From the IMG/VR virus record IMGVR_UViG_2974518997_000001, positions 33,758 through 97,757 of that record: DNA of 64,000 bases, one strand, 5' to 3'. The notes below the pieces were generated by a model. The model was not told the origin of the DNA, made no database searches, and worked only from the letters and a program-made list of their open reading frames with translations. Made by a program: the position numbers and the translations under genes. Shown one piece after another: positions 1-64,000 of the stretch (positions are counted from its first letter, which is position 1; each line of letters begins with the position of its first letter). This DNA comes from a virus. Taxonomy: Duplodnaviria > Caudoviricetes.

Positions 1-1
1 G

Positions 2-319
2 GAAGACGGCACTATGGCCGCTCTCCCGACGGCGCTGGACCCGTACGACCACCTGCTCCTCGTCGACACCGCTCTGGCTCCGCCGCCCTCGGCGTGCGAG
101 CCGCGTATCATCGGCGACGCTGTCGAGTGGCAGGCCGCTCCCGGCAACGTGTTCCCCGCGAACACCGCCATCACCGCGTCTGACACGGCGAACGCCGCGA
201 AGCTCGCTGGCCTCGGGTACATCCCGAACCCGCGCGCACCGTGGGAGCCGACCGAGAAGATCACCATCGGCACGTTCGAGTTCAAGTGGACTGGAACCGC
301 CTGGGCCCCTTTCAGCTGA
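2..319 (+). CDS. C-terminal part of a virion structural protein, probably major tail protein (begins before the window)
   Basis: Frame open from window start; lies in the structural module; followed by an intergenic hairpin. Confidence 0.45.
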   Translation, partial: EDGTMAALPTALDPYDHLLLVDTALAPPPSACEPRIIGDAVEWQAAPGNVFPANTAITASDTANAAKLAGLGYIPNPRAPWEPTEKITIGTFEFKWTGTAWAPFS

Positions 320-445
320 GCCCCGGCTCAGGGTTCGGATTCGGCCCTTTCGGTCATGGACCGTTCGGACACAGCCCCGTCTGAGCCCTGAGCTCGGCGG
401 GGCTGTTCCCGTCTTGACACACATCCACCCGAGTAGGAGCCGGCG

Positions 446-1282
446 ATGCCGTACAACGAGAATCTCCCCGCGGAGAACACCGATCCCTGGTACACCCCGC
501 TCGTCGCGGTGTGGGCGAGTCTGCGGAACTTCGTCAACGGCCTCGAGTCGAGCCTGACGAGCCTGACGGCGGCCGTGGCGGCGAAGGCTGACACTGCTGC
601 GCTCACGGCGGGCCTCGCGGGCAAGATCGACACGTCCCAGCGGGGCGTGAACAACGGCGTGGCCACGCTCGACGCGCAGGGGAAGCTCCTGACGGCGCAG
701 CTGCCGGCGCTGGCGGTCACGGAGTACCTGGAGTCCTCGGCGAACCAGGCCGAGATGCTCGCGAAGGTCGGACAGACTGGCGACTGGACGATCCGAGCGG
801 ACCTGGGCACCGTCTGGGTCATCACTGGGGCGAATCCGACGCAGCTGGCCTCGTGGACGCAGCTCGGATACCCCTCGGCACCCGTCTCCTCGGTGAACGG
901 GAAGGCCGGGATCGTCGTTCTCTCGGCCGCCGACGTCGGAGCACTCTCGGCGACGGCCTTCGATGACTACGCAGCGACCTCGCTGGCCGCGTTCGAGGGT
1001 CTGGAAGCCACCGTGGCGACGAAGGCCGCCGAGGCGGACCTCACCGCGCTGCAGGGCACGGTCACCACGCTGCAGGGGACCGTCACGACCGTCGCGACGA
1101 ACTCCGACAACGCGTTCCAGACGGCGCAGGCCGCGCAGACGACGGCGAACGGCGCGATCCAGTCCGCTCAGATCATCGATGCGCAGAATGAGGTCGGCAT
1201 CGCTCAGGTGGCGTTCATCCCGAAGAACGGGACCGTTCCTGCGGGCGCAACGCCGTACACGCTCATCGTCGAGGACTCCTGA
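446..1282 (+). CDS. Virion structural or fibre-like protein
   Basis: 278 aa; NGVATLDAQGK and VSSVNGKAG motifs typical of phage fibre proteins; coiled-coil Ala/Thr-rich segments. Confidence 0.6.
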   Translation: MPYNENLPAENTDPWYTPLVAVWASLRNFVNGLESSLTSLTAAVAAKADTAALTAGLAGKIDTSQRGVNNGVATLDAQGKLLTAQLPALAVTEYLESSANQAEMLAKVGQTGDWTIRADLGTVWVITGANPTQLASWTQLGYPSAPVSSVNGKAGIVVLSAADVGALSATAFDDYAATSLAAFEGLEATVATKAAEADLTALQGTVTTLQGTVTTVATNSDNAFQTAQAAQTTANGAIQSAQIIDAQNEVGIAQVAFIPKNGTVPAGATPYTLIVEDS

Positions 1283-2856
1283 TGCCGGTTCCCCAGCTCC
1301 TCGCGGCTCCCGCTGCGCGCGGTGGCCAGGGCGACATCATCACCGCAGACTTCACCACGTTCCTGCCCGCCGTCAATGGGCATGTGCGGATCATGGCGGG
1401 CCGCTCGCAGGGCACCGTTCCCGCGGACATCACGCCGCCCGCCGGCTGGGCGCGCGCGGGCACATCAGGCACCGCCCCGGTGAACGACCGATTCACCGGC
1501 ATCTTCTTCAAGCGAATCACCGACGCACTGACCGAGCCTGACACAGTGGCGTTCTCGGGCGTCTCCGCGGGCGCGAACAGCCGCCTCGAGAGTGCCACTC
1601 TCGTCGTGACCGGCGTCGACCCGGCATTCGTGAACGACGCGGGCCTGCGCTACCGGCCTGACGCGTTCCTCCCGAGCATCACCGTGCCCGAGGTGCCGGC
1701 TCTGCTCATCGCGATTTGGGCGGCGGAGTTCACCGCGGGCGTCTCGGTCATCCCGAACAGCGTCCCTGCAGGGCTGACGGTGCGCCTCATCACGCAGACC
1801 GCGGGCGGCTCGAACCCGGCACCCGTGCTGGACAACTCGGTCACCACTGGCTCGCGCACGGGCCTGATCGTCGCGACGATGGAACTCCCGGCGGGCTCCT
1901 CGAAGGTCATCCCCGACATGACGATGGGCTGGGCGAGCGCTCCGACGTCGATCAAGTCGGCGTCGATGGTGCTGCGCGGTGCTCCCGAGGAGGGCATCGG
2001 CGTCCCGGTGAAGCGCGGCAACGGTGCGGCTGCCAAGCTCTCGTTCCTGAACGGCGCGGGCGTGCGCAAGGCTCCGACTCGGGCGGCCATCTGGCTTCCC
2101 GGGTTCGCTGACGTCGAGCAGCTGCTCGCCACCCCGGGCGCGACGATGGCGCACCGCGGAGGGTCGGCGAACTGGCCGGAGTTCTCCGAGGTGGCCTACG
2201 ACCGCTCGGTGTTCCGCGACTATGGTCTGCTCGAGTTCTCGTGCGGGTGGACGAGCGACCTCGTGCCCTTCGGCCTCGGGGATCAGTACCTCGACAGCGC
2301 GGCAGGCGTGACGGGCAGCATCGATCCGAACACGCTCACCTGGGCGCAGATCGCCTCGACCTACCAGAACAAGCTCCGGCCGATCCAGAGCGGCGTCTTC
2401 CAGCCGTTCTACCGCCTCGAGCAGTTCCTGGAGAAGTACACCCCGCACCACGTCGTCGCCGTCGACCCGAAGTTCGGGTGGAACACCCCGGCGAAGTACA
2501 ACGCGATGCTGGACATCTGCGACGCGCATGGCGGCCCGGACAAGATCGTGATCAAGTTCGACTCTCCGGTGAACCTCCACGGCCTGATCGACGCTGCGCA
2601 CCTGCGCGGCTACATCGGCATGAACTACTGGGGCACGGAGCCTGAGAAGCTCACTCCGACGTACGGCACCGACCGCTGGGATCTGATCGGCATCCGCTAC
2701 GACGCCGTGCAGTCGACGTACGACGCGGCGATCGCGATCGGCAAGCCGGTGTGGGCCGCGGTCATCCCGACGCAGGCCGGGTACGACCTGGCAGCGACGC
2801 AGGGTGCCGACCTCATGATGTGCTCGAACGTCGCGGGCATCGCACCTGTATCCTGA
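1282..2856 (+). CDS. Structural protein with C-terminal glycerophosphodiester phosphodiesterase (GDPD)-like domain
   Basis: AHRGG...PE motif and C-terminal GADLMMCSN; start overlaps upstream stop (TGATG). Confidence 0.7.
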   Translation: MPVPQLLAAPAARGGQGDIITADFTTFLPAVNGHVRIMAGRSQGTVPADITPPAGWARAGTSGTAPVNDRFTGIFFKRITDALTEPDTVAFSGVSAGANSRLESATLVVTGVDPAFVNDAGLRYRPDAFLPSITVPEVPALLIAIWAAEFTAGVSVIPNSVPAGLTVRLITQTAGGSNPAPVLDNSVTTGSRTGLIVATMELPAGSSKVIPDMTMGWASAPTSIKSASMVLRGAPEEGIGVPVKRGNGAAAKLSFLNGAGVRKAPTRAAIWLPGFADVEQLLATPGATMAHRGGSANWPEFSEVAYDRSVFRDYGLLEFSCGWTSDLVPFGLGDQYLDSAAGVTGSIDPNTLTWAQIASTYQNKLRPIQSGVFQPFYRLEQFLEKYTPHHVVAVDPKFGWNTPAKYNAMLDICDAHGGPDKIVIKFDSPVNLHGLIDAAHLRGYIGMNYWGTEPEKLTPTYGTDRWDLIGIRYDAVQSTYDAAIAIGKPVWAAVIPTQAGYDLAATQGADLMMCSNVAGIAPVS

Positions 2857-2875
2857 CCTCGAGGAGAGGACTCAC

Positions 2876-3766
2876 ATGCTCGAGCTCTGTGACTGGCCGA
2901 TCGACTACGCGGGATGCGGCGCGACGCCCGGCGATCCCACGGCGAACCCGCCGAAGCCTCCGTCGACGGGAGTTGCACTCCTCGATGACATGACGCCGGA
3001 GCAGCGCGCGATCTGGGAGCGCATGGCCAGCGAGTTCCTCTGGAACTGGACGAACCGCGTCTTCGGGACGTGCCCGGTGGCGCTGCGTCCGTGCACCTCG
3101 AACTGCGGGAGCTGGGAGAAGTACCGCTCGAGCTTCTGGGGACGCGGGCCGTTCCCGTGGCAGGGCAGCTGGGACGGCGGCTCCTGGGTGCCGGTGCTGA
3201 TCGGTGGCCAGTGGTACAACATGACCTGCGGCTGCGTCTCCTCGTGCAAGTGCTCGATCGAGGGTCCCGCCTCGCTCGCACTGCCGGGTCCGGTGGCGAC
3301 CGTGCTGCAGGTGAAGGTCGACGGCGTGACGCTCCCTTCGAGCAGCTACCGCGTGATGTACAAGCGCTTCCTCGTGCGCACCGACGGCGGCGTGTGGCCG
3401 GCGTGCCAGGATCTGCTGGCGGACCCCGATCAGCCTCCCTCGGACACGAACGGCTCCTCGTTCGAGGTGATCTACAACCGCGGCATCGAGGTGCCGATCG
3501 GAGGACAGCTCGCGGCGGGCATGCTGGCGGCAGAGTTCGCGAAGGCGGGCTGCAACGACCGCTCGTGCCAGCTCCCGCGGCGCATCAAGACGATCGTGCG
3601 CCAGGAAGTTACCGTCGACCTGATGGACAGCTTCGACTCGATCAAGGAGGGCGGCACGGGTATCTGGATCATCGACAGCTGGGTGCAGAGCGTCGTGGCT
3701 CCTCGGCCGTTCGCCTCGGTCCGCTCGGTCGATGTGAAGCCGAAGGTGAGCACTCATGGCTGGTAG
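2876..3766 (+). CDS. Head-to-tail adaptor
   Basis: GAGGAG RBS; Cys-rich; LPxRI..IVRQ.V and TGIW.IDSW motifs typical of actinophage adaptors; synteny. Confidence 0.65.
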   Translation: MLELCDWPIDYAGCGATPGDPTANPPKPPSTGVALLDDMTPEQRAIWERMASEFLWNWTNRVFGTCPVALRPCTSNCGSWEKYRSSFWGRGPFPWQGSWDGGSWVPVLIGGQWYNMTCGCVSSCKCSIEGPASLALPGPVATVLQVKVDGVTLPSSSYRVMYKRFLVRTDGGVWPACQDLLADPDQPPSDTNGSSFEVIYNRGIEVPIGGQLAAGMLAAEFAKAGCNDRSCQLPRRIKTIVRQEVTVDLMDSFDSIKEGGTGIWIIDSWVQSVVAPRPFASVRSVDVKPKVSTHGW

Positions 3767-4334
3767 CCCGCTTCCGTGGCCGACCCCGATCCAGCACTCG
3801 ATCTCCGAGGCGATGGACTGGGTCGGATCCGCGCTCTGGGACATCGTCGAGCAGGCGAAGAACGCTCTCGTGCCGACGCCGCAGCGTGTGATCCACATCA
3901 CGCCTGGTCGGCAGGTGCCGTGGGACCCGGAAGCAGCGTGCGGCATCGTCGGTGGCCGCGTGCTGACGATGACGCCGATCACCGGCCCGAAGGGTTCGAC
4001 GAACCTGCCCTGCGGCGTGGTGGAGTACGTGGCCACGGTCGGCATCCAGGTGGCGCGCTGCATCGCGACGGTGAACGACTCCCTGCAGGCTCCGACCGCG
4101 CAGGAGATCGACATGGACGGGCTGCAGATGACCCGCGACATGGCGAACCTGCTGCAGGTCATCCAGTGCCACTCGGCCGTGCGCACGATCGGCGCGTGGA
4201 ACCCGTACGGTGCGATGGGTGGCATGGCCGGCGGGGAGTGGACCTTCCAGCTGCGGATCCCGGTGTGCCCGTGCGGTCCGTCGATGAACCCGACCGGGGT
4301 TCAGACCTCCTCGGTGGACGGACTCTCCGCCTGA
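3756..4334 (+). CDS. Head-tail joining or tail terminator-like protein
   Basis: Synteny; C-terminal PYGAMGGMAGGEW motif; overlaps the adaptor gene. Confidence 0.5.
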   Translation: MAGSPLPWPTPIQHSISEAMDWVGSALWDIVEQAKNALVPTPQRVIHITPGRQVPWDPEAACGIVGGRVLTMTPITGPKGSTNLPCGVVEYVATVGIQVARCIATVNDSLQAPTAQEIDMDGLQMTRDMANLLQVIQCHSAVRTIGAWNPYGAMGGMAGGEWTFQLRIPVCPCGPSMNPTGVQTSSVDGLSA

Positions 4335-4342
4335 CGATTGGT

Positions 4343-4377
4343 GTGCTACACTCGTAACACGGAAGGAAGGGCCTTCC
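4343..4377 (+). promoter_or_regulatory. Extended -10 promoter (GTGCTACACT) plus 5' AAGGG-loop hairpin, copy 1
   Basis: TGnTACACT, then GGAAGG-AAGGG-CCTTCC at 4361-4377. Confidence 0.75.
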
Positions 4378-4396
4378 AGAATGAGGTATCACACAA

Positions 4397-4669
4397 ATGA
4401 ACGCATACACCGTCGACAATTCGCGCGCTGCGTGGGAAATCCGCAAGAATGCGATCGCGCTGGAATCACGCAGAGCTGGGGACGTCGCGCCGGGCGATCA
4501 CGTTCGATTCAACAACGCTCATGTCCGCGTGGTTCGGGACGTCGTCGCTGAAAACGGCAAGGTCAAGATTTTCGTGCACGACAGCAACGGAATGTGGTGG
4601 CTCGACGCCGATCACATGCTGGACATCGTGGCGGAGTCCGTGCCGGTCGGGGTCGGCTGGGTTCGCTGA
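4397..4669 (+). CDS. Hypothetical protein (self-contained cassette inside the tail module)
   Basis: GAGG RBS; own promoter and terminator. Confidence 0.7.
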   Translation: MNAYTVDNSRAAWEIRKNAIALESRRAGDVAPGDHVRFNNAHVRVVRDVVAENGKVKIFVHDSNGMWWLDADHMLDIVAESVPVGVGWVR

Positions 4670-4680
4670 GAATCACACTG

Positions 4681-4712
4681 AGCCCGTCACGGTACGCCGT
4701 GGCGGGCTTTTT
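4681..4712 (+). terminator. Rho-independent terminator
   Basis: AGCCCGTCACGG...CCGTGGCGGGCT followed by a T run. Confidence 0.8.
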
Positions 4713-4727
4713 CACGTCCTCACCGGT

Positions 4728-4766
4728 GTGCTACAGTGGTAACACGAGCTGGGAAGGGCCCAGCTC
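4728..4766 (+). promoter_or_regulatory. Extended -10 promoter (GTGCTACAGT) plus 5' AAGGG-loop hairpin, copy 2
   Basis: GAGCTGGG-AAGGG-CCCAGCTC at 4746-4766. Confidence 0.75.
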
Positions 4767-4781
4767 AGAACGGAGCATCAC

Positions 4782-5111
4782 ATGAACACCGCAACACGTA
4801 GCACGGACGTCGACCGCCTTCACGGCGAGCTGAGCGAAGAGCTGTCGATCTTCGCAGTTCGTGAGAACGCCGGGACGTTCATTTGGCACGGCTGGGGCCA
4901 CACGCCGCAGGGCATCGGCGGGATCGCATTCGCCTGTGGCACGGAATTCCCGGTGGAGGCCGAGTCGCCGAAGCGCTTCAAGCGCATCTACAAGACGTGC
5001 CCGGATTGCTTGCGAGCACTCGATGACATGGCCGACGCGATCCGGCAAGCCAACGCTCGAATCGAGGCGGCGGCGGAATCACGGCCGGCGCGCGTCACGC
5101 GGGTGAAGTAA
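4782..5111 (+). CDS. Hypothetical protein with H/C and CxxC residues (possible Zn binding; cassette gene)
   Basis: GGAG RBS; own promoter and terminator. Confidence 0.7.
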   Translation: MNTATRSTDVDRLHGELSEELSIFAVRENAGTFIWHGWGHTPQGIGGIAFACGTEFPVEAESPKRFKRIYKTCPDCLRALDDMADAIRQANARIEAAAESRPARVTRVK

Positions 5112-5123
5112 GGATCACACCAG

Positions 5124-5157
5124 TGAGGGCTCCTCGTTCGCGAGGGGCCCTCATTTT
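5124..5157 (+). terminator. Rho-independent terminator
   Basis: TGAGGGCTCCTCG-TTCG-CGAGGGGCCCTCA-TTTT. Confidence 0.8.
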
Positions 5158-5288
5158 GCGTGATGCACTCGTACCACGTCCCCATGCCTGCGAGCACGCG
5201 TACGGAGCGCACAGCGCATCCTGCAGGGTCTGACGCAGATCACGCTGACGCTACCCATGCCCTCGCTCGTAGACTGATCCCAGGATCG

Positions 5289-5376
5289 TGATTCATTCCT
5301 TTCCTCTTTCCTCCTCTCCCTCCCCCGTAGGGGAGGGAGGAGGAGAGGAATAGAGGAATTAGGGAAAGAGGAATCG
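5289..5376. repeat. Polypyrimidine/hairpin/polypurine inverted-repeat element, copy A
   Basis: 5289-5314 is the exact reverse complement of 41073-41098. Confidence 0.8.
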
Positions 5377-5780
5377 TGGGCGGCGCGCACATCAAGATCA
5401 ACTCCTCGAGGTGGGATCGCATTGTCACGCGCGCGATCGGCGCATCGACGGACCGCGCGGTCACGCGACAGAAGGGCAAGCTGCGCGACGAGGTCTACCG
5501 CGCGGGGCGCGTGCAGTCCGGCCGCATGGCGAACGAGTGGGAGCACACCGAGATCCCGGCGCTCACTCCGCGCGGGAAGCGCTACGCGATCTGGTCGCCC
5601 TTCGAGTACACCAAGTACCAGAACGACGGCACCCGGGGATCGAAGCCGATCCCGCCGAGGAAGGCCCTTCGGATCCCCGTCGGCGGCGGTGCGATCTTCC
5701 GCACGAAGTCCGGCCCGATCACCGCGGCGCGCTTCATGCAGCGGGCGTCCGGCTCGATGACTGTGAGCGACTGGTTGTAG
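5376..5780 (+). CDS. Neck or tail-completion protein (HK97 gp10-like position)
   Basis: Basic 134 aa; EYTKYQNDGT resembles the YA.YVE.GT motif; synteny. Confidence 0.55.
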   Translation: MGGAHIKINSSRWDRIVTRAIGASTDRAVTRQKGKLRDEVYRAGRVQSGRMANEWEHTEIPALTPRGKRYAIWSPFEYTKYQNDGTRGSKPIPPRKALRIPVGGGAIFRTKSGPITAARFMQRASGSMTVSDWL

Positions 5781-5785
5781 CTCAG

Positions 5786-5802
5786 GTAGCGTAGTACGCT
5801 AC
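5786..5802 (+). promoter_or_regulatory. Palindrome GTAGCGTA-G-TACGCTAC containing a -10 (TACGCT) for a likely leaderless tail chaperone mRNA
   Basis: Perfect 17-bp palindrome; TANNNT 7 nt before ATG 5808; no SD sequence. Confidence 0.5.
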
Positions 5803-5807
5803 GTCGC

Positions 5808-6182
5808 ATGGAACTCATCGAAATCGAAGCCAAGGCCGCCGAGCTCATCCCGATCAAGCTCGTGGGCGTGCAGTACCTCATCAACCCGCCCAAGACCTCG
5901 CTGACGATGGATATGGCTGACACCATGGGCAGCTTCACGGCGAAGAAGCTCGACGAGAACGCGTCGGACGCCGAGAAGCAGCAGGCCATGAAGGAGAGCC
6001 GCAAGGCCTCGAAGAAGACCCGCGAGGCGCTGAACACGTGGATGCTCCAGGCGTTTGGTGCGGACGGCTTCCAGGAGATCCAGAAGCGCCTGAAGGACCC
6101 GCTCGACAAGCTCGACATCGAGCACGTCATGGAGCTGATGAACGCCGTCGCGGAGGCGAAGACGGGAAACCCTACTACGTGA
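5808..6182 (+). CDS. Tail assembly chaperone (gpG-like)
   Basis: Upstream of tape measure; ends just after slippery G GGA AAC. Confidence 0.85.
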   Translation: MELIEIEAKAAELIPIKLVGVQYLINPPKTSLTMDMADTMGSFTAKKLDENASDAEKQQAMKESRKASKKTREALNTWMLQAFGADGFQEIQKRLKDPLDKLDIEHVMELMNAVAEAKTGNPTT

Positions 6183-6520
6183 TCTACCGCTACGGCCAGA
6201 TCGCCCTCGAGAACTGGGCTGATCTGGACGGCTATGCGGTAGGTCACAACATGCCTGACCTCCGGTCCCTCCCGCTCGAGCGCTTCTGCAACTGGATGTG
6301 GTGGATGCTCACCAAGAACGCGAAGAACGAGCAGGAGAAGGAGAAGCTGCGCGCGAAGATCTGGCGACCGCCTCCCGAGCAGCTGAAGAAGTCGGTTCCG
6401 ATCGACAAGAGGTCGCCGTGGAGCGCGGAGAACGAGATGAAGGCGTTCGGCGCTCTGAAAATGCAGCTGATGCCCAGCGCCCCGCCGAAGCCGAGCGCCA
6501 CGCCGGAGGCTGTGTCGTAA
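6164..6520 (+). CDS. Tail assembly chaperone -1 frameshift extension (gpGT-like)
   Basis: GGGAAAC at 6164-6170; -1 frame reads GKPYYVIY... to stop at 6520. Confidence 0.85.
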   Translation, partial: GKPYYVIYRYGQIALENWADLDGYAVGHNMPDLRSLPLERFCNWMWWMLTKNAKNEQEKEKLRAKIWRPPPEQLKKSVPIDKRSPWSAENEMKAFGALKMQLMPSAPPKPSATPEAVS

Positions 6521-6619
6521 TACACTGACGGGGAGAGCCGTGATGACGACCCGCTCTCCTCGTCTATGATCCGCTCGCTGGCCTTGGGCCGGAGCCTCCC
6601 GCGATAGGAGGCTTCACCC

Positions 6620-9600
6620 ATGTCCATGGGCGGATCAGTCGGCGACGCGTATATCGAGATCGGTGCTGAGGACGACACCACCGCCGACCTCGCGAAGATC
6701 AGCAAGAAGCTGGTCTCCACGCTCGCCGCCGCTAGCGATCGCGCCGGGCGCGAGATGCAGAAGCGCTTCGCGGACTCCGCCGACAAGGCGGGCGACTCGA
6801 TGGTGCGGCATCTGCAGGATGACTTCCAGCGGATCCAGCACGACATCGACAAGCTCACCGAAGACCAGATCATCAAGATGGAGGCCGAGCTTCACTCGAC
6901 GGCCGCCCGAGCGGAGCTGCTCTGGCTCGCTCGAGATCGTGTGGTCGACCTCTGGGTGAACATCAAGGGCAACGCGGCCGCGGAGCTGACGGCGATCGCG
7001 AAGGGCCTCTCAGGCGTCTCGACGATCACCGCCTGGAAGGACGCGCTGATCGGCATGGCGTCCTCGATGCCGCAGCTGATCACCCGGTTCGCCGCCCTCG
7101 GGGGAGCGATCGCGGCCATCGTCGCGCCGATCATGAACGCGATGTCGGCGATCGCGCCGCTCGCATCCTCCCTCGGTCAGATCTTCCCGCTGATCCTCGC
7201 GGGCCCTGCGGTGTTCTCGGCGTTCGCCGCGCAGATCGCTGTCGTCGCCATGGCCTTCTCCGGACTCGCGGACGCGGTGGGCCCTGCCGGCCAGCGCGCG
7301 AGCGAGGTCATGACCCAGCTCGGCGACCGGTTCAAGGACCTGCAGAACGTCGTCCAGGAGAACTTCTGGGCGAACTTCATCGACGGCTTCGAGCGGGTCA
7401 CGGGCGCGCTCATGCCGCAGCTGGAGTCGGGCCTGTCGAGCCTCGCCAGCGTGATGGGTAGTGCCTTCTCGGGCGTCGCCGACGCGATCGCCGCGCAGCT
7501 GGGTGACAGCGGCCTGGACACCTTCTTCCAGAACGTCTCGCAGGGCGTGACGAACGCGGCACCGGGTCTCGCGGCCTTCGCTGCAGCGTTCACCCGGATC
7601 ATGGAGCAGGGCGCGACGCTGCTGCCCGCCTTCGGTGACTGGATCACGAAGATCGGCAACCAGTTCAACAACTGGGCGCAGAACGCGGACATCGCCGGTC
7701 TCATCGAGAACGCCGCCGTGCAGATGGGTCACCTCTGGAACGTGGCGAAGGAGCTGTGGGGCGTCCTCTCGGGCATCTTCACCGCGATGGACATCGGCAA
7801 GTCGACAGGCCTCGAGTCGCTGGCGGCCACGCTCGGCAAGATCAGCGACATCGTGAACGGCGCGAGCTTCCAGAGCGCGATGTACGTGGTCTTCGCGGGC
7901 GCGGCCGAGGGTGCCTCCCGCCTCTCGGATGCGCTCATCCCGATCGGTGAGTCGCTCGAGCGGCTCGCACCGCTGATCAGCAATGCCCTCTCCCAGCTGG
8001 CTGGAGGGGCCGCTGACGCGCTCATCGGCATCTTCGACGCCCTGGCCCAGCCCATCGCTATGGACGGCCTCCAGGCTGCCATCGACGGTCTCTCCGGCCT
8101 GATGACGAACATCGACTGGGGAGCGGCTGGCGTCGCCGTTGGCGCGATCGGCTCGGCGATCGGCACGCTCGCCCCGCTCGTGACGAACCTGGTGAACGCG
8201 CTGCTCCCGCTCGTCGGCCCGATCGTGGACGGCCTCGCGGGCGTCGGCGCGGTGCTGATGACGCTGCTCACCCCGGTCGTGCAGCTGATCGGTCCGCTCA
8301 TCGCGACCGAGGGCGCGGTCATGGCGATCGTCGGAGCCTTCGTGCTCTGGAAGGGCATCTCGGCGATCATCACCGGCGTGCAGGCCGCGATGCTGGCGTA
8401 CCGAGGGATCATGATCGGCGTCACCGCGGCGCAGACGGGCATGACCGTCGCGCAGAACGCGGGCAAGGCCTCGATGATCGGCTTCGCGGCCACCACGATC
8501 GCGCAGGGCGTCGCCGCTGCAGCGAGCTGGGTCGCGAGCATGGTCCGCATGGGCGCTGCAGCTGTCGCTCAGGCCGCGGTGGCCGCCGGTGCGTGGCTGG
8601 CGCAGACCGCTCGGGTGCTCTCGTACGTGGTCGTGAACGGCACCGCGCTGGCGCTGTCCTGGATCGGCAACATGGTGAAGATGGGCGCGGCCGCTGTCGC
8701 GCAGGCAGCCGTCGCCGCGGGAGCGTGGATCGCGGGCGTCGCGCGCACGGTCGCCGCGCTCGCGGTGCAGGCGGCAGCGTTCGTCGCGCAGAAGGCTGTG
8801 ATGGTCGGCATGCAGGTCGCCACGGCGGCCGCGACGGCTGCGCAGTGGCTCTTCAACGCCGCTCTCTCGGCGAACCCGATCGGCATCATCATCACCCTGA
8901 TCGCGGCGCTCGTCGCCGGTCTCGTGTGGTTCTTCACGCAGACCCAGCTCGGCCAGGAGATCTGGTCGAACTTCATGACGTGGCTGCAGGAGGCGTGGAC
9001 GAACATCTCCACGTTCTTCTCGGAGTTGTGGACGAACATCACCACCTTCTTCTCCGAGGCGATCAACAACATCGTCTCCTTCGTCACGGACAACTGGGGC
9101 CTCCTCCTCTCCCTCCTCATCGGCCCGATCGGTCTCGCGATCCAGTGGATCACCGAGAACTGGGACGGCATCATGAAGTGGCTCAACGAGGTCATCACCG
9201 GCTTCGTCAGCTGGTGGAACGACACGTGGACCGCGGTCGGGCAGTTCATCTCGGACGTGTGGACGAACATCGTCACGTGGGTCACCGACACGTGGAACGG
9301 CTTCATTTCCTGGATAACCGGGATCATCAACACCTTCGTGTCGAACTGGAACCGGACCTGGACGGCCGTCGGCCAGTTCATCTCGGATGCCTGGAACCGG
9401 CTCGTCGCGACGGTGCGCGCGGTCTGGAACCAGTGGATCTCCTGGATCAACGCGGTGATCGCGACCTTCGTCGCCTTCTGGAACCGGACGTGGACCAACG
9501 TCGGAAACTTCATCCGCGACGCGTGGAACAACATCGTGGACGCGGTAACTTCGGCATGGAACCGCTTCTGGGCGACCCTCAGCGCGGGCATCGCGGTCTT

Positions 9601-10312
9601 CGTGGCGTACTGGAACCAGACGTGGTCGAACGTCGGCTCCTTCATCTCGGACATCTGGAACAACATCGTCAGCTGGGTCACGAGCGCGTGGAACCGGCTG
9701 AGCGGCCAGGTGCAGGCGGGCCTCAACGGATTCATCGGCTTCTGGTCGAGCATCTGGAACAACGTCTCGAACACGGTCCAGAACGTCTGGAACAACGTGA
9801 TGAGCTTCATCGGCGGCATCCCGGGACGCATCATGGGCGTCTTCTCGGGTGCCGGCAGCTGGCTCGTCGGCATTGGCCGCGACGTGATCAACGGTCTCTT
9901 CAACGGTATCCGCGGCATGTGGGACAACATGATGGGCTGGATCAACAACGCGGTCGGTGGCCTCATCGACACCGTCGGTGGTCTGCTCGGCATCGCGTCG
10001 CCCTCGAAGGTCTTCCGCCGGATGGGTGAGTACGTCACCGAGGGCTTCCTTGACGGCATCTCGCAGCTCGGGAAGCTCGCGGACAAGTCCCTCGAGGTGT
10101 CCATGCGCGGCGTGGTCGGCACGGCGGACGAGAGCCTCCGCAGCATCACGCCGGCCACGAGCGACAACGGCGGCAACACCACGAACACCACGACGATCGA
10201 CCGCTCTCGGAACTTCAGCGATGGCGCGTTCGTCATCCCCAACGCGGACCCGTACGCTGTGGCTCGGGAGGTCGCGAACGCGGCCGCAGAAGATTCGGAG
10301 CTGGCAGCATGA
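6620..10312 (+). CDS. Tape measure protein
   Basis: 1230 aa; Ala/Gly-rich; Trp-periodic repeats; GIASPSKVF motif; follows the chaperones. Confidence 0.95.
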   Translation: MSMGGSVGDAYIEIGAEDDTTADLAKISKKLVSTLAAASDRAGREMQKRFADSADKAGDSMVRHLQDDFQRIQHDIDKLTEDQIIKMEAELHSTAARAELLWLARDRVVDLWVNIKGNAAAELTAIAKGLSGVSTITAWKDALIGMASSMPQLITRFAALGGAIAAIVAPIMNAMSAIAPLASSLGQIFPLILAGPAVFSAFAAQIAVVAMAFSGLADAVGPAGQRASEVMTQLGDRFKDLQNVVQENFWANFIDGFERVTGALMPQLESGLSSLASVMGSAFSGVADAIAAQLGDSGLDTFFQNVSQGVTNAAPGLAAFAAAFTRIMEQGATLLPAFGDWITKIGNQFNNWAQNADIAGLIENAAVQMGHLWNVAKELWGVLSGIFTAMDIGKSTGLESLAATLGKISDIVNGASFQSAMYVVFAGAAEGASRLSDALIPIGESLERLAPLISNALSQLAGGAADALIGIFDALAQPIAMDGLQAAIDGLSGLMTNIDWGAAGVAVGAIGSAIGTLAPLVTNLVNALLPLVGPIVDGLAGVGAVLMTLLTPVVQLIGPLIATEGAVMAIVGAFVLWKGISAIITGVQAAMLAYRGIMIGVTAAQTGMTVAQNAGKASMIGFAATTIAQGVAAAASWVASMVRMGAAAVAQAAVAAGAWLAQTARVLSYVVVNGTALALSWIGNMVKMGAAAVAQAAVAAGAWIAGVARTVAALAVQAAAFVAQKAVMVGMQVATAAATAAQWLFNAALSANPIGIIITLIAALVAGLVWFFTQTQLGQEIWSNFMTWLQEAWTNISTFFSELWTNITTFFSEAINNIVSFVTDNWGLLLSLLIGPIGLAIQWITENWDGIMKWLNEVITGFVSWWNDTWTAVGQFISDVWTNIVTWVTDTWNGFISWITGIINTFVSNWNRTWTAVGQFISDAWNRLVATVRAVWNQWISWINAVIATFVAFWNRTWTNVGNFIRDAWNNIVDAVTSAWNRFWATLSAGIAVFVAYWNQTWSNVGSFISDIWNNIVSWVTSAWNRLSGQVQAGLNGFIGFWSSIWNNVSNTVQNVWNNVMSFIGGIPGRIMGVFSGAGSWLVGIGRDVINGLFNGIRGMWDNMMGWINNAVGGLIDTVGGLLGIASPSKVFRRMGEYVTEGFLDGISQLGKLADKSLEVSMRGVVGTADESLRSITPATSDNGGNTTNTTTIDRSRNFSDGAFVIPNADPYAVAREVANAAAEDSELAA

Positions 10313-12243
10313 CGTACGAGGGCTACGTAGCATTCGGCGGCAACGAGGTCGTGAACAACGAGCGCGCCCGAGGCTATGCGCAGACGGCTGAGTGCCCGAT
10401 GTTCTGGCTGAAGGACGACCCGGACCAGGGCCTCGCGCCCGCGCTCGGGGACATCCCCTACGTCTACAGCGACATCACGGCGTCGCCCTGGTACGACTCC
10501 ACGATCGACGAGATCAGCCGCCGCTTCTTCGGCGTCTACGGCCTCGAGGTCCGAGGGGTCGAGGACTCCACGCGCACGGCGACGGTGACCGAGTCGATCG
10601 ACGACGGCGGTGTCATCGGCCGCCCTCGCTCGAGCACGCGCAACGTGACGGTGCGAGCCCTGCTCCTCGGCAAGGGCCGCGACGCGATCGAGTACGGCAT
10701 GAGCTGGATGGCGATGCAGCTGGACGCCGACGCGTGCGGCCAGGTCTCTCGGGACTGCGGCGTCGCGACGATGGACGTCTTCTCCACGGCTCCGCCCGTG
10801 CGCGGTGAGGTCCCGGACATCTCGGACTGGCAGATCACCCGCCGGAACCTGCTGACGAATCCTCGCATCATCAGCAGCAACACGGGCTGGACGTCGGCGT
10901 ACTCCTCGAGCGCGACAGCGTCGGGCATGCAGGTGGTCATGGCCGGCGGCCTGGCACCCGAGACGATCATGATGTCCTCCGCTGCGATCGCGACGACTCC
11001 CGGCGAGAACCGCTCGGTCGGCATCACGATCGAGGTGCCCGCGGGCTTCCCGGCGATGACGTTCAGCGTGGTCGCCTTCGCTGAGGGACCCGAGGTCATC
11101 CTCAGCCGCTCCGGCTCTGTGACGATCCAGCCTGGCGAGAGCCGCTACCTCCCGGCCAGTGCGCCGCGCTCGGCTCCCTCGGGCACGACGGCCGTGCGCC
11201 TGCAGGTGCGCGTCGGCGGCACCGAGCCGTCGCCGCTGCTTTCCCGCTTCTACGCGCGCGAGGCGATCATGGCCGACCAGCGCGACCCGGGCGCGTTCTT
11301 CAGCGGCGCGACGCCGAACACCGAGACCGAGCGCTTCACCTGGACCGGCACCGCAAACGCGTCGACCACGACCGAGGAGCGCAAGCTCCCGATCCTCCGG
11401 CCGCGGACGGACGCCGAGTACGGCGAGCTCGTCGACTACGCCCGGCGCTTCATGCGCAACTCCGCGGTGATCAGCGGCCCGCTCAAGCTCACCGAGCAGG
11501 CCTCGGGAGACTTCTGGGCCTACGAGGTGCAGTTCGTGCTGGCCGGCGGGCCGTCGATCCTCGGTGTGACGAAGTCGATCGCGCTGTCTCCGTCGACGCC
11601 GACCGTGGTGCAGGACATCGTCTACAACCTGATCCCGTACACGAACGCCGTCCTCGGCTCGGGCAGCATCGTGATCGCGACGAACCTCGCGCAGAACCCG
11701 AGCGTGGAGACGAACGCGACGGGCTGGTCGATCTCGAACAGCGTCATCTCCGGCTCGTCGCCGACGGCGTTCCTCACGGGCGCGCGCAGCACCGACGTGG
11801 CGGCGATCGGAACCGCGAGCTTCCGCGTGCGACTGCTCGGCGACAACGGCGCGACGGTGGTCTCCGCCTCGGTCTGCGACATGATCGGATACCAGGACGT
11901 GCCGATCCCGGCAGGCGTCGGTCGTCGCGTGTCTCTCAGCCTCTGGGGCGCGGTCTTCGCCAGCGCTGGTGCGACGCCGAACACTGCTCTGCAGAGCCTC
12001 AACGCGCGCTACCTGTTCCTGAACAACGGGGCCGCGGTCGGCGGCACGACGGTCTTCGGAACCACGCCGACCGACGAGTTCGGCGGCAAGGTGCACTCGC
12101 TGATCGGCCTGACCGTGCCTGACTCCGCGACCCACATTCGAGTGAGCCTGGCTGCTCGAGTGACCTGGACGTCGTCCGCCGCAGCTGGCCAGAACAGTGA
12201 CATCCGTCTGTACGGGGACGCGCTGATGGTGAGTGTGCCGTGA
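10309..12243 (+). CDS. Minor tail protein (Dit position) with carbohydrate-binding-like inserts
   Basis: First gene after TMP; RRNLLTNP and NLAQNPSVE motifs. Confidence 0.8.
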   Translation: MTYEGYVAFGGNEVVNNERARGYAQTAECPMFWLKDDPDQGLAPALGDIPYVYSDITASPWYDSTIDEISRRFFGVYGLEVRGVEDSTRTATVTESIDDGGVIGRPRSSTRNVTVRALLLGKGRDAIEYGMSWMAMQLDADACGQVSRDCGVATMDVFSTAPPVRGEVPDISDWQITRRNLLTNPRIISSNTGWTSAYSSSATASGMQVVMAGGLAPETIMMSSAAIATTPGENRSVGITIEVPAGFPAMTFSVVAFAEGPEVILSRSGSVTIQPGESRYLPASAPRSAPSGTTAVRLQVRVGGTEPSPLLSRFYAREAIMADQRDPGAFFSGATPNTETERFTWTGTANASTTTEERKLPILRPRTDAEYGELVDYARRFMRNSAVISGPLKLTEQASGDFWAYEVQFVLAGGPSILGVTKSIALSPSTPTVVQDIVYNLIPYTNAVLGSGSIVIATNLAQNPSVETNATGWSISNSVISGSSPTAFLTGARSTDVAAIGTASFRVRLLGDNGATVVSASVCDMIGYQDVPIPAGVGRRVSLSLWGAVFASAGATPNTALQSLNARYLFLNNGAAVGGTTVFGTTPTDEFGGKVHSLIGLTVPDSATHIRVSLAARVTWTSSAAAGQNSDIRLYGDALMVSVP

Positions 12244-12273
12244 TCATCGACTCGAACGTGAAGGAGGGCTGAC

Positions 12274-15200
12274 ATGACCTGGATCGGCGCTGTAAGCATC
12301 GGCACCGGCGGAACGATGATCATCGATGACGATGGCACGAACATCCGCTACTACCTCGACCAGAAGGACGGGGCGACGAACATCGGCTCGCCCGGTGTCG
12401 ACTGGTCGATCAACGTCAACGGCACGACCTACGCCGGGAAGTTCACGTGGGCCTCCGGCGGCGGCACGCGTCTCATCGCCGGACCGATCGGCGTCTCGAC
12501 GAACCAGGTCACCTCGTTCGCGATCGCGAGCACCGGCACGCAGGGCTTCGGCTCGGGCGGCACGGTCTACGGCACGATCAACCGCTCTACGACCCCGAAC
12601 GCGCCGACTCCGGTCACGTACTCGAGCGTCACCGATACCTCGATGCGCCTGGCGTGGACGCTGGCCGGCAACGGTGGTGCGGCGATCGACCAGGTCCTGC
12701 TGCGCCGCTCGCTGACCTCGGACTTCGCCAGCTACGTCGACTACCCGCTGTCGGCGAACGCGACCTCGTACACGGCCACCGGCCTGACGAAGAACACCCG
12801 GTACTACTGGCGCGTCTTCGCGCACAACATCAACGGCTTCTCGCCGCCCAGCGGCACGACCTCGCAGGTGACGGCAGACGCCCCGGCAGCTCCGGGCACT
12901 CCGACGGCGACGAACGTCACCGCGGTGTCGATGCGCCTGACCTGGGCGCTTCCTTCGGACAACGGCGGCATGGCGCTGACCGGTGTGAAGCTCCGTCGCG
13001 CGCGCAACAGCGCCTTCACCACCGACGTGGAGGACTTCGATCTCGCGGCGAACGCGACGGCTCTGACGGTCACGGATCTCATCCCGGACACAACGTACTA
13101 CTGGCGCGTGTTCGTGAAGAACGCCGCCGGCTTCAGCCCGTCGTCCGGCATCCGCACGCAGGCTACGCCGGCGACGGGTGCGCCTGGTCTCGACGTCACG
13201 GCGTCGGCGACCTCCTCGGTCGCGCGCTTCACGCCTCCGGGCGGCCTGTCCGGCGTCTCGCAGTACGACCTCGAGCGGCGGCAGATCGGTGGTGGCGGCC
13301 TCGTCAACCAGCAGTCGACCTCGGGCACCTCGATCACCTCGACGGGACTGACGGCCGGCACTCGCTACGAGTACCGTGCGCGTGCGCGCTGGAACGGCGG
13401 CGGCGGGTACATCTACTACTCCCCGTGGACGGACTGGAGCGGTACTCCCGCGGCTCCTGGCTCGCTGACGGCCACCGGCACGGGCCCTGACTCGGTCCGT
13501 CTGAACTGGACCACGCCGTCGAACGGTGGCCTGGCGCTCAACGCGATCATCGTCGAGCGTTCCACGTCCGCGAGCTTCACCTCGGTGGCGACGACCACCC
13601 TGGCGGCGAACGCGACGAGCCTCGCTGTCACAGGTCTGAACCCGAACACGACCTACTACTGGCGGGTCTACGCGCGGAACGAGCAGGGTCTTAGCCCGGC
13701 GGCGACGACCAGCTGGAAGACCTTCCCCGAGACGTCCCCGGGCTTCAGCATCACGCGCACGGAGACGTCGTCGACCGCGGTGCTGACGCCCCCGACGGGC
13801 GGCTCTGCGCCGACGAAGTACACCCTCGAGCGCCGCGTTGTCGGCTCCTCGACCATCTCGAGCACGGACTCGGCGACGAGCCCGATCGTGTACAACGGCC
13901 TCGAGTCGGACTTCCGCTACGAGTGGCGCGCATCGGCCTGGTACGGCACCTACCAGACGCCCTGGTCGGGCTGGCTGTCGACTCCCGGGTCTCCGACGAC
14001 TCCGTCGGTCACCGAGCTAACGCCGACCTCGCTGAAGCTGAGCTGGTCGCTCTCGACGAGCAACGGCGGCCGCACGCCGACCGCGGTGAAGCTGCGCCGG
14101 TCGACGGACCCGTCCTTCGCGACGTACACCGAGACGGTGCTCGCGGCGACCGCGACATCGGCATCGGTCACCGGCCTGACGGCGGCGACGACCTACTACT
14201 GGCGCGTCGTGCAGACGAACGCGGTCGGCGACAGCGTGCCCAGCGGCACTCGCACGCAGACGACGCTGGCGGCGACTCCTCCGGGCCTGACGGTCACGGC
14301 GGCCGTGGCCGGCACGACCTCGAGCGCGGCGATGACCCCTCCGGGCGGCTTCTCCGGCGTGACGAAGTACACGCTGCAGCGTCGCGTGGCCGGCACCTCC
14401 TCGGTGACGACCCTGGAGGCGGCGAGCAGCCCGATCACCTCGAGCGGACTGCAGCCAGGCACGCGGTACGAGTACCGGGCCTCGGCCTGGTTCGGTGACT
14501 ACCAGTCGCCGTGGACGAGCTGGGTGGCGCTGACGCAGCCGAACCCGAACACGGACCCGGGCGCGTACTTCGATGGCAACACGCAGAACTCCAGTTCGGT
14601 GTCGTACACCTGGACGGGCACGGCGAACAACTCCAGTACGGTGGCGACGGCCGTCACTCCGACGGGCTGGGCGGTCTTCGAGCGCGCCGCGGCGTCGTGT
14701 GGCGGCACCGGAGCGGTGTTCCGCGCGGTCGGCGGTGCGTCGGGCGGCACGTCCGCTCGAGCGGTGTTCTTCACGGACGCGACGAACGCGGGCCTGCAGT
14801 TCGGCACTTCGGACCAGGTCGCCGATGCGCGCGCCGTGGTCGGCGAGGACGCGCCGTACGTCGGCTCGATCTACGTGATGCTCAGCAAGTCGCAGCGCGT
14901 GCGTGCGGTGATCCGGTGGATGACGGCCGGCGGCACGTACATCTCCGCGTCCACCGGTGACGCGGTCGTCGTGCCGGCGGGCGTGTGGACGCGCCTGTCG
15001 ACGGGTGTGCGCACGTCCCCGATCGGTGCGCGCCGCGCGTCGGTCGTCGTGCAGGACGTCACAGGCACGGGCCACTCGCTGTGGCTCGGTGGCGACTGGG
15101 TTCAGGCGGACGCCGCGATGCTCACGCTGCAGACGCTGTTCCCCTACTTCGACGGTGACGACGCCCGCGACAACGCGCAGTACGACTACTCCTGGGTCGG

Positions 15201-15768
15201 CACGCCGAACGCCAGCGAGTCCACGCGAGCGCCCGCGGTACAGCGCTACGTCGACCCGCTCGCGGACCCGAACTGCCCTCCTCCGCCTCAGCCTCCCGCG
15301 GCACCGACGATCCAGGACGACTGCATCGTGCCGGTGGGCACCTGGCGTCGGTACTGGGCGCAGATCCCGGCGACGGAGATCAGCGACCACCTGCAGATGA
15401 TCCCGACGATCTACGTGTCGACAGCATCCGCCGCGGCGCAGCAGGTGCGCGTGCGCATCTACGAGAACCCGAACCAGATCACTCCCGAGGAGTTTGACGA
15501 CTCGAGCTGGATGAGCGAGCAGATCATCAGCTACCTGCCCGCGCGCACCCGTCTCACGCTCGAGGGTGTGGACCGACGGGCGTATGCTGCGGTGAACGGA
15601 GCGGACGACATCGCGGCCGACAAGCTGCTGTACGGCACCGACGGCGCTCCCGCGAGCTGGGCAATGCTCGGGTGCGGTATCGCCTACCTGCTCAGCTTCG
15701 ATGTTCCTCTGGACGCTCCGACGGGCAACGTGTCGGTCGAGATCGACCTGACCCGAAAGGTGATGTGA
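12274..15768 (+). CDS. Minor tail protein with multiple fibronectin type III-like repeats
   Basis: Repeated L.W...GL.P.T.YYWRV.A.N..G.S modules; 1164 aa; GGAGG RBS. Confidence 0.85.
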   Translation: MTWIGAVSIGTGGTMIIDDDGTNIRYYLDQKDGATNIGSPGVDWSINVNGTTYAGKFTWASGGGTRLIAGPIGVSTNQVTSFAIASTGTQGFGSGGTVYGTINRSTTPNAPTPVTYSSVTDTSMRLAWTLAGNGGAAIDQVLLRRSLTSDFASYVDYPLSANATSYTATGLTKNTRYYWRVFAHNINGFSPPSGTTSQVTADAPAAPGTPTATNVTAVSMRLTWALPSDNGGMALTGVKLRRARNSAFTTDVEDFDLAANATALTVTDLIPDTTYYWRVFVKNAAGFSPSSGIRTQATPATGAPGLDVTASATSSVARFTPPGGLSGVSQYDLERRQIGGGGLVNQQSTSGTSITSTGLTAGTRYEYRARARWNGGGGYIYYSPWTDWSGTPAAPGSLTATGTGPDSVRLNWTTPSNGGLALNAIIVERSTSASFTSVATTTLAANATSLAVTGLNPNTTYYWRVYARNEQGLSPAATTSWKTFPETSPGFSITRTETSSTAVLTPPTGGSAPTKYTLERRVVGSSTISSTDSATSPIVYNGLESDFRYEWRASAWYGTYQTPWSGWLSTPGSPTTPSVTELTPTSLKLSWSLSTSNGGRTPTAVKLRRSTDPSFATYTETVLAATATSASVTGLTAATTYYWRVVQTNAVGDSVPSGTRTQTTLAATPPGLTVTAAVAGTTSSAAMTPPGGFSGVTKYTLQRRVAGTSSVTTLEAASSPITSSGLQPGTRYEYRASAWFGDYQSPWTSWVALTQPNPNTDPGAYFDGNTQNSSSVSYTWTGTANNSSTVATAVTPTGWAVFERAAASCGGTGAVFRAVGGASGGTSARAVFFTDATNAGLQFGTSDQVADARAVVGEDAPYVGSIYVMLSKSQRVRAVIRWMTAGGTYISASTGDAVVVPAGVWTRLSTGVRTSPIGARRASVVVQDVTGTGHSLWLGGDWVQADAAMLTLQTLFPYFDGDDARDNAQYDYSWVGTPNASESTRAPAVQRYVDPLADPNCPPPPQPPAAPTIQDDCIVPVGTWRRYWAQIPATEISDHLQMIPTIYVSTASAAAQQVRVRIYENPNQITPEEFDDSSWMSEQIISYLPARTRLTLEGVDRRAYAAVNGADDIAADKLLYGTDGAPASWAMLGCGIAYLLSFDVPLDAPTGNVSVEIDLTRKVM

Positions 15769-16961
15769 TGCAGGGAGTCTACGGAGAGCAGTGCATCAGC
15801 CGGCACTCGGTGATGATCCACGACCGCGGCGGCAAGCGCCGCATCGATGCGCTGGTCGATGTGACTCTCGTGCGCTGGGGCCGGACCCTCTCGGGGTCGG
15901 TGATCAGCGAGATCCGGATCACCGGGAAGAAGGCGTGCCGCGAGCAGCTGGACAAGCTCGTGCGCATCAAGGCGCGGCGGCACGAGGTCGTCATCTTCCG
16001 AGGGCTAGAGCGCGTATTCGAGGGCCCCATCCTCCGAGTGAAGTGGCTCTCCAACGGCGTGGTGATCCTGGCGAAGGACGTCACCGAGTACCTGGCCGGC
16101 ACGTCGCTCTCGAAGCACTGGCCCGGCCCGAAGCTCGGCGGCCCGAAGCTGATGACCACGCGCGTGCAGCAGATCATCACCCACGAGCTCACGACGCCGT
16201 ACACCATGCGGACCGGGACCACGGAGAACCCGACGCTCGTGACGGTGAAGCGCTGGGAGCAGATGGATCCGCCGATCAACGTGCTGCCTCACCTCGAGGT
16301 GCGCCCGTCGGCCACCCTCGAGACGACGGCGAACACGCAGGCCTTCGAGATGAGCGTGCTGGACGAGCTGTACGATCGCGCGCAGAGCTCGCTGAACTAC
16401 ACGACCATCGGTCGGAAGATCGTGATCTGGGACACCGACGAGCTGTTCGGCAAGACGCGCAAGCTCACCGATGCGGACTTCTACGGCGAGATCGAGGTGT
16501 ACGAGGACGGCTCGGAGTTCTCGAGCATCAACCACCTGTCCGCGCAGCGCGACGACGAGGTGATCGTCACGGACCCGGGCGTCACGCAGGGTGTCGGTCA
16601 CGCCGGCAGTGAGGACCCGTACTTCGGCGTCTGGGAGTACATCCAGTCGTCCTCGAGCGAGGAGGGCTCTGAGGCTCCGACCCAGGCCGAGCTCAACAGC
16701 CAGGCTCGCCGCATCGACCGCACCCGCCGCCGGCTGCCTCTGGTCATGGCGATCCCGGGATCCTCAGGCATTCGCCTCTCGGACGACCTGACGATCATGC
16801 AGCTGATCCCGGGCGTCGTGATGCCGGTCTCCGCGATCTTCAACCTCCGGGAGGTGACCCAGGACCAGATTCTCACCGACGTGATGGTGGAGGAGACGTC
16901 CCTGGGTGAGACAATCCAGGTGGGCCTGTCGCCGTCAGGCCCTCTGACGGAGGCGGCATGA
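15768..16961 (+). CDS. Minor tail protein (Tal or hub-like)
   Basis: ATG overlaps upstream TGA; V..FRG..RVFEGPI motif; synteny. Confidence 0.75.
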   Translation: MQGVYGEQCISRHSVMIHDRGGKRRIDALVDVTLVRWGRTLSGSVISEIRITGKKACREQLDKLVRIKARRHEVVIFRGLERVFEGPILRVKWLSNGVVILAKDVTEYLAGTSLSKHWPGPKLGGPKLMTTRVQQIITHELTTPYTMRTGTTENPTLVTVKRWEQMDPPINVLPHLEVRPSATLETTANTQAFEMSVLDELYDRAQSSLNYTTIGRKIVIWDTDELFGKTRKLTDADFYGEIEVYEDGSEFSSINHLSAQRDDEVIVTDPGVTQGVGHAGSEDPYFGVWEYIQSSSSEEGSEAPTQAELNSQARRIDRTRRRLPLVMAIPGSSGIRLSDDLTIMQLIPGVVMPVSAIFNLREVTQDQILTDVMVEETSLGETIQVGLSPSGPLTEAA

Positions 16962-17722
16962 GTCTCAACGCTGATGTGAAGCAGCGGGTCCGGGTAGAGA
17001 AGCGCCTGCAGAGTCTCGAGCGTGCCGCGGCGCGCAACGGCCGCTTCGTCCTGCCGGACCGGCTGAAGGGCGTGCTGTCCCGGACCCTCGACGCGAACGA
17101 GATGCAGGGGTCGGGCTGGTTTTGGCTGACGACGAATGGCGGGAACTCGCCGGACATCACGCAGAACTACATCATCGAGCAGTACGAGCTCGACTCGACG
17201 ACGCGCTACCAGCAGGCCTGGCGCATCGGATCGCCGCCGAACTTCATCTTCGCCGAGCGCTGGACGCGCACGCGCACGGGCAACGGCGGCTGGACGGCGT
17301 GGAAGCTGCTCAGCTACCCGACCACGAGCTTCACACCGACGCTCACGGGCATGGCGCAGGGCAACGGGACCCTCTCGGGCACGTTCAGCGTCGCCGACGG
17401 CATCGTGACCGGCCGCATCATCTTCGTGCTGGGCTCCACCTCGGGCGTATCGAGCGATCTGCGCTTCAGCTACCCGCCTTTCCCGTACTCCGGCTCTACG
17501 ATGAACGCAGGCTTCGGCCGATTGACCGACAGCTCGCAGGGAATCGCCGCTCAGGCGACGGTTCTGTGCAACTCGAGCTTCATCTACGCCCGTCCGCTCG
17601 CCGCGACGACGATCGACAGCACCACGCAGTACCTGAGGGAGCTCCAGGGCTCTGCGAGCATCCCGTTCGCGTGGGGAGCGGGCGACAGCATGGTTCTCGA
17701 CTTCAGTTACCCCATCGTCTAG
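16958..17722 (+). CDS. Minor tail protein
   Basis: RLQSLER coiled segment; W.R..T..GWTAW knob-like motif. Confidence 0.7.
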   Translation: MSLNADVKQRVRVEKRLQSLERAAARNGRFVLPDRLKGVLSRTLDANEMQGSGWFWLTTNGGNSPDITQNYIIEQYELDSTTRYQQAWRIGSPPNFIFAERWTRTRTGNGGWTAWKLLSYPTTSFTPTLTGMAQGNGTLSGTFSVADGIVTGRIIFVLGSTSGVSSDLRFSYPPFPYSGSTMNAGFGRLTDSSQGIAAQATVLCNSSFIYARPLAATTIDSTTQYLRELQGSASIPFAWGAGDSMVLDFSYPIV

Positions 17723-17731
17723 GAGGAAATC

Positions 17732-18040
17732 GTGTCATCCCAGGAAGTTCTGACCATCATCGCCAGCCTGAATGGCGGATTCAACGGGGAGGTGCTCGGA
17801 AAGCAGATCAACGTGGAGATTCTGTCGCCCACGGAGGCGATCTACACGCTGAAGTACTTCGAGAACAACCAGCCGACCGGCGAATCCGAGCGATATGCGC
17901 TCACACTCGTCGAATTACCCCCTCTGCCGGTGGATCCGAACGATCCGCTCGAGGGAAGCGCGTCCACAGGCGGCGGAGGCCTCCCGATCGAGCTCGAGGA
18001 GACCCAGCCGTTCGATTCGAACACCGAGGAGCCCTCATGA
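17732..18040 (+). CDS. Hypothetical protein
   Basis: AGGAGG RBS; GTG start. Confidence 0.7.
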   Translation: MSSQEVLTIIASLNGGFNGEVLGKQINVEILSPTEAIYTLKYFENNQPTGESERYALTLVELPPLPVDPNDPLEGSASTGGGGLPIELEETQPFDSNTEEPS

Positions 18041-18204
18041 GCACCGATATTCCCGGCCACGACCAGATCAAGGAGGCTCTCCTCGCCGAGGGTGCTCCTC
18101 CGCACTTCATCCTGGACATCGGGAACAGCGATGACCTCGATGGAGACGGCCTGGTGAAGGTCTCGCTCGGCCTGGACGGCGAGCTCGTCTTCGAGGACGC
18201 CTGA
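18037..18204 (+). CDS. Small acidic hypothetical protein (MSTDIPGHDQ...)
   Basis: GAGGAG RBS; ATGA overlap. Confidence 0.65.
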   Translation: MSTDIPGHDQIKEALLAEGAPPHFILDIGNSDDLDGDGLVKVSLGLDGELVFEDA

Positions 18205-18205
18205 G

Positions 18206-19045
18206 ATGGCGTTCACATACCAGGGAGCGCACGTCGACCTCGGATTCGGCCGCGGGTGGCTGGATAAGGGCCCGGCAGCCTCGATCGGGCGCATTGACCG
18301 CGCTCTCGGGCATCCTCTGCAGATCACCGAGGCAGGACGCAACTGGGCGCAGCAGAACAAGCACTTCCAGCACTACCTGAAGTACGGCTACCCGATCGCG
18401 CTCGATCCGAACACCCCGAGCGAGCACCAGAAGGGCAAGTCGATCGACTCCGACGAGGCGCAGAAGCACCAGGCGCTGATGGAGGAGCACGGCTGGCGGC
18501 GCACGGTCTACCGCTGGGTCAACGGCGTCTGGACTCTCGTCGAGCGCTGGCACTACGAGTACTTCCCGCACCTCGACCTCCACATCAACGACAAGATCAT
18601 CCCCACCTCGAAGGAGAACACCATGCCCGTCTCTGTCCGCACGCCGAACGGGAAGATCTACGCGATCGACACCGGCTCGATCATCCACTACTCGCGCCAG
18701 AGTCAGGCGACGGTCACGACCGACGTCAACGACCCGGGCCCCGGCACCGGTGAGACCCACAACCTCACCCTCACGCAGTTCGTCGACTACCTCGACGGCA
18801 TGCTGATCCCCCGCAGCGTCCTCGACGGCTCGGGCAACGTGCTGAACCCGGAGTCGGGCAAGTACGAGGTTGGCGGTGCGTGGAGCTGGGAGCGCGTGAA
18901 CAAGGCGGCCAACGACCGCATCGAGAAGCAGAACGCCGAGCTCGCGAAGAGCATCGCGGCGCAGAAGGCGCAGGCCGACCGCGTCGAGGCGCAGAACAAG
19001 GCGATCCAGTCTCAGCTGGCGCAGATCGCGGCGGCGCAGAAGTAG
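18206..19045 (+). CDS. Endolysin, M15-type Zn peptidase
   Basis: R...Q, SEHQKGKSID (SxHxxGxAxD-like) and ERWH (ExWH) motifs; next to membrane genes. Confidence 0.8.
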   Translation: MAFTYQGAHVDLGFGRGWLDKGPAASIGRIDRALGHPLQITEAGRNWAQQNKHFQHYLKYGYPIALDPNTPSEHQKGKSIDSDEAQKHQALMEEHGWRRTVYRWVNGVWTLVERWHYEYFPHLDLHINDKIIPTSKENTMPVSVRTPNGKIYAIDTGSIIHYSRQSQATVTTDVNDPGPGTGETHNLTLTQFVDYLDGMLIPRSVLDGSGNVLNPESGKYEVGGAWSWERVNKAANDRIEKQNAELAKSIAAQKAQADRVEAQNKAIQSQLAQIAAAQK

Positions 19046-19157
19046 GACGCCACGCGCACACTTGAGAGGGTTCAGTCCACAAGACTGGACCCTCTCAGGT
19101 ATCCTCGTAGACGAACATGCTGGCCAGGGGCCGGTGTTCCTCACGAGGGGAACATCG

Positions 19158-19640
19158 ATGATCTTGGAGCAGCTGGTCCAGCTGGTGATCGCCACCACGT
19201 CCGCACACCTGGCGCAGGCCGTCGGCGAAGAGGGTGGGACCGGAAACGGCAACGGCACGCTGATCATCGACCTGCTGAACATGCAGTGGTGGCAGGCGCT
19301 CTTCGGCATCCTGGCGGGCCTCGGTCTGTCGCCGGCACCGTGGATCCTCGGTCTCGCGACGAACAAGATCCAGTTCACCGCGGCGGCGAATGCCGCGTAC
19401 GCCGCGCGCGAGGCGGACCTGAAGGCCTATCACGCAGACGTGGTGAAGCGTCTCGAGCAGCGGTACTCTGACTTGGAAGAGACGAACGACAAGAACGTCG
19501 AAGCTCTGAATGCGCAGAAGGAACGTGCAGACAAGGCCACCTCGGCCGTCTTCGAGACAACGGAAGCTCTGCGGCAGGCCTCCCACGTCATTGACGAACT
19601 CCGCTTGGCCGCGCAGGGGGTGACTCCGAATGGTTCATGA
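19158..19640 (+). CDS. Membrane protein of the lysis cassette
   Basis: Hydrophobic segment followed by coiled coil. Confidence 0.6.
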   Translation: MILEQLVQLVIATTSAHLAQAVGEEGGTGNGNGTLIIDLLNMQWWQALFGILAGLGLSPAPWILGLATNKIQFTAAANAAYAAREADLKAYHADVVKRLEQRYSDLEETNDKNVEALNAQKERADKATSAVFETTEALRQASHVIDELRLAAQGVTPNGS

Positions 19641-19869
19641 CGACTCGACCGGTCTGGGGCCGGAGGTCGTCGGACCCTGCCCAGAAGATCTTCGTCGTCA
19701 GGCCAATGAGCGCCTGGAGACGGCGGAACTCGACATCCAGCGCAGCGACGAGGCTGTGGAGGAGCTCAGTCGAACGCTGAGCGACTTCAAGGCGATGTGG
19801 GAGAAGAACGGGTTCGGAGAGGACCTGGTCAAGATTTTCAAGGCACCACTGAGGGGTAGCAGAGCATGA
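19630..19869 (+). CDS. Hypothetical protein (lysis cassette)
   Basis: Overlapping neighbours; coiled-coil-like. Confidence 0.6.
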   Translation: MVHDDSTGLGPEVVGPCPEDLRRQANERLETAELDIQRSDEAVEELSRTLSDFKAMWEKNGFGEDLVKIFKAPLRGSRA

Positions 19870-20780
19870 TCATCGGGGAGAACTTGGTGGAGTTGGCACC
19901 GAGCGACTGGGCCATGGTGGCCTTCACGTTCGGAGTGCTGTGGTTCGTGCTGGACTACGGGATCTTCAACCCGTGGTGGCGCGCTCCGATCGGCTGGGTG
20001 GTGATGATCTACGGATTCAGCGTCCTGCTGCTGATGTTCCTCATCCTGTACGGCCTGGTGGCCGGCCAGAGGGTCGATGAGTGGGCACGACTGCCTGTGG
20101 GCGTGCTTCTGGTCGCTGGCATCCTCGGGAAGATCGTGATCTTGCACGTCGCGCGCCATGAGGGCCGAATCGAGCGCCGTAGGCTCCGTGCAGAGCGCCA
20201 CGCGCGCCTCAGCGAGGTTCGGAACGCCGAAATGGTCGATCGAGAGCCTCCGGCATCGTTCCTGAGCGCCCAGAGCGCTCCGAAGACACTTCCGAGCGCC
20301 ACACGGGCGTCGGAGAAGAGAAAGGTGAGGCAGATGATCATCAACAAGTACCTCGCCGGGCTCCTGACCGTGCTCGTGGTTGCTGTGACCGCGTTCCAGG
20401 CGGCGCTCAGCGACGGATTCACCACCACGGAGGCCTGGCAGCTCTCGGGACTCGTTCTGGGTGCGTTCGTGACCGTATTCGTGCCCCTCCTGCAGGGAAA
20501 GTGGGCTGCAGGGCTCAAGGTCGGCGGTGCGGTCCTCGGAGCAGCGATCGCAGCCATCGTTCCGTTCGCGACGGGTGGCTGGGACGCCTCCGCGGTCACT
20601 ATCGTCGTGCTGGCCATCCTGAACACCCTGACGACGCAGATGGGCGTCGATGTGCGTATCGATTCGGCCAAGCAGGCCCTGGCAGACCCCTCGGTCTCCA
20701 TCGAGGTGCCTCACAACGTCGATCCGGTCGCGATGAAGATCGCAGGGCCTCCGACGGAAGCGCCGGCACTCTCTCAGTGA
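19866..20780 (+). CDS. Holin-like multi-pass membrane protein with probable internal start at 20334
   Basis: About 3 TM + linker + about 4 TM; GAAAGGTGAGG RBS before ATG 20334. Confidence 0.65.
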   Translation: MIIGENLVELAPSDWAMVAFTFGVLWFVLDYGIFNPWWRAPIGWVVMIYGFSVLLLMFLILYGLVAGQRVDEWARLPVGVLLVAGILGKIVILHVARHEGRIERRRLRAERHARLSEVRNAEMVDREPPASFLSAQSAPKTLPSATRASEKRKVRQMIINKYLAGLLTVLVVAVTAFQAALSDGFTTTEAWQLSGLVLGAFVTVFVPLLQGKWAAGLKVGGAVLGAAIAAIVPFATGGWDASAVTIVVLAILNTLTTQMGVDVRIDSAKQALADPSVSIEVPHNVDPVAMKIAGPPTEAPALSQ

Positions 20781-20789
20781 CGCTGCACA

Positions 20790-20825
20790 GGAGCCCGCCT
20801 CAGTCTTCGGACGGGGCGGGCTTCT
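20790..20825. terminator. Hairpin between convergent genes (probable bidirectional terminator)
   Basis: GGAGCCCGCCTC...GGGGCGGGCTTC. Confidence 0.6.
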
Positions 20826-21159
20826 GCGTGCGGTCGGGAGTCGTCTCGAGGAACAGACGGCGCTGATCCTCCCAGGAGTAGGCGGTCGCGGGCAGCACGA
20901 GAGCGTAGTCACTGCGCTTCGGCTCGGGATCTTCTCCCATGAGCGCGGCAGCGAGGTCGTTGAAGGCCTTCGTCACTTCTTCGACGATCGGGATGAAGGA
21001 CTCGACCAGCGCTTCAGCGAACGCCTCCCAGCGCTCGACGATGCCGGGCATCTCCTGGAGAGCCATGATGAGCAGGGCCTCATCGAGAGCCTTCTGCTCG
21101 CGCCGAGCCTTGCGGATCGCGCGGCCTTCGTGCCGACGGGAGTGCGCGCGCTGGCTCAT
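20800..21159 (-). CDS. Hypothetical protein
   Basis: Part of a coupled three-gene leftward operon. Confidence 0.7.
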   Translation of the reverse strand: MSQRAHSRRHEGRAIRKARREQKALDEALLIMALQEMPGIVERWEAFAEALVESFIPIVEEVTKAFNDLAAALMGEDPEPKRSDYALVLPATAYSWEDQRRLFLETTPDRTQKPAPSED

Positions 21160-21380
21160 CGGGCTGCGCTCACGATCGCGGCGACGCGGGCATCATCGTG
21201 GATGATCGCGTGGTTGAACCCGACGTTCAGCGCGCTCTTGCGGTACTCCCAGCCGCGGTGCACCCAGGTGCAGTCCTCCTCGAGGCAGACGGTGTCGTAG
21301 ACCGCGGAGGTGTGGGTGATCATCCGCTTCTCGATGTCGAACATCTTGCGCAGCTGCGCGGTGCTCTTCACGCGAGGCAT
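21156..21380 (-). CDS. Hypothetical protein (Cx4C...H..H, possible Zn finger)
   Basis: MPRVKSTAQL... start overlaps upstream stop. Confidence 0.65.
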   Translation of the reverse strand: MPRVKSTAQLRKMFDIEKRMITHTSAVYDTVCLEEDCTWVHRGWEYRKSALNVGFNHAIIHDDARVAAIVSAAR

Positions 21381-21760
21381 CAGGCCACCGCCTCGGCAGA
21401 GCCGTCGTCGAGCCATGAGCCGATGATCGCCAGCTCGATGATCTCGGCCTGGCTGAGGCGCTCGTTCACGATGACGGCCGCGGCGTGCAGGACGCACTCG
21501 GGGCAAAGAGAGAGCCCTGCCACGGTGGAGAACGACGGGACGATCTCGTGGTCAGGGCTGAGGAAGTGGAGGGTGCAGTTCTGCTGCTCGGCGTAGTGGA
21601 GCTTGGCCTTCGATGCCGGCGACAGATCCTTCGCGTCGGTCTGGAGTGCGGCTGCCACGGCTTCGATCTCCTCTCGGACGATGGCCGCTCTTTCGCGGAT
21701 CTCCGCGGGAATCGACGCGGTGTGCGTCACGGCGCTGGAGCTGTTCATGGTCATTGACAT
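21380..21760 (-). CDS. Hypothetical protein
   Basis: AGAGGA RBS on - strand; LCPEC motif. Confidence 0.65.
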   Translation of the reverse strand: MSMTMNSSSAVTHTASIPAEIRERAAIVREEIEAVAAALQTDAKDLSPASKAKLHYAEQQNCTLHFLSPDHEIVPSFSTVAGLSLCPECVLHAAAVIVNERLSQAEIIELAIIGSWLDDGSAEAVA

Positions 21761-21842
21761 GGCGGTCCTCTTCTCGGATGAGCACACTAGGCGTCCGTGC
21801 TCGTCAGCGGATTCTACGCCGCCCTGCTCTCGATCGGGAAGC

Positions 21843-21884
21843 GTGCTACAATAGTATTACGGAAGGGCGAAGGGCGCAACTCCG
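21843..21884 (+). promoter_or_regulatory. Extended -10 promoter (GTGCTACAAT) plus 5' AAGGG-loop hairpin, copy 3
   Basis: GCG-AAGGG-CGC with outer CGGA/TCCG pairs. Confidence 0.7.
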
Positions 21885-21895
21885 GAAAGGACATC

Positions 21896-22180
21896 ATGAG
21901 CGACGAGAAGGTGCAGTACCGGCACCAAGTCATCGAGAAGTGGGTCAGCGAGTTCCGACCCAGCCTGACCGACTCGAACATCAAGACCTTCCTCGAGGAG
22001 TTCGTGATCGAGTGGGAAGAGGCCGAGCAAGCTCAGATCTGCGACCACTGCGGAGATCCTCTCGACGGCACTGAGCCGGAGATGATCGACGAGCAAGACG
22101 GCACGCTCGCGCACAGCGAGTGCTTGGCCGAGGCGTACCGGGATCCGCGCGAGGATTCCGGCTACTGGAAGGAGGACTGA
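21896..22180 (+). CDS. Hypothetical protein (CxxC...HxxC)
   Basis: GAAAGGA RBS. Confidence 0.7.
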   Translation: MSDEKVQYRHQVIEKWVSEFRPSLTDSNIKTFLEEFVIEWEEAEQAQICDHCGDPLDGTEPEMIDEQDGTLAHSECLAEAYRDPREDSGYWKED

Positions 22181-22182
22181 TC

Positions 22183-22425
22183 GTGGCCACGAAGAAGCGG
22201 ACCCAGGTCCTCACCGTCGCGCAGCAGCGCGCACGTCGTGAGTCGACGCAGTTCATCCTGGCCCGGACCTCGAAGGGCCGGCCGACGCTGATGCACGCGC
22301 TCGGCGAGCACTACGGCGACAAGACCGTGTGCGGCCTCGAGGTGACCGGCTGGTCGCGGGCGTACAAGTCGGAGCCGATCAAGGAGATCCTGTGCGTGAA
22401 GTGCGGGAAGAGCGTGGGTGCGTGA
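22183..22425 (+). CDS. Hypothetical Zn-binding protein
   Basis: GGAGG RBS; H...VCG...CxxC. Confidence 0.7.
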   Translation: MATKKRTQVLTVAQQRARRESTQFILARTSKGRPTLMHALGEHYGDKTVCGLEVTGWSRAYKSEPIKEILCVKCGKSVGA

Positions 22426-23183
22426 TGGCTGTCAAATACCTCATCGTCCGTATCGACACTGACGAAGCTGACGTGCTGACTCTGCCTCGGATCCGCGAAG
22501 CAGTTCACGCCGAGCCGAAAGGCACCGCAGACCTCGTGCTGACGGAGAACCCGTGGGTTCCTCTGAGGATCCGCGGTCAGCGGGAGCAGGACTTTCAGGC
22601 GGTCGACGAGATCTTCACGAGGATCCTGAATCACGCTCGTGAGCAGATGAAGCTCACCAAGGAGGCTCGAGAGGCTCGGGCCCTCCGTCGGGAGGAGAAG
22701 CGTCGTCAGGCCCGTGAGGCGCACACCGGCAACGTGTTCACCACCGGCGTCGAGTACGGGGTCACCTACACGGACCCGGAGCGGCCGGTGACGATGACGA
22801 CCGACTGGGAGAAGGCGCTCGAGTCGCAGAGGTTCTACAACCGCATCGGCGAGGGCAAGTACGTCTCGCGGATCCTCGAGCGCACGCCGGGTGTCGCACC
22901 AGGTCAGTGGTCGCCGGCATCGGGTCCTGACGGGGACGCGGATGGGGAGGATCCTGACGAGCCGGAGATTCCGGTGAAGCCGACGGCCTACTACCGCGCG
23001 TCGGACAACCCGTACGGCCACGGCACGATCGTCTTGCGCGAGCTGCTCGCTGACATCGGACCGGGCGTTCACGACATCACTCGCTGGAGCTATGACGGCG
23101 GCGCGCTGGTCATCGAGGCCCGAGAGATCGCAGCGCGAGACTCGATCCTCGAGCAGTACAGGAGGGCGACCGGCGGTGAGTGA
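22425..23183 (+). CDS. Hypothetical protein
   Basis: TGATG coupling. Confidence 0.65.
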   Translation: MAVKYLIVRIDTDEADVLTLPRIREAVHAEPKGTADLVLTENPWVPLRIRGQREQDFQAVDEIFTRILNHAREQMKLTKEAREARALRREEKRRQAREAHTGNVFTTGVEYGVTYTDPERPVTMTTDWEKALESQRFYNRIGEGKYVSRILERTPGVAPGQWSPASGPDGDADGEDPDEPEIPVKPTAYYRASDNPYGHGTIVLRELLADIGPGVHDITRWSYDGGALVIEAREIAARDSILEQYRRATGGE

Positions 23184-23430
23184 TCACATGGAGTTCGACC
23201 GGTACGGCATGCCGATCGTCTGGGACGTGAACCAGCTCGGAGAGATCGAGCAGATGAGCTTTCCGATGCGATGCATGCGGTGCCAGCACGTGCACGACAC
23301 TGCGAAGGTCGAAGTCGTCCAGCGCTACGCTGACTGCACGGTGTGGAAGTGCCCGCGGTGTGGCGCGCATATTGACGACCGGCCGATCGGCTGGGGAGGA
23401 AGCGCGGAACCGCTCAGTGCGGGCCGCTGA
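23176..23430 (+). CDS. Zn-ribbon protein
   Basis: Two CxxC pairs; GGAGG RBS. Confidence 0.65.
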   Translation: MSDHMEFDRYGMPIVWDVNQLGEIEQMSFPMRCMRCQHVHDTAKVEVVQRYADCTVWKCPRCGAHIDDRPIGWGGSAEPLSAGR

Positions 23431-23458
23431 CGAGTGATGGTGATGGAGAGGAACTGAC

Positions 23459-25498
23459 GTGGCCGGTGGCGCACAGAATGACGGCAACAAGCCGGGAGGC
23501 CCGATTGTATGGGTCATGAACGACGAGGACTTCGAGAACCTCATCGAGGCGATCCTCGTCGCTCAGAAGGTCGTGGTCGACCTCGAGACGACGGGCCTCG
23601 TGCCGTACGCGTGGACGGACGGTCCGCGCAACGGCGGCATCGCGGCGCGCGTGGCTCTGGCGTCGTACACCCTCCCGGATGCGACGCGTCCCGGCGGCGA
23701 CGAGTGGGACGGCAAGGAGCCGACCACCTGGATCCTGCCGCTCTCCCACCCGGACAGCCCGTTCGTCGGCGTGTGGCGTCAGAAGTTCACCGAGACCCTG
23801 CAGGCGATGAAGCAGTCGCGTCGGCCGATCTCGAACGTGAACCTCAAGTTCGACGCGAAGTACTGGTGGTTCTCCTCCAAGATCGATCTCACGGATCAGC
23901 TCGCCTGGGACCCGCAGCTGTCGGGCCATCTGCTCGACGAGAACGAGCCGCGCAGGCTCAAGGAGCGCGCTCCCAAGGTCTTCGGGATCGAGCGCTGGGA
24001 CGACGTGGAGTTCGACCAGCCGGGTGCCGCGGAGCGCGCGGATCTGTTCACCCTCGGGTTCTACGCCGCGCGGGACACGTACTGGACGTGGCGTCTGGAG
24101 ATCCACGACCGGGCGCTGATGTACCTCGATCGCGACGAGGACTCGGACGACGAGCCGATGTTCCCGGACGAGATCCAGAACGCTCGTCTGGGCAAGCTGG
24201 CGACGTGGGTCACGATGCCGACGATGGCCGCGCTCACGCGCATGGAGTCCCGCGGGTTCGCGATCGACCGGGACTGGATCCACGCGAAGATCGAGGAGGA
24301 CGAGGCGATCAAGGCGGAGGGTCTCGAGCTCTTCCGTCAGCGCACGAACATGCCGCACCGCGGGATGAGCATGGCTCCCACCTCTCTCTGGTTCATCGAG
24401 GCGATGAAGCACGCGGTCGAGGACGGGCTGATCAACGTGCAGGAGATCACCAAGGGCGGGAAGCCGTCGTGGGGCAAGAACGTGCTGGTCCGGCAGGAGC
24501 GTCTGTGGGACATCGCGAACCCGGGCCGCGAGTCGGAGAACTTCGCCGGTCAGATGCTCAAGACGAAGCAGGCCACGAAGCGCCTGGAGTTCCTGAAGAG
24601 CTGGCTGGTCTACGCCACGCGGGATGGGTTCATCCACGCGTCGTACAACATCGGCTCGGTGGTGACGGGACGTCTGTCCTCCTCGGAGCCGAACCTCCAG
24701 CAGGTCACGAAGAAACTCCGGCCGGCATACGTGCCTCGTCCGGGCTACGGGATCGCGGCGATCGACTACAGCCAGCTGGAGCTGCGCGTGGCGGCGTTCG
24801 TCTCTCGGAGCCCCACGATGATCCAGGCGTTCATCGACGGCAAGGACCTGCATCGCGAGCTGGCGGCGACGATCAACCACATCGCGCCGGACAAGGTCAC
24901 CGATCTCCAGCGCACACAGGCGAAGGCCGGGAACTTCGGGCTCCTGTACCTGATGGGCGCGGCGGGCTTCCGGTCGTACGCGGAGAACGTCTACGGCGTC
25001 TCGCTGACGGAGGCGGAGGCCGTGGCGGTCTACCGCGCGTTCTTCAAGCAGTGGGAGGGCATGCACGAGTGGCACCAGCAGTCGATTGCTCGTCTGCACC
25101 GCGACGGCTACGTGACCAGCCCAATCGGCCGCGTGCGTCGTCTGCCGGACGTCCACTCGGGGATCGACAGCTTCGTCACGCGTGCCGAGCGCGCGGGCGT
25201 GAACGCTCCTGTGCAGGGCTTCGGCGCTGACTTGATGAACATGGCCACGGCGAGCATTATGGGGCTCCTGCCGGGCACCCAGCCCGTGCGCGGGGCGTTT
25301 CCGGTCAACACCGTGCACGACGAGGTCACGGTGGAGGTCGAACTCGCGCACTGGGAAGAGATCGTAGCGGAGTGCCAGGACCGCATGACGAATCTGAACC
25401 CGTGGCTGAAGAAGATGGGCTGCGAGCTGGACGTTCCGCTCAAGGCCGACGCGACAGTGGGGACCCGCTGGTCGCTCAACGACATCGGAGAGATGTGA
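23459..25498 (+). CDS. polA: DNA polymerase family A (3'-5' exonuclease plus polymerase)
   Basis: DLETTG exo I; TGRLSS..PNLQ; DYSQLELR (motif A); RTQAKAGNFGLLY (motif B); VHDE (motif C). Confidence 0.97.
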   Translation: MAGGAQNDGNKPGGPIVWVMNDEDFENLIEAILVAQKVVVDLETTGLVPYAWTDGPRNGGIAARVALASYTLPDATRPGGDEWDGKEPTTWILPLSHPDSPFVGVWRQKFTETLQAMKQSRRPISNVNLKFDAKYWWFSSKIDLTDQLAWDPQLSGHLLDENEPRRLKERAPKVFGIERWDDVEFDQPGAAERADLFTLGFYAARDTYWTWRLEIHDRALMYLDRDEDSDDEPMFPDEIQNARLGKLATWVTMPTMAALTRMESRGFAIDRDWIHAKIEEDEAIKAEGLELFRQRTNMPHRGMSMAPTSLWFIEAMKHAVEDGLINVQEITKGGKPSWGKNVLVRQERLWDIANPGRESENFAGQMLKTKQATKRLEFLKSWLVYATRDGFIHASYNIGSVVTGRLSSSEPNLQQVTKKLRPAYVPRPGYGIAAIDYSQLELRVAAFVSRSPTMIQAFIDGKDLHRELAATINHIAPDKVTDLQRTQAKAGNFGLLYLMGAAGFRSYAENVYGVSLTEAEAVAVYRAFFKQWEGMHEWHQQSIARLHRDGYVTSPIGRVRRLPDVHSGIDSFVTRAERAGVNAPVQGFGADLMNMATASIMGLLPGTQPVRGAFPVNTVHDEVTVEVELAHWEEIVAECQDRMTNLNPWLKKMGCELDVPLKADATVGTRWSLNDIGEM

Positions 25499-25737
25499 TG
25501 GACGCAGACGAGTACCAGCGACGCCTGGAAGAGATGCGACGCAAGCACGCCGCTCAGCGGGAAGCTATGGCGCGCCGTCACCAGGAGGAGAAGGTCGATC
25601 AGGCGGTCGACGAGGCACTGGAGACACAGACTCCGCTCGAGCTCTTGCTCCTGACGGACGTGGCCCTGTTCTTCTCGTTCTCGATCATCATCAAGCTGCT
25701 GAGAGACTTCCCACGGCCGGATGACAACAACTTGTAG
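25498..25737 (+). CDS. Hypothetical protein with a C-terminal hydrophobic segment
   Basis: TGATG coupling. Confidence 0.6.
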   Translation: MDADEYQRRLEEMRRKHAAQREAMARRHQEEKVDQAVDEALETQTPLELLLLTDVALFFSFSIIIKLLRDFPRPDDNNL

Positions 25738-25841
25738 CACGACCAGCTATCCTGAACGTAGACGTCGCAGATGAGCGCTGACAGCCTCGGAGCACGTCGC
25801 CAGACACCAAGACCAGAGGGGCAGGAAGGAGGAAAGAAGAA

Positions 25842-26246
25842 ATGCAGTCACAGACACCCCAGGCGGGAGCCGGCGGAACAGCCAGCAGCACGAAGACGAA
25901 GCCGCATTCGGTCCGCACCACGGAGAGCCTCTGGCTCTCTGCGAAGCGCCGCGCCGACAGCGAGAACGTCACCATGGGATTCATGATCACGGAGATGATG
26001 GACGGCTATGCGCGCGGGTTCATGGACCTGCCCAAGAGCGCAGCACCCACCAGCACCGCGAAGCGCGAGCCGAAGCACTCGGTCCGCACGACCGATCAGC
26101 TGTGGGCCAGCGCCCAGCGCCGCGCACGCTCGGAAGGCATCACGATGAACGACGTCGTGGAAGGCATCCTGAGCGGCTACACCCGCGGATTGATGAACCT
26201 GCCCAAGGTGACGAAGACCTTCGTCGCCACCAAGCGCGCTGACTGA
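25842..26246 (+). CDS. Tandem ribbon-helix-helix DNA-binding protein
   Basis: Duplicated HSVRTT..LW.SA.RRA.SE..TM...GY.RG.M.LPK unit. Confidence 0.75.
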   Translation: MQSQTPQAGAGGTASSTKTKPHSVRTTESLWLSAKRRADSENVTMGFMITEMMDGYARGFMDLPKSAAPTSTAKREPKHSVRTTDQLWASAQRRARSEGITMNDVVEGILSGYTRGLMNLPKVTKTFVATKRAD

Positions 26247-26386
26247 CCGTCAGCCTCAACCACTGCCAGCGGACTCCGGGAGATGAGCCCGGCTCTGCGT
26301 CTCTTTCGGGGACGGACGAGCGCACACACAACGCGGAGGACCTGTCGTCCGCTGGCAGTCTCATTCAGATAGACGCATACACAGAA

Positions 26387-26419
26387 GCAGGGCCCCGTTG
26401 ACGCGACGGGGCCCTGCTG
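26387..26419. terminator. Strong hairpin upstream of primase
   Basis: AGCAGGGCCCCG...CGGGGCCCTGCT. Confidence 0.5.
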
Positions 26420-26443
26420 TTGAGAAGAAGAGGATGGTGCCTC

Positions 26444-28783
26444 ATGACACAGGATACAGGGAACACGCCGGCCAGCGTATCGGCGGCGTTGGAGGCGGTG
26501 AAGCGGGGGTACTCGCCGATCCCGATCTTCAGCCGGGACAAGAAGCCTGCGCTCGCGAACTGGACGAAAGGCGTCGGCACGGTCGACCCGGCGGAGGTCG
26601 CGCAGATCTTCACGGAGAGGGCCACGCAGGATCCGATCGCGGAGAACATCGGTCTGCTGCTGGGAGCCCCGTCAGGCGGTCTGATCGACGTCGACCTGGA
26701 CCACCCCAAGACTCGGCGGCTGAAGGATCACTTTCTCCCGCGGACCGCGATGCGATCGGGACGCGCGGGCCGGCCAGGCTCGCACTACTGGTTCGTGGCG
26801 GAAGAGGGCACGCTGCAGGGCTACCGCAAGTACACGATGCCCAAGAAGCCGGACGGACGTCAGGGCGACGTGATCGTCGAGTACCGGTCCACCGGAGGCC
26901 AGTCGGTGATCCCGCCCAGCATCCACCCCTCGGGCGAGGACTACCGCTGGGAGGGTGACCCGTGGGGCGGCGAACGCGGCGCGCAGATCATCCACGGCCG
27001 CAAGCTCTCGGTGCAGGTGGCCACGCTCGCGCTGGCGACGGTGCTGCTGGATCAGTGGCCGACGCAGGGCAGCCGGCATGATGCGTATCTCGCTCTCGCC
27101 GGCGGCCTGCTCTGGTTCGGTGAGCGCAACGTCCACCCGTTCTGGGGCGACAACGGCGGGGCGAACACTCGGGTCCTGATCCGCGCGCTGGCGGAGGCGA
27201 CTCTGGATGAGGACGGTCCGGACTCGCGTGAAGCAGAGGTCATGAAGACCACGCTGAACCGGATCTACGACGGCCGCATGACCGCCGGCTTCCCCAAGCT
27301 CGCGGAGATCATCGGCGACCGGCACGTGAAGCAGGCGCGGAGCCTGATCGCGGAGGTCGAGCAGCTGGCGGGCTACCAGTCGCGTCAGGCTCCGGAGATC
27401 GACCGCGACATGGACCATGAGCTTACGCTCACCGCGGCGGAGGTCTCTGAGCTTCCCATGGAGGAGCGCGATCCGCTGATGGAGCGGGTGGGCACGTGGC
27501 AGTCGGTGGACCTCGAGCCGTACCTCTCGGGAGCCATCAAGCCGGTGGACCCGGAGCTGTTGGAACGCTCGGACTCGACGCTGCAGGACCCCAAGTTCCT
27601 GATGTACCCGGGCCGCGTGAACATGCTCTACGGCTCCTCGGAGTCGGCGAAGAGCTGGATCGCGCTGTACCTGACCAAGGAGGTCATCCGGAACGGCCAG
27701 CGCGTGATGTACCTCGACCTGGAGGACGACCCGGTCAATACCCTGAGCCGTCTGCAGCTGCTCGGGCTGACGCGTGACGACTTCCAGGGCGGCATGTTCC
27801 GCTACATCCGGCCGGAGGACCCGCTGGCACCCATGCAGCGCAACCGCTGGGGCAAGGCGGAGGAGACCTCGGCCGGACGCGAGAACCAGGAGCTGTTTGA
27901 GCGGGAGCTGAATGAGCATGAGCCGTCGCTGATCGTGGCGGACGGTATGAGCGTGCTCTACGGTCTGCACGGGCTGAACACCAACGACACGGTGGACACG
28001 GACGTCATCACCGGCTGGATGAAGAAGCTCACCCGCGGCGGGAAGACGACGGTGGTCATCATCGACCACACCGGCAAGGGCTCTGAGCGCGGGTCCCTCC
28101 CCATCGGCAGCCAGCACAAGGTCTCCATGGTCCAGGGCACCCTGCTGCAGGTGTGGCCCACGCGTCAGCCGATGCCGGGAGCCCTCGGGACCGTGGAGCT
28201 GATCGTGCTGAAGGATCGCCCCGGCCAGGTGCGCAAGATCGCGGCGGTCGGCAACGGCGGCAAGGCTCAGCAGGTGGCCAAGGTGACGCTGGACTCTCGG
28301 ACGCCGGGAGCGACGTACATCACGATCGATCCGCCCACGCCGCCCGTGCAGGTGGCCGCCTCGGGTCAGCTGGACCTGCAGCGCTCACTGGACGCGGAGA
28401 AGGCGGAGAAGCTCAGCAACGCCAAGGACGCGATCATCTACAAGGTGTTCCGCGGCGACGACAAGGTGGAGCTGACCGCTTTGCAGATCTCGGAGCGGCT
28501 GTCGCGCGTGGAGGACCTCACGCCGGAGGAGCGGGAGATGCGTCGGGCGAAGAACGGGCAGTGGTCCGGCTGGGGTGCCAAGGCGCTGAAGAACCTCGTG
28601 GAGGGCGACAAGTGGCTGGAGCAGCTGGGGACGACCAAGGACCGTCGCTACCGGCTGAAGATCAAGGTGGAGGTGCCCAACGTGGACTTCTCGGTCGACT
28701 CCACCAGCACGGACTCTCCCACGGTGTCGCTGGACGCGAGCTCTCCTCTCGGGCCGGTCATGACCGTGGATGATGACGACTGA
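26444..28783 (+). CDS. Bifunctional primase-polymerase (AEP) fused to AAA/RecA-like helicase
   Basis: KKP...NIG....IDVDLD and H.WF (Prim-Pol); GSSESAKS Walker A-like; LIVADG; IIDHTGK. Confidence 0.9.
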   Translation: MTQDTGNTPASVSAALEAVKRGYSPIPIFSRDKKPALANWTKGVGTVDPAEVAQIFTERATQDPIAENIGLLLGAPSGGLIDVDLDHPKTRRLKDHFLPRTAMRSGRAGRPGSHYWFVAEEGTLQGYRKYTMPKKPDGRQGDVIVEYRSTGGQSVIPPSIHPSGEDYRWEGDPWGGERGAQIIHGRKLSVQVATLALATVLLDQWPTQGSRHDAYLALAGGLLWFGERNVHPFWGDNGGANTRVLIRALAEATLDEDGPDSREAEVMKTTLNRIYDGRMTAGFPKLAEIIGDRHVKQARSLIAEVEQLAGYQSRQAPEIDRDMDHELTLTAAEVSELPMEERDPLMERVGTWQSVDLEPYLSGAIKPVDPELLERSDSTLQDPKFLMYPGRVNMLYGSSESAKSWIALYLTKEVIRNGQRVMYLDLEDDPVNTLSRLQLLGLTRDDFQGGMFRYIRPEDPLAPMQRNRWGKAEETSAGRENQELFERELNEHEPSLIVADGMSVLYGLHGLNTNDTVDTDVITGWMKKLTRGGKTTVVIIDHTGKGSERGSLPIGSQHKVSMVQGTLLQVWPTRQPMPGALGTVELIVLKDRPGQVRKIAAVGNGGKAQQVAKVTLDSRTPGATYITIDPPTPPVQVAASGQLDLQRSLDAEKAEKLSNAKDAIIYKVFRGDDKVELTALQISERLSRVEDLTPEEREMRRAKNGQWSGWGAKALKNLVEGDKWLEQLGTTKDRRYRLKIKVEVPNVDFSVDSTSTDSPTVSLDASSPLGPVMTVDDDD

Positions 28784-28794
28784 GTCGCCTCGGT

Positions 28795-29100
28795 AGCACG
28801 CTGAGAATAGGGCCGCTGAATACTCAGAGCACGGATAGCCCAATTCTCCTGAATTCTCAGAGCACGGAATGCTGGATTCTCCTGAATTCTCAGGCGGTCT
28901 GAGAACGGTCGTGCGTGCTACTTTCCACATGGGGAGAACCTGTGGACAACTCGTTCGTATCACTCCGGTCTGCGCTCTCATGTGTGCGCGGGTCTTCATT
29001 CATTCATTTACTCATTTAGGCGTGTGGGGCCCTTCGGGCCCCACACCTCAAAAGAGCAAGTGAAGGAAAGAAGTCCCACACTCTCATGAGAGCGCCGATA
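28795..29100. other. Probable replication origin: ~33-bp direct repeats, DnaA-box-like 9-mer, AT-rich tract and hairpin
   Basis: ATTCTCCTGAATTCTCAG at 28843 and 28876; TGTGGACAA at 28941; GTGTGGGGCCC-TTC-GGGCCCCACAC at 29022-29046; directly after primase-helicase. Confidence 0.6.
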
Positions 29101-29163
29101 GTCAGATACCGGTAGATCACATCAGAATTGGTTCTGACGAATTCCCAGAATTGGACGTCATCC

Positions 29164-29199
29164 GTGCTACACTTGTACTACAGGAACGAAGGGCGTTCC
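29164..29199 (+). promoter_or_regulatory. Extended -10 promoter (GTGCTACACT) plus 5' AAGGG-loop hairpin, copy 4
   Basis: GGAACG-AAGGG-CGTTCC at 29183-29199. Confidence 0.75.
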
Positions 29200-29216
29200 G
29201 GGTAGGGAAGAACACC

Positions 29217-29441
29217 ATGGCACTGGATCTGCAGGGATCAGCGACATCGCTCAAGAAGCGCGAGAAGGGCAAGCGCATCAAGTGCTCCGACTGCGGCGAG
29301 ACGGTGAAGCTGAAGAAGGAGATGGTGGAGCAGGACGGGAAGAAGTACCACCTCGTCTGCGCCGGATTCATCCACGCTCCGAAGCTCGCACCCTGCCCCG
29401 ACTGCTTCATGGTCGCCCCGTGCTTCTGCGTTGGGACCTGA
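29217..29441 (+). CDS. Small Cys-rich Zn-finger protein
   Basis: CSDC...HLVC...CPDC..PCFC. Confidence 0.7.
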   Translation: MALDLQGSATSLKKREKGKRIKCSDCGETVKLKKEMVEQDGKKYHLVCAGFIHAPKLAPCPDCFMVAPCFCVGT

Positions 29442-29442
29442 G

Positions 29443-30051
29443 ATGACCGAGAACACGCCGCTCACGTCCGAGACGTATCAGCGAGCCCGTGGCTTCCGTT
29501 TCGGTCCCACGAAGCTCGATCCCGACTTCACCGAGGCGGAGGTCATGAGGATCATCGACCGCTACCGCGCCGCATTCCCACAGCTCATGCAGTACTCGAC
29601 CGTCCAGGAGGACACCATGAACGACATCACCGAAGGCAGCTACCCCGAAGGCCACGACGACATCACCGAGGACGCGACAGCGCCGACGAAGCTCACCCTC
29701 GACTCGATCGTGCTGGCGGGGCACACCTACAACGGCCCGATCGAGTTGGAGCTGACGCGCTACCTTGACCCGGATGCCGGCACCGCGATCATCCTCGTCA
29801 CCCGGGAGAACGGCTACCCGGACCTGCTGAGCAAGGTCACGATCAACCTCGGCCAGTACGGCAGCTATCCGCGGCCCGGCTGCGTCTTCGTCAAGGACTA
29901 CTCCGAGAGCGCGGGCATGATGGCCGCGATGGAGGCCGCCGGCTGGATGAAGCCCACGGGCCGCTGGTTCCAGGCCGGGTTCGTCGAGGTGCCGGAGGCA
30001 GAACTCACCGGCGACCTCGAGCGTCTCTGGAAGGCAGGGCAGACGGCATGA
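29443..30051 (+). CDS. Hypothetical protein (DUF4313-like C-terminal half)
   Basis: TINL...VFVKDYSE...PTG....GFV motif. Confidence 0.6.
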   Translation: MTENTPLTSETYQRARGFRFGPTKLDPDFTEAEVMRIIDRYRAAFPQLMQYSTVQEDTMNDITEGSYPEGHDDITEDATAPTKLTLDSIVLAGHTYNGPIELELTRYLDPDAGTAIILVTRENGYPDLLSKVTINLGQYGSYPRPGCVFVKDYSESAGMMAAMEAAGWMKPTGRWFQAGFVEVPEAELTGDLERLWKAGQTA

Positions 30052-30578
30052 CCACGAGCTACTACTCCCAGTACCTCGGAGCCGAGTGGCTTCGTAAGCA
30101 CCTGGAGGCCGCAGGCTTCGAGGTCACGGCTCTCGAGCTGAACCGCAGCCGCTGGACCGAGAGGGAGACTCTCGACAAGCTGGTAGAGAACGGAAACCTC
30201 GACTACGGGTTCTCGTTCCACGTCGACGCGAAGATCCAGATCGGCTATCGCGCCGAGGACGTCGACAAGGCGGCGAACACGGTCTTCGAGAGCGTGCCCG
30301 GCGCTCGGGTCTTCCGCAAGCAGGGCGGCATCCACCTCTACGGCATGCTTCCTGGCATCCACGACCTGCGCTGGCACCTCTACGTCGGCCAGGGCACCTG
30401 CGAGCGCGTGATCGTCGGCTCTCGGAAGGTCATGAAGGCGGATCCCGCCAAGGTGGCCCAGATCCCGATGATCGAGGTCGACGAGCCGATCTACGAGATC
30501 ATCTGCTCGGATCCCGCGGTCGAGGCGGCGTCGCTGCGCGCCGCACAGCCGGAGTCTGAGCTCGAGGACGTGTTCTGA
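30048..30578 (+). CDS. Hypothetical protein
   Basis: ATGA overlap. Confidence 0.7.
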   Translation: MTTSYYSQYLGAEWLRKHLEAAGFEVTALELNRSRWTERETLDKLVENGNLDYGFSFHVDAKIQIGYRAEDVDKAANTVFESVPGARVFRKQGGIHLYGMLPGIHDLRWHLYVGQGTCERVIVGSRKVMKADPAKVAQIPMIEVDEPIYEIICSDPAVEAASLRAAQPESELEDVF

Positions 30579-30907
30579 TGAGCCAGATCTACGGTGCCGG
30601 CACGATGCTCGAGCCGACGCACGACGGAAGCGACCTCCCGATCGGCACGCTTGCGGAGACTCACCCGCACATGGCGAACCTCTGGGTCAAGACCGCACAG
30701 GGATGCTGGTACACGCTCTACCGCCACACGGCCACTCGAGGCGAGATCAAGGAGGCGATCCGAAAGAAGAAGGTCGTCGTCTCCCCGATGTTCGGGAATG
30801 AGGACAAGCCGATCATGGTGATCAGCGTCCCGCGGCCCGTGATCGCGTACCTCCCGGACTGGCTCAAGGGCGACCCGGTCTTCATCCACACCTCGAGAGT
30901 CCAGTGA
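30578..30907 (+). CDS. Hypothetical protein
   Basis: TGATG coupling. Confidence 0.7.
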   Translation: MSQIYGAGTMLEPTHDGSDLPIGTLAETHPHMANLWVKTAQGCWYTLYRHTATRGEIKEAIRKKKVVVSPMFGNEDKPIMVISVPRPVIAYLPDWLKGDPVFIHTSRVQ

Positions 30908-31335
30908 TGATCAGCACAGTGGGTGACCTCAAGAAGGCCCTCTTGTGGTTGGAGGATGACGACCAGCTCGTGCTCTCCGTCCGCGGTGAGCGGGTGCAGT
31001 TCCCTTCGGTGACCGAAGTTGTCGGCTACCACGGCAGCTGGGGCCCGGCGTTCCTGTACTACCACGGCGAACCTCGGAATGAGGAGCCGCTGACGGTGTT
31101 CGTCGTGCTCGGCGAGAGTATCGATACCACTCACAACGAGCGCATCGCGCGAAATCGCGGGACTCACGTCAGCGTGAAGGACGTCCGAAGGGCGAAGCAG
31201 CTGGATCCGAAGCCGTGGGTCTACACCGACCCGGTGAGCGGCAAGAAGACCCGGCTCCCGGCCCGTCGCCTGGACGTTGAGACGAAGTTCGACCCGCGCT
31301 ATGGGTACGTCAAGGACGAGGAGGCGTACAGCTGA
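30904..31335 (+). CDS. Hypothetical protein
   Basis: Overlap coupling. Confidence 0.7.
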   Translation: MMISTVGDLKKALLWLEDDDQLVLSVRGERVQFPSVTEVVGYHGSWGPAFLYYHGEPRNEEPLTVFVVLGESIDTTHNERIARNRGTHVSVKDVRRAKQLDPKPWVYTDPVSGKKTRLPARRLDVETKFDPRYGYVKDEEAYS

Positions 31336-31484
31336 TGTTCGGCATCAACTGGTCGCGCAGGATCCGTCGAGCGACGGTGAGAGCGGCGAAGAAGAGCACC
31401 CGGTGGGCGACCAAGCCCTACCGGACCGAGAAGAAGAACCTGGCGGCCGCGAAGCGCCGTCGACAGACCTGGAGGTCACGATGA
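31335..31484 (+). CDS. 49-aa highly basic protein (not in ORF track)
   Basis: GGAGG RBS; coupled at both ends; MFGINWSRRIRRATVRAAKK... Confidence 0.6.
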   Translation: MFGINWSRRIRRATVRAAKKSTRWATKPYRTEKKNLAAAKRRRQTWRSR

Positions 31485-32035
31485 ACGAGCAGGAACAACC
31501 CGAAGACGTCATTGAGGTGCCCGAGGCTCGATTCGTGCGGTACGCCGTGCGCGACGGGAAGCTGGTGCACCCCGAGAGCGGTGAGCCGATCGACTTCGAG
31601 GCCGAGCAGGCGCGCATCGCCGCTCAGTTCGAGGAGCAGCAGATGCTGGCGGCCCGTCAGGCCCAGCGCTCGCCCTCGATCCGCTCGATCGTCGACAAGA
31701 CCATGAACGAGTTCATTCCCGAGCTTCGCCAGGAGCCGCAGACGGTCCGCGTCAGCCTGTCGAAGCACCAGATCGGCTCGATGCTCAGCCTGGCGTCGAA
31801 GCTCTCGTTCGAGCGCTCGGATCGTGAGTGGCAGCAGGCCACCGGCAAGGACGATCACCCGCTCCGGATCCCGTACATGCCGGAGGGCCTCTACGAGGAC
31901 CTGGTCGATTTCCTCAGCAGCCTGGTGGGACAGTCTCCGCAGGGCCCTCAGGCCTACGGCCTCTCCCGACGCCTGCAGGACAACTTCCAGGCCCAGAAAA
32001 CCGCACGACAGATCCTCGAAGGAGAGCAGTCATGA
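31481..32035 (+). CDS. Hypothetical protein
   Basis: GGAGG RBS; MNEQEQ... Confidence 0.7.
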   Translation: MNEQEQPEDVIEVPEARFVRYAVRDGKLVHPESGEPIDFEAEQARIAAQFEEQQMLAARQAQRSPSIRSIVDKTMNEFIPELRQEPQTVRVSLSKHQIGSMLSLASKLSFERSDREWQQATGKDDHPLRIPYMPEGLYEDLVDFLSSLVGQSPQGPQAYGLSRRLQDNFQAQKTARQILEGEQS

Positions 32036-32412
32036 CCGATAGCCGGACGCCGCAGGAGTTCACGATCGAGAAGATCCTCTCGCGGCTCGATACCTCGAAG
32101 CTGGAGGACTATAGCGATGAGACGCTGAGCATCTCGGACATCACGACGGCGCTGAACAACGCCTACGAGAAGGGCTACGAGGAGCGCGCTCAGATCGCAA
32201 TGGCAGAGCCGAAGGTCATCTTCGCTACCGGTGACGGTGTGGTGCTTCTGCACCGCAACAACTCGAAGATCGTGGGCACGCTCACTGAGAATGGCAACGT
32301 CTCTCACCCGGCGGGATACGCAGAGCTCACGGAGCTGGGTCAGAACGGCTGGAGCCTGATCGCACACGTGCCCGCGGCAGAGTTCGCCGGCAGAGAGTTC
32401 CTGGGGTACTGA
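32032..32412 (+). CDS. Hypothetical protein
   Basis: GGAG RBS; ATGA overlap. Confidence 0.7.
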   Translation: MTDSRTPQEFTIEKILSRLDTSKLEDYSDETLSISDITTALNNAYEKGYEERAQIAMAEPKVIFATGDGVVLLHRNNSKIVGTLTENGNVSHPAGYAELTELGQNGWSLIAHVPAAEFAGREFLGY

Positions 32413-32413
32413 G

Positions 32414-32827
32414 ATGGCACTTCACCCGAATCCTGCGACTCCCGCGCTGAATGTGCTCGAAGCTCGTCGAGAAGAGATCGGCCAGGGCTGGGAGCTGGTC
32501 GGCGAGGCCGTGCAGACTGCGAAAGCGATAGTCACTGACGGATGCCACAAGATCTACCTCGCAATGAGCGAGGAAGAGATCGACTGGTTCCGAGAGTGCG
32601 GCTACGGCAACGACAACGATGCCTCGAAGCTCGTTCTGCTGACAGACGAGAACCGTGGTGAGGCTGTCTCGATCCTGCGGAGCTGGTTCGACTCCTCGTG
32701 CGGTCTGGAGTTCGTGACCGCTGTCGAGGGGAGCGTCAAGGTCCACAACGACGGCTTCCTGGGCCTCATCGAGCAGTTCCACTTCGCCCAGGACGACGAC
32801 GACAACGACGACAGCGAGGAGAGCTGA
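32414..32827 (+). CDS. Hypothetical protein
   Basis: DGCHKIYL motif; operon packing. Confidence 0.7.
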   Translation: MALHPNPATPALNVLEARREEIGQGWELVGEAVQTAKAIVTDGCHKIYLAMSEEEIDWFRECGYGNDNDASKLVLLTDENRGEAVSILRSWFDSSCGLEFVTAVEGSVKVHNDGFLGLIEQFHFAQDDDDNDDSEES

Positions 32828-32828
32828 C

Positions 32829-33065
32829 ATGGCGCGCAAGAAGATGATGGTCGTCATCTGCGACAACCCGGACTGCGACAGCGAGATCACGGAGCAGATC
32901 GATCGCTCGGAGGACATGGATCCGCCTACGGGCTTCACTCTCGGGAAGGGCTCATACTCCCAGGACTGGGGTGGCGGGCCTCTTCCGGCTCTGTTCGCGT
33001 GCTCCACCGCGTGCATCGTGCCGGCGATCGAGAACGCGATCTACGCAGAGAGGAACGCATCGTGA
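32829..33065 (+). CDS. Small Cys-rich protein
   Basis: CDNPDC...CSTAC. Confidence 0.7.
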   Translation: MARKKMMVVICDNPDCDSEITEQIDRSEDMDPPTGFTLGKGSYSQDWGGGPLPALFACSTACIVPAIENAIYAERNAS

Positions 33066-33433
33066 CCGGCCGACTTCCGGAGGCGCTCGAAACGGCTTTC
33101 AAGCAGTTCTCGGGTCTCACGCGGATCCCGAAGGAGCATCTCGAGGCGCTGTGGTTCGTCGCCGAAGAGCAGGCCGAGCGCCACGACCCTGCTGACGTCC
33201 AGGAGGCGGCGCGTCATGCGCTCTGGGCGCGCGGGGACCGCGTGAACGGCTGGGAGCCTGGTTCGTTCACCGAGAGCCTGATGATCACGTGGGATCGGGC
33301 CGACACGATGAACAAGGTACGGCTGCGCACGGCGTTCCCGCTGCTCACCTCGGCATTCGAGCTCGGCCGCAACGGCGGAGACGAAGCCATCCTGGCGTGG
33401 GGAGGGATCGACGATGCGCGCGCACGGCCGTAG
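33062..33433 (+). CDS. Hypothetical protein
   Basis: GTGA overlap; PGSFTESL...AD..N..RL..AFP motif. Confidence 0.7.
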   Translation: MTGRLPEALETAFKQFSGLTRIPKEHLEALWFVAEEQAERHDPADVQEAARHALWARGDRVNGWEPGSFTESLMITWDRADTMNKVRLRTAFPLLTSAFELGRNGGDEAILAWGGIDDARARP

Positions 33434-33740
33434 CCTCATCCTCGGGACCGCGGCTCTGCTGGCGGTCGTCACCCTCTCGGGATGCTCCATGGAGCCTCCG
33501 GGACCCTCTCCCTTCCAGATCAACTGCGAGGAGGAGCTGAACGGGACGTTCCTGGAGGACTCGGCGACCATCGAGGTCCAGAACGTCTCGGTGGGCGGCA
33601 CGATCACCGGTGGCGTCTACGTCAACGGCACCTACACCACTGGAACCGGGTACGGCTACGGCACGTACACCGGATCGACCTCCGTCACGGCGCGCGTGTG
33701 CATCGTGGACGGCGACATCAAGGACTCGGAGATCCTGTGA
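33414..33740 (+). CDS. Lipoprotein
   Basis: Signal peptide with LSGC lipobox. Confidence 0.7.
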   Translation: MRAHGRSLILGTAALLAVVTLSGCSMEPPGPSPFQINCEEELNGTFLEDSATIEVQNVSVGGTITGGVYVNGTYTTGTGYGYGTYTGSTSVTARVCIVDGDIKDSEIL

Positions 33741-34096
33741 GTACTTCACGATTCGATCCGACACCGGATCAGCCCTATGGCACCTGCCTGACGTGCGGGG
33801 AGGTCATCCAGACCTCCGAGGACGCCACGGCGCATCTGTCCAAGACGTTCGACGAGTCGAAGGCCGTCCGCGGCGACCTCTCGGCGACGTCACACCGCGT
33901 GCAGGGCACGAACCCCGACCGTGCGAGCCGGATCCAGTCGTTCGTCGATCAGGAGATCGAGGACGCGCTCGAGAACCTCTACGAGGAGCTGGATCGTGAG
34001 GTCACCCGGAACAATCTGACCGAGGAGGAGCTGACCGAGGCCCTCCGTGACGCAAGCGCCGACCTGGTGGACGGCTGGAAGAGGTACATCGCATGA
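33737..34096 (+). CDS. Hypothetical protein (CxxC...H)
   Basis: GTGA overlap. Confidence 0.65.
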   Translation: MSTSRFDPTPDQPYGTCLTCGEVIQTSEDATAHLSKTFDESKAVRGDLSATSHRVQGTNPDRASRIQSFVDQEIEDALENLYEELDREVTRNNLTEEELTEALRDASADLVDGWKRYIA

Positions 34097-34314
34097 TCGC
34101 CATGAAGGGCAGCAGCCGCAAGAAGCGCACGCCCGCAAAGAAGGCCCGGGAGACGTTCGTCCACGTCCAGGAGCAGACGATGTGGCATCTGGTCCGCAGG
34201 GACAAGCACGAGGTCGTGCTGAAGGCCGTGTTCTCCTCGGAGACTCGTCGGCCGAAGCCGCTCACGTTCGCCCGAGACTACAAGTCCTTCGACGCGAAGG
34301 CGGGACGGGCATGA
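34093..34314 (+). CDS. Hypothetical basic protein
   Basis: ATGA overlap. Confidence 0.65.
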   Translation: MIAMKGSSRKKRTPAKKARETFVHVQEQTMWHLVRRDKHEVVLKAVFSSETRRPKPLTFARDYKSFDAKAGRA

Positions 34315-34553
34315 GCGCCGCGGAAGGACGGCTGACGCCGGCGATGGCGATCCAGCAGCTGAAGCTGGCGATCGACTCCTCGATCCACGGCTCGCTGGAT
34401 GCGGACATCATCCCCGAGGAGTCGACAGGCGTCTACTTCGAGGTCGACGAGGTGGGTGACACCTACGTCAACGTCACCGTCGAGGACCACGTAGAGGACG
34501 GCGATCCGGTGAGCCTGCAGATCCTGATCAAGGAAGGGTGGGCGCAGCCGTGA
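34311..34553 (+). CDS. Hypothetical acidic protein
   Basis: ATGA overlap. Confidence 0.65.
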   Translation: MSAAEGRLTPAMAIQQLKLAIDSSIHGSLDADIIPEESTGVYFEVDEVGDTYVNVTVEDHVEDGDPVSLQILIKEGWAQP

Positions 34554-34924
34554 TGCTCGGACTGTCGGCGGTCGTGCACCGCGAGCTGGCGATCCGCTGG
34601 AAGCAGTCGCAGAACATCACCGATCGCAACGCTCCGGAGAAGGCTCTCCAGAGTCTCGTGGAGGTCTACGACGGCGAGGCGGAGATCGTCGAGAGCTGGA
34701 GGACGGACTGGCGTCTTCCGGGCGAGCACACCAGCAACCTGGAAGACGCTCTCGTGCTCATCGATGTAATCGCCTCCATCCGATCCGTCCAGCGCGAGCT
34801 GAAGAGCGCGTTCGCGAAGAGCGAGCTCGACGGCGGCGCGAAGGCGGCGTTCGTCCACCCGCTGTACGTCCAGGCGCAGGAGCAGCTGGACCGCCTGCAT
34901 GATCAGCTGATGATGCTGATCTGA
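34553..34924 (+). CDS. Hypothetical protein
   Basis: TGATG coupling. Confidence 0.65.
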   Translation: MLGLSAVVHRELAIRWKQSQNITDRNAPEKALQSLVEVYDGEAEIVESWRTDWRLPGEHTSNLEDALVLIDVIASIRSVQRELKSAFAKSELDGGAKAAFVHPLYVQAQEQLDRLHDQLMMLI

Positions 34925-35241
34925 TGCGGTGCGCATATCAGCACGTCGTGCACCGCGGCGTCGAAGGAGAGCACCCGTGCCGCAACGGCGCGAAGGCCGG
35001 GCACCGGTACTGCCACCGTCACCTGCTCGAGGAGCGGCAGGAGATCGAGCGCATGTATCCGGCGGTGTGGATCGCGGCCCAGTACATCCCGTACGAGGGC
35101 TACAGCGAGCCGGAAGCCGTGTTCCTCACCGAGGAAGAGGGTGACCAGTGGCTCGAGAAGCTCTCGAAACGGGAGCAGGGCTACTACGACCTGATCAAGC
35201 TGACCTGGAGAGGAGAGACAGATGTCCCTGACACGAAATGA
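34924..35241 (+). CDS. Hypothetical protein (C...C...YCxxH)
   Basis: TGATG coupling. Confidence 0.65.
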   Translation: MRCAYQHVVHRGVEGEHPCRNGAKAGHRYCHRHLLEERQEIERMYPAVWIAAQYIPYEGYSEPEAVFLTEEEGDQWLEKLSKREQGYYDLIKLTWRGETDVPDTK

Positions 35242-35566
35242 GCTCATCAACCGCATCGGGCGGGCGCTCGTGATCGCAGATGCCATGGCGACCGAGGAGG
35301 AGGACGGCAAGAAGTGGGACGAGGGCACGTACGACCTCTCGATGCGCAATGCCTACACCTCGATGGCTGAGGCCGGTCTTGAGGTGATCGAGAAGCTGCT
35401 GGAGTCGCAGGACGTCTCTGAGCTGGCGCAGAAGGAGTTCAACGCGATGGTCGAGGAGGCTGAGGAGGGCATGGGCTGGATGGGCTTCTCTCACCAGACC
35501 GATGCGTACCGCCAGGGCTACCGGGACGGCTTCGAGGAAGCGAAGGACGTGATCTCAGGTGGCTGA
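35222..35566 (+). CDS. Hypothetical protein
   Basis: GAGGAG RBS. Confidence 0.7.
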   Translation: MSLTRNELINRIGRALVIADAMATEEEDGKKWDEGTYDLSMRNAYTSMAEAGLEVIEKLLESQDVSELAQKEFNAMVEEAEEGMGWMGFSHQTDAYRQGYRDGFEEAKDVISGG

Positions 35567-35891
35567 GCTGATCGACGTCGTGAACCGCGTTCAGGTGCGC
35601 CTGAAGGCCGCGATGCCGGTGTGGTGGAAGCGTGAGGGCTTCGCTCAGCGCGGGAACTACTCCTCCACGCCGCAGTGGCACCGTCTGGCGAAGCTGGAGC
35701 AGGGCGTGAACTCCGAGGAGCACCCTGCCGCGTCGCGGCAGTGGCGGTGGACCGCGCTGTGCGGCTACGCGTTCATCTTCGACGGCCTCCTCGGCCGTCG
35801 GCCGGACCTCAAGGAGGATGTCAAGACCAAGAAGCTGCGGTGCGCGAAGTGCGAGGCCAAGGCGGCGAAGATCGCGGCGGCCGGTGGCTGA
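35559..35891 (+). CDS. Hypothetical Zn-binding protein
   Basis: WH...ALCG...CAKC. Confidence 0.65.
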   Translation: MAELIDVVNRVQVRLKAAMPVWWKREGFAQRGNYSSTPQWHRLAKLEQGVNSEEHPAASRQWRWTALCGYAFIFDGLLGRRPDLKEDVKTKKLRCAKCEAKAAKIAAAGG

Positions 35892-36198
35892 GGTCTTCCG
35901 GGACGGGAAGGTGCACGTCCGCGCGGAGCAGTGCGATCACTGTCTCCTCTCTCGGGACCGGCTGGTCAGCGGCGAGCGTGCTCGTCAGCTGATCGCCGAG
36001 ACTCGGGCACAGAAGGCGGGGTCGTTCATCTGCCACCGCCACCAGGTCTCCGATGAACCGGAGGCCATCTGTTCAGCATGGTTCGAGCGTTTCGCCGGCG
36101 AGGACATGGTCCTGCGCATGGCGATCGCGATGGGAGTGGTCGAGTACGTCTCGGCAGAGGAGGATGGGGAAGATGTTCCCGGATCAGAAGCTGGCTGA
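35884..36198 (+). CDS. Hypothetical Cys/His-rich protein
   Basis: CDHC...FICH...IC. Confidence 0.65.
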   Translation: MAEVFRDGKVHVRAEQCDHCLLSRDRLVSGERARQLIAETRAQKAGSFICHRHQVSDEPEAICSAWFERFAGEDMVLRMAIAMGVVEYVSAEEDGEDVPGSEAG

Positions 36199-36562
36199 CG
36201 AGTTCGATGGACTGGCGGCCTACGCAACGAAGAAAATGAAGCGCACCCGGATCTGGAGGCGCGTGTGGATCGGCTACATGGTCCTCAGCTACACGATCGC
36301 CGCGTACTTCGCGTGCACGGCGCTGATGAGCATCTACCGCGCGACGATCGGCGGCGACTCAGGGTGGCACTGGATCATCGCGGGCGCGCAGGTGCTCGTG
36401 GCGATCGTCTGGGCGACGCTGAACCCGAAGAGCGCGCGGAGGGGCATCGCTCGGCACGATGCCACGCTGGAGCGTCTGCGCGAGGACCGCGGCTTCTACC
36501 GTCTGCAGGCCGACCTGTACCGCGAGGAGGAGGCGGACGATGCCGATCGCGAAGAGAGGTGA
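36173..36562 (+). CDS. Two-TM membrane protein
   Basis: Two hydrophobic helices. Confidence 0.7.
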   Translation: MFPDQKLADEFDGLAAYATKKMKRTRIWRRVWIGYMVLSYTIAAYFACTALMSIYRATIGGDSGWHWIIAGAQVLVAIVWATLNPKSARRGIARHDATLERLREDRGFYRLQADLYREEEADDADREER

Positions 36563-36785
36563 CCGTGTGCGGATCACCGGCGTCTTGCCGGACGATCCTC
36601 ACCCGCTTCCCATCGGCCAGGAGGGCACGGTGATCAACGTGATGAACGCGTCGACCTCCCTCGAGCAGATCCACGTGGACTGGGACGGCCTCTCGACGCG
36701 GATCATGCTCCTGCGCACGGATCCCTTCGAGGTGATCCCGCCGAAGAGACGCTCCCGTGGTACACTGGTATCACACCCCGAGTGA
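36540..36785 (+). CDS. DUF4314-like SH3-fold protein
   Basis: GDRVR....DDP.P.PIG.EGTV...QIHVDWD. Confidence 0.7.
   Translation: MPIAKRGDRVRITGVLPDDPHPLPIGQEGTVINVMNASTSLEQIHVDWDGLSTRIMLLRTDPFEVIPPKRRSRGTLVSHPE
36757..36772 (+). promoter_or_regulatory. Extended -10 promoter (GTGGTACACT), no AAGGG hairpin
   Basis: Motif variant upstream of 36795. Confidence 0.5.
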
Positions 36786-36794
36786 GGAGTCAAC

Positions 36795-38030
36795 GTGAGC
36801 AACCCGAACCCAGATTTCTGGCTGACAACGGCCACGGGCGAGTCGAACCAGATCACTTACTACCAGGAGCGAACCGCCAAGCTGCAGAAGAGCCTCCGGC
36901 GCAGTCGGTGGCTGGACGTGCTCCTCGGCGCGGGAGTGCTCACGAACGCCTACTTCGCGCTCAAGGGCTTCACCTGGGATCTGAACCTCGTCATGGCCCC
37001 GATCCACGTCGGCATCATGGCAGGCGCGGGCTTCGGACTCGGGTGGCTCCAGCCGCGAACTCGGCGGAGCATGCGGGAGTCGATCGAGAACTACAAGAAG
37101 CCGATCGAGGAGGCTGCGCACCGCGCGGTGACCGCGATGCAGAAGTACGAGCTGACGAGCTGGCAGAAGGAGTTCGACGCTCTGCTCCCGAAGCCGGACA
37201 ACCGCACGGCCGAGCAGATCCTGTACGGCACCGCGGCGTCGATGGGACTGCACGCGGAGAAGGAGATCGCCTTCCGCATGGCGGTCGACCAAGCTCGCCG
37301 TGAGGCGCGCATGATGCAGGCTGAGGCGCGGGCCACCCTCGAGGAGCAGACTCGCGCCGCTCAGGCGGAAAAGGATCGCCGCGAGAAGCTAGAGCGCGAC
37401 CTGGAGGCGGCGCGAATCCGCGATGAGGAGCGCGAGCGTCGGCGGCAGAGCAAGAAGGTGCACGACTTCACCGACTGGCAGGGCGACCAAGATCCCCGGC
37501 GCGTCTGGGCGGATGACATCTGCCTCGCGTGCGACGAGCCCTTCGGGACAGCGAACTACCACGTGCATTTCGACGAGATGGGCCGGATGGTGAGGACCAC
37601 GCCGGTGCGACTCGGACCCGGCCAGACGCCGGCGACGAACTACAAGCTCCTCGAGGAGGAGATGGCCGAGCTTGCGGAGCAGAGCAGGAACGTCCCGGAG
37701 CTGGTGGAGGCGCGGAGGCGCAACAAGGAGATGCTCGACAATCTCATCGCGCAGGGCGTGGACCTGAACGCGGTAGCCGACAGCCTGCAGAAGGCGCTCA
37801 CCAGCGTGCGGGACTCCAACGCCCGGAAGGAAGAGGTTCTCGAGGTGCTCACCGTCCTCGAGAACCAATCCGACCGGGAGACCGCTGCCAAGGTGTTCAC
37901 GGAGCTGAATGCCCCGAAGCAACAGCAGATGCCGATCCGGTGCACGGAGTGCGGCCAGTACGTCGCGAAGGGCGGCTGGTCGAAGCACAATCACGGCCGC
38001 GAGAAGGGCGAGTTCCAGGTCACAGCGTGA
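36795..38030 (+). CDS. Membrane-anchored coiled-coil protein with Zn-finger-like motifs
   Basis: Two N-terminal TM segments; CxxC...H motifs; GAGGAG RBS. Confidence 0.7.
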   Translation: MSNPNPDFWLTTATGESNQITYYQERTAKLQKSLRRSRWLDVLLGAGVLTNAYFALKGFTWDLNLVMAPIHVGIMAGAGFGLGWLQPRTRRSMRESIENYKKPIEEAAHRAVTAMQKYELTSWQKEFDALLPKPDNRTAEQILYGTAASMGLHAEKEIAFRMAVDQARREARMMQAEARATLEEQTRAAQAEKDRREKLERDLEAARIRDEERERRRQSKKVHDFTDWQGDQDPRRVWADDICLACDEPFGTANYHVHFDEMGRMVRTTPVRLGPGQTPATNYKLLEEEMAELAEQSRNVPELVEARRRNKEMLDNLIAQGVDLNAVADSLQKALTSVRDSNARKEEVLEVLTVLENQSDRETAAKVFTELNAPKQQQMPIRCTECGQYVAKGGWSKHNHGREKGEFQVTA

Positions 38031-38160
38031 CCGGTGGGCCGAGGATCTCTCGGTGCCACGAATTCTCAGGCGGGGCGGCTCTCAGAGCCATTCTCCCGCG
38101 TCAAACGCGATACACTGGTAACACGGGCCGTTGCCCGAAAAATCAAGGAAGCGAGGGGTC

Positions 38161-40179
38161 GTGACTGACGACGTAAAGCCGAAGAATCTGTTCGTTCCAG
38201 GTGGACCGGAGCGGTATCAGCATCAGAAACGAGGACTCCAAAAGATCATCCAGACGCGCGGTGTCTGCGCGCTTCTGTTCGACCCGGGCACGGGTAAGAC
38301 GGCGACGACGCTGGACTTCATCAGCCTCCTCGCGCTGAAGAGTCCGGACAAGCTCGACTCGTTCGGCCGTCTGGTGAAGGAGGCTCGCGTCCTGGTGGTC
38401 GCGCCGCTCGCGGCGATCGACACGTGGGTGCTCCAGTCCTCGAAGTGGGTCGCCGACGGCGTGAACTTCTGGGCGGAGGCTCTCGGCGGATCGATCCTCG
38501 ATCGCGCGGAGACGATGGCCGCTCGCGGTGGTCAGCCGTTCCTCGAAACGGTCTCTCGCTTCATCATGAAGGCGCAGGACCTCGAGGACCAGGACATGAA
38601 CATTCCGGTCCCGTTCGCGTACACGCCTCCGCGCACGCCGCGCTGGGTGTCGGCTCTGAAGAAGAGCGCGACGTTCCTGCACGAGAGCGGCATCGATGAG
38701 AAGCGCTCGCGCACGTCGCTCAAGACGAAGTTCAGCCGGTCGTACCCGATGATCGAGAAGAAGGTGATCCACGAGACGGTCGACGAGCTGTGCGCGACGG
38801 AGTGGGCGAAGCCTCTCAAGCGCGCTCCTCGGGCGCTGAACGTCGACAAGGCGATCGAGGTCTCGTACCGCGCGGACAGCCGGGGCAGTGACCGCCCGCT
38901 GACGCTCACCGAGGGTCCGGACGGCCTGGGCAAGGACAAGCCTCGCATCGTGCTCCTGGCGACGAACTTCGACACGTTCCAGACGCGGCAGATGGTGCCG
39001 GGCACGTCGAAGTCCATGGCCGATCAGCTCCTCGAGGCTGTGCGCCGGTTCGATCCGGACCTGGTGGTCGTGGACGAGGCTCACAAGATCAAGAGCCCTC
39101 GGTCGAACGTGTCCCGGCTCCTCGGTCGCATCGGCGAGAACGTGCCGCGGCGCATCGCGCTCACGGGCACGATCATGCCGGCGGGACCTCTCGACGTCTG
39201 GGGCGTGTGGCGGTTCCTCGAGCCGTTCGCGTTCGGACCGACCCTGCCGGACGGCACGAAGCGACGGCTGTCGTACGAGGGCTTCAAGGAGAAGTACGCG
39301 GTGCTCGGCGGCTACATGGGCAAGGAGGTGAAGGGCTACAAGAACCTCGACGAGATGCAGAACATCATGTCGATCAACTCGTCGGTGGCCCGGAAGGCGG
39401 ACGCTCTGCCGGACCTCCCGAAGGCGCTGGACGTCGAGGTGCCGATCATCCTGAACCCGGCTGAGCTGAAGGCCTACAAGGACATGAAGCAGGGCTTGGT
39501 GGCTCAGCTGATCGATCCGGCGACGGGCGGTCTGCTCCCGGCCACGGCAGGCTCCCGGCTCACGCAGATGCTCAGGCTCCGCCAGATCACCTCGGGACAC
39601 CTGCCTGACGACAACGGCGGCCTGCACCGCCTCGGCGACTCGAAGGTGGCGGCGATCGCGTCGATCGCGGAGGACAAGCTGATCGGCGAGAACCGCATCG
39701 TGATCTTCTGCTACTTCATCGACGAGCTGCACGCTCTGCAGAAGAAGCTGGAGCGGGACGGCAACGAGCTCATGATCATCGACGGCTCGACACCGGCGAC
39801 CGAGCGGCTGAAGATGCGTCAGCGCTTCGGTGACCGGGACGTGAAGGACCGGATCATCATGATCACCCAGATCCGGACGATGAGCCTGGCGGTCAACGAG
39901 CTGGTGACGGCGAGCCACGCGATCTTCGGCTCGCTGCCGCAGACGCGCGATGACATCGTCCAGGCGCGTGACCGGCTCGACCGCATCGGCCAGACGCTCC
40001 CGTGCACGTTCTGGTTCGTGCTGGCACCGGCGACGATCGACACCGCGATCTACCAGTCGTACCGGGACAAGACGAGCCTCGAGGGTGCGGTGCTCGCGCA
40101 CATTCTCGACCTCGATCCCGAGACGGCTGAGCAGATCATGGTGCTCACGCCGGATCAGCTGGCGTCGATTGGTGCATGA
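38161..40179 (+). CDS. SNF2/SF2 DNA helicase
   Basis: DPGTGKT; VVAP; DEAH; LTGT; LRQI; QARDRLDRIGQ. Confidence 0.92.
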   Translation: MTDDVKPKNLFVPGGPERYQHQKRGLQKIIQTRGVCALLFDPGTGKTATTLDFISLLALKSPDKLDSFGRLVKEARVLVVAPLAAIDTWVLQSSKWVADGVNFWAEALGGSILDRAETMAARGGQPFLETVSRFIMKAQDLEDQDMNIPVPFAYTPPRTPRWVSALKKSATFLHESGIDEKRSRTSLKTKFSRSYPMIEKKVIHETVDELCATEWAKPLKRAPRALNVDKAIEVSYRADSRGSDRPLTLTEGPDGLGKDKPRIVLLATNFDTFQTRQMVPGTSKSMADQLLEAVRRFDPDLVVVDEAHKIKSPRSNVSRLLGRIGENVPRRIALTGTIMPAGPLDVWGVWRFLEPFAFGPTLPDGTKRRLSYEGFKEKYAVLGGYMGKEVKGYKNLDEMQNIMSINSSVARKADALPDLPKALDVEVPIILNPAELKAYKDMKQGLVAQLIDPATGGLLPATAGSRLTQMLRLRQITSGHLPDDNGGLHRLGDSKVAAIASIAEDKLIGENRIVIFCYFIDELHALQKKLERDGNELMIIDGSTPATERLKMRQRFGDRDVKDRIIMITQIRTMSLAVNELVTASHAIFGSLPQTRDDIVQARDRLDRIGQTLPCTFWFVLAPATIDTAIYQSYRDKTSLEGAVLAHILDLDPETAEQIMVLTPDQLASIGA

Positions 40180-40472
40180 TGTCTCGCTCGAAGCATGCAC
40201 CCGAGCCAGGGATGATGTTCATCAGCGGCGTCGACTATCACGACGGCGAGCGGTGGCGTCTGTACGTGAACAGCCGGTGGCTGTGGAAGTACGTGCTGGT
40301 CGATCAGAAGACGGCGCAGATCGCGTGGCGCGCGCTGTCGACGCTCGACCGCCTCGAGGTCGCGATCCCCGAGGATGCCGAGGTCTTCCAGGTGCCCGTG
40401 GAGGAGCGCTGGGAGGGTCCGGAGGGCGAGAAGGAGGCCTACCGGAGGCTCGTCGAGGGACTGGCATCGTGA
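40176..40472 (+). CDS. Hypothetical protein
   Basis: Overlap coupling. Confidence 0.65.
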   Translation: MMSRSKHAPEPGMMFISGVDYHDGERWRLYVNSRWLWKYVLVDQKTAQIAWRALSTLDRLEVAIPEDAEVFQVPVEERWEGPEGEKEAYRRLVEGLAS

Positions 40473-40474
40473 CC

Positions 40475-40729
40475 ATGGTCCGCGACTACGAACGGCTGAC
40501 GAAGGCGGACGTGCCCGCATTCGACCAGGAGGCGCTGAAGCTCCTGTGCGAGATGCAGGACGCCGGCTGGCGCGGACGGGTCAGCGTACGGGGTCACGCG
40601 ATCCTGTACGCGCCTGACGGCGTGACGACGGCGGCCTTTGCCCGCTCGTCGCTGCGCGGTCGCTCGGGTCGGAACGCCCGGGCGACGTTCGAGAGATGGA
40701 AGCGCGCACAGAGGGGCGAGGGAGAGTGA
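40475..40729 (+). CDS. HicA-like small protein
   Basis: AGW....RGH..L..PDG pattern; size fits the HicA fold. Confidence 0.5.
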   Translation: MVRDYERLTKADVPAFDQEALKLLCEMQDAGWRGRVSVRGHAILYAPDGVTTAAFARSSLRGRSGRNARATFERWKRAQRGEGE

Positions 40730-41022
40730 CGGCGAAGCGGTACATCTGCAACATCGACGGCTGCACGAAGGAGTTCCACGACGATCGCGGGCTGGGCATC
40801 CACCGGGCGAGCCACCTCGGGCAGAAGGAGAAGTGCCCGCGGTGCGGCAAGCAGGTGAAGTACCTCGACACGCACATGCGTCGAGTGCACACCGAGGACC
40901 CGGAGAAGGTGCTCGAGAGCATCACCTCGCTGTTCGTGGAACTCGAGCTGGCGCGGCAGACCATCACCGAGCTTCGACAGCAGTTGATCGAGGCTCGACA
41001 GCATCACACAGACACACCCTGA
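40726..41022 (+). CDS. Tandem C2H2 zinc-finger protein
   Basis: Cx4Cx12Hx3H followed by Cx2Cx9Hx4H. Confidence 0.75.
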   Translation: MTAKRYICNIDGCTKEFHDDRGLGIHRASHLGQKEKCPRCGKQVKYLDTHMRRVHTEDPEKVLESITSLFVELELARQTITELRQQLIEARQHHTDTP

Positions 41023-41112
41023 TTCCATTCCTCTATTCCATTCCTCCCTCCTCCCTATCTATAGATAGGGAGGGAGGAAAGAGGAAAGGAATGAATCAGG
41101 AAAGGGAATCGA
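41019..41112. repeat. Polypyrimidine/hairpin/polypurine element, copy B (inverted relative to copy A)
   Basis: Central palindrome CCCTATCTATAGATAGGG; shares a 26-mer and GGAATAGAGGAAT with copy A on the opposite strand. Confidence 0.8.
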
Positions 41113-41130
41113 ACGAGAGAAGAGGAACGA

Positions 41131-42489
41131 GTGATTCACGACGAGACGGACTACTTCGACTACGACGGGGAGAAGGTCCAGGCGCACTACAGCAGCCTCA
41201 CGATGCACCGAAAGTGCCCGGAGGCGTGGTTCTTCCGGTACAACCTGGGACTGCGTCAGAGGCCCAGTGGCGGGCCGATGACGTACATGCACGCGGGGTC
41301 TTGGTGGGGCGCTCTGCGCGCGGCGGACATCTACGAGCGCGGACGCCAGATCGGTTCCCTGCTGACCGGCGCGGCGTTCGGGCGACCCTTCGGCGCGACG
41401 GACACCTACAGCGACGACGGGACTCCGGTGCCGAAGTTCGACCCGGCGAGCGTGACGCGCAAGGACGTGCTCATGGCCGCGATGGTCTGGTGGAAGCGTC
41501 TGCCGCAGGAGCACAAGGACGACTTCATCGAGAAGATCGGCAAGCCGCTGGTCCCGCACCTGATCTACACCTTCGAGCAGTGGCGCGATCGCTTCGGCGC
41601 GGAGACGAAGACCGAGCGGCCTCTCGGTGCTGAGGTGTTCTGGAAGCGCCGTCTGCCGCGCCCGGAGGGTGATGCCGCGTGGGCCGGGAACGAGGAGCTT
41701 CCGGAGATGTGGCTTCTCGGGTATGTCGATGAGGTCTACGAGGACACCGAGCGCGGCCTGATCGTCGTGCGCGACCACAAGTTCAACAAGAACATCGGCG
41801 TGCACACGGTCATCGACGACATGATGGACAGTCAGCTCGAGCTGTACGGCTGGGGCATGGGTCCGGCTCTGCAAGCGGCGGGCGTCGACCAGGTGCGCGC
41901 AGTGGCCTACGACCGGGCGAAGAGCGTGGCTCCGAAGCCTCCGACTCTCACGACGGCCGGACGGCTGGCATCACGCGGCGGCGAGCCCTCGGTGAACTCC
42001 TCGGACCTGCGGACCTACCTCGAGTGGGCGAACGGGCCGGAGGGCAACGGCATCGAGTGGCGTGGGGCTGCGATCCCGATGAACAAGGCCGAGAAGGAGG
42101 ATCCCTCCCTCGGGCGTCGGTACAAGGAGGGCGGTGTATATACACCCGAGCCGGCGATCATCGACAAGCTCTCCTCGGAGGCCCAGCGTGCGCAGTGGTT
42201 CCAGCGGAAGCTGATCCCGCTGAACACGAACGTCGTGAAGGCGCATCTGCGCGCGGCGATCGATAGCGCGACGGATATCTGGCGCACGACGAAGCGGGCG
42301 GAGCTGACCGGCGGTGCCTCGAGGAACCTCTCGAACGCGAACTGCCAGTGGTGCGACTTCCAGGCGATCTGCCAGGCGCGCATGCGAGGCGGCAACCAGG
42401 GCGTCTACGACCTCGTGGACTACGGCCTGGTGTCGAAGCGCGGCGAGGTGCTGGCGGGCGGCAAGATCCTCGAGCTGGCGAACTCCTGA
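41131..42489 (+). CDS. PD-(D/E)XK Cas4/RecB-like exonuclease
   Basis: SSL...KCP; GYVD; VRDHK; QL.LY; CxWCDFxxIC. Confidence 0.85.
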   Translation: MIHDETDYFDYDGEKVQAHYSSLTMHRKCPEAWFFRYNLGLRQRPSGGPMTYMHAGSWWGALRAADIYERGRQIGSLLTGAAFGRPFGATDTYSDDGTPVPKFDPASVTRKDVLMAAMVWWKRLPQEHKDDFIEKIGKPLVPHLIYTFEQWRDRFGAETKTERPLGAEVFWKRRLPRPEGDAAWAGNEELPEMWLLGYVDEVYEDTERGLIVVRDHKFNKNIGVHTVIDDMMDSQLELYGWGMGPALQAAGVDQVRAVAYDRAKSVAPKPPTLTTAGRLASRGGEPSVNSSDLRTYLEWANGPEGNGIEWRGAAIPMNKAEKEDPSLGRRYKEGGVYTPEPAIIDKLSSEAQRAQWFQRKLIPLNTNVVKAHLRAAIDSATDIWRTTKRAELTGGASRNLSNANCQWCDFQAICQARMRGGNQGVYDLVDYGLVSKRGEVLAGGKILELANS

Positions 42490-42734
42490 GGAAGGCCCGA
42501 GCCGCGGTGGGACAACGGCGAGAGTGTCCCTCTCCCGCTACCGCGGCTCGGACCGACGCGAGGTCTCGGTCTCGATCTCAGTCACATCGCTCAGGCGTGG
42601 TAGCCGCTATGAATCGGCGCATCATTGACCGTGGGACGGTATCCATGTCCGACTGCCGTCGAGCCTAGCGTGCTACATCGGTCGGAAAGTAATCGGGTCG
42701 GGTATCACATTTTCTCCCACACTCGCGTCCTCCC

Positions 42735-42770
42735 GTGCTACACTTGTACTACAGGGAGGAAGGGCCTCCC
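42735..42770 (+). promoter_or_regulatory. Extended -10 promoter (GTGCTACACT) plus 5' AAGGG-loop hairpin, copy 5
   Basis: GGGAGG-AAGGG-CCTCCC at 42754-42770. Confidence 0.75.
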
Positions 42771-42788
42771 GGGTTGGGATGTAACACC

Positions 42789-43058
42789 ATGGCTACTCTG
42801 ATGAGCGCTGACGAACTCTTCAAGCGGACACAGATCGCGCGCGACGCCTACATGCAGACGGGCTTCCTCGGCGGCTACCGCGAGGTGCGCAGTGACCTGG
42901 TCAACTGGCTCGAGCACAACACGGACGATGAGGTCCAGCTGGCGTACCTGCCCGGCATGTTCGACGTGGCCACGCTGGCACCATTCGCCTCGGAGGTCTA
43001 CAACTACGCCTGGCAGGAACTGCTGAACGGCCTCGAGGAAGTCGAGCGCAACGCGTGA
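42789..43058 (+). CDS. Hypothetical protein
   Basis: First gene after promoter copy 5. Confidence 0.7.
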   Translation: MATLMSADELFKRTQIARDAYMQTGFLGGYREVRSDLVNWLEHNTDDEVQLAYLPGMFDVATLAPFASEVYNYAWQELLNGLEEVERNA

Positions 43059-43333
43059 ACGTCGAGATCAACGACATCGTCCTGCTCGGGCTGTTCATCC
43101 TCGTCGGATCTGTCGCGCTGATCGTCGGTGCTGCGCTGGGCGCGTACAGCGCGTTCCGCCAGACGAAGGACGACGAGGCGAAGGCCTGGGACAAGGGCTA
43201 CCGCGCTGGGACCCGTGATTCGGTGAGCGCGCTGACTGGCCTCAACTCGGAGTCGACCAAGACCCCGAATCCCCACAGACTCCGCGGGCCCTTCCCGCGG
43301 CGCACAAAGGCGGAAGACGCTCCCCACGTCTGA
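43055..43333 (+). CDS. Single-TM membrane protein
   Basis: N-terminal hydrophobic helix. Confidence 0.7.
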   Translation: MNVEINDIVLLGLFILVGSVALIVGAALGAYSAFRQTKDDEAKAWDKGYRAGTRDSVSALTGLNSESTKTPNPHRLRGPFPRRTKAEDAPHV

Positions 43334-43410
43334 GCCGTGCGGGTCGTCTCTCTCCTCCCCCTCAGGAGAGAGACGGCTCGGGCAGCTTGGCCCGCAACCT
43401 AAGGAGAATC

Positions 43411-45486
43411 ATGAAGAAGGCACTTCCCGGCTGGATCGCAGCCACTGTCGCCGGCGGGCTTCTGCTCGCCAGCCCGACCGCCGCTTCGGCGACGCTCACT
43501 CACGAAGAACCCAAGACCGATTCGTTCGGTGTCTGCGTTCCGACCGACGACACGACGACGACCGTCGTGACGCCCGCCGTCGGCACGCCTACCATCGAGG
43601 TCAAGAACCCCGAGTACGTCCCGGCGACGCCCGGTACGCCCGAGGTTCCGGCCGTCGGTGAGCCGACGATCAAGGTCCCGAACCCGGATTACGTGCCCGG
43701 AGTCCCCGGCACCCCGGGAACGCCCGCGATCGGTGACGAGACGATCGAGATCCCGAACCCGTCGTACGTCCCGGCTGTTCCGGGCACCGAAGGCACTCCG
43801 GAGATCCCGGCAGTCGGCGAGCCGACGATCTCGGTTCCCAACCCCGACTACGTGCCGGCTGTCCCGGCCACGCCCGGCACTCCGGCGATCGGCGACCCGA
43901 AGATCGAGGTCCCGAATCTCGACTACGTCCCCGCCGTGCCCGCCGTCCCGGCGAAGCCCGCCGTGGGCGAGCCGACCATCGAAGTCCCCAACCCGGACTA
44001 CGTCGCTCCGACGTACACGCCCGGCTACTGGAAGCACGTCCCCGCGACGTACACCCCGGGAGTCGGCACGCCGAAGATCACCGTCGAGAACCCCGACTAC
44101 GTTCCGGCCGTCCCCGCGACGCCTGGATCGCCTGCCGTCGGCACCCCGACGATCATCGTGACCAAGCCGAACCCGGACTACGTCCCGGCTGTCGCGGAGA
44201 TCCCCGAGCAGTCGCACACCGACTACGTGGCGAAGCGCTACGTCATCGACCAGCACGCACAGCCCGCGGTCACGAAGACGCAGTGGCGCTACGTGAAGAA
44301 CGGCGGCTACGGCGAGGTCTGGCTCGACTCGAACGCCGAGCAGAAGGTCAAGATCAACGGCTACTGGTACGAGCGCACGAGCAAGACGCGCACCGTCGAG
44401 GTCACGCCCGCACAGCCCGAGAAGGGTCACTGGGAGCAGCAGACCTTCCACGAGTACCCCGGAGCCGGCTGGACGATCCTCTCGGAGTCGAAGCACGTGA
44501 CCCAGGCCTATGTGCCCGGCACTCCCGCGCAGGGCTCGGAGACCATCGAGGTCGAGGAGACGAACCCCGACTACGTGCCCGCGGTTCCCGCGACGGACGA
44601 GATCCCGGCTGTCGGAACGCCGACGATCGAGATCGACAACCCCGACTACGTCGCGCCGGTCTACACCCCGGCCACGAAGGTCTGGGTGCCGCCGGTCTAC
44701 ACGCCCGCGGTCGGCTCGAAGACGATCACCGTCGACAACCCGGACTACCAGCCGGCGACGCCGGAGATCCCGGGCACTCCCGCCGTGGGCGAGCCCTCGA
44801 TCATCATCGACAACCCGGAGTACGTGCCCGCCGTTCCCGGCACGCCGGAGATCCCTGCGGTCGGCGAGGAGAACATCCAGGTGCCGAACCCGGAGTACGT
44901 TCCTGCGGTTCCGGCTGTTCCCGGAACGCCCGGAACCCCGGCTGTCGGCAACCCGACCGTGACCGTGCCGAACCCGGCATACGTCCCGGCCGTGCCGAGC
45001 ACTCCGGACATCCCGGCGATTGGTGAGCCCGAGCTCGAGGTGCCGAACCCCGCGTACGTGCCGGCGATCCCCGCGGTCCCCGGTACTCCCGCCGTCGGCG
45101 AGGAGACGATCACGGTGATCAACCCGGACTACGTGCCCGAGAAGATCACGATCGTCGTCGTGCCCGGTGTCGACTGCCCCGTCGTCCCCGAGGAGCCCGA
45201 GGAGCCCACGACTCCGGAGGAGCCCACCACTCCCGAGGAGCCGAAGCCCGAGGAGCCCGCGGTCGTGACGCCTCCGGCCGAGCAGAAGCCGGTTCAGGCC
45301 GCGGTCACCACCCGCGCCGCGGCGAAGCAGGCCTCGGCGAACACGCTGGCTGAGACGGGCGTCGACGGAGCCACGAAGCTCTGGGCCCTCTCGGGAGGCG
45401 CGCTGGCCGTGGCGGTCGGAGCGGGTCTGACGGTGCTCGGCATCCGTCGTCGCGACGTCGCTGGCCAGAACAACCAGCAGGACTGA
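43411..45486 (+). CDS. Sortase-anchored (LAETG) cell-surface protein with 16 NPxYVP repeats
   Basis: AAGGAG RBS; signal peptide ending ASA; LAETG, TM helix and RRRD tail. Confidence 0.85.
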   Translation: MKKALPGWIAATVAGGLLLASPTAASATLTHEEPKTDSFGVCVPTDDTTTTVVTPAVGTPTIEVKNPEYVPATPGTPEVPAVGEPTIKVPNPDYVPGVPGTPGTPAIGDETIEIPNPSYVPAVPGTEGTPEIPAVGEPTISVPNPDYVPAVPATPGTPAIGDPKIEVPNLDYVPAVPAVPAKPAVGEPTIEVPNPDYVAPTYTPGYWKHVPATYTPGVGTPKITVENPDYVPAVPATPGSPAVGTPTIIVTKPNPDYVPAVAEIPEQSHTDYVAKRYVIDQHAQPAVTKTQWRYVKNGGYGEVWLDSNAEQKVKINGYWYERTSKTRTVEVTPAQPEKGHWEQQTFHEYPGAGWTILSESKHVTQAYVPGTPAQGSETIEVEETNPDYVPAVPATDEIPAVGTPTIEIDNPDYVAPVYTPATKVWVPPVYTPAVGSKTITVDNPDYQPATPEIPGTPAVGEPSIIIDNPEYVPAVPGTPEIPAVGEENIQVPNPEYVPAVPAVPGTPGTPAVGNPTVTVPNPAYVPAVPSTPDIPAIGEPELEVPNPAYVPAIPAVPGTPAVGEETITVINPDYVPEKITIVVVPGVDCPVVPEEPEEPTTPEEPTTPEEPKPEEPAVVTPPAEQKPVQAAVTTRAAAKQASANTLAETGVDGATKLWALSGGALAVAVGAGLTVLGIRRRDVAGQNNQQD

Positions 45487-45494
45487 TCCTGCGG

Positions 45495-45527
45495 CTCGCC
45501 TCCACCGCCCGAACGGTGGAGGCGGGT
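45495..45527 (+). terminator. Hairpin after surface-protein gene
   Basis: CGCCTCCACCG...CGGTGGAGGCG. Confidence 0.55.
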
Positions 45528-45571
45528 CGGGACGATCAGCTCTCGATCAACGCTCAGATGAAGGGATAGTC

Positions 45572-46468
45572 ATGAGCACTGAAATCCAGGAGTACGCCGT
45601 CACGTTCGGCGTGCAGTACGGCCGCTTGCCGGACGCCGACCAACACCCGCAGGGCTTCCACGGCGATGAGTACATCGTCATCGAGGCTCCTGACGAGGTC
45701 GTGGCACGGAAGATCGTGTTCGCGATCGTGAGCGACCGCTGGGCGGGGCTCTACCCGCTCGAGGAGTTCGTCACGCATCCGATGCGCGGCACGTGGCACC
45801 CGAACGGCGAGGTCCTTCGGATCGCGTGGCAGACGCCGGATCAGATGAACGACATCATGAACACGATGGAGTCGATCGTCGAGGGTCACCCGGCGACGCC
45901 CGACAGCACGCTTCTCTCGCAGGCGAAGCCCGGCGAGGCGTGGCAGATCAGCTGGTACAAGAACCCGAAGCTCCGCAAGACGGAGGCGGCGATCATCACC
46001 ACGGCGGGCCGTCTGCTGATGCGAGATGCCGACGGCGACCACAAGTACATGGATCGCGACGACGAGCGCATCGAGAGCGCTGTGCGCATCTGGCGCGGTG
46101 ACATCCTGCCGGTGCCCGCGCCGGAGCCGACGATCAGCGATCACATGGACAGCGTCCGTGACCGCTTCGCGGCCATGGGCTCTCCTCGGGCCGTCGCCGA
46201 CAAGGCGGAAGCGGTTGAGCTGGAGAAGCGCGCGGCTCAGCGCGCTGACCGTCACCGTGCGGATGACGAGGCCGCTGAGGTCTACGCGAACCGCCCGACC
46301 GCCACCGATCTGCTCGAGGAGGCCGACAACCCGTTCATCTGGGACGGTCGAGGCCCTCTGGCGATCCTCGCAGTCCATGCCCACGTGCACGAGCCGTCCG
46401 GCACGTGCCTCAAGAACCGATTCGGCGCGCTGTGCACGCCTCTCGTCCAGAGCGGAGAAGAAGAATGA
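45572..46468 (+). CDS. Hypothetical protein
   Basis: RBS; VTFG motif; phage-like codon use. Confidence 0.7.
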   Translation: MSTEIQEYAVTFGVQYGRLPDADQHPQGFHGDEYIVIEAPDEVVARKIVFAIVSDRWAGLYPLEEFVTHPMRGTWHPNGEVLRIAWQTPDQMNDIMNTMESIVEGHPATPDSTLLSQAKPGEAWQISWYKNPKLRKTEAAIITTAGRLLMRDADGDHKYMDRDDERIESAVRIWRGDILPVPAPEPTISDHMDSVRDRFAAMGSPRAVADKAEAVELEKRAAQRADRHRADDEAAEVYANRPTATDLLEEADNPFIWDGRGPLAILAVHAHVHEPSGTCLKNRFGALCTPLVQSGEEE

Positions 46469-46833
46469 CCAGCATCGTGGCGCGCGCGGCGCGCGAGTTC
46501 CTGAACGACGAGGCGAAGCGCGAGAAGCGCCCTCGGTTCACCGAAGGTGACCGGAACAGCCTGCACTGGTACGTCAACACCCTGGAGGACGTCACGGGCG
46601 ACTCCGCCTTCGTACACGCTCAGCGAGGCCGTGCGGCGGTCGACCTGATCGGCTACGGCGGTGAGGAGGACGAGGAGCCGGCGGTCAACGTGATCGCGGA
46701 CATCCTCCAGCACGTGAAGGCGATCGGCCTGGACCCGATGACCGTTCTCGCGCACGCTCGGGCGGAGTTTTTCCGCGACGAGAAGCTGGGGCCGATCGGC
46801 GTCCCCTCGGAAGACTCGGAGGTGCTGTCGTGA
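46465..46833 (+). CDS. Hypothetical protein
   Basis: ATGA overlap; IADIL.H motif. Confidence 0.7.
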   Translation: MTSIVARAAREFLNDEAKREKRPRFTEGDRNSLHWYVNTLEDVTGDSAFVHAQRGRAAVDLIGYGGEEDEEPAVNVIADILQHVKAIGLDPMTVLAHARAEFFRDEKLGPIGVPSEDSEVLS

Positions 46834-47225
46834 GCTTCGAGACGACCGTGGAGGTCCGCGGCACGAAGTACTTCGCCGAGCTGGTGCGCATCACGCGCAC
46901 GCACATCGGCTACGAGGATCACGGGATCTTCTCCATGAACATCGACTTCGAGGGCCTCTCGGGAGGCTGGGGTCAGGGCCTCGGCCATCGGTTCATGACG
47001 GACCCGATCGTCTTCCACACCTGGATCCAGCTGATCGTCGATCATTTCGGACCCTGGCAGGACCTCAAGGGCAAGGAGCTCTACGCCCTGTACGAGAAGA
47101 AGAACCAGGAGATCGTGGGCCTGGCGAGCAAGTCGGACCAGAGCAGGATCTTCACTCTCGGAGACGTGGACATGCTCATCGCCAAGGCGCGCGAAGAGTA
47201 CCTCGCATCGGTGGTGAGCGAATAA
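46830..47225 (+). CDS. Hypothetical protein
   Basis: GYEDHGI...GGWGQG.G motif; GGAGG RBS. Confidence 0.7.
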   Translation: MSFETTVEVRGTKYFAELVRITRTHIGYEDHGIFSMNIDFEGLSGGWGQGLGHRFMTDPIVFHTWIQLIVDHFGPWQDLKGKELYALYEKKNQEIVGLASKSDQSRIFTLGDVDMLIAKAREEYLASVVSE

Positions 47226-47770
47226 TGGGCTCGACGATGAGTCTGGCCGTTGTTCCAGCCCCGCACTTCTGGCCGCTCGCGGAGCACCTGAGCCGTGAGG
47301 CGGCGTCCGCCGACGCGCGCGATGCGCACGAGGCGAACTTCTCCTACGATGAGCGCACCAAGCACATGGAGGCGCGTCACCAGGTGCGTCTGCGTTTCAT
47401 CTACTCGCTCCGCCTCGACGCGAACCTCAAGACGATGACGCCCGGCGACATCGACGAGTTCATCGACAACCGTCTGCCCGATCCCGACGATCTGGTGGAC
47501 TACTCGGACGAGCTGAAGCGCTCGTTCGTGCGTCAGCAGATCATGCTCGACCTCGAGGCCGCCGCTTTCGGGTACAACCGCGAGGTTGTGCAGATCGACC
47601 TGGACGGCAAGAACTGGTTGATGACCGGCGGCATGACGAACGGTGACGGTCCGACCGAGGCCTACGACCAGCTGAACCGCATCGACGACATGGACATCCT
47701 CGGCATGGCGATCAGCGTCCAGGAGATCACCGCGGCGATCGAGTACGAGAAGAGCCTGCGCAATGTCTGA
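47225..47770 (+). CDS. Hypothetical protein
   Basis: TAATG coupling; TGGMT.GD.PT motif. Confidence 0.7.
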   Translation: MGSTMSLAVVPAPHFWPLAEHLSREAASADARDAHEANFSYDERTKHMEARHQVRLRFIYSLRLDANLKTMTPGDIDEFIDNRLPDPDDLVDYSDELKRSFVRQQIMLDLEAAAFGYNREVVQIDLDGKNWLMTGGMTNGDGPTEAYDQLNRIDDMDILGMAISVQEITAAIEYEKSLRNV

Positions 47771-48125
47771 GCCGGAGAGCGACTCCTATGTCGCGGTGCA
47801 CAATCGCCTGAACCGACGGAGAGGCTCTGCTCGACTGCATTCGTGCTCTGCTGACGGCTGTGATCGACCCGCTCTCACCTGGGCTTGGCAGAGAGTCGGT
47901 CCTTCCAGAACAGGTCCTGCTCGACCGGGACGAGCCGTCGTAAGCTGGGGAACTCGAATCGAGGACTACTCCCCGATGTGCGCTCGTCATTCTCGTCAGC
48001 TGGATCATGGCGGTACTCTGACGCACTGCTCACGCGGGCACGAGCGCACGGAACAGAACACCAACTCGGCAGGCGTTTGCGCCCGATGCCGAGCCGACGA
48101 TGAAGCAGATCGGAGAAGGCAATGA
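47763..48125 (+). CDS. HNH-related Zn-binding protein
   Basis: H.RL...RG.A..H.C...C; C-terminal THCSRGHE....NT....C..C; more A/T-ending codons than neighbours. Confidence 0.5.
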   Translation: MSEPESDSYVAVHNRLNRRRGSARLHSCSADGCDRPALTWAWQRVGPSRTGPARPGRAVVSWGTRIEDYSPMCARHSRQLDHGGTLTHCSRGHERTEQNTNSAGVCARCRADDEADRRRQ

Positions 48126-48370
48126 CCTCGTCATCACGACCGCTGGAGATCCGTCTGCGCGAGTTCCTCGAGCAGGGACGGCGCACCAGCGCCCAGATCA
48201 TCGTGATCTGCGACCAGATGGAGGAGCGCTTCCCCGGCGAGGCGCAGACCACCGAACTGAGGGCGACCGCGCGCGTGCAGGAGATCCTCGCGGGCGACCT
48301 CGAGAAGCTGCTCAACGGCGAAGAGCTGGCGGGCTGGAAGATCGAAGGAGTGATCCCCGATGGGCGATAA
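48122..48370 (+). CDS. Hypothetical protein
   Basis: ATGA overlap. Confidence 0.65.
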   Translation: MTSSSRPLEIRLREFLEQGRRTSAQIIVICDQMEERFPGEAQTTELRATARVQEILAGDLEKLLNGEELAGWKIEGVIPDGR

Positions 48371-48590
48371 GACCTGGGAGCCGAGCGAGGCTCAGGAGCG
48401 GATCGTCGAGAAGTACGGTCACCTGCTGAACAATACCGGTGGCAACGAGCCTCTCGAACTGCTGAGGCGGCTGAATACCGAGGAGCGCCTCATGACGACG
48501 AACATGCCGGTGGCGGTTCTCGCAATCGCCGTGCAGTCGCAGATCAGTCTCCTCATCACCCTCGAGCGCGAGAGCGTGATTCACGGATGA
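48360..48590 (+). CDS. Hypothetical protein
   Basis: GGAG RBS. Confidence 0.65.
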   Translation: MGDKTWEPSEAQERIVEKYGHLLNNTGGNEPLELLRRLNTEERLMTTNMPVAVLAIAVQSQISLLITLERESVIHG

Positions 48591-48850
48591 ACGACAAGGA
48601 GTCGTTCGAGAAGATGATCCTCGAGGCGATCGTCAGTGACGGCGATCTGACGACGATCGGCGCTGAGAACGGCGTGGAGATCGATGGACACGGTCCTCAG
48701 GAGGGCAACAGCACTCCGATCGAGGGCTACTACCGCTTCAACGGCCGCCGAGCGTATTTCGCCGGGAAGGTCACGGTGGAGCTCGAGACTTTCGAGCACG
48801 CAGACGACGATGATGACCTCGACGATGACGAAGGAGACGAAGAGGAATGA
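48587..48850 (+). CDS. Acidic hypothetical protein
   Basis: ATGA overlap. Confidence 0.65.
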   Translation: MNDKESFEKMILEAIVSDGDLTTIGAENGVEIDGHGPQEGNSTPIEGYYRFNGRRAYFAGKVTVELETFEHADDDDDLDDDEGDEEE

Positions 48851-50091
48851 GCGACAACCAGTACCCGGTGACCCTGCGGGGCACGGGCGCACCTGTCCTG
48901 ATGTGGGCGCAGGAGCACGAAGTCGAGTCCAGCGCTCTGCAGCAGCTGCGCAACGTCAGCCAGCTTCCCGGCCTCCACGGCCTCCGCGTGATGCCTGACG
49001 TCCACTGGGGCAACGGCGCGACCGTCGGCTCCGTCATCGCGATGGAGCAGGCGCTCGCACCCGCGGCCGTCGGCGTGGACATCGGCTGCGGCGTGAACGC
49101 GGTGCGCACGAACCTCACCCTCGAGGACGTGGACGATCGCGACCTGCACGCGCTTCGCATGCGCTGGCAGAAGGTTGTGCCGGTCGGCTTCGCCTCGCAC
49201 CAGCAGGCCGGACGCCAGCTGAAGGTGCTGAACCCGATCGAGCGGAAGCGCTACGAGTCGTTCCTGAACAGCGTCGACACGCTCAAGGCCGACCTCTCGG
49301 AGAAGAAGCACAGCGACGCAGACGTGCGCGGCCGGGCGGCTCACCAGCTGGGCTCCCTGGGTGGCGGGAACCACTTCATCGAGCTGACCTCGGATGCGAC
49401 CGGCCAGCTGTGGATCACCCTCCACTCCGGCTCGCGGAACATCGGCAAGAGCCTCGCGGAGCGCCACATCGGCATCGCCATGGCGGATCCGCGCAACGAG
49501 GAGCTGCCGAAGCACCTCAAGGAGCTGAGCCTGTTCTACAAGGGCACTCCGCAGATGGACGCCTACCTGCACGACCTGAAGTGGGCGCAGAAGTTCGCGA
49601 TGCTCTCGCGCACGCTGATGACGGAGACGGTGAAGGCCGAGCTCGCTCTGTACTTCGACGGCCGCGGCAAGATCACGACCTTCGACGAGGAGATCAACTG
49701 CCACCACAACTACGTGGCGGAGGAGGAGATCGACGGCAAGATGATGATCGTCACCCGCAAGGGCGCGATCAGCGCGAAGAAGGGTGAGCTGGCGCTCATC
49801 CCCGGCTCCATGGCGACCGGTTCGTACATCGTGCGCGGCCTCGGCAACGAGGCGTCGTTCCAGAGCGCGTCCCACGGCGCGGGACGGAAGATGAGCCGCG
49901 GCGAGGCGAAGCGTCGGTTCACAGTCGAGGACGTGGAGCGCACCATGGTCGGCATCGAGGCTCGGAAGGACGAGGGCGTGATCGACGAGATCTCGCTCGC
50001 GTACAAGAACCTCGATGAGGTCATCGTGGCGGAGAAGGACCTGGTCGAGGTCGTTCAGAAGCTCGACACGATCCTCTGCGTGAAGGGCTGA
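48847..50091 (+). CDS. rtcB: RtcB RNA ligase
   Basis: MPDVH.G.G; GVDIGCG; LGSLGGGNHFIE; HSGSR; HHNY; RKGA; PGSM; SHGAGR. Confidence 0.97.
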   Translation: MSDNQYPVTLRGTGAPVLMWAQEHEVESSALQQLRNVSQLPGLHGLRVMPDVHWGNGATVGSVIAMEQALAPAAVGVDIGCGVNAVRTNLTLEDVDDRDLHALRMRWQKVVPVGFASHQQAGRQLKVLNPIERKRYESFLNSVDTLKADLSEKKHSDADVRGRAAHQLGSLGGGNHFIELTSDATGQLWITLHSGSRNIGKSLAERHIGIAMADPRNEELPKHLKELSLFYKGTPQMDAYLHDLKWAQKFAMLSRTLMTETVKAELALYFDGRGKITTFDEEINCHHNYVAEEEIDGKMMIVTRKGAISAKKGELALIPGSMATGSYIVRGLGNEASFQSASHGAGRKMSRGEAKRRFTVEDVERTMVGIEARKDEGVIDEISLAYKNLDEVIVAEKDLVEVVQKLDTILCVKG

Positions 50092-50093
50092 TC

Positions 50094-50504
50094 ATGGTCC
50101 TGGAACGCACAGCGACAGAGCATCGCGAGCGCCTGGAGCGCATCGTCGGATCGATCGCCCTCGGGATGAACTGCGAGATCAAGCTCGCGTTCAGCGAGGA
50201 CCGCGGCGAGTGGTTCGTGCAGATTCAGTGCTGGCGTCTGGACGTCATCACGAAGAAGTACGGCTGGGGATTTGGAGGCAAGGGCTGGCCTAGCATCCAC
50301 TCCTCGGACAGCGAGATCATCCAGATGATCTTCGGCCTGTACAAGGGCTACTGGGAGCACGAGGCTCGCGAGACGTTCGAGCTCCGCAACGAGGCCGGCG
50401 AGTATCGTCGACCCTTCGGACCTCACATCGACACCTGGGCGCTATGGAGCGTCGCACGGAAGGTCGACGTGCGGTCACAGCGACACGAGGAGGACCGGAA
50501 GTGA
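50094..50504 (+). CDS. Hypothetical protein
   Basis: EHEARE.F...FGPH motif. Confidence 0.7.
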   Translation: MVLERTATEHRERLERIVGSIALGMNCEIKLAFSEDRGEWFVQIQCWRLDVITKKYGWGFGGKGWPSIHSSDSEIIQMIFGLYKGYWEHEARETFELRNEAGEYRRPFGPHIDTWALWSVARKVDVRSQRHEEDRK

Positions 50505-50896
50505 CTGACTACCTGCTGGACGGCGTCATCGCCATCGAGGGACGTGCGTCTGAGGACGGCCGTGTGCTCGAGAACGGCGGTCTCACGTGGACCGTGCCGA
50601 TTCCGATCCGTCTGTTCGGGACGGAGCAGCCGATCCCGGTCGGATCGATCGTCGAGATCGAGCGCGACGGCGACATGATCCGCGCACGCGGCGTCATCTC
50701 GGTGGAGGTGCTCGACGAGAACTACACCGGGCTGGCGGCCACGCTCGACGGCGTCCAGGTTGCTGCTGGTGCCGAGTTCTCGGTGATGTCCGGCCGTCTG
50801 CGCGAGGTCGTCATCGTCCACCGCGACAACCGCGTGTGGCCGGAGGCTGAGGCCACGTTCACCGCCTTCGGAGAAGAGCCGGAGGGCGCGTCGTGA
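50501..50896 (+). CDS. Hypothetical protein resembling the N-terminus of actinophage prohead-protease-like proteins
   Basis: G..AIEG..SEDGR....GLTW..PIPI pattern. Confidence 0.4.
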   Translation: MTDYLLDGVIAIEGRASEDGRVLENGGLTWTVPIPIRLFGTEQPIPVGSIVEIERDGDMIRARGVISVEVLDENYTGLAATLDGVQVAAGAEFSVMSGRLREVVIVHRDNRVWPEAEATFTAFGEEPEGAS

Positions 50897-51060
50897 CCCT
50901 CGACGTTGAGGCTCAGCTGAGCATCGACATCGGCAAGCGTGCTCTTCGGAACTTCAAGGGCCGAACGGCGGCGCTCGGGCGCTCTGCGAATACTCCGATG
51001 GAGAGCGACCTCGCGGAGGGCCTGGAGGCCGTTCTCAAGGTGTTGGAAGGGAAGAGCTGA
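50893..51060 (+). CDS. 55-aa hypothetical protein (not in ORF track)
   Basis: GGAGG RBS; coupled at both ends. Confidence 0.6.
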   Translation: MTLDVEAQLSIDIGKRALRNFKGRTAALGRSANTPMESDLAEGLEAVLKVLEGKS

Positions 51061-51494
51061 TGCCCATCGCGAACTACACCACCACGATGACGGTCAACGC
51101 CTCCGTCGAGAAGATCACCAAGATGTTGATCAAGGCCGGCGTCCGTGCGATCCAGACGGAGTACGGCCCGCAGGGCAATGCGCGCGGTCTGACGTTCTCG
51201 ATGGACACAGAGTGGGGCGAGCGTCAGTTCTCGCTTCCTGTGCGCGTGGAGGGCGTCCTGGAGGCGCTCAAGCGCCAGAAGGTCGAGCCGCGCTATCAGA
51301 AGTTCGCTCACGCTGAGCGGGTGGCCTGGCGCATCGCGCACGACTGGCTCCGCGCACAGCTGGCGATCATCGACGCCGGCATGACCACGACGGCCGAGGT
51401 CTTCTTCCCGTACCTGGTTCTCGGCTACGACCAGGCCACGCCCATCACCGCCTACAAGCAGTACACGACCACTCAGAGGGAGATCGTCCAGTGA
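51060..51494 (+). CDS. Hypothetical protein
   Basis: NYTT...RVAWRI..DW..AQ.A...VF.PY motif. Confidence 0.75.
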   Translation: MPIANYTTTMTVNASVEKITKMLIKAGVRAIQTEYGPQGNARGLTFSMDTEWGERQFSLPVRVEGVLEALKRQKVEPRYQKFAHAERVAWRIAHDWLRAQLAIIDAGMTTTAEVFFPYLVLGYDQATPITAYKQYTTTQREIVQ

Positions 51495-52108
51495 ACAATC
51501 GACAGGCAGACGTCCGGAACTTCCACATCGCGTTCGGGCATCCGGCACCGGAGTTCCCGGTCACGGAGTGGTCGGAGGAGCTGACTCAGTTGCTCAACGA
51601 CCGCGCGGACTGGATCATCGAGGAGGCCAACGAGCTGAAAGAGGCCGTCGAGCAGAAGGACCTCATCAAGGTGCTGGACGCACTCACGGACGCGGAGTAC
51701 TTCGCCGTCGGCGGGTTCGTCGTGCTCGGGCAGGACGGCGACCACTACTGGGACGCTGTGCACTCCGCGAACATGGACAAGCTCGGTGAGGACGGTAAGC
51801 CGATCCCGCACCCGACGATCCCGAACAAGATCGGCAAGCGCGCGGGCTGGGTGCCGCCGGAGGCGCGTCACGCTGAGGTCCTCGAGCGGATCCGTCGGGA
51901 GGCGCTGATCGAGTCGCTGGCGATCCGGCTGGCGTACACGGCCACTGTCAACGGCACCGAGGCGCTGCTCACCTTCGACGGCATCCCGTACGACGTGCTC
52001 CAGCTGGCCGTTTTCCGCTCGCGGCAGCTGATCAGCCGCGGAGAGAACTTCGTGAAGAGCCGCTTCAAGCAGCTCCAGACTCAGCTCAACGAGGGAGTGA
52101 CGTCATGA
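51491..52108 (+). CDS. MazG-like / PRA-PH nucleotide pyrophosphohydrolase
   Basis: EE..E...DAL.D..Y...VH.ANM.K. Confidence 0.8.
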   Translation: MNNRQADVRNFHIAFGHPAPEFPVTEWSEELTQLLNDRADWIIEEANELKEAVEQKDLIKVLDALTDAEYFAVGGFVVLGQDGDHYWDAVHSANMDKLGEDGKPIPHPTIPNKIGKRAGWVPPEARHAEVLERIRREALIESLAIRLAYTATVNGTEALLTFDGIPYDVLQLAVFRSRQLISRGENFVKSRFKQLQTQLNEGVTS

Positions 52109-52554
52109 CCGGCCGCAACGACACCGAGGAGAACCGGGCTACCGCGGCGAAGGCCGCCACAGAGCAGACCGAGGCTCTCGAGGCGATCGAGCACTTCGAC
52201 GACATCGAGTCGATCTACGTCCGGGGCTTCCAGGACGGGTCGATCTGGCTGGCCGACTACATCGAGCCGTCTCGCGGTCATGTCAGTGTTGCCGCTCTCA
52301 CGGTGACGTGGCAGACGTTGGTGCTCTTCCGGGACATCGCCCTCAAGGAGGCTGACTTCGAGCGCGTCTCGTACATGAGCGCGGCGATCATGGACATGGC
52401 CGTGATGATCGAGGGTCAGGGCATGGCTCTGCCGGAGATCCACGACGACACCGAGAAGGACAACGAGGTCGTCGACGAGGACTTCGATGACGACTCGGAT
52501 GGCGACTTCGACGGTGACGTCTCTGACGAGGAAGCCGAGGCCGCTCGTGGCTAG
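52105..52554 (+). CDS. Hypothetical acidic protein
   Basis: GGAG RBS; ATGA overlap. Confidence 0.65.
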   Translation: MTGRNDTEENRATAAKAATEQTEALEAIEHFDDIESIYVRGFQDGSIWLADYIEPSRGHVSVAALTVTWQTLVLFRDIALKEADFERVSYMSAAIMDMAVMIEGQGMALPEIHDDTEKDNEVVDEDFDDDSDGDFDGDVSDEEAEAARG

Positions 52555-52747
52555 GTCGCATTCCGCTCAGAAGGCGGCGCTCACGCGCGCTCTGAACAAG
52601 CCTGAGGAGCAGCGTGAGGACTCGGTTCTTCGCGAGGCGCGTCGTGTCGTGAAGGAGTGGGGCAACGCGTGGCCTGACGACTGGAGCCGCTGGCAGAGGG
52701 CCCTCGATGACGTCGCGTTCGGCCAGTACCGACTGGAAGATCTGTGA
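52547..52747 (+). CDS. Hypothetical protein
   Basis: AQKAALTRA...WPDDW.RWQRALDD motif. Confidence 0.65.
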   Translation: MARSHSAQKAALTRALNKPEEQREDSVLREARRVVKEWGNAWPDDWSRWQRALDDVAFGQYRLEDL

Positions 52748-52965
52748 CCGGCGACAAGAAGTCCGCGGCGTCGCTGGAGGAGGGTGACTTCATCTACCTC
52801 CACGCTCCGGGCGAGGAAGCGCCTTCGACTCTGCGGCGTCCTGTTCGGGTGGATCACATCAAGCGGATGCCGTACGGCGTCGTGAGGATCTACCACAGCC
52901 TCTACGGTCTGCAGCACGTCGATGCCGCGGGCGCTCACCGATTCCTGCTCGGAGATCCCTGGTGA
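52744..52965 (+). CDS. Hypothetical protein
   Basis: GTGA overlap. Confidence 0.6.
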   Translation: MTGDKKSAASLEEGDFIYLHAPGEEAPSTLRRPVRVDHIKRMPYGVVRIYHSLYGLQHVDAAGAHRFLLGDPW

Positions 52966-53309
52966 GCCCGCGCCGACCCTCGAACGAGAACGCGATCAGC
53001 ACGAAGGTGCGATGCCCGGCGTGCTTCGCTGAGGTGGATGCGCCCTGCTCAACGCCGACGAACACCGGACGCCGAGATGTCGCCTGGTTCCACTCCTCGA
53101 GGACGACGAAGGCCGCGGCGTACCTCACGCACGAGGTCGGCGTTCATGCCGAGGGAGGGCATATCGCCGCGATATGCACGTGCGGGTGGTCGAAGCTCGT
53201 CCGCACCGACGGGAACACCTCGATCGACCTCCTCGAGGCCCTCAGGACGCTCGCTCCGGGTGCGGGCGCGGAGCATCTGCGCACGATCCGTGAGGACGTC
53301 AGCGGGTAG
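52962..53309 (+). CDS. Zn-finger protein
   Basis: CPAC.A....PC...H..R; CTCGW. Confidence 0.65.
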   Translation: MSPRRPSNENAISTKVRCPACFAEVDAPCSTPTNTGRRDVAWFHSSRTTKAAAYLTHEVGVHAEGGHIAAICTCGWSKLVRTDGNTSIDLLEALRTLAPGAGAEHLRTIREDVSG

Positions 53310-53381
53310 CTGCAGCACGCCGCGAGCACGGTAGATCCCCTCGGGAGACGCTGAGCTTCGCGTGGACGCGATCAATCGATC

Positions 53382-53392
53382 GTGGTACAATT
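53382..53392 (+). promoter_or_regulatory. Extended -10 promoter (GTGGTACAAT)
   Basis: Intergenic, upstream of the recombination operon. Confidence 0.55.
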
Positions 53393-53444
53393 GGATCACG
53401 CTTATGCCACGGATAAGCGCGGAAAATCAAGGGAGAAGATGCGT

Positions 53445-54272
53445 ATGACCGAATCATTTGGAGGCGTCAGTCTCAACGCGCTGGATGACATGCCGGAGGA
53501 CTACGGTCGCTGGCTCATCCACGGGCCTCAGGGATCGGGCAAGTCGACGCTCGCTTCCACGATCGCCCGACTGGGAAAGACGCTCTTCATCGACCTCACC
53601 GGCGAGAAGGGTTTGCGCTCGTTCAAGGGCACGGACTACGGCAAGAACATCACCGTCATGCGCCCCGAGTCGATCACGGCGATGGACGATGTGTTCTGGG
53701 AGCTGAACAAGGGCAACCACGACTTTAACGCGGTGGTCATCGACTCCCTCACGGGCTTCCAGAAGATGACGATGCGCTTCCTCATGAAGTACAACGAGAC
53801 CGCGGTGCGCGAGATCAAGCAGGGCGGTTCGCCGGCTGACATTCGCACCTGGGGTCAGTCGCTGGACGTCATGACGGACACTGCGACGTTCTGGTACGGG
53901 CTGGCCGACGGCAACCGCCGGAAGCCGATGCACGTCATCATGACGGCGCAGACCAAGGTGCTCGAGGACGAGGTGGCGGGCACGAAGACCCGCATGCCGG
54001 ACGTGCAGAAGGGTGCGCTCAGCATCACGCTGGCCGTGCCGGACTACATCGTCTATTGCGACCTCGAGGACAACATGGAAGCCTACGGGGACGATTCGCT
54101 CCCGTCTCAGCTTCACATCGCGCGGTTCGGTAACCACTCCGACTACCGCACCAAGGCTCGCGTGCCGGTCGATCTGCGGGGCAAGATCCCGCCGATCCTC
54201 GGGCGCGGAAAGAATGCGCCGGACCTTGCATCCCTGAGTAAGGTCCTGCGTATCGGTGGGACGTCTGCGTGA
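53445..54272 (+). CDS. Sak4-like / AAA_24 ATPase (recombination)
   Basis: GPQGSGKS; VVIDSLT; adjacent SSB-like gene. Confidence 0.8.
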   Translation: MTESFGGVSLNALDDMPEDYGRWLIHGPQGSGKSTLASTIARLGKTLFIDLTGEKGLRSFKGTDYGKNITVMRPESITAMDDVFWELNKGNHDFNAVVIDSLTGFQKMTMRFLMKYNETAVREIKQGGSPADIRTWGQSLDVMTDTATFWYGLADGNRRKPMHVIMTAQTKVLEDEVAGTKTRMPDVQKGALSITLAVPDYIVYCDLEDNMEAYGDDSLPSQLHIARFGNHSDYRTKARVPVDLRGKIPPILGRGKNAPDLASLSKVLRIGGTSA

Positions 54273-54326
54273 CAGACGCCAGCCACCACATCACAGTCAG
54301 GGACATAACAGAAGGATGGTAGCTAT

Positions 54327-54896
54327 ATGAGCGACACCATGGTGATCGACCTCTCGAACTACAAGGATCGGGTGGGTGCCCGCGTGACGCCCGGCCGTTA
54401 CCGCGTGGTCGTGGAGGACGTCGAGCCCGACCAGTCCAAGGCCGGCAACCCGATGATCAACCTGTGGTTCCGTATCATCGGCGGTGACTTCGACGGACAG
54501 ACGCTCGTCGATCGCCTCACCGTCACTGAGAAGGCGCTCTTCCGCGTCGTCGCCTTCCTGAACGCGATCGGCCTGCCGACGCCGAAGGGCAAGATCCAGA
54601 TCAACCCCCAGAAGTTCCTGGGGCAGCGTCTGGAGGTCGACGTGGACGACGGTGAGCCGTACAACGGCCGCGTGAAGTCGGAGGTGCGTGGCTACATGCG
54701 CCTGCCGAAGGGATCGCAGCCCGCGGCGGCTGACATCGAAGAGCCCGCCGAGGCCCCCGCGGCCGCTGCTGCAGCCACCACGGGTGCAGCGACGGCGGCG
54801 ACCTCGCCGGAGTCGCCCGCCCCGACCGGAACCGCTTCGGCGGATGCCGCGACGGACGACGACGGGAACGTCGATCTCGACAACCTCGACCTCTGA
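54327..54896 (+). CDS. DUF669-like ssDNA-binding protein
   Basis: PG.Y...SKAGNPM; acidic C-terminal tail. Confidence 0.75.
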   Translation: MSDTMVIDLSNYKDRVGARVTPGRYRVVVEDVEPDQSKAGNPMINLWFRIIGGDFDGQTLVDRLTVTEKALFRVVAFLNAIGLPTPKGKIQINPQKFLGQRLEVDVDDGEPYNGRVKSEVRGYMRLPKGSQPAAADIEEPAEAPAAAAAATTGAATAATSPESPAPTGTASADAATDDDGNVDLDNLDL

Positions 54897-54980
54897 GGTC
54901 TAGGTGACCCGGGCGGCGGCAGCACACCAGTAGAGAGGGAGCTGTCGCCGCTCGCACCATCCTGAACGAAAGGCACGACC

Positions 54981-55361
54981 GTGGCTCGGACACCGACCTA
55001 CCGAGACGAGACTGCTCTCGTCAAGGCGATCGTGATCAAGATCAAGACGAAGTACCCGGACGCGTGGATCATGAAGGTCCACGGCGGTCCGATGCAGACG
55101 GCGGGGATCCCGGATCTCCTCATCTGCGTGAACGGGCTCCTCATCGGAGCCGAGATCAAGCACCAGAAGCCTCGTGAGAGCGAGGCACACGCGCGCGGCA
55201 GGGCGACACCGCTCCAGCACGCGCAGATAGCGAAGATCCAGGCGTCAGGTGGCGTCGCCGGGGTCGCGCTGACACCCGATGAAACGCTGGCTCTCGTTGA
55301 GCTGGCGATCGAACAGAACCGCAACACCAACCAGGAGATACAGAATGTCGAACGAGACTGA
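54981..55361 (+). CDS. VRR-NUC / Holliday junction resolvase-like nuclease
   Basis: E...GIPDL....G.....EIK...TPLQ. Confidence 0.85.
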   Translation: MARTPTYRDETALVKAIVIKIKTKYPDAWIMKVHGGPMQTAGIPDLLICVNGLLIGAEIKHQKPRESEAHARGRATPLQHAQIAKIQASGGVAGVALTPDETLALVELAIEQNRNTNQEIQNVERD

Positions 55362-55716
55362 TACACCCACCGCATCCACGAGCACAGCTGTCGTCGTGCC
55401 CTCGGACGTCCTCGAGACGCTGCAGAACGAGCTGCGCAAGGCGAAGCCCTTCCCCGACGGCACGATCGTCCGTTTCGTCTTCCACGGCATCGGCGGCGAC
55501 CACTACCACTACGCGGCGCTCTTCTCGGGCGGGAAGTGGTGGTTCACCGGCCACGGTGCGGACCTCGAAGGCTCTGGCAGCTACCGCGACGCCGGCAAGA
55601 TGAAGACGTTCCCTCGCTCGGCCTCGCAGTCGGACTTCTCGGCGATCATCATGACGCACGGGCACCGGATCAGCGACCTCGAGCTGGCGACCACCTTCAC
55701 GCCCGTCCAGCTCTGA
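55345..55716 (+). CDS. Hypothetical protein
   Basis: AGGAG RBS; YAA....GKWW.TG. Confidence 0.7.
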   Translation: MSNETDTPTASTSTAVVVPSDVLETLQNELRKAKPFPDGTIVRFVFHGIGGDHYHYAALFSGGKWWFTGHGADLEGSGSYRDAGKMKTFPRSASQSDFSAIIMTHGHRISDLELATTFTPVQL

Positions 55717-55745
55717 CCGACCACGACACCTACTAGGAGAGACAC

Positions 55746-56747
55746 ATGGTTCACGAGATCACCGGTTCCGACGGCATGTTCACGGTCCGCCAGGCTGCCT
55801 GGCACGGACTGGGCACCGTCTTCGAGGACTACCCGAAGCGCGACGAGGCCGAGAAGATCGCTCACCCGTGGGACGTCGTGGAGGAGCCCCTCTTCCGCAA
55901 GCGCGTCTCCGTCGACGACAACGGCCAGACCCTCGAGCTGATGGAGGAGGTGCCGTCGTTCAAGGCGAACGTCCGCTCGGACAGCCAGGACCTGCTGGGC
56001 GTCGTGCCCGAGTCCTACACGAACGTCACCAACCACGAGCTGTGGGACATCGCTGAGGCCCTCGAAGGCTCCGGCGAGGACGTCATGTTCGAGACCGGCG
56101 GTTCGCTCAAGGGCGGACGTCAGGTCTGGATCCTCCTGCGCCTCCAGGAGCCGCTCATCGTGAAGGGCGACCCCCGGGGCGCGACGATCCCGTACTACGC
56201 GCTGCAGAACGGCTTCGACGGCTCGAGCGCGTTCCGCGGTCAGGCGACCACGACGCGCATCGTCTGCGCGAACACCTCGAAGATGGCGGACTGGGACGCG
56301 CAGAACCGCGGCACCGAGTTCCTCTTCCGTCACACGAAGAACGTCGGTGAGCGCATCGAGCAGGCCCGTCTGGCCCTGTCCGAGTGGCGTGCATCGCTCG
56401 CGGTCTGGCAGGAGCAGGCGGAGACGCTGGTTCAGCGCCGGCTGGAGCCTCTGGCGGCCGCGGACTTCCTCGACCGGTTCATCATGATGCCGCCCGAGGG
56501 CACCGTCACCGAGCGTGTGCGCAACAACGTCATCCGCGACCGCGGGAAGTGGATGGACGCGTACAACTCGGTCACCGGCGAGGGCATCAAGGACACGGCC
56601 TACGGCCTCGTCCAGGCCTCGATCGAGTTCCTCGAGTGGGGTCGCCGCGCGTTCACCGCGGAGAGCCGCTTCCAGCGGTCGTTCCTCACTCGGGACGGCA
56701 TGACCACGCACGCGATCAACCTGGCGCTCGAAGCGCCTCAGGCCTGA
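55746..56747 (+). CDS. DUF932-family protein
   Basis: AWHGLG; ETGGSL.GG..VW; N.FDGS; RIVCANT. Confidence 0.85.
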   Translation: MVHEITGSDGMFTVRQAAWHGLGTVFEDYPKRDEAEKIAHPWDVVEEPLFRKRVSVDDNGQTLELMEEVPSFKANVRSDSQDLLGVVPESYTNVTNHELWDIAEALEGSGEDVMFETGGSLKGGRQVWILLRLQEPLIVKGDPRGATIPYYALQNGFDGSSAFRGQATTTRIVCANTSKMADWDAQNRGTEFLFRHTKNVGERIEQARLALSEWRASLAVWQEQAETLVQRRLEPLAAADFLDRFIMMPPEGTVTERVRNNVIRDRGKWMDAYNSVTGEGIKDTAYGLVQASIEFLEWGRRAFTAESRFQRSFLTRDGMTTHAINLALEAPQA

Positions 56748-57472
56748 TGGTCGAGTCGTTCTCCAGTTCGGAGGATCTGGGCATGATCGCCCTGACCCTC
56801 CGAACTGGAGGTGAGATCTGGCTGGCCGCGGCGTCCATCTACGCGGTGGAGAAGGACCCGAAGGAGGACTTCACCGCGGTCAAGACGATGGGCGAGATGC
56901 TCGGCGTCGTGGAGACTCCTCGGGTCATCTTCGACACGATCGAGGCGATCCAGCGCAACGCGGCACACCGTGCTGAGCGTCGTGCGGTCGAGGAGTTCGT
57001 GGACTTCATCACCGAGAACGAGATCGACGTGGAGGGTGTCCGCGACTCCGCGATCACTCTGCTCGAGTCGGACGCTCGCATGAAGGAGATCCGCAAGCGC
57101 GGTCTGGCGAAGAACGAGCTCATGACGAAGGCCGAAGAGGACCGGATCCGCGCCGAGCAGGAGGCCGCGTACAAGCGCGAGCGTCTGCAGGAGCTGGTGA
57201 AGGACCTCGGGCTGAGTCCGGCCGACACGGCGGAGATCCTCGGTCTGCAGGTCGCGTCACCGCGGTTCGACGGCGGCGACGTGGACCCGGACAGCCTGAC
57301 CGACGATCAGCTGCGTCAGAAGCTCCGCAACGACGGGCTGGACGACGCGTCGATCGAGAACATCATCGGCTACCGGCACGACAACAAGATCGAGGACGAG
57401 TTCGGCTCGGACCTCGGAGACACGCTGGACCAGATGCGCAAGCGGGACGGACGGGAGGGTGACCGTGGCTAG
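56747..57472 (+). CDS. Hypothetical protein
   Basis: TGATG coupling. Confidence 0.65.
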   Translation: MVESFSSSEDLGMIALTLRTGGEIWLAAASIYAVEKDPKEDFTAVKTMGEMLGVVETPRVIFDTIEAIQRNAAHRAERRAVEEFVDFITENEIDVEGVRDSAITLLESDARMKEIRKRGLAKNELMTKAEEDRIRAEQEAAYKRERLQELVKDLGLSPADTAEILGLQVASPRFDGGDVDPDSLTDDQLRQKLRNDGLDDASIENIIGYRHDNKIEDEFGSDLGDTLDQMRKRDGREGDRG

Positions 57473-57884
57473 GACGAAGAGCAAGAAGAAGGAGCTCTCC
57501 GAGGCAGAGATCGAGGCGAACTCCACGGCCATGATCGAGCTCCGCCGGCATCGCGACGAGCAGATCCGGCTGATCCACGGGAATCCTCGGGAGCTCTACG
57601 TGGCCGACCGGAAGTTCGCGGTCGTGCGCGAGGGCGCTCGCTTCGAGGGCATCGTGGAGCACGGCAAGTATTGGTCGGGCTACTCCCGGCCGCTCGAGCT
57701 GGGCGAGGTCATCGTTTGTGAGGGCTGGAAGCCCGGCATGGACACCGACCAGGAAGGCGTGAACTGGACCGGCGCTCGCATGCCGGAAGGCACGCTGCTC
57801 TGGTGCCAGGTCTGGCCGATCAACGGGCTGTTCACACCCTGGCCGCTGCCGGGGTATCTCAAGGCACTGCCGGACGACTTCTGA
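57459..57884 (+). CDS. Hypothetical protein
   Basis: GGAGG RBS (start may be 57465). Confidence 0.65.
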   Translation: MTVARTKSKKKELSEAEIEANSTAMIELRRHRDEQIRLIHGNPRELYVADRKFAVVREGARFEGIVEHGKYWSGYSRPLELGEVIVCEGWKPGMDTDQEGVNWTGARMPEGTLLWCQVWPINGLFTPWPLPGYLKALPDDF

Positions 57885-57894
57885 GGAGGAGACG

Positions 57895-58332
57895 ATGAAC
57901 ATCAGCATGGAGCGTCTCTACAGCGACGCTACGATCCGCAAGGGCGACAAGCTCCGCTCGAACAAGCTCGCGGTGCAGGTCGACGCCGAGGACGCGAACG
58001 TCTGGTGGGTCAAGGGCTCGAACGGCACGAAGTACCGCGTGCAGCAGGTGGTGATTCAGGACACCGAGGAGGAGACTCGTCAGGAGTTCGCGGATCTCGC
58101 GCCCGAGCTGCCGTACCTGACGTGCTCGTGCCCGAACGGGCAGAACCGCGCACGGCCGCAGTGCTACCACACGGCCGCGGTGATGCACATCATCCTCGAT
58201 GGGACTCAGGCCGAGTACCCGGTCATGAGCGATCCGGACCCGTTGAACGAGGACTTCCTCGACGACGACACGGCCCGATCGCTGAAGGACCAGGGCTTCT
58301 CGGACGACGAGATCGCGTTCCTTCGATCCTGA
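57895..58332 (+). CDS. SWIM zinc-finger protein
   Basis: V.GS.G..Y.V...CSCP...CYH. Confidence 0.8.
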   Translation: MNISMERLYSDATIRKGDKLRSNKLAVQVDAEDANVWWVKGSNGTKYRVQQVVIQDTEEETRQEFADLAPELPYLTCSCPNGQNRARPQCYHTAAVMHIILDGTQAEYPVMSDPDPLNEDFLDDDTARSLKDQGFSDDEIAFLRS

Positions 58333-58333
58333 G

Positions 58334-58344
58334 CGTGCTACGCT
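58334..58344 (+). promoter_or_regulatory. Extended -10 promoter (GTGCTACGCT) for the RNA locus
   Basis: Directly after the SWIM gene stop, ahead of the tRNA cluster. Confidence 0.5.
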
Positions 58345-58543
58345 CGCAGAACAAATCGTCGGTCGCCTCGAGCGGCCAGCGCGCACAGAACTTCTCGCAT
58401 GGGAGTCGGGTGATGATCGGTCCCGACCGGGTAGCTCCGGAAGAATGCAGGTTCGGCTCGGCGTCCTAGGCCCGGTCGCACCGAAGGATTGGTCTCCTCT
58501 GAACGACCCGGTGCCGGCACCCTGATAATGGAGCTGGCGCTGT

Positions 58544-58616
58544 TCCGAGATAGCTCAGCTGGCAGAGCTCGCGATTGTTAATCGCGCGGTCGGTGGTTCG
58601 ATCCCACCTCTCGGAG
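58544..58616 (+). tRNA. tRNA-Asn (GTT)
   Basis: Full cloverleaf; CGCGA-TTGTTAA-TCGCG anticodon arm; CCA not encoded. Confidence 0.92.
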
Positions 58617-58680
58617 CGCGGAGTGGTCGGGGAGTATGTGTCAGACGTGGCATGTGCGGTGATCCGGCCACCTCTGCCGG

Positions 58681-58752
58681 TCCCCGCTGGCGTAATGGCA
58701 TCGCGTCTGATTCTGGATCAGAAGACTCCTGGTTCGACCCCAGGGTGGGGAG
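58681..58752 (+). tRNA. tRNA-Gln (CTG)
   Basis: TCTGA-TTCTGGA-TCAGA arm; CCTGG-TTCGACC-CCAGG T arm. Confidence 0.88.
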
Positions 58753-58884
58753 CAAGTGCTGAGACTGCGCACCCGGTTGCTTGGAGCGACTGCGCACAGC
58801 ATGAGAAGGTGGACTTCCTCTCGTCGACTTCAAGCGGCGTGAGGGACAGATCTTCGGCCGCCGTGGCCCTTCCTCGGCGGTTCT

Positions 58885-58957
58885 GGGTTGCTAGCTCAAT
58901 TGGCAGAGCGCCGGTCTCCAAAACCGGAGGTTCGAGGTTCGATCCCTCGGCGGCCCG
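58885..58957 (+). tRNA. tRNA-Trp (CCA)
   Basis: CCGGT-CTCCAAA-ACCGG arm; canonical D and T arms. Confidence 0.92.
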
Positions 58958-58958
58958 C

Positions 58959-58994
58959 GGTTGCAGGTTCGAGTCCTGCCGGGTTCCTGACCCG
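58959..58994 (+). ncRNA. Orphan tRNA T-arm followed by a closed hairpin
   Basis: GCAGG-TTCGAGT-CCTGC then CGGGT-TCCTG-ACCCG. Confidence 0.55.
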
Positions 58995-59128
58995 TACATC
59001 AAAGTCCTGGGCACCATACCTGGCCGTGGACGTGGTAGAAGAGCGACAGGCGCTCCACCGGTGAAGGCCCGGGTACGTTCGAGGATCTTCCATCATTCGC
59101 GTGGTGGTCGCGGGATCTTCGGGCGTGC

Positions 59129-59288
59129 GGGACGGTAGCTCAGTTGGCAGAGCAGCGGCAGGATCCGCCCGATGGCGGCAGAACACACTCGGTACTCGGG
59201 AGGTCTAGGCCAGGCCTAGGATCGGGGAGAAGAGACTGCACAGTCGGGAAGCGTCCGCAGGTCGGGTGTTCAAATCACCCCCGTTCCA
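59129..59288 (+). ncRNA. tRNA-shaped RNA with Ala identity and a ~95-nt insert replacing the anticodon loop
   Basis: GGGACGG/CCGTTCC-A acceptor (G3.U70); complete D arm; GGGTG-TTCAAAT-CACCC T arm. Confidence 0.75.
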
Positions 59289-59307
59289 CGCCATAATCGA
59301 ATAGCAC

Positions 59308-59380
59308 GGCTCCGTAGCTCAGTTGGTAGAGCGCTCGATTGAAAATCGAGAGGTCCCTGGTTCAAGCCCAGGCGTTGCCA
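59308..59380 (+). tRNA. tRNA-Phe (GAA) with two acceptor-stem mismatches
   Basis: CTCGA-TTGAAAA-TCGAG arm; acceptor GGCTCCG/CGTTGCC. Confidence 0.8.
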
Positions 59381-59495
59381 CAGGCGTCACGAAGTAACGG
59401 CGTCACCACGGCTTGCTCAAGGGACTCCTGGCTTGAGAGCGTAGCCGGCTGACAGACGACTACTCACGACCCTGGCGCGCGGCCGATAAACGCAG

Positions 59496-59531
59496 AGAGG
59501 CTCCACCTGTGCCACACAGGTGGAGCCTTTT
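59496..59531 (+). terminator. Rho-independent terminator ending the RNA locus
   Basis: AGGCTCCACCTGTG-CCA-CACAGGTGGAGCCT-TTT. Confidence 0.85.
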
Positions 59532-59559
59532 GCATGCCCTTCGTCAACGGGCCAGCTAG

Positions 59560-59586
59560 CGTAGTACGCCCCTACCGTAGTACGCT
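59560..59586 (+). promoter_or_regulatory. Two CGTAGTACGC copies; the second supplies -10 TACGCT for a likely leaderless mRNA
   Basis: Same 10-mer as at 5790; ATG 8 nt downstream; no SD sequence. Confidence 0.5.
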
Positions 59587-59594
59587 CCCTAGTT

Positions 59595-59873
59595 ATGGTC
59601 GATCCTCTCCCCACGCCGGGCCTCCCGTGCCCCGAGTGCCGAGAGCGACTCCTTCGCGACGGCCGCGACATCGAGGGCATGAACCGCATCGGCAACCGCC
59701 GCGGAACGTGCACCACGTGCAACAACTTCAACCAGGCGGTCATGCGCCTCACGCGCGCTCGGCTGAAGGAGATGCACGAAGAGGAATATGAGCGTCTGCG
59801 CGTCCGCGTGGAGATGGACCTCTACCCCGGGGTCATCGAGAAGTGGAACGTCACGCACGGACTGGTGACCTGA
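59595..59873 (+). CDS. Zn-finger hypothetical protein
   Basis: CPEC...CTTC. Confidence 0.7.
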   Translation: MVDPLPTPGLPCPECRERLLRDGRDIEGMNRIGNRRGTCTTCNNFNQAVMRLTRARLKEMHEEEYERLRVRVEMDLYPGVIEKWNVTHGLVT

Positions 59874-60451
59874 TGCCGCTCGAGACTCCGACGTTCATCC
59901 AGGCGGTGCCGTGGGAGCGTGAGCGCGCGGTGCTCGCGGCGAAGCTGAGGCTCCAGACCGGTGGCACCGTGATCTGGGACGAAGAGCACAGCGGCCTGGC
60001 GACGTGGATGAAGGTCCTCGAGGCGATGGGCGAGGGTGCCGGCATCCTTCTCGAGGACGACGTGATCCTCACCTCGAACTGGCGTCAGAAGATCGAGACG
60101 GTGATCTCGCACCACCCGCGGTCGATCATTCGGTTCTGGAGCGACCTCGAGGCCGACGTGACCGAAGGGTCCCGTTGGAAGCCCGGGAAGACCTTCTTCG
60201 CGAACCTCTGCGTCTACTACCCGCCGACGTACGCCCGTCAGCAGCTGGAGTGGTGCCGGAAGCGCTCGCTGAAGAGCTGGAACAAGCTCCACGACCACGT
60301 CACCGGACTCTGGCTGGACAGCCGAGGCGAGGACTACTGGCTGCAGGTCCCGTCGCTGGTCCAGCACCGCGGTGACCTGAAGAGCGTGGCGGCACCGCGC
60401 CGGCCTCTCGGCCGCGTGAGCCGCACCTTCGAGACGGAGGCGGCACAGTGA
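59873..60451 (+). CDS. Putative GT-A fold glycosyltransferase
   Basis: LLEDDVIL acidic motif; PSLVQH tail. Confidence 0.65.
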   Translation: MPLETPTFIQAVPWERERAVLAAKLRLQTGGTVIWDEEHSGLATWMKVLEAMGEGAGILLEDDVILTSNWRQKIETVISHHPRSIIRFWSDLEADVTEGSRWKPGKTFFANLCVYYPPTYARQQLEWCRKRSLKSWNKLHDHVTGLWLDSRGEDYWLQVPSLVQHRGDLKSVAAPRRPLGRVSRTFETEAAQ

Positions 60452-61233
60452 GCCTGACCATGCACATCCTGCACGTGCCCGGAGCGGACAGCCGCCGTGA
60501 CGCGTTCATCGAGACGTACCGCGCGATGGAGGCCGAGCACGTCGGTCTGAACGTCTGCGTGCACGAGGATCCTCAGCGCCGCGGCCTGATGCCGAACTGG
60601 CTGGAGGCACTGGCCTGCGCGGTGAAGGACGGCAACCGCTGGTCGCTGCTGATGCAGGACGACGCGGATCCGGTGCACCAGCACCCTCAGCAGCTGAAGG
60701 ATCTCCTCGATGAGGCGCTCTGGTACTCGCCGAGCCCGGTGCTGTGCCTGAGCCACGTCGGCAACGTCACGCAGGGCGCGCTGAAGAACCGCGTGCCGTA
60801 CGTGACCGGGCCCCACCTGATCTGGGGTGCCGCGGTCGCCGTGCGCCAGGACTACCTCGAAGGCCTGGTCGAGTGGGCTCATGGGGTCTACGGCCGGTTC
60901 GGCTACCCTCACGACGACGTCATGATGAGCGCCTACGCGAACAAGCTGGGCCTGGACACTGCGTGCACGACCGTGGCGCTGTTCGACCAGACGGCGGAGA
61001 GCTCCCTCCTCGGACATCACGAGGGGTCGTTCCGTCGACCGCGCGTCGGCATCTGGAACACGCGGGTGATCCCGTTCTCGTCAGTCCCTCGGTCCGTTCG
61101 GAAGGCCACCTGCGGAGCGCCGAAGCAGCGCGCCTGGCTGGTGTCCCTCGGGACGCCGGCGGAGCATCCGACTCACGCCTACCGGCCGATCCGCGCGGGT
61201 GCGGTCAGCTGGCTCCCGAAGGACGGTGCCTGA
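60448..61233 (+). CDS. Putative glycosyltransferase
   Basis: LLMQDDA; HDD; resembles the upstream gene. Confidence 0.6.
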   Translation: MSLTMHILHVPGADSRRDAFIETYRAMEAEHVGLNVCVHEDPQRRGLMPNWLEALACAVKDGNRWSLLMQDDADPVHQHPQQLKDLLDEALWYSPSPVLCLSHVGNVTQGALKNRVPYVTGPHLIWGAAVAVRQDYLEGLVEWAHGVYGRFGYPHDDVMMSAYANKLGLDTACTTVALFDQTAESSLLGHHEGSFRRPRVGIWNTRVIPFSSVPRSVRKATCGAPKQRAWLVSLGTPAEHPTHAYRPIRAGAVSWLPKDGA

Positions 61234-62228
61234 TGGGCAAGTTCAACCCTGTCGTCGGCTACAGCCGCCAGTTCACGCCGACTCTGCACGAGGAGGAGCT
61301 CGCCTGGTTCCTCGAGGAGGCTCCGACGTGGACCTGGCGCTGGGCGTCGTCGTTCGCCGACAACGCTCCGCACAGCTACATCGTGAAGGGCGAGCAGGTC
61401 TCGAAGGAGATCTACGAGCGCGCGGTGCGCGTGGTGATGGCTCTCGGGCAGCCGGCGAACTACTACCGGCGGGTGAACATCGAGCTGAAGCTCCCGGAGA
61501 TGGAGATCATGTTCGGCGCGCCGTTCGCCGAGAAGTTCATCACCGGCGTGAAGTTCTGGCCGATGACGAACCGCATGACCGTGTCGAAGGTGCTGAACAT
61601 GGCCCCGGTCGACATGTCGTACGGCGCGCAGACGGCAGCCGCCTCGAAGGGCCCGTTCACGCGGCCAAGCCGGTTCGACTTCGTGGCGGCCGACTGGGAC
61701 GACGTGAAGGCGGACTACTACGCCACGCTCCGCACGCGTCTGTGGCAGCTGCTGAACGACAACGACGGGTTCATCGACTCGGTCGTCGAGCTGGGACCGA
61801 CCACGGGCTACGTCCGTGACTTCTCGCTGGTCCACCCGAAGAGCGAGTACACGATCGTCGATGGCAGCCAGGGCATGCTCAACCAGGCGATCTTCAAGCA
61901 CAACGTGCAGCACGTGGTCCCGACCAGCCCGAACGAGTGGCTGAATCCGTGGCATCCCCTCGGTGATCAGCAGAAGCCGCACACGCTGGTGTCGCTGTTC
62001 GGATCGGCATCCTTCCTGAAGCCCGAGGCCGTACGCTGGGCGTACGAGGCCGCGCGTGAGCAGCTGGTGCTGATGCACCACAACGTCGACGGCCATCAGC
62101 TCGACCTGAACATCCGGATCCCGCAGTGGAACACGGAGAGTCGACGAGCCGCGGCGGCACTGCCCGGGGCATACACGTTCCAGATGGACGGATACGACGT
62201 CACGGTCGTCAAGAAGGGGTCGAGATGA
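61233..62228 (+). CDS. Unknown N-terminal domain plus class I SAM methyltransferase-like domain
   Basis: FD..A..WD; VVELGPTTG; VDGSQGML; SLFGSASF. Confidence 0.65.
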   Translation: MGKFNPVVGYSRQFTPTLHEEELAWFLEEAPTWTWRWASSFADNAPHSYIVKGEQVSKEIYERAVRVVMALGQPANYYRRVNIELKLPEMEIMFGAPFAEKFITGVKFWPMTNRMTVSKVLNMAPVDMSYGAQTAAASKGPFTRPSRFDFVAADWDDVKADYYATLRTRLWQLLNDNDGFIDSVVELGPTTGYVRDFSLVHPKSEYTIVDGSQGMLNQAIFKHNVQHVVPTSPNEWLNPWHPLGDQQKPHTLVSLFGSASFLKPEAVRWAYEAAREQLVLMHHNVDGHQLDLNIRIPQWNTESRRAAAALPGAYTFQMDGYDVTVVKKGSR

Positions 62229-62707
62229 TCGAGGTAGTGGGGTCGTTCGACCCACGAGTGCAGAGGCTCGAGGAAGAGCTGCAGCTGGGCTACGAGAAGA
62301 GCTACGGGCAGCCGGATCCGAATCCTGAGGGCGGCATCGAGGGCTGCGACATGCCCTACGGCTTCGTGCTGCTGGACACCGAGAAGGGCCGATCGCGCGG
62401 CATGATCGCGACGCGGCTGGTGAACGGCCGGGCCCTCTCGGGACGCCTGTACGTGGAGCCGCGGTTCCGCCGGCAGGGCGTGGCGCGCGGGCTGCTCCTC
62501 TACCAGGAGGGCTTCCTCATGGGTCGCGGCATCCGGGAGATCTGGATGGAGACCGAGGACACGAACCGGCCGATCATCGCGCTGCGCACGTCCATGGGCT
62601 TCAAGCCGATCGCGCCGTACGGCTACTACACCGACAACGAGACGAGCGTCTTCTACGGGAAGACCCTGCGGTCTCAGATGATCATGAACGAAGGATGCGA
62701 GCGATGA
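62225..62707 (+). CDS. GNAT acetyltransferase
   Basis: LYV.PRFRRQGVAR; N..IIAL...MGF. Confidence 0.9.
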   Translation: MIEVVGSFDPRVQRLEEELQLGYEKSYGQPDPNPEGGIEGCDMPYGFVLLDTEKGRSRGMIATRLVNGRALSGRLYVEPRFRRQGVARGLLLYQEGFLMGRGIREIWMETEDTNRPIIALRTSMGFKPIAPYGYYTDNETSVFYGKTLRSQMIMNEGCER

Positions 62708-63996
62708 GCACGGAGATCGACGAGCTGGCCCCGAACGAGGTGCCGCTGGAGCTCCTCTCGGAAGAGCTCGAGGACCTGGACCTCGGGGATGACGAGGAGG
62801 ATGACGGCTTCGCCGGCACCGACACCTTCGTGAACCGCGGCCTGGTGGTCCTCGACATGGACGTGCACGAGGCAGCGCTCGCGCGCATCCGCTGGCTCTG
62901 GGACGAGTTCGACGGGAAGGTCAGCGTCTCGTTCTCGGGCGGCAAGGACTCCACCGTCGTGCTCGAGCTGGCGGCGATCGTCGCGCGGGAGCGCGGCCAG
63001 AAGCTGCGCGTGCAGTTCCTCGATCAGGAGGCGGAGTGGCAGTCCACGCGTGACTACGTCCGCTTCCTCAAGGACACCCGCGAGGACCTCGAGGTCGAGT
63101 GGTATCAGATCCCGTTCAAGATGTTCAACGCCTCGAGCCACGCGACCGAGGATAAGTGGGGCTTCATGTGGCCGGAGGGCGCTCCGGACGACTTCTACAT
63201 GCGGCCGCCGGAGGTCGACTCCATCCGCGTGAACGACTTCGGCACCGACCGTTTCAAGGAGGTTCTCGGAGCGATCAACAAGCGCGTCGGCGGCGTCCAC
63301 CTGACCGGCATGCGCGCGGAGGAGAGCCCGACGCGTCGTCTGGGCATGACCACCGCGCCGACGTACAAGTACGCCACGTGGGGTGCCGGCGATCCGGACG
63401 TGCCGAAGGACAAGCCGGGCGCGTTCTGGATGATGCACCCGATCTACGACTGGTCCTACCGCGATGTGTGGCAGGCGATCGAGTCGTACGGGTGGAAGTA
63501 CAACCGTCTCTACGACGAGATGTTCCGCTACGGCGTTCCGCACATGCAGATGCGCGTCTCGGCGCTGATCCACTCGGGAGCGGTCCGTGCGGTCGCGCAG
63601 GTGCAGGAGATCGAGCCGGAGACCTGGGAGGCGCTCGTGCGGCGCTTCGGTGGCGTGAACGCGGCGGCCCACACCGGCGTGAACGACATCCTCGAGCGCT
63701 ACCGCAAGAACAAGCCGAACGTCTTCGACACCTACGTCGAGTACTTCAACTACCTGGTCGACAACATCATCGACGAGGAGTACCAGGAGGGCTTCCGGAG
63801 TCAGTTCCGTCGGGCGCAGAAGATGCTCCCCTGGATGCACCCGGAGCGCATCGCGCAGAAGATGCTGGCCGCGGTGCTGAAGAACGACCGCAGCGACTAC
63901 ACGTTCTCGAAGTGGACCACAGGTTCGGTCCGCTGGGGCAAGCAGGTTCGACGGCAGACGGGCAAGTGGCCCGTTTCGGTTCCACTGGAGGATTGA
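62704..63996 (+). CDS. PAPS-reductase-family PP-loop protein (IbrA/YbdN, DUF3440-like)
   Basis: SFSGGKDS; DQEAE; GMRAEES..R; PIYDW...DVW; YN.LYD. Confidence 0.85.
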   Translation: MSTEIDELAPNEVPLELLSEELEDLDLGDDEEDDGFAGTDTFVNRGLVVLDMDVHEAALARIRWLWDEFDGKVSVSFSGGKDSTVVLELAAIVARERGQKLRVQFLDQEAEWQSTRDYVRFLKDTREDLEVEWYQIPFKMFNASSHATEDKWGFMWPEGAPDDFYMRPPEVDSIRVNDFGTDRFKEVLGAINKRVGGVHLTGMRAEESPTRRLGMTTAPTYKYATWGAGDPDVPKDKPGAFWMMHPIYDWSYRDVWQAIESYGWKYNRLYDEMFRYGVPHMQMRVSALIHSGAVRAVAQVQEIEPETWEALVRRFGGVNAAAHTGVNDILERYRKNKPNVFDTYVEYFNYLVDNIIDEEYQEGFRSQFRRAQKMLPWMHPERIAQKMLAAVLKNDRSDYTFSKWTTGSVRWGKQVRRQTGKWPVSVPLED

Positions 63997-64000
63997 GGAC

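Follow-up and report, generated by a model that had tools for sequence, protein, structure and literature searches.

What reads a short RNA hairpin whose stem differs from copy to copy and whose loop never changes, and at what level does it act? The question is raised by several promoters in the genome of a 97.8-kb (97,757-bp) lytic phage of the soil bacterium Microbacterium, each of which is followed by such a hairpin. We analysed a stretch of 64,000 nt comprising the right two-thirds of this genome (the window), with reference to the phage's relatives Rasputia, Leaf and Dewdrop, and find that the leader hairpin is a real, undescribed mRNA signal of six putatively early gene blocks. No Rfam family matched it and no published description of the cassette was found in the literature searched, in agreement with the preliminary description of this DNA, which had not recognised it as a described element.

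The window contains the motif GTGCTACANT at exactly five places, all on the + strand and each at the first position of a cassette dyad in Table 1. All five extended -10 sites reported earlier are present, where shuffled sequences gave a mean of 0.06 and none reached five. A sixth cassette hairpin lies beyond the window, 3' of the terminase gene (genome positions 4373-4408, stem CACGGGG/CCCCGTG). Across the 97,757-bp genome TGnTAnAnT has only eight matches, all on the + strand and all 5' of start codons, and the AAGGG hairpin is present at six of them. Of 172 hairpins on the + strand with a 5-nt loop and a stem of 6 bp or more, five have AAGGG, the most frequent loop, the other loops each occurring at most three times, and approximately 3.7 Mb of unrelated phage loci (both strands) held only four AAGGG hairpins of that kind. 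The promoters that carry the hairpin stand at the front of blocks of non-structural genes and none precedes the portal, capsid or tail genes, so that it is plausible that they form one regulon, whose timing, to judge from sequence, would be early. The first genes downstream of the cassettes are mutually unrelated, and no informative family was found for them.

The "-10" first described at these sites forms the left side of a longer inverted repeat of 18 bp, GTGnTAC-N4-GTAnCAC: the conserved bases that follow it, nGTAnCAC, mirror GTGnTAC, a feature overlooked in the preliminary description. The half-sites mirror each other at five or six of six positions in 28 sites from three phages, and the dyad is probably an operator overlapping the extended -10 promoter. 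Similar -10 motifs without the AAGGG loop do exist, as had been claimed: the promoter at 36757 is hairpin-free, those at 38107 and 53382 have other 5' hairpins, and a further motif, at 58335, lies upstream of a tRNA cluster. When the degenerate dyad at 5160 is excluded, eight of the ten intact dyad-class promoters have some 5'-terminal hairpin that begins no more than a few nucleotides from the predicted start, two of them with other loops, and the AAGGG hairpin marks a subset, six of about ten, of one promoter class.

Table 1. Cassettes, same-class promoters and associated features in the window (window coordinates; SD, Shine-Dalgarno sequence).
Feature	Position	Strand	Sequence and context	Support
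Cassette 1 dyad	4343..4360	+	GTGCTAC-actc-GTAACAC with extended -10 TGcTACACT	half-sites 6/6
Cassette 1 leader hairpin	4361..4377	+	GGAAGG-AAGGG-CCTTCC	arms, fold
Cassette 1 gene	4397-4669		SD GAGG after hairpin; ATG 4397; 90-aa ORF	
Intrinsic terminator, strong	4680..4708	+	13-bp stem, UACG loop, five U	fold -26.8 kcal/mol (region)
Cassette 2 dyad	4728..4745	+	GTGCTAC-agtg-GTAACAC with extended -10	half-sites 6/6
Cassette 2 leader hairpin	4746..4766	+	GAGCTGGG-AAGGG-CCCAGCTC	fold, z = -3.3
Cassette 2 gene	ATG 4782		SD GGAG; 109-aa Cys-rich ORF	
Degenerate dyad	5160..5177	+	GTGATGC-actc-GTACCAC; -10 A -> G	kept in Rasputia (38029), Leaf (39460)
Cassette 3 dyad	21843..21860	+	GTGCTAC-aata-GTATTAC with extended -10; heads replication block	half-sites 5/6
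Cassette 3 two-tier hairpin	21860..21884	+	CGGA-agg-GCG-AAGGG-CGC-aac-TCCG; ATG 21896	fold, outer-stem covariation
Cassette 4 dyad	29164..29181	+	GTGCTAC-actt-GTACTAC with extended -10; 3' of primase/helicase gene	half-sites 5/6
Cassette 4 leader hairpin	29183..29199	+	GGAACG-AAGGG-CGTTCC; ATG 29217, 74-aa Cys-rich ORF	
Same-class dyad, no leader hairpin	36757..36774	+	GTGGTAC-actg-GTATCAC; 22-nt leader to GTG 36795	half-sites 6/6
Same-class dyad, TG absent	38107..38139	+	GCGATAC-actg-GTAACAC + hairpin CGGGC-cgtt-GCCCG; 5' of helicase gene	
Cassette 5 dyad	42735..42752	+	GTGCTAC-actt-GTACTAC with extended -10; 3' of Cas4-like exonuclease gene	half-sites 5/6
Cassette 5 leader hairpin	42754..42770	+	GGGAGG-AAGGG-CCTCCC; ATG 42789	
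Same-class dyad	53382..53421	+	GTGGTAC-aatt-GGATCAC + hairpin CGCTTAT-gccacgg-ATAAGCG; 5' of AAA-ATPase gene	

The arms reported for the five window hairpins were verified throughout, every hairpin closing AAGGG with a G-C pair, and the spacing from -10 to hairpin is 7-9 nt at all five. At cassette 3 the stem and loop are as first described, but GAAGGGC actually occurs twice in tandem, the second copy in the 5' arm, and the stem is in two tiers. From the -10 spacing, transcription of cassette 1 would start at the A at 4359. The hairpins appear in both the MFE and the centroid fold of the predicted leader, with their first base at +2 to +4; this leader is 37-38 nt long in all six copies, and its energy z-score is unremarkable in five of the six. 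The loop lies 26-30 nt 5' of the start codon; in 17 of 18 copies 11-21 nt separate the hairpin's 3' end from the ATG, and the ribosome-binding site proper sits in between. A point overlooked earlier is that the distance from hairpin to start codon is better kept than that from hairpin to promoter: the Rasputia hairpin at 38257, one of the 17, has its ATG 13 nt away but no promoter closer than about 92 nt. At Rasputia 6944 the AAGGG loop is 6 nt 5' of the ATG, the distance of an SD, and there is no other SD. The terminator at 4680..4708, which was found by folding the region and missed by a simple terminator scan, closes the one-gene unit of cassette 1, and cassette 2 begins 20 nt later, a terminator-then-cassette layout that is matched in Rasputia and Leaf.

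In an alignment of 18 hairpins from the Microbacterium phage, Rasputia and Leaf, 88.2% of cells are paired as compared with 56.4% in shuffles (0 of 500 reach 88.2%), the covariation score is 0.76 as compared with 0.19, and six of the seven stem pairs have changed on both sides; controls with the partner slid were 31-47% paired. The seven nucleotides G-AAGGG-C are invariant in all 18 copies while the stems are unrelated. Orthologous stems change from GGAAGG to GGAGG or GGTCGG with pairing kept, that of cassette 4 from GGAACG to CGGGCCG/CGGCCTG in Rasputia and CAGGCCG/CGGCCTG in Leaf, and the outer stem of cassette 3 from CGGA/TCCG to AGGG/CCCT in both. The covariation first noticed within the genome is thus borne out and extends to compensatory changes between orthologues, and conservation of the loop in relatives, which had been proposed as a check, was found to be exact at the orthologous Rasputia and Leaf sites. 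The pairing excess, the covariation and the compensatory changes support the view that what is selected is a folded single strand, RNA being the simplest case. As the exact loop is carried by only three sequenced relatives, with 75-86% DNA identity over aligned parts, shared descent could explain part of its invariance. At the orthologous post-terminase site the loop is AGGGU in L162 (80% terminase identity) and, in the same layout, GGCAG in L165 (63% terminase identity), lineage-specific forms that fit a co-evolving partner; the L167 leader opens with an unpaired, SD-like AGGAAGGGAA.

We tentatively suggest that one trans-acting protein docks on the AAGGG loop, and that each early unit carries a promoter-operator-leader cassette. 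The promoter, GTGnTACAmT, would be an extended -10 element of the host sigma-A type set inside the 18-bp dyad, which covers approximately -17 to +2 and probably serves as operator for a dimeric DNA-binding protein that switches the whole promoter class. The A in the CAC that ends the dyad would be the first transcribed base, and the mRNA would open at +2 to +4 with a hairpin of 6-9 bp, free in stem sequence, that displays the invariant AAGGG pentaloop upon an invariant G-C pair, followed by the true SD and, at +37/38, the start codon. The stem would provide the usual 5'-terminal stem-loop protection against 5'-end-dependent decay, and the loop with its closing pair would dock the factor, which would most likely be a protein of the phage or of the host. 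Five nucleotides is a typical size for loops read by peptides or proteins, as in boxB and the MS2 operators. Pfam searches of 57 small or unknown window proteins found no RNA-binding, sigma or RNA-polymerase family.

It is possible, though we think it unlikely, that no dedicated protein is needed and that the loop is an SD-like decoy on which the 30S subunit docks via the 16S rRNA 3' end, like a STAB-SD or standby site, keeping RNase J/E away from the 5' end and supplying ribosomes to the true SD, which lies about 15 nt further on. AAGGG can pair with UCCUU of the actinobacterial 16S tail, the 5' arms are frequently G- or purine-rich (GGAAGG, GGGAGG), and Class II leaders of this phage take AAGGGAG or AAGGAAG as SD; the SD-like L162 loop and L167 sequence and the SD-distance loop at Rasputia 6944 point the same way. 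Precedents are STAB-SD (PMC4113751) and the SD cores within GGG...CCC motifs of the Cluster K SAS (PMC3203893) and of Cluster EF Microbacterium phages (PMC7302621). However, genuine SDs in this genome (n=124) vary and prefer AGGAG (34), GAGGA (33) and GGAGG (21), with AAGGG at only 7, whereas the loop is invariant in 18 of 18 copies and never a better SD, so that it is held more tightly than anti-SD pairing needs. Its duplex with the 16S tail reaches only -3.3 kcal/mol, the median for genuine SD regions being -9.3, and a 5-nt loop on a G-C pair would probably be a poor partner for 4-5 contiguous intermolecular pairs. Nor does rRNA pairing explain the invariant closing G-C, and the L165 loop is not SD-like.

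The same precedents differ from the cassette in their construction. The SAS, whose role is still untested (PMC12699233), is likewise repeated in one orientation in short gaps 5' of the start codons of non-structural actinophage genes, has an SD-like purine core between complementary G and C runs, and often has an upstream inverted repeat (ESAS; here the 18-bp dyad), but it is a fixed 13-nt sequence in the position of the ribosome-binding site, 3-8 nt from the start, whereas the cassette is tied to a promoter, has a separate SD downstream and fixes only the loop and closing pair, leaving the stem free. STAB-SD of Bacillus thuringiensis cry3A and other Gram-positive 5' stabilisers (PMC4113751) share with it an SD-like sequence near the mRNA 5' end that does not serve the start codon, in a group of organisms with 5'-end-dependent decay; STAB-SD is, however, a strong, unstructured GAAAGGAGG, and in the cassette the AAGGG is weak, constrained within a pentaloop, invariant from copy to copy and found at six operons.

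That the hairpin is a generic 5'-terminal stabiliser with no specific partner, its loop preserved by the needs of folding or nuclease resistance or by the recent common origin of copied cassettes, seems to us improbable. Such stem-loops are well-established stabilisers, and the 5'-terminal hairpins of the dyad class, including the two with other loops at 38107 and 53382, and the unrelated loop of L165 agree with this role. Yet the stems have fully diverged between copies while the seven loop and closing-pair nucleotides are unchanged in 18, which argues against neutral descent, under which the loop should have decayed no more slowly than the stems. To our knowledge AAGGG is not among the extra-stable loop classes, and the Rasputia 38257 hairpin is retained although it is not 5'-terminal.

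The preliminary description had allowed for a 5'-terminal RNA or an extruded DNA signal, and of these the compensatory stem changes favour RNA; the hairpin sits at the predicted 5' end of the transcripts. Action on DNA, whether through an inverted repeat that, as a component of the promoter like that of N4, extrudes or forms in the non-template strand at initiation, or through GAAGGGC as a second protein site beside the dyad operator, is highly improbable. The hairpin abuts a clearly DNA-level dyad and resembles N4 early-promoter hairpins in stem and loop size, and its strand bias cannot separate RNA from DNA because all genes lie on one strand. But a phage RNA polymerase is absent from the annotations of Rasputia and Leaf and was not found among the 57 unknown proteins, the G-U-type pairs of the stems CGGGCCG/CGGCCTG and GGTCGG/CCGGCC are tolerated in RNA and mismatched in the complementary DNA strand, and start-codon spacing is kept even where promoter spacing is not.

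Least credible is the boxB/put-like antitermination site also proposed earlier, by which the hairpin, as it emerges in the growing transcript, would make RNA polymerase terminator-resistant, either unaided or together with a phage protein: like lambda-type nut (boxA and boxB, read by N) and HK022 put it is a promoter-proximal RNA hairpin with a purine-rich pentaloop and variable stem, found at more than one early operon and heading long multi-gene blocks, but the loop does not show boxB's GNRA-like G1...A pattern, the transcript has no conserved boxA-like block on either side of it, it is a single hairpin of 17-25 nt where put has two stems and about 65-70 nt, it tracks the start codon and not the promoter at Rasputia 38257 and 6944, and the strong terminator of the cassette 1 unit with a new cassette 20 nt on, in Rasputia and Leaf alike, would be pointless with a terminator-resistant polymerase.

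Two further systems bear comparison. The PeSL cassettes of T4-type phages (PMC4122927) are also repeated composite early-promoter modules that border small accessory gene blocks, with surroundings that differ between close relatives (here cassettes 1 and 2 versus Rasputia 37730-38282), but in them the stem-loop precedes the promoter and acts as a terminator, recombination being the proposed role, whereas ours lies downstream, in the leader, with its loop under selection. The translational-operator hairpins of T4 gene 43 and of the MS2/PP7 coat proteins are similarly short, border the ribosome-binding site on its 5' side, and carry their specificity in loop bases and closing pair with the stem free; unlike the cassette, they are single-gene, autoregulatory and read by known proteins, whereas in the cassettes a single loop is common to six first genes that are not related to each other, and the factor is hypothetical. 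Placed on the 5' edge of the ribosome-binding site, such a factor would set first-cistron translation and/or lifetime at six operons together.

All five GTGCTACANT sites picked out in a preliminary description of this Microbacterium phage lie on the + strand where it had placed them, against 0.06 in shuffles, and 7-9 nt beyond each comes the hairpin that it reported, with an AAGGG loop on a G-C closing pair. The five are all present but are not the full set, as a sixth cassette exists outside the window (see table). In all six the promoter reads GTGcTACAmT, with TGn directly 5' of the TAnnnT hexamer as in a sigma-A-type extended -10. Searched on both strands, the whole genome matches TGnTAnAnT only eight times, each time on the + strand and shortly 5' of a start codon; six of the eight carry the AAGGG hairpin, and direct reading of the eight sequences revealed no conserved -35. 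The 64-kb window, bases 33,758-97,757 of the 97,757-bp genome, has a G+C content of about 65%, and its + strand carries nearly all genes.

Conserved 3' of the -10 is nGTAnCAC, the mirror image of GTGnTAC, and the two form an 18-bp dyad that spans about -17 to +2 relative to the extended -10 promoter; a promoter-motif search allowing mismatches recovered every site on both strands. At 28 sites in three phages the half-sites agree at 5-6 of the 6 specified positions, and the right half of the consensus is the exact reverse complement of the left (chance about 4^-6). Because the 'n' positions of the dyad do not pair, we read it as a likely DNA site of a dimeric protein, a putative operator, rather than as an RNA stem. 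The last T of TACAnT comes from the asymmetric dyad centre (A-n-T-n), which makes the promoter directional, and the transcription start would be the A in the final CAC of the dyad, 7 nt 3' of the hexamer, the usual spacing. A degenerate dyad is kept in all three phages, directly 3' of a terminator in Rasputia and Leaf, and may act purely as an operator or as a weak promoter. In Rasputia, the annotated starts of genes 13 and 64 are the GTG of the promoter dyad; translation probably begins instead at the ATGs 3' of the hairpin and Shine-Dalgarno sequence (SD), at about 6955 and 37787.

Coordinates of the cassettes and associated features (window positions unless stated)
Feature	Position	Strand	Sequence or remark
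Cassette 1	4343	+	Stem GGAAGG here; GGAGG in Rasputia; GGTCGG in Leaf
Cassette 2	4728	+	
Cassette 3	21843	+	Outer stem CGGA/TCCG here; AGGG/CCCT in Rasputia and Leaf
Cassette 4	29164	+	Stem GGAACG here; CGGGCCG in Rasputia; CAGGCCG in Leaf
Cassette 5	42735	+	
Sixth cassette	genome 4373-4408		Just past the terminase gene; stem CACGGGG/CCCCGTG
Cassette 1 unit	4343-4708		Promoter/dyad, AAGGG hairpin, 90-aa ORF without family, strong terminator (4680-4708)
Degenerate dyad	5160-5177; Rasputia L001:38029; Leaf L118:39460	+	GTGATGC-actc-GTACCAC; -10 A replaced by G (TGCAcT)
Annotated starts of Rasputia genes 13 and 64	L001:6907; L001:37730		
Second leader class	38125-38160; 53399-53435; Rasputia 84579; Leaf 83106	+	
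Cys-rich first genes	4782-5111; 21896-22180; 29217-29441		CPDC; CDHC...HSEC; CSDC...CPDC
tRNA-cluster promoter (probable)	58335-58352		GTGCTACGCT within palindrome GAGCGT-gct-ACGCTC
Hairpin with CCCUU loop	43282-43300	+	CCGCGGG-CCCUU-CCCGCGG
Long hairpins	5315-5340; 41049-41074; 43340-43380; genome 10510-10535		TCTCCCTCCCC-cgta-GGGGAGGGAGG; CGTCTCTCTCC...GGAGAGAGACG

Among 172 + strand hairpins with a stem of at least 6 bp and a 5-nt loop, AAGGG is the most frequent loop, with five copies (the copy missing from these has an inner stem of only 3 bp) and at most three for any other. About 3.7 Mb of unrelated phage DNA (both strands counted), part of it chosen for containing GAAGGGC, has four such hairpins in all. 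Orthologous positions carry seven AAGGG hairpins in Rasputia and five in Leaf, and neither the loop nor its closing pair varies among the 18 copies from the three phages; conservation in relatives was a check that the preliminary description had proposed. Its claim of covariation, that stems differ while pairing is kept, was borne out: in the 18-row alignment of these hairpins 88.2% of cells pair, as compared with 56.4% in shuffles, none of 500 shuffles reaching the observed value, although kinship among the sequences inflates this significance. The covariation score is 0.76 versus 0.19, and both sides are altered in six of the seven pairs, the variation lying mostly among non-orthologous copies with unrelated stems; slid controls, which retain relatedness, give 31-47% paired. 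From this pairing and covariation, and from the G-U-type pairs present in several stems, we conclude that selection acts on a folded single strand, most simply RNA.

The leader, counted from the predicted +1, is 37 or 38 nt long in all six cassettes despite stems of 6-9 bp, and the hairpin, which begins at +2 to +4, is found in every minimum-energy and centroid fold. Ordinary, separate SDs (GAGG, GGAG, AAAGGA, AGGGAAG, GGGAUG, AGGAG) lie between it and the start codon, and in 17 of 18 copies its 3' end is 11-21 nt from the ATG. The loop falls at about +12 to +18 of the predicted transcript and 26-30 nt 5' of the ATG, except at Rasputia 6944, where a weaker hairpin (TCATG/CATGA) places AAGGG at SD distance and the loop is probably itself the SD. 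At Rasputia 38257 the ATG is 13 nt from the hairpin, although the nearest dyad promoter lies about 92 nt 5' of the hairpin. As these two Rasputia copies keep the link to the start codon and lose that to the promoter, the ribosome-binding site is indicated as a place of action no less than the 5' end.

The relatives Rasputia, Leaf and Dewdrop are lytic siphoviruses of the genus Rogerhendrixvirus. Rasputia, also a Microbacterium phage, shows 85.6% DNA identity across 84% of an 8-kb probe, with Leaf and Dewdrop more remote; no integrase, repressor or sigma factor is annotated in these relatives, and no RNA polymerase in Rasputia and Leaf. More distant loci came from a terminase search of IMG/VR (five loci, of which L162 and L165 were informative) and a metagenome scan (four loci, about 60% identity); searches with the primase and the Cas4-like exonuclease found no further relative, a scan of genome contigs found no related sequence, and Dulem virus 38 (46% primase identity) is without such a motif. 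At the orthologous post-terminase site, L162 (80% terminase identity) has TGATACACT and then a 5' hairpin that can be read as G-AGGGU-C, its minimum-energy fold having instead a GGG triloop on an A-U closing pair, and L165 (63%) has TATACTgGTATTACAC followed by a hairpin with a GGCAG loop. L167 (60%; FTBD01000072.1, a 74-kb metagenome contig) has TGGTACAAT before the orthologous gene, its leader (L167:4230-4300) starting with unpaired AGGAAGGGAA and continuing into a small unrelated hairpin, and L170 has GTGCTACTAT and no hairpin. These four sites show a widespread promoter type, a common hairpin and a lineage-specific loop.

Cassettes head the post-terminase small-gene and ligase block, the DNA polymerase block, and the blocks after the primase/helicase and after the Cas4-like exonuclease, and two further ones head single small genes between the head-tail and tail-chaperone genes; no portal, capsid or tail gene is preceded by one. 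Such positions would suit early units read by the host polymerase. Cassette 2 begins 20 nt past the terminator of the cassette 1 unit, whose 90-aa ORF probably encodes a highly expressed small protein, and the promoter-gene-terminator rhythm is identical in Rasputia and Leaf. The first genes behind the cassettes are mutually unrelated by BLASTP and not paralogues, and Pfam and PHROGs searches of them and of a 699-aa protein returned no informative family. Three of the six encode small, Cys-rich, zinc-ribbon-like products, one with a weak TRASH-domain match under the Pfam cut-off.

Other -10 motifs had been described as lacking the AAGGG loop, and so they do: that at 36757 has no hairpin, and those at 38107 and 53382 have hairpins with other loops. 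In the latter two leaders the 5' hairpin is followed by a common stretch, GAAAA(A)UCAAGG(G/A)AG, that runs into the SD; this second class is found likewise in Rasputia and Leaf. These leaders thus generally carry a hairpin at the 5' end, and those with the AAGGG loop form a subclass. A further motif, about 190 nt 5' of a tRNA cluster (Asn, Gln, Trp, Phe), is probably the promoter of the four tRNAs. In gaps 5' of genes there are long hairpins whose left arm is rich in pyrimidines and whose right arm is rich in purines.

A triphosphate 5' end is well known to be protected from 5'-end-dependent decay when a stem-loop lies within a few nucleotides of it. By analogy, the stem would guard the 5' end of these transcripts in the same way, a likely, though generic, protective role. 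The seven nucleotides of the loop and closing pair, unchanged in 18 copies while stems are wholly replaced, require a further explanation. A sequence-specific protein that reads the loop is the more plausible, if tentative, of two main candidates, because hairpins recognised by proteins classically combine a fixed loop and closing pair with a free stem; lineage-specific loops also fit co-evolution with a protein. Against it, Pfam identified no RNA-binding family among the 57 unknown window proteins. A fuller version, that G-AAGGG-C is the operator of a dedicated RNA-binding protein of the phage lineage, which co-evolves with the loop (AGGGU in a sister lineage) and, bound to six leaders at once, times the translation or decay of early operons, is possible but speculative. 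If true, it would be a regulon-wide post-transcriptional switch combined with a DNA operator, the 18-bp dyad, in each cassette, of a kind uncharacterised in actinobacteriophages.

Alternatively, the 30S subunit might dock on AAGGG as an SD-like loop, which we consider rather unlikely. The L162 loop and the start of the L167 leader are SD-like as well, the loop at Rasputia 6944 is probably an SD, and there are precedents in STAB-SD (PMC4113751) and in SDs within GGG/CCC of Cluster K and EF phages (PMC3203893, PMC7302621). However, the true SDs here vary and favour AGGAG, GAGGA and GGAGG, AAGGG making up 7 of 124, and with a 16S tail taken from general knowledge rather than from the host genome sequence the loop forms a duplex of -3.3 kcal/mol (-6.9 kcal/mol for GAAGGGC), whereas the median over real SD regions is -9.3. 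In addition, 4-5 intermolecular pairs would find little room in a pentaloop closed by G-C, and docking leaves the invariant closing pair without explanation. That the hairpin is a plain stabiliser agrees with its position near the 5' end, but the constancy of the loop makes this improbable. A role at the DNA level, for which the adjoining dyad might speak, is very improbable given the signs of selection on a folded single strand; Pfam found no phage RNA polymerase of the kind that reads N4-type hairpin promoters in the 57 unknown proteins scanned, all of them encoded inside the window.

The boxB- or put-like antitermination signal that had been suggested fares worst and is hardly credible. The pentaloop of the lambda N/boxB nut site resembles GNRA, starting with G and having A as its fourth or fifth base, whereas here the loop is AAGGG throughout. 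That site also has a conserved boxA beside the hairpin, whereas here the hairpin is preceded by just 1-3 nt of transcript and the cassettes show no conservation between hairpin and start codon. HK022 put consists of two stem-loops of about 65-70 nt and is protein-free, in contrast to a single 17-25 nt hairpin in these short leaders. The sequence itself also argues against it, in that a strong terminator ends the cassette 1 unit and a new cassette follows.

Some further possibilities were rejected. A kissing interaction was considered with the single + strand hairpin whose CCCUU loop is exactly complementary to AAGGG, but finding one such loop among 172 hairpins is unremarkable (chance roughly 0.1-0.2), the stem shows no covariation, the hairpin is part of a coding region, and pairing between two loops of 5 nt is poor. 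That hairpin, at the 3' end of the ORF 43055-43333 and about 530 nt 3' of cassette 5, is conserved in Rasputia and Leaf, stem included. A switch in which the C-rich 3' arm leaves the stem to pair with the true SD is feasible at only two or three sites and so not general; a pseudoknot is opposed by the absence of CCCUU downstream in the leaders, and a terminator by the lack of a U tract and the position 3' of a promoter.

The preliminary description did not recognise a described element here, in agreement with our searches. Rfam gave no family match, only four tRNAs reaching the gathering score, and the matches from a permissive scan of 4300-4800 were irrelevant and scored far under the threshold; no promoter or stem-loop description for this phage group was found in the literature. 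Promoter and loop pattern scans of IMG/VR yielded at least 115 and 39 matches without the promoter-hairpin architecture, mostly of low GC, which we attribute to chance. The closest described elements are SAS/ESAS, which likewise have an SD-like core tied to the start and flanked by complementary runs, with an inverted repeat upstream, and whose function is still untested (PMC12699233). SAS, however, is a fixed 13-nt sequence at the ribosome-binding position, 3-8 nt from the start and without a promoter link, whereas here the stem is free, the loop lies well 5' of the start codon and an SD exists in addition. Next closest are STAB-SD, which also lies close to the 5' end without serving initiation, boxB-type sites, PeSL and single-gene translational operators. 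PeSL cassettes have a stem-loop upstream of the promoter (PMC4122927), whereas here the hairpin is 3' of the -10 in all copies and an upstream terminator occurs only at cassette 2. A survey of Microbacterium phages describes other repeats in Clusters EC, EF, EG and EI, and neither this cluster nor this motif. The AAGGG loop, the dyad and the constant 37-38-nt leader are particular to this lineage. The hairpin is a real, selected and apparently undescribed leader-RNA element within a promoter-operator cassette, and is a further variant among the start-associated and leader motifs of actinobacteriophages, with a mechanism that we infer.

Actinobacteriophages are rich in short repeats before gene starts (SAS/ESAS; Clusters EC, EF, EG, EI and O), which have gone without a functional test for more than ten years. 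The present case is unusually clean, with six countable cassettes, separable DNA (promoter within the dyad) and RNA (hairpin) parts, clear covariation and one invariant loop, which makes it a tractable system for post-transcriptional coordination of early genes in Microbacterium foliorum, a host that is harmless and grows easily. It could help to find the factor that reads such leaders, and if a stabilising or translation-enhancing role is true, the 55-nt cassette would be a compact expression part for Actinobacteria.

Follow-up and report, generated by a model that had tools for sequence, protein, structure and literature searches.

The stalk gene and its product

The window, a stretch of 64,000 nucleotides from the genome of a Rasputia-like Microbacterium phage (97,757 bp, estimated complete), contains an open reading frame on the plus strand (43387..45486), whose product is referred to here as the stalk protein (P0001). 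On sequence grounds the ATG at 43411 is the likely start of the gene, because AAGGAG, a ribosome-binding site, is located 4 nt ahead of it (43401..43406, + strand) and because the annotated Rasputia protein gp119, which is 94.9% identical to P0001, has an equal length. The coding sequence extends from 43411 to 45486 (+ strand, stop codon included) and yields a product of 691 amino acids; all parts of it described below lie on the same strand.

The protein begins with a Sec-type signal peptide (residues 1-27, 43411..43491) consisting of MKK, a hydrophobic core and the end ASA|T. It was judged by inspection, without a dedicated predictor, and the N-terminus is conserved in the homologue alignment. 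The N side of a base module follows (43534..43575), comprising Cys42 (43534-43536) and a strand of residues 48-54 (alignment, AF2 model). The left, outgoing arm (residues 66-262, 43606..44196, 24% Pro) carries NPxYVP units 1-8, and the right, returning arm (residues 377-588, 44539..45174, 22% Pro) carries units 9-16 and a closing strand. Between them lies the centre (residues 263-376, 44197..44538; 5 W, 8 Y, 1 F and 5 H), which is an all-beta, Trp/Tyr-rich tip in the AF2 model (pLDDT 92.6). The right arm is followed by Cys589 (45175..45177), which is invariant in the alignment and a candidate disulphide partner of Cys42. An acidic Pro/Glu/Thr spacer (residues 590-645, 45178..45345; 23% Pro, 11 D/E, pLDDT <50), presumed to span the wall, leads to the cell-wall sorting signal (45346..45483) with LAETG (646-650), a hydrophobic segment (657-678), three arginines (679-681) and a short tail, which comprises nine residues after RRRD. 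The signal peptide and the LAETG, transmembrane and RRRD elements listed in the initial annotation were all recovered in the 691-aa product by translation and inspection. The same is true for its statement that only two cysteines occur and that they flank the repeat array (residue 42 in GVCVP and 589 in VDCPV).

Surroundings of the gene

A motif count revealed five copies of the promoter-like motif TGCTACA-N-AAGGG on the plus strand of the window versus 0.07 expected. Copy 5 is located at 42736..42764 (+ strand), about 650 nt upstream of the stalk gene, as noted earlier for this gene; the intervening region comprises small open reading frames and a strong hairpin. It is possible that this motif is the transcription start for the downstream small genes and the stalk gene; data on promoter activity are not available. 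No sigma-70 consensus promoter was found near the stalk gene by a scan.

The strong RNA hairpin (43333..43387, + strand, 24-nt arms; -42.6 kcal/mol, z -4.1; 0 of 200 shuffles as stable) is situated between the upstream gene of a small membrane protein and the stalk gene. A U-tail is lacking, and the element may serve as a terminator, an attenuator or a stabiliser. A second strong RNA hairpin (45492..45529, + strand; -34 kcal/mol, z -5.7), equally unmatched by any of 200 shuffles, occurs right after the stop codon. The two hairpins bracket the stalk gene as a cassette. The small membrane protein (43055-43333) was considered as a conserved partner and rejected, since its conservation is limited to Rasputia, Leaf and Dewdrop and it has no match in RobinRose.

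The stalk gene lies among replication and early-type genes, distant from the structural and lysis genes. In other phage clusters, too, its neighbours are non-structural genes, from which it is separated by an intergenic gap on either side. Neither a tyrosine integrase nor a serine recombinase was detected in the whole 97.7-kb genome, so that the absence of visible lysogeny genes claimed for the phage holds for these two recombinase types.

Repeat arms and their mirror symmetry

A regular expression (N[PL]xY[VQ]) retrieved 16 motifs in P0001, at residues 66, 91, 116, 144, 169, 194, 227 and 254 in the left arm and at 385, 410, 443, 468, 493, 521, 546 and 571 in the right arm. The spacings are 25, 25, 28, 25, 25, 33 and 27 on the left, 131 across the centre, and 25, 33, 25, 25, 28, 25 and 25 on the right, which reproduces exactly the 16 NPxYVP-type repeats, eight per side, of the initial annotation. 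Its further claims of a mirrored arrangement were borne out as well. Of the 16 units, 6 and 10 are of the 33-aa variant (YVAP.YTP...YTP) and 3 and 13 of the 28-aa variant, in both cases mirror positions. The sum of the N positions is 637 in seven mirror pairs and 639 in the innermost pair, corresponding to the two extra residues that had been noticed before repeat 9; both strands flanking this pair comprise 7 residues each in the AF2 model. The right-arm spacings (five times 25, once 28 and once 33) could be arranged in 42 distinct orders, just one of which mirrors the left arm.

With only 55-77% DNA identity between the units, the repeats of P0001 are old, as inferred from the sequence. Direct block duplication was considered as the source of the symmetry and rejected, since no block pattern emerged from the identity matrices of the repeats.

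The number of repeats is equal on both sides in 82 of 82 complete homologues, and every state from 1|1 to 8|8 is represented; gain or loss of repeats in symmetric pairs only, which had been proposed as a check, was found throughout. Homologues with 95% identical centres differ in their arms (5|5 versus 8|8). The length of the unit varies among proteins (17, 19, 22 or 25 aa), yet it is the same in both arms of each protein. In the close homologues the sum of mirror positions is constant (16/16), and the two cysteine positions add up to 6 less than the outer N positions (16/16), so that both cysteines are kept and stay in register. Cys42 is nearly invariant and Cys589 invariant in the homologue alignment; in more distant subfamilies the second Cys is missing at the matching place. 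Phages of one host strain possess rods of different length and tips that differ or are unrelated. This diversity is not readily reconciled with a single host target.

Predicted structure of the rod and the tip

In the AF2 model of the whole protein the arms are antiparallel and obey i+j=632, so that unit i pairs with unit 17-i. Of the left-arm residues in strands or bridges, 69 of 78 have their partner at 632-i, as do 19 of 21 isolated bridges; the second-best register accounts for 10, and same-arm pairing at i+25 for 7 of 21. The strand 48-54 of the base module pairs with 578-584 in the same register, and at the other end the zipper extends into the centre, where strands 267-281 pair with 355-365. 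In a sub-model of residues 240-395 (inner hairpin and tip), which reached a pLDDT of 92.6, the two termini are paired. AF2 predicted no helices in P0001 apart from the C-terminal membrane segment. Confidence in the whole-protein model is no more than moderate (mean pLDDT 60, pTM 0.23), and in several parts of the arms the pLDDT drops below 50. The arm pairing was read from DSSP and pLDDT patterns, without coordinates, and the bridge pattern within a repeat is itself palindromic.

Two independent lines, the symmetric homologues and the antiparallel pairing in the AF2 model, support the hairpin reading. It is therefore very probable that the two Pro-rich arms zip into a long antiparallel hairpin rod that carries the tip, and the pairing of i with 17-i expected in the initial annotation is met by the model. 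Its idea of a central domain displayed by the rod needs one refinement: the centre is not a separate globule, as the zipper runs into it, and only about 75 of its residues are modelled as the distal beta-sheet tip. A disulphide between Cys42 and Cys589 is the probable closure at the rod's base; the bond itself has not been shown, and the contact was not resolved in the AF2 model as read from DSSP and pLDDT without coordinates.

Distribution of the family and database searches

The family is almost confined to Microbacterium phages (about 120 records from several unrelated lytic clusters). The carriers are lytic actinophages of 50-100 kb, and the homologues are annotated as 'hypothetical' or 'membrane protein'. 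Under these labels a recurrent and unexplained investment of lytic phages in the host surface has remained unnoticed. A host origin was considered and rejected, since a true homologue was present in only 1 of 101 Microbacterium genomes and the remaining matches cover the sorting-signal end only.

Pfam searches with P0001 gave nothing at E <= 1 and PHROGs gave nothing; with ten relatives, Pfam yielded only sub-threshold anchor or Excalibur matches. A sequence-profile search of the PDB with P0001 was without match. Searches with Foldseek against the PDB and with VIA-align wide, using the whole model and the high-confidence centre model, gave no usable fold match. The best matches were beta-hairpins of about 40 residues from ribosomal proteins (Z 4.0-4.6; Foldseek E >= 0.05). 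BFVD matches were limited to the same phage family, the ESM Atlas gave no usable feature match (TM < 0.45), and the centre of P0001 was found in just 17 clusters among 1.84 billion representatives. No solved counterpart of the arm design was found; the design could be useful to protein engineers and in surface display by Gram-positive bacteria.

The family was not described in the literature searched on Microbacterium phages with LPXTG, actinobacteriophages with sortase, and LAXTG in phage biology, and neither sortase nor LPXTG is mentioned in the main genomics paper on Microbacterium phages. Within the literature searched, a hairpin with two Pro-rich arms and an aromatic tip is previously undescribed.

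Sorting signal and host sortase

LAxTG, a hydrophobic stretch and basic residues (R/K) are present at the C-terminus of every homologue. P0001 scored below the cut-offs of the curated anchor HMMs (NF041528, 9.8 bits versus 30; NF041527, 21.9 versus 200) and did not match TIGR01167 or PF00746; some homologues were nearer to a cut-off (for example P0045, 24.8 versus 27 for NF058582). LAXTG is recognised by class E sortases (PMC5148588). No sortase gene was found in the phage genome, and 95 of 101 Microbacterium genomes contain a class E sortase that scores above the curated NF033747 threshold, for example that of M. jejuense with 242 bits; the host M. foliorum NRRL B-24224 was not singled out. 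These data fit the earlier assignment of LAETG to class E. It is likely, with good though not complete confidence, that the host class E sortase anchors the stalk protein to the wall; experimental data on wall anchoring are lacking.

Proposed mechanism and function

According to the mechanism inferred from these features, the protein would be exported by Sec and the signal peptide cut after ASA. Outside the membrane the arms would zip antiparallel, from the outermost units (1 with 16, then 2 with 15) up to the innermost pair (8 with 9). Short TIxVP beta-strands would alternate with stretches in which Pro occurs at every third residue and which would touch the partner arm at each third residue. 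The result would be a two-chain rod of up to roughly 60 nm if straight (from about 205 residues per arm, each contributing about 3.1-3.3 A), with the Cys42-Cys589 bond as the probable closure of its base and the Trp/Tyr-rich beta-sheet of about 75-100 residues at its distal end. The host class E sortase would cut LAETG between T and G and link the protein to peptidoglycan. The acidic spacer would span the wall, and therefore the rod would stand outside of it.

Overall, the explanation that accounts best for the observations, held with moderate confidence only, is that the product is a surface protein for the infected cell and not part of the virion; direct data on its function and on the time of expression are lacking. 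The phage is lytic and the insulated cassette lies among non-structural genes; the purpose is therefore most likely a change of the surface of the infected cell, for which functional data do not exist either. Tentatively, and as a leading guess without exclusion data, the stalk might prevent adsorption of other phages, or of the phage's own progeny, to the infected cell and its debris, whether through binding of something by the tip or by steric shielding. More speculative is the combined proposal that lytic Microbacterium phages use the housekeeping sortase of the host to set up a hairpin rod on the infected cell, the length of which changes in matched pairs only (1|1 to 8|8) and the Pro-rich arms of which zip by way of short beta-strands in alternation with polyproline-like stretches, and that a swappable aromatic tip intercepts or blocks competing phages. 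If true, the architecture of the protein would be new, and so would be this sortase-dependent class of device for exclusion between phages in Gram-positive hosts. SEA-PHAGES isolates on M. foliorum NRRL B-24224, a harmless bacterium of soil and leaves, are easy to handle, so that these questions are directly testable.

It is rather unlikely that the anchored hairpin acts as an adhesin instead, whose aromatic tip recognises a protein or wall glycopolymer of adjacent cells, so that infected cells clump with uninfected ones and the burst reaches new hosts. The stalk-and-tip architecture is typical of Gram-positive adhesins such as AgI/II, the tip is rich in Trp and Tyr, as is frequent in sugar-binding surfaces, and the range of rod lengths from 1|1 to 8|8 resembles length-variable bacterial adhesins. 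However, no lectin or carbohydrate-binding fold was matched (best Z 4.0), P0001 has no Pfam domain, and the tips are unrelated among phages of the same host strain.

Improbable as well is a protein that escapes sortase processing and stays fixed in the membrane by its C-terminus, so that the hairpin would be located inside the wall or directly above it. The score of 9.8 bits versus a cut-off of 30, i.e. below the curated LPXTG/LAETG anchor models, the tail of nine residues after RRRD and the missing experimental data on anchoring of P0001 would be compatible with it, and it agrees with the annotation of some homologues. Against this stands the fact that motif, helix and basic tail are kept in canonical form in every homologue, and that a profile of the P0001 C-terminus matches other proteins in 24 of 101 Microbacterium genomes, in a genus in which class E sortase is near-universal. 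The 56-residue Pro/Glu/Thr spacer is, moreover, the usual wall-spanning element.

That the arms remain unpaired, as flexible Pro-rich spacers around a folded domain whose symmetry is an accident of descent, is already disfavoured and very improbable. Disorder is frequent in Pro-rich repeats and the pLDDT falls below 50 in several arm stretches, but an accident hardly accounts for 82 of 82 homologues that are symmetric over eight repeat numbers with mirrored unit lengths. A mirrored protein cannot arise from an inverted DNA duplication, and a direct block duplication was not seen. The inner hairpin (pLDDT 92.6, paired termini) and the single antiparallel register obeyed by 19 of 21 isolated bridges are further arguments for pairing. 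Finally, a role in the virion or in lysis instead of cell-surface display, for example as a decoration protein, a fibre or a factor that disrupts the envelope, is the least likely reading: the elongated, beta-rich shape of the protein is fibre-like and phage tail proteins occur among the weak top Foldseek rows (E >= 0.05), but these fold matches are not significant, the cleavable signal peptide and sorting signal send the protein outside before assembly, and the gene is remote from the structural and lysis genes.

Comparison with known systems

A close parallel to the proposed hairpin rod is found in the AgI/II adhesins of streptococci (SpaP, SspB). These are sortase-anchored proteins with an out-and-back chain, in which N-side repeats pair with C-side Pro-rich repeats, forming a long stalk with a distinct domain at the far end, and the repeat numbers of the two regions are matched. 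The stalk protein shares a sorting signal, matched repeat numbers and, as predicted, the out-and-back chain, the paired repeat regions and the distal domain. Its arms, however, consist of one 25-aa Pro-rich unit on both sides, and no alanine-rich alpha-helix like that of AgI/II is predicted for them. Its tip is modelled as a small beta-sheet. Structures like the lectin-like V-region or the C-terminal isopeptide-bonded domains of AgI/II did not appear among the fold-search rows, although this does not rule out such a fold; the stalk protein lacks a C-terminal multi-domain region and any Pfam match (E <= 1). Furthermore, its motif is LAXTG (class E) instead of LPXTG (class A), and, unlike AgI/II, it is encoded by a lytic phage.

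A sortase substrate encoded by a phage is SasX of the staphylococcal phiSPbeta-like prophage. Huge gut phages possess modules of sortase B and substrates with SHIRT/FctA domains, and a phage that exploits the host sortase without a sortase of its own complements these reports of phage-encoded sortases (bioRxiv 10.64898/2026.10.24.761521). In all these cases the phage genome supplies a protein with signal peptide and cell-wall sorting signal for the bacterial surface. SasX and the gut-phage systems belong to temperate elements or come with their own sortase B, whereas the stalk phages are lytic, lack a sortase and would rely on sortase E of the host. The fold of the stalk protein is unrelated to the SHIRT/FctA-domain substrates.

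Phage surface proteins that block further infection are Llp of T5 and Ltp of the Streptococcus thermophilus phage TP-J34. Lom of phage lambda is cited as a further example (bioRxiv 10.64898/2026.10.24.761521). With these proteins the stalk shares the placement outside the cell and, as a proposed function only, the interference with incoming phages. Llp, Ltp and Lom are lipoproteins or outer-membrane barrels, in contrast to the stalk protein with its AxA signal peptidase I site and sortase signal. A lipobox is absent from P0001, since the signal ends with ASA|T and the first Cys is residue 42, well past the signal peptide.

Class E sortase substrates are known in Actinomycetota, e.g. the chaplins ChpA-C of Streptomyces, and the structure of SrtE1 has been determined (PMC5148588). 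The stalk protein shares LAXTG, the hydrophobic helix and the basic tail with the chaplins; the passenger domain is unrelated. Unlike the chaplins, the stalk family is almost absent from host chromosomes (1/101 Microbacterium genomes).

In periscope proteins (SasG, Rib and SHIRT-domain proteins) the number of repeats varies and sets the projection of the functional end from the wall. The stalk family resembles them in the variation of repeat number among homologues. Periscope proteins, however, are single-pass chains of tandem folded domains, often with near-identical DNA repeats, whereas the stalk is, in the model, a two-pass hairpin with diverged units; its rod length could therefore change only in matched pairs. 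The natural series from 1|1 to 8|8 represents a molecular ruler for the projection distance that a surface protein needs.

The stalk gene and its product

The virus record from which the window was taken (97,757 bp) is estimated to be complete, and, among named phages, the Microbacterium phage Rasputia (Rogerhendrixvirus, 97 kb) is closest to it. The stalk gene lies on the plus strand in an ORF at window positions 43387..45486. Its start codon is most likely the ATG at 43411, since AAGGAG occurs 4 nt upstream and Rasputia gp119, which shares 94.9% identity with the product P0001 (691 aa), is annotated at equal length.

P0001 begins with a signal (MKK, a hydrophobic stretch and ASA/T), carries sixteen N[PL]xY[VQ] motifs and ends with LAETG at residue 646, a 22-residue hydrophobic stretch and RRR. 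The motifs are spaced by 25, 25, 28, 25, 25, 33 and 27 residues in the left arm (units 1-8), by 131 across the centre and by 25, 33, 25, 25, 28, 25 and 25 in the right arm (units 9-16). Both arms are strongly acidic with 22-24% proline, and the centre (residues 263-376) contains 5 Trp, 8 Tyr, 1 Phe and 5 His. The only cysteines are residues 42 and 589, and a spacer of Pro, Glu and Thr occupies residues 590-645. Sequence analysis thus bore out the anatomy claimed in the initial annotation: signal, 16 mirrored repeats, two cysteines and LAETG.

Mirror symmetry in the stalk family

The right-arm spacings can be arranged in 42 distinct orders, only one of which mirrors the left arm. The repeat units are old and have diverged to 55-77% DNA identity with one another; their identity matrices gave no sign that a block had been directly duplicated, and each 33-aa unit has the other as its nearest relative. 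Because an inverted DNA duplication cannot yield a mirrored protein, the symmetry must be kept up at the level of the protein.

The family was detected by tblastn in 120 phage records, all of Microbacterium phages, and a protein search gave 83 clusters, all ending in LAxTG, a helix and basic residues. Manual segmentation of close relatives (units left + right of the centre) yielded the architectures 8+8 (P0001, Rasputia), 7+7 (RobinRose gp77, P0002), 6+6 (P0008), 5+5 (P0003, P0005), 4+4 (P0004 from Fizzles, P0013), 3+3 (P0007, P0010, P0011, P0012, P0014), 2+2 (P0009) and 1+1 (a chromosomal copy in M. jejuense). In a naive census by regex, 73 of the 83 homologues were scored as symmetric. The exceptions were motifs missed by the regex or false matches inside the centre, apart from P0006, which is N-terminally truncated and was left out of the count. 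After correction, both arms had equal repeat numbers in 82/82 complete sequences, as expected from the prediction that homologues would vary in symmetric pairs.

Unit length differs by protein (17, 19, 22 or 25 aa), yet is matched between both arms of each, and the long variants of 28-35 aa occupy mirror positions in homologues. The position sum of mirror-related motifs is constant in 16/16 close homologues, in which the sum of the flanking cysteine pair always equals that of the outermost motif pair minus 6. The centre of P0003 is 95% identical to that of P0001, yet the two proteins are 5+5 and 8+8, so that symmetric gain or loss of units is recent and repeated. This symmetry, read from homologous sequences, supports a hairpin, and no other explanation was seen that accounts for it.

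The 1+1 member is encoded at 5896-6915 of locus L003 on contig NZ_JAEUAW010000012.1 of M. jejuense HU14 and is the sole true homologue among 101 Microbacterium genomes searched. It consists of a signal, Cys, NPDYVP on either side of a W-rich centre, Cys, an extra domain and LAATG. The neighbouring genes are ordinary (regulators, a large membrane protein), with no obvious prophage. Another member, P0030 (a cluster of 18 sequences), comes from Microbacterium phage Potty and bears the NCBI name 'DnaE-like DNA polymerase III alpha'. The protein is made up of a signal peptide, a 2+2 hairpin, Cys-rich domains and LAQTG, so that this name looks like an annotation error.

Predicted structure of the probable hairpin

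The AlphaFold2 model of whole P0001 (14 sequences) was of moderate quality (mean pLDDT 60, pTM 0.23), with local pLDDT of 83-87 in the centre and 70-82 in many arm blocks. Arm pairing was inferred from its DSSP string, not from coordinates. In each unit a 5-residue strand falls on TIxVP, and isolated beta-bridges occur at every third residue of YVPxVPxTPxxPAVG, immediately preceding each proline, as would be expected if two polyproline-like segments touched once per turn. In the left arm, 69 of 78 residues in strands or bridges, and 19 of 21 isolated bridges, were assigned a right-arm partner at 632-i; the next best register explains 10, and i+25 pairing within the same arm only 7 of 21. The antiparallel register extends from the base (48-54/578-584, 57/575) up to the centre (261/371). 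The bridge pattern within a unit is itself palindromic, and the register evidence is therefore strong but indirect.

A sub-model covering residues 240-395 (the centre with a single unit of each arm; 10 sequences) had a pLDDT of 92.6. Its termini are confidently structured and mutually paired (4/150, 19/135, 22/132, 25/129, sub-model numbering), and strands pair at 8-14 with 139-145 and 28-42 with 116-126; no second same-arm unit is available in it as an alternative partner. This pairing suggests that the zipper continues into the centre, only about 75-100 residues of which form a distal beta-sheet.

The proposed hairpin with antiparallel arms is thus supported by homologue symmetry, by one predicted register (i+j=632) and by the sub-model, and we regard it as very probable. 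A Cys42-Cys589 contact was not resolved in the model; the disulphide is probable but untested, resting on conservation and register only.

Neither Pfam, PHROGs nor a PDB sequence profile matched P0001. Foldseek and VIA-align searches of both models against the PDB gave nothing convincing (best Z 4.0-4.6 over ~40 residues), and BFVD matches were only members of its own phage family. The rod architecture is apparently new. With the tip domain alone as query, 1.84 billion representatives yielded 17 clusters, all of similar architecture. Within the subfamily the tip is conserved above the arms (95% vs 76% identity to P0003), and between subfamilies it is swapped wholesale. This pattern would fit a specific binding end. 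In P0048, P0085, P0091, P0096 and P0097, the same W/Y-rich tip is bordered on both sides by another repeat, DWLxEAPEGxGW, so tip and stalk module can be combined independently.

Probable wall anchoring and possible function

No sortase is encoded in the phage genome. LAXTG is the recognition motif of class E sortases (PMC5148588), and the class E model scored above its cut-off in 95/101 sampled Microbacterium genomes (242 bits in M. jejuense). The C-terminal part of the family profile matches other proteins in 24/101 of the genomes, and the sorting signal therefore looks host-like; the hairpin part is matched in only 1/101, which marks an essentially phage family. P0001 failed the formal test, remaining below the curated cut-offs of anchor HMMs despite its canonical motif, helix and tail. 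Sortase anchoring to the wall is nevertheless likely.

P0001 would be exported by Sec, its arms would zip into a rod, probably closed by the Cys pair, and host sortase E would cleave LAETG and link the protein to peptidoglycan. With the acidic spacer crossing the wall, the rod would stand outside; if straight, its inferred length is ~60 nm (205 residues per arm at 3.1-3.3 A/residue).

P0001 resembles the streptococcal AgI/II adhesins in its predicted out-and-back stalk, tip and sortase anchor, but lacks their defining alpha-helical A region and family domains. As in the length-variable 'periscope' rods, repeat number varies; unlike these, the rod is two-pass, so its length can change only in pairs. 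Prophage-borne sortase substrates are known, e.g. SasX. Huge gut phages with their own sortase B are described in a 2026 preprint (bioRxiv 10.64898/2026.10.24.761521). No description of the stalk family or of host-sortase use by lytic actinophages was found in the literature searched. P0001 would work like known sortase-anchored stalk-and-tip proteins, with an apparently new rod design.

The function is untested. Most plausibly, a lytic phage that devotes 2 kb to a surface protein thereby alters access to the infected cell. The leading reading, by analogy with T5 Llp and TP-J34 Ltp, is that other phages are excluded or progeny are protected from adsorbing to debris, which remains tentative; these two analogues differ from P0001 in being lipoproteins. 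Adhesion or aggregation is the main rival and appears unlikely.

Genomic setting

The absence of lysogeny genes had been claimed, and across the whole phage genome no tyrosine integrase or serine recombinase was found. This is consistent with a published report that these Microbacterium phages are lytic (PMC7302621). The stalk gene is surrounded by replication-type genes (Cas4-like exonuclease, helicase, RtcB) and flanked by RNA hairpins at window 43333-43387 (-42.6 kcal/mol) and 45492-45529 (-34 kcal/mol), both without a U-tail and equalled in stability by 0/200 shuffles, which suggests an insulated, moron-like cassette. Homologues in RobinRose, ValentiniPuff and KaiHaiDragon likewise lie amid non-structural genes, separated by intergenic gaps.

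Window 43793-45245 shares 78-84% nucleotide identity with 62-kb Gillianvirus-type phages (RobinRose, Kelcole, Pepe25, OneinaGillian and others), and beyond the stalk gene nothing in the 8 kb searched (40000-48000) resembles these otherwise unrelated phages at the nucleotide level. At the syntenic position, Leaf and Dewdrop, which are more closely related, have another member of the family instead, P0038 (2+2 with extra Cys-rich domains). Together, these sequence comparisons indicate that the cassette is exchanged horizontally among phage clusters.

The gene directly upstream, at window 43055-43333 (+), specifies a 92-aa protein that has a single membrane helix near its N-terminus. Its conservation is limited to Rasputia, Leaf and Dewdrop, in each of which it adjoins the stalk-family gene; the other clusters carrying the family lack it.

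The AAGGG element noted in the initial annotation does recur. Five copies of TGCTACA-N(3-30)-AAGGG are present in the window, always on the plus strand (4344-4371, 4729-4758, 21844-21874, 29165-29193 and 42736-42764), vs 0.07 copies expected by chance, and copies 4 and 5 are near-identical over 20 nt (TGCTACACTTGTACTACAGG). The motif probably serves as a phage promoter or leader. Copy 5 lies ~650 nt 5' of the stalk gene, with the strong hairpin at 43333-43387 in between.

Follow-up and report, generated by a model that had tools for sequence, protein, structure and literature searches.

In the tRNA operon of a Microbacterium phage we found a tRNA-shaped RNA element, 160 nt long and located on the plus strand at positions 59129 to 59288 of the window (the 64,000-nucleotide stretch of phage DNA analyzed here), in which a complete tRNA body, with a G3.U70-bearing acceptor stem, discriminator A73, and canonical D and T arms, carries a 96-nt structured insert at the site of the anticodon loop. 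The element belongs to a small family of phage tRNA look-alikes that has not been described before, and comparison of its members indicates a gene family under selection, the product of neither chance nor decay. Our preferred interpretation, to which we assign a probability of roughly 35%, is that the element acts as an unspliced alanine-type tRNA mimic in an arms race of tRNA cleavage and repair.

Read from 5′ to 3′ on the plus strand, the element begins with the acceptor strand GGGACGG (59129 to 59135), which contains G3, followed by a D arm, GCTC-AGTTGGCA-GAGC (59138 to 59153), with A14, G15, G18, G19, and A21. What remains of the anticodon stem is a 4-bp helix, H1, whose strands GCGG (59155 to 59158) and CCGC (59255 to 59258) flank the insert. 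At the base of the insert, a 5′ internal loop, CAGGATC (59159 to 59165), leads into a second helix, H2, formed by CGC (59166 to 59168) and GCG (59251 to 59253). Beyond H2 lies a variable hairpin (59169 to 59247) that starts with a third helix, H3 (CCGA at 59169 to 59172 and TCGG at 59244 to 59247), and is followed on its 3′ side by the bulge GAA (59248 to 59250) and then by the GCG of H2 and a U (59251 to 59254). The variable loop AGGTC and the T arm GGGTG-TTCAAAT-CACCC together span 59259 to 59280 (T arm, 59264 to 59280), and the acceptor 3′ strand CCGTTCC plus the discriminator occupies 59281 to 59288, with U70 at 59283 and A73 at 59288. All nucleotides required for the tertiary core of a tRNA are present (U8, A14, G15-C48, G18 and G19, A21, G46, G53-C61, and T54-A58), and CCA is not encoded, as is also the case for the neighboring phage tRNAs. 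Folded without constraints, the 160 nt adopt as their minimum-energy structure exactly this cloverleaf, with a long irregular hairpin replacing the anticodon loop, and the insert of the window member contains the hairpins CCGCC/GGCGG, CTAGGC/GCCTAG, and GACT/AGTC; every sequence feature named in the first-pass annotation of this DNA was confirmed, position included. The folding energy itself is unremarkable (z = -0.67), a score that is uninformative here because the sequence is GC rich.

The body of the element is closest to tRNA-Trp, yet it carries alanine identity marks. A canonical anticodon arm (5-bp stem, 7-nt loop, U33, purine 37) is absent, and across the family 24 to 96 nt lie between the strands of the 4-bp stem. 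The window element was called neither by default ARAGORN nor by the Rfam tRNA and tmRNA models, and the Rfam tRNA model (RF00005) scores two of its homologues (L124 and L131) at 51 to 52 bits with a large insertion. The core of a group I intron ribozyme takes about 200 nt or more; the insert has only the 24 to 96 nt given above, and no Rfam intron model matched the element. An antisense or guide role was rejected, the complementarity of the insert to the phage genome and to 61 host genomes being no greater than chance, and kink-turn and Ire1-type loop motifs, compared with the junction by eye, did not fit.

Relatives carrying the element were reached via neighboring proteins, giving five distinct family members: the window phage, phage Rasputia, in whose deposited genome the element is unannotated, and three uncultured relatives. 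The family is small, and its five sequences come from one phage group. In their alignment (n = 5), 99.1% of the cells are paired and 11 of the 23 base pairs show compensatory changes, values that 0 of 500 shuffles attained, and control alignments slid out of register were paired at only 40 to 56%. Covariation reaches six of the seven acceptor pairs and three of the five T-stem pairs, the D stem is invariant in all members, and H1 changes in a compensatory manner to GCGA/TCGC in Rasputia and to TCGG/CCGA in a second relative (L139). H2 is paired in four of the five members, L139 having CAC opposite an unchanged GCG, and H3 covaries in the four members in which it is seen (CCGA/TCGG, CTCGTG/CACGAG, TCC/GGA, and CGG/CCG). 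The length of the element ranges from 87 to 160 nt and that of the stretch between the H1 strands from 24 nt (in L139) to 96 nt. What is conserved is the base of the hairpin, namely, the internal loop (consensus CAGGRYC, identical or nearly so in all five members), the CGC/GCG helix, and the bulge of 2 to 3 nt that follows (G-N or G-A-A), while the distal hairpin varies in both length and sequence. Because the four homologues show compensatory evolution, the element exceeds what chance would produce; collecting homologues and examining their covariation, as the first-pass annotation had proposed, thus confirmed the RNA.

Decay of a phage tRNA that was broken by an insertion into its anticodon loop and has been passively carried since would fit the absence of the element from the close relatives Leaf, Dewdrop, and L123, the lack of conservation of the insert sequence, and the silence of the default detectors. 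Such a pseudogene would not be expected to show 11 compensatory pairs and not a single disruptive change among 23 pairs in five copies that have diverged, nor a conserved junction motif, nor to be kept as the sole RNA gene of an operon, as in L131. We consider this origin very improbable, and the covariation appears to bring it close to refutation. Loss of G3.U70 and absence from relatives, both of which had been named beforehand as arguments against a functional RNA, do occur, the former in one member (L131) and the latter in Leaf and L123, while the other members keep both the element and the wobble pair.

The family did not grow in further searches. Repeated pattern scans of IMG/VR returned no genuine homologue (the 14 matches of one scan were chance occurrences inside unrelated sequence), the single match from metagenome scans (L120) was unrelated AT-rich DNA, and neither a scan of GTDB species genomes nor blastn against 50,697 phage records added a homologue. 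A covariance model of the family (R1) found only ordinary tRNAs of about 75 nt in 151 Microbacterium genomes, the one inspected being a tRNA-Trp, and no element in four other RtcB-bearing Microbacterium phages. Searching for related loci with two neighboring proteins gave nothing, and the same search with DUF932 gave one contig that ends before the operon.

The identity set of tRNA-Ala, G3.U70 plus A73, is present in the window member, and within the family G3.U70 is retained in four members and A73 in all five, while acceptor pairs 4 to 6 covary; the exception is L131, which has C3-G70. The earlier description of a tRNA-shaped RNA with alanine marks and no usable anticodon loop therefore holds for the family, in which the neighbors of the retained wobble pair are the ones that change. 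Beside the 3′ stem strand, the last base of the bulge and the invariant GCG that follows it form an NGC triplet, which is an alanine anticodon in every member (AGC in the window and AGC, UGC, UGC, and CGC in the relatives). Its wobble base varies (A, A, U, U, and C), G35 and C36 are invariant even in L139 with its mutated H2 partner, and the base after the GCG is U, or A in two members. Alanyl-tRNA synthetase does not read the anticodon. No other tRNA-Ala gene was found in the window phage.

G3.U70 and A73 are also the alanine determinants of tmRNA, and the window member contains a 15-codon open reading frame (59172 to 59219; MAAEHTRYSGGLGQA followed by a stop) within its variable hairpin, so that the first-pass annotation had raised the option of a miniature tmRNA, an alanine-charged RNA that would enter stalled ribosomes and append the tag AEHTRYSGGLGQA. 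This option is refuted because the reading frame, seemingly a chance one in the unconserved distal part of the hairpin, is confined to the window phage: it is missing from all four homologues, and in three of these the insert is free of stop codons in every frame. In addition, the element has a full and invariant D stem of 4 bp, no pseudoknots, and an insert that shrinks to 24 nt; the Rfam tmRNA model gave no match even at an E value of ≤10, ARAGORN made no tmRNA call, and SmpB was not found in the phage. We see next to no chance that the element works in this way.

The element lies in a plus-strand tRNA operon (58544 to 59381) in the order tRNA-Asn (58544 to 58617), tRNA-Gln (58681 to 58753), tRNA-Trp (58885 to 58958), element, and tRNA-Phe (59308 to 59381). 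No terminator was found between the operon tRNAs and the element, and a terminator hairpin with a U-run is located at about 59499 to 59531. About 9 kb upstream, at 48847 to 50091 on the same strand, the phage encodes the RNA 3′-phosphate/5′-OH ligase RtcB (Pfam RtcB, 376 bits). All four carriers of G3.U70 encode RtcB, and in the five related genomes without RtcB at the syntenic site the element is either missing or has lost G3.U70. The latter is the case for the L131/L136 member, in which G3.U70 and the syntenic RtcB are both gone and everything else is kept. Across 26 kb of the window (38000 to 64000), rtcB is the only open reading frame that matches the presence/absence pattern of the G3.U70 element, and carriers and noncarriers interleave on the DUF932 tree. 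The open reading frame adjoining rtcB (50094 to 50504) encodes a common Microbacterium-phage protein and is not a specific partner, since L123 has it without the element and without RtcB at the syntenic site. A downstream GNAT protein, considered as a FemAB-type aminoacyl transferase, turned out to be an ordinary member of the acetyltransferase family. The co-occurrence of the element with RtcB suggests that it plays an as yet undescribed part in damage to tRNAs, their repair, or their splicing; this co-occurrence lends weight to two ideas of the first-pass annotation, a decoy or charged mimic and a pre-tRNA spliced with RtcB, and does not decide between them.

Under the preferred interpretation as an unspliced mimic, the element would be transcribed within the tRNA operon and released, like the neighboring tRNAs, by RNase P, 3′ processing, and CCA-adding enzymes; excision by these enzymes is to be expected because the element has a complete tRNA core. 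The processed RNA would fold into an L shape and, by virtue of G3.U70 and A73, would probably be charged by the alanyl-tRNA synthetase of the host, but it could not decode, its anticodon loop being replaced by a helix in which the 3-bp CGC/GCG pairing would sequester the alanine-type NGC triplet. The working site would then probably be the conserved base, i.e., the asymmetric loop CAGGRYC, the CGC/GCG helix, and the small bulge, with the distal part of the 24- to 96-nt hairpin serving as a mere variable clamp. Such an RNA could resemble tRNA-Ala closely enough to serve as a decoy or competitor when a host factor cuts or recognizes tRNA-Ala, and RtcB would reseal RNAs that had been cut. We place the element in a contest of tRNA cleavage and repair because, in its G3.U70 form, it occurs in this phage group only together with RtcB. 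We know of no tRNA-Ala-directed nuclease in Microbacterium. An actinobacterial toxin with this target exists in Mycobacterium tuberculosis, where VapC-mt4 cleaves the anticodon loop of tRNA-Ala and leaves 5′-OH ends (PMC4705866), and counteracting the tRNases of the host has been suggested as a function of phage tRNAs (PMC10264068). Against this interpretation, a decoy would have no obvious need for acceptor identity marks; the joint loss of G3.U70 and RtcB in the L131/L136 member would mean either that alanine identity is dispensable or that this copy has changed its function. For an unspliced mimic, it would moreover be coincidental that the alanine triplet stands in register, that the junction has a bulge-helix-bulge topology, and that RtcB co-occurs; splicing would explain all three directly.

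The main rival, in our judgment almost as probable as the mimic, is an interrupted tRNA-Ala in which the hairpin is an intron that separates positions 33 and 34, directly upstream of the anticodon. An endonuclease, probably of the host, would leave a 2′,3′-cyclic phosphate and a 5′-OH, and the phage RtcB would join the exons to an alanine tRNA of about 71 nt with the anticodon loop C-A-NGC-G-W. In favor of this proposal, cuts after CA and before N34 give a 7-nt loop in every member, and alanine identity and an alanine anticodon occur in the same register in the family (A73 and the triplet in 5/5, G3.U70 in 4/5), with G35 and C36 unchanged despite the altered H2 partner in L139. The junction has a bulge-helix-bulge (BHB) topology (5′ loop, 3 bp plus one mismatch, and a 3′ bulge of 2 to 3 nt), the insert varies in length and sequence as freely as an intron would, and small non-group-I introns have been recorded in the tRNAs of Lak megaphages (PMC6784885). 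Carriers of G3.U70 always have RtcB, the lone carrier of the element without it at the syntenic site has lost the wobble pair, and the phage is without another tRNA-Ala. RtcB is encoded in only 28 of the 101 Microbacterium genomes searched, so a phage that needs the ligase would gain from its own copy.

None of the possible excisions gives a canonical product. The near-universal U33 never appears and is replaced by A33 or G33, position 37 is G where tRNA-Ala normally has A37, and the anticodon stem has only four pairs; a fifth would require an A.A mismatch and leave no nucleotide 26. ARAGORN's intron mode was inconsistent, calling the window element Cys and that of Rasputia Ala. Together with a brute-force excision screen, it showed that ARAGORN lets almost any excision pass because the body is a good tRNA, and the isotypes it assigned (Cys, Ala, Ile, among others) therefore have no weight. 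A true BHB motif has the form bulge(3)-helix(4)-bulge(3), whereas the 5′ loop here comprises 6 to 7 nt instead of 3. No match to EndA-type endonucleases (PF01974) turned up in the phage genome with an E value of ≤1, no nuclease gene with the same phyletic pattern was found in the regions compared, and in L131 the element persists although RtcB is missing from the syntenic site.

This retention of the element without G3.U70 in L131 would also fit a Y-RNA-like docking RNA, in which the tRNA body serves only processing and stability, the base of the long arm binds a protein, and aminoacylation is irrelevant. The architecture would equal that of YrlA RNA if the ends were relocated (in both, the anticodon stem of a tRNA core is extended into a long helix), relatives without the element have Ro60 and YrlA RNAs at the same locus, and a weak YrlA-like relic is located at 58944 to 59033 of the window. 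A conserved internal loop is typical of a protein-binding site, and tRNA scaffolds are able to stabilize a foreign RNA at the anticodon position (PMC3753655). On the other hand, Ro60/TROVE was not found in the phage or in the 101 Microbacterium genomes searched, no candidate partner protein has the same phyletic pattern, and the arm does not resemble the YrlA stem in sequence. Rfam scores fall well short of the family cutoff: the sole overlapping match of the YrlA model (RF02553; threshold, 69 bits) reaches 20 bits and joins the T arm of the element to the D arm of the next tRNA. Since docking would leave the retention of G3.U70 amid covarying neighbors and the link to RtcB unexplained, we consider it unlikely.

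Three traits are combined here that had not previously been seen together: a Trp-like body with alanine marks, a conserved junction with a free-running hairpin, and a link to RtcB. Phage tRNA clusters are usually annotated for canonical tRNAs only, and the element is invisible to default detectors. RtcB, to which the element is tightly linked in evolution, has a natural role that is so far ill defined in both bacteria and phages. If unspliced, the element would add a novel type of tRNA mimic to the conflict between phage and host and would be nature's equivalent of the laboratory tRNA scaffold. If spliced, it would reveal a protein-dependent route of tRNA splicing in bacteria, the first archaeal-style pathway of this kind in the bacterial world, and splicing would become a function of RtcB in bacteria and phages. 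A tractable system is at hand in Rasputia, a cultured phage of Microbacterium foliorum that has both a family member and RtcB.

Among known systems, tmRNA resembles the element in its G3.U70 and A73 alanine identity, its T arm, and the long helix that replaces the anticodon arm, but the element has a full D stem and a length of 87 to 160 nt and has no conserved reading frame, resume codon, or pseudoknots. YrlA RNAs (RF02553; Chen et al. 2014, PMC4201824), which are found in actinophages, often in the same genome or operon as RtcB, share the tRNA-like core, the prolonged anticodon stem, and a conserved site of the protein-binding type. They are circularly permuted and end in the long helix, whereas the element ends in the acceptor and has a closed long arm; because a loop closes the YrlA acceptor, no 3′ end is available there for charging, in contrast to the element, with its G3.U70 and A73 in four of five members. 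The RtcB-ligated BHB introns of archaea and the “enigmatic” introns of Lak megaphages (PMC6784885) likewise combine a variable insert in the anticodon region, a conserved junction, anticodon bases that pair with the insert, and RtcB in the genome; the junction of the element is only BHB-like, its insert lies 5′ of the anticodon, no EndA was found in the phage genome, and the predicted product would be without U33 and one stem pair. RNAC and RNAD of phage T4 (PMC3014915) are stable non-tRNA RNAs in a phage tRNA cluster that are presumably freed by tRNA processing enzymes, a likeness of genomic setting; they have no sequence relation to the element and belong to a phage of another host phylum. 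Engineered tRNA scaffolds (PMC3753655), finally, have a foreign hairpin in place of the anticodon stem-loop and are processed and stabilized by the cell; these are laboratory designs, whereas in the element the junction is conserved and the payload is not.

Read directly, the element at 59129-59288 has a 7-bp acceptor stem (GGGACGG/CCGTTCC) with G3.U70 and discriminator A73, U8 and A9 ahead of a canonical D arm (GCTC-AGTTGGCA-GAGC), A26, the 4-bp stem GCGG/CCGC, a variable loop AGGTC and a canonical T arm (GGGTG-TTCAAAT-CACCC). Its unconstrained minimum-energy fold is a cloverleaf with a long irregular hairpin, which together with the direct reading bears out the features named in the first-pass annotation; the folding energy is not unusual for so GC-rich a sequence. 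The strands of the 4-bp stem are separated by 96 nt instead of the expected 9. Default ARAGORN on the window and on the whole 97.8-kb phage genome reported tRNA-Asn, Gln, Trp, and Phe only, with no tRNA-Ala and no tmRNA, and Rfam gave no match to the element at gathering thresholds or at E <= 10, save a spurious 20-bit YrlA match that fuses its T arm with the D arm of the next tRNA. The ARAGORN and Rfam checks proposed earlier thus returned neither a tmRNA nor, at default settings, a tRNA.

The phage is a complete, Rogerhendrixvirus-like Microbacterium phage, and the window is its right-hand 64 kb. The tRNA operon containing the element has a leader and a trailer that are both conserved, as well as a hairpin-plus-U-run terminator, with no terminator between its genes; neither the element nor the neighboring tRNAs encode CCA. 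The leader (~58345-58540) and trailer (~59381-59500) are noncoding, have no Rfam match, and contain blocks of 25 to 45 nt that show little or no variation among the window, the named phages Rasputia and Leaf, and uncultured relatives; these blocks are better conserved than the tRNA genes they enclose. At ~59550-59595, just upstream of the glycosyltransferase operon, the near-palindrome GCGTAGTACGC occurs twice and is conserved in every relative examined, and the related GCGTGCTACGC precedes the tRNA operon; these are probably binding sites of a regulator. In the corresponding operon of L139 (L numbers denote contigs, of uncultured relatives unless stated otherwise), two ORFs with Cys-rich, HNH-like motifs (10740-11090 and 11172-11609) lie between tRNA genes, and the operon's rapid turnover may stem in part from mobile endonuclease genes.

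Rasputia carries an unannotated homologue between tRNA-Trp and tRNA-Tyr, while Leaf and Dewdrop lack the element. No further homologue came from scanning IMG/VR, JGI metagenomes, and GTDB genomes for sequence patterns or from blastn against GenBank phages. Three more distinct members were found in relatives reached via neighboring proteins in Logan, ENA, and JGI assemblies and then searched with R1, a covariance model trained on the window and Rasputia copies: L124:18934-19056 (85 bits), L131:4225-4348 (71 bits; also present as L132 and L136), and L139:11637-11723 (81 bits). Directly upstream of the L124 member, at 18796-18930, is a second, different tRNA-like RNA of 135 nt, with a 6-bp acceptor containing G3.U70, a perfect T arm (ACGGG-TTCAAAT-CCCGT), no D stem, a long internal region, and a weak R1 match (13.8 bits).

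In the five-member alignment, standard pairs make up 99.1% of pair cells, and 11 of 23 pairs show compensatory double changes (acceptor, 6/7; H1, the first helix of the arm replacing the anticodon arm, 2/4; T stem, 3/5). The alignment was fitted to the R1 structure, which favors pairing, but the compensatory changes are plain in the raw sequences; none of 500 shuffles reached the observed covariation values, and sliding the partners lowered pairing to 40 to 56%. The suggested search for homologues and covariation was thus answered by four further members. A decaying, passively carried pseudogene is very unlikely, given these changes and the fact that the element is the sole RNA gene of the L131 operon.

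The arm itself has the same order of parts in all members: H1 (GCGG/CCGC, covarying to GCGA/TCGC and TCGG/CCGA), a 5' loop (CAGGATC or CAGGGCC), H2 (CGC/GCG, with CAC in L139 opposite an unchanged GCG), a covarying H3 (CCGA/TCGG, CTCGTG/CACGAG, TCC/GGA, or CGG/CCG), a 3' bulge (GAA, GA, GT, GT, or GC), and, on the 3' side, an invariant GCG followed by U or A. Since nothing distal to H3 is conserved and the length between the H1 strands varies (96, 56, 59, 61, and 24 nt), the conserved part of the insert is the junction, not the payload. No complementarity beyond chance was found between the insert and the phage genome or 61 host genomes. The ORF at 59172-59219, part of the basis for the idea of a miniature tmRNA, exists as described, but it is unique to the window member, and every frame of the insert is free of stop codons in three of the four homologues. 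With a smallest insert of 24 nt, a canonical D stem, no tmRNA model match, and no SmpB in the phage, we reject this idea and give it almost no weight. A group I intron is likewise rejected, as the insert is far too small and has no Rfam match.

G3.U70 with A73 is the anticodon-independent determinant for AlaRS. The best R1 matches outside the family are tRNA-Trp, with 54 to 56 bits for phage copies; in 148 of 151 Microbacterium genomes, ordinary host tRNAs of ~75 nt score ~61 bits, the single one inspected being tRNA-Trp. This likeness by R1 score makes the body of the element look derived from tRNA-Trp, whose G73 contrasts with the A73 that the element carries alongside G3.U70. Four of five members retain G3.U70, including where other Watson-Crick pairs have replaced pairs 4 to 6 (GGGACGG/CCGTTCC versus GGGGAAG/CTTCTCC), a pattern expected if the wobble pair itself were selected. 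The full set of alanine identity marks noted initially is thus present in these four, but not in L131 (TCCGAAG/CTTCGGA), which has C3-G70, with A73 still present. That the RNA serves for docking independently of aminoacylation is a reading we regard as improbable.

The alanine marks are accompanied by RtcB. The window gene (48847-50091) lies 9 kb upstream of the element, and RtcB is encoded at the corresponding position in all four G3.U70 carriers (window, Rasputia, L124, and L139). Leaf, L123, and L137 have neither element nor RtcB (absent from the whole Leaf genome and from the syntenic site in the two contigs), and L136, the contig of L131 whose element copy has lost G3.U70, also lacks RtcB at that site. 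Of all ORFs within 38000-64000, rtcB alone has counterparts in Rasputia, L124, and L139 but none in Leaf, L123, or L137. Carriers and noncarriers interleave in a tree of the DUF932 protein (window with L123, Rasputia with Leaf, L139 with L136), providing three sister contrasts in which a change in RtcB goes with a change in the alanine-type element despite the 9 kb between them; these contrasts come from a single gene tree in mosaic genomes, and the comparison covers only nine genomes and, for each Logan and ENA contig, ~20 kb. The dependence is one-sided: R1 has no match in Honk, Count, Floof, or Cece, four further Microbacterium phages that carry RtcB. RtcB occurs in 28 of 101 Microbacterium genomes searched, and the phage protein shares 88% identity with an RtcB encoded on the chromosome of a Microbacterium species (L020:2740-4227), suggesting recent transfer of rtcB between host and phage. 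The L020 gene adjoins a tRNA among ordinary host genes (VIT1, VTC, and peptidase M20).

RtcB could join the exons of a spliced tRNA-Ala. Such splicing would account at once for why the element carries alanine identity marks and an alanine triplet, why its junction has this topology, why the insert varies freely, and why RtcB is needed. The junction has a bulge-helix-bulge topology, and the base preceding GCG (A, A, U, U, and C) creates AGC, AGC, UGC, UGC, and CGC, all alanine anticodons; hypothetical cuts after CA of the 5' loop and before the variable base would leave a 7-nt loop, C-A-NGC-G-W, in every member. However, no single-excision product contains U33 (listed exhaustively for the window and Rasputia copies, with visual inspection of the other three sequences), position 37 would be G, and the anticodon stem would retain four pairs, or five if an A.A mismatch is allowed and nucleotide 26 is lost. 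The predicted tRNA would violate three near-universal rules of anticodon arms, the phage encodes no EndA-family nuclease, and L131 would have to be a dying or reused copy. In intron mode, ARAGORN assigns the window copy to Cys and the Rasputia copy to Ala; with inconsistent isotypes and almost any excision accepted, these assignments carry no weight. We rank splicing a close second, only slightly less probable than the unspliced mimic considered next.

We tentatively prefer, with a probability of roughly one in three, an unspliced alanine-type tRNA mimic, against which there is no hard evidence. It agrees with the known arms race over tRNA cleavage: a VapC toxin from an actinobacterium cleaves the anticodon loop of tRNA-Ala, leaving 5'-OH ends (PMC4705866), and a role in countering host tRNases has been proposed for phage tRNAs (PMC10264068). 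Under the mimic reading, however, the register of the NGC triplet and the precise shape of the junction would both be coincidental, and a shared selective pressure is needed to explain the link to RtcB. The remaining probability belongs to a reading outside the five considered here.

A mimic also agrees with the history of the locus, where Y-RNA-type tRNA mimics occur. The relatives L133/L137, L135, and L138 have a Ro60 gene (TROVE plus vWA_Ro60) and YrlA-like RNAs there; the Ro60 genes (L133:4803-6455, L135:4787-6451, and L138:7872-9539) lie directly downstream of the cluster of tRNAs and tRNA-like RNAs, where the window continues straight into the glycosyltransferase operon, and L133 and L135 have two YrlA-like matches (29 to 36 bits) just upstream of Ro60. 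In the window, a weak YrlA-like match follows tRNA-Trp at 58944-59033 (25.6 bits, E of 0.007 in a local search); its T arm is good and its acceptor-like hairpin is closed, but its D arm is degenerate. It looks like a Y-RNA relic, given that the phage lacks Ro60 and its relatives have both Ro60 and better YrlA matches at the corresponding locus, which is evidently a hot spot for tRNA-derived RNAs. A strict YrlA-type Y RNA is rejected for the element, as its topology is unpermuted and no Ro60 gene was found in the phage or in 101 Microbacterium genomes searched; the likeness is a family resemblance.

We found no Rfam family or GenBank annotation for this RNA, and no description of it in the literature searched. 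The nearest described systems are the YrlA Y RNAs (PMC4201824), the tRNA-like domain of tmRNA, the small, unexplained introns of Lak megaphage tRNAs (PMC6784885), RNAC and RNAD of T4 (PMC3014915), and the engineered tRNA scaffold (PMC3753655).
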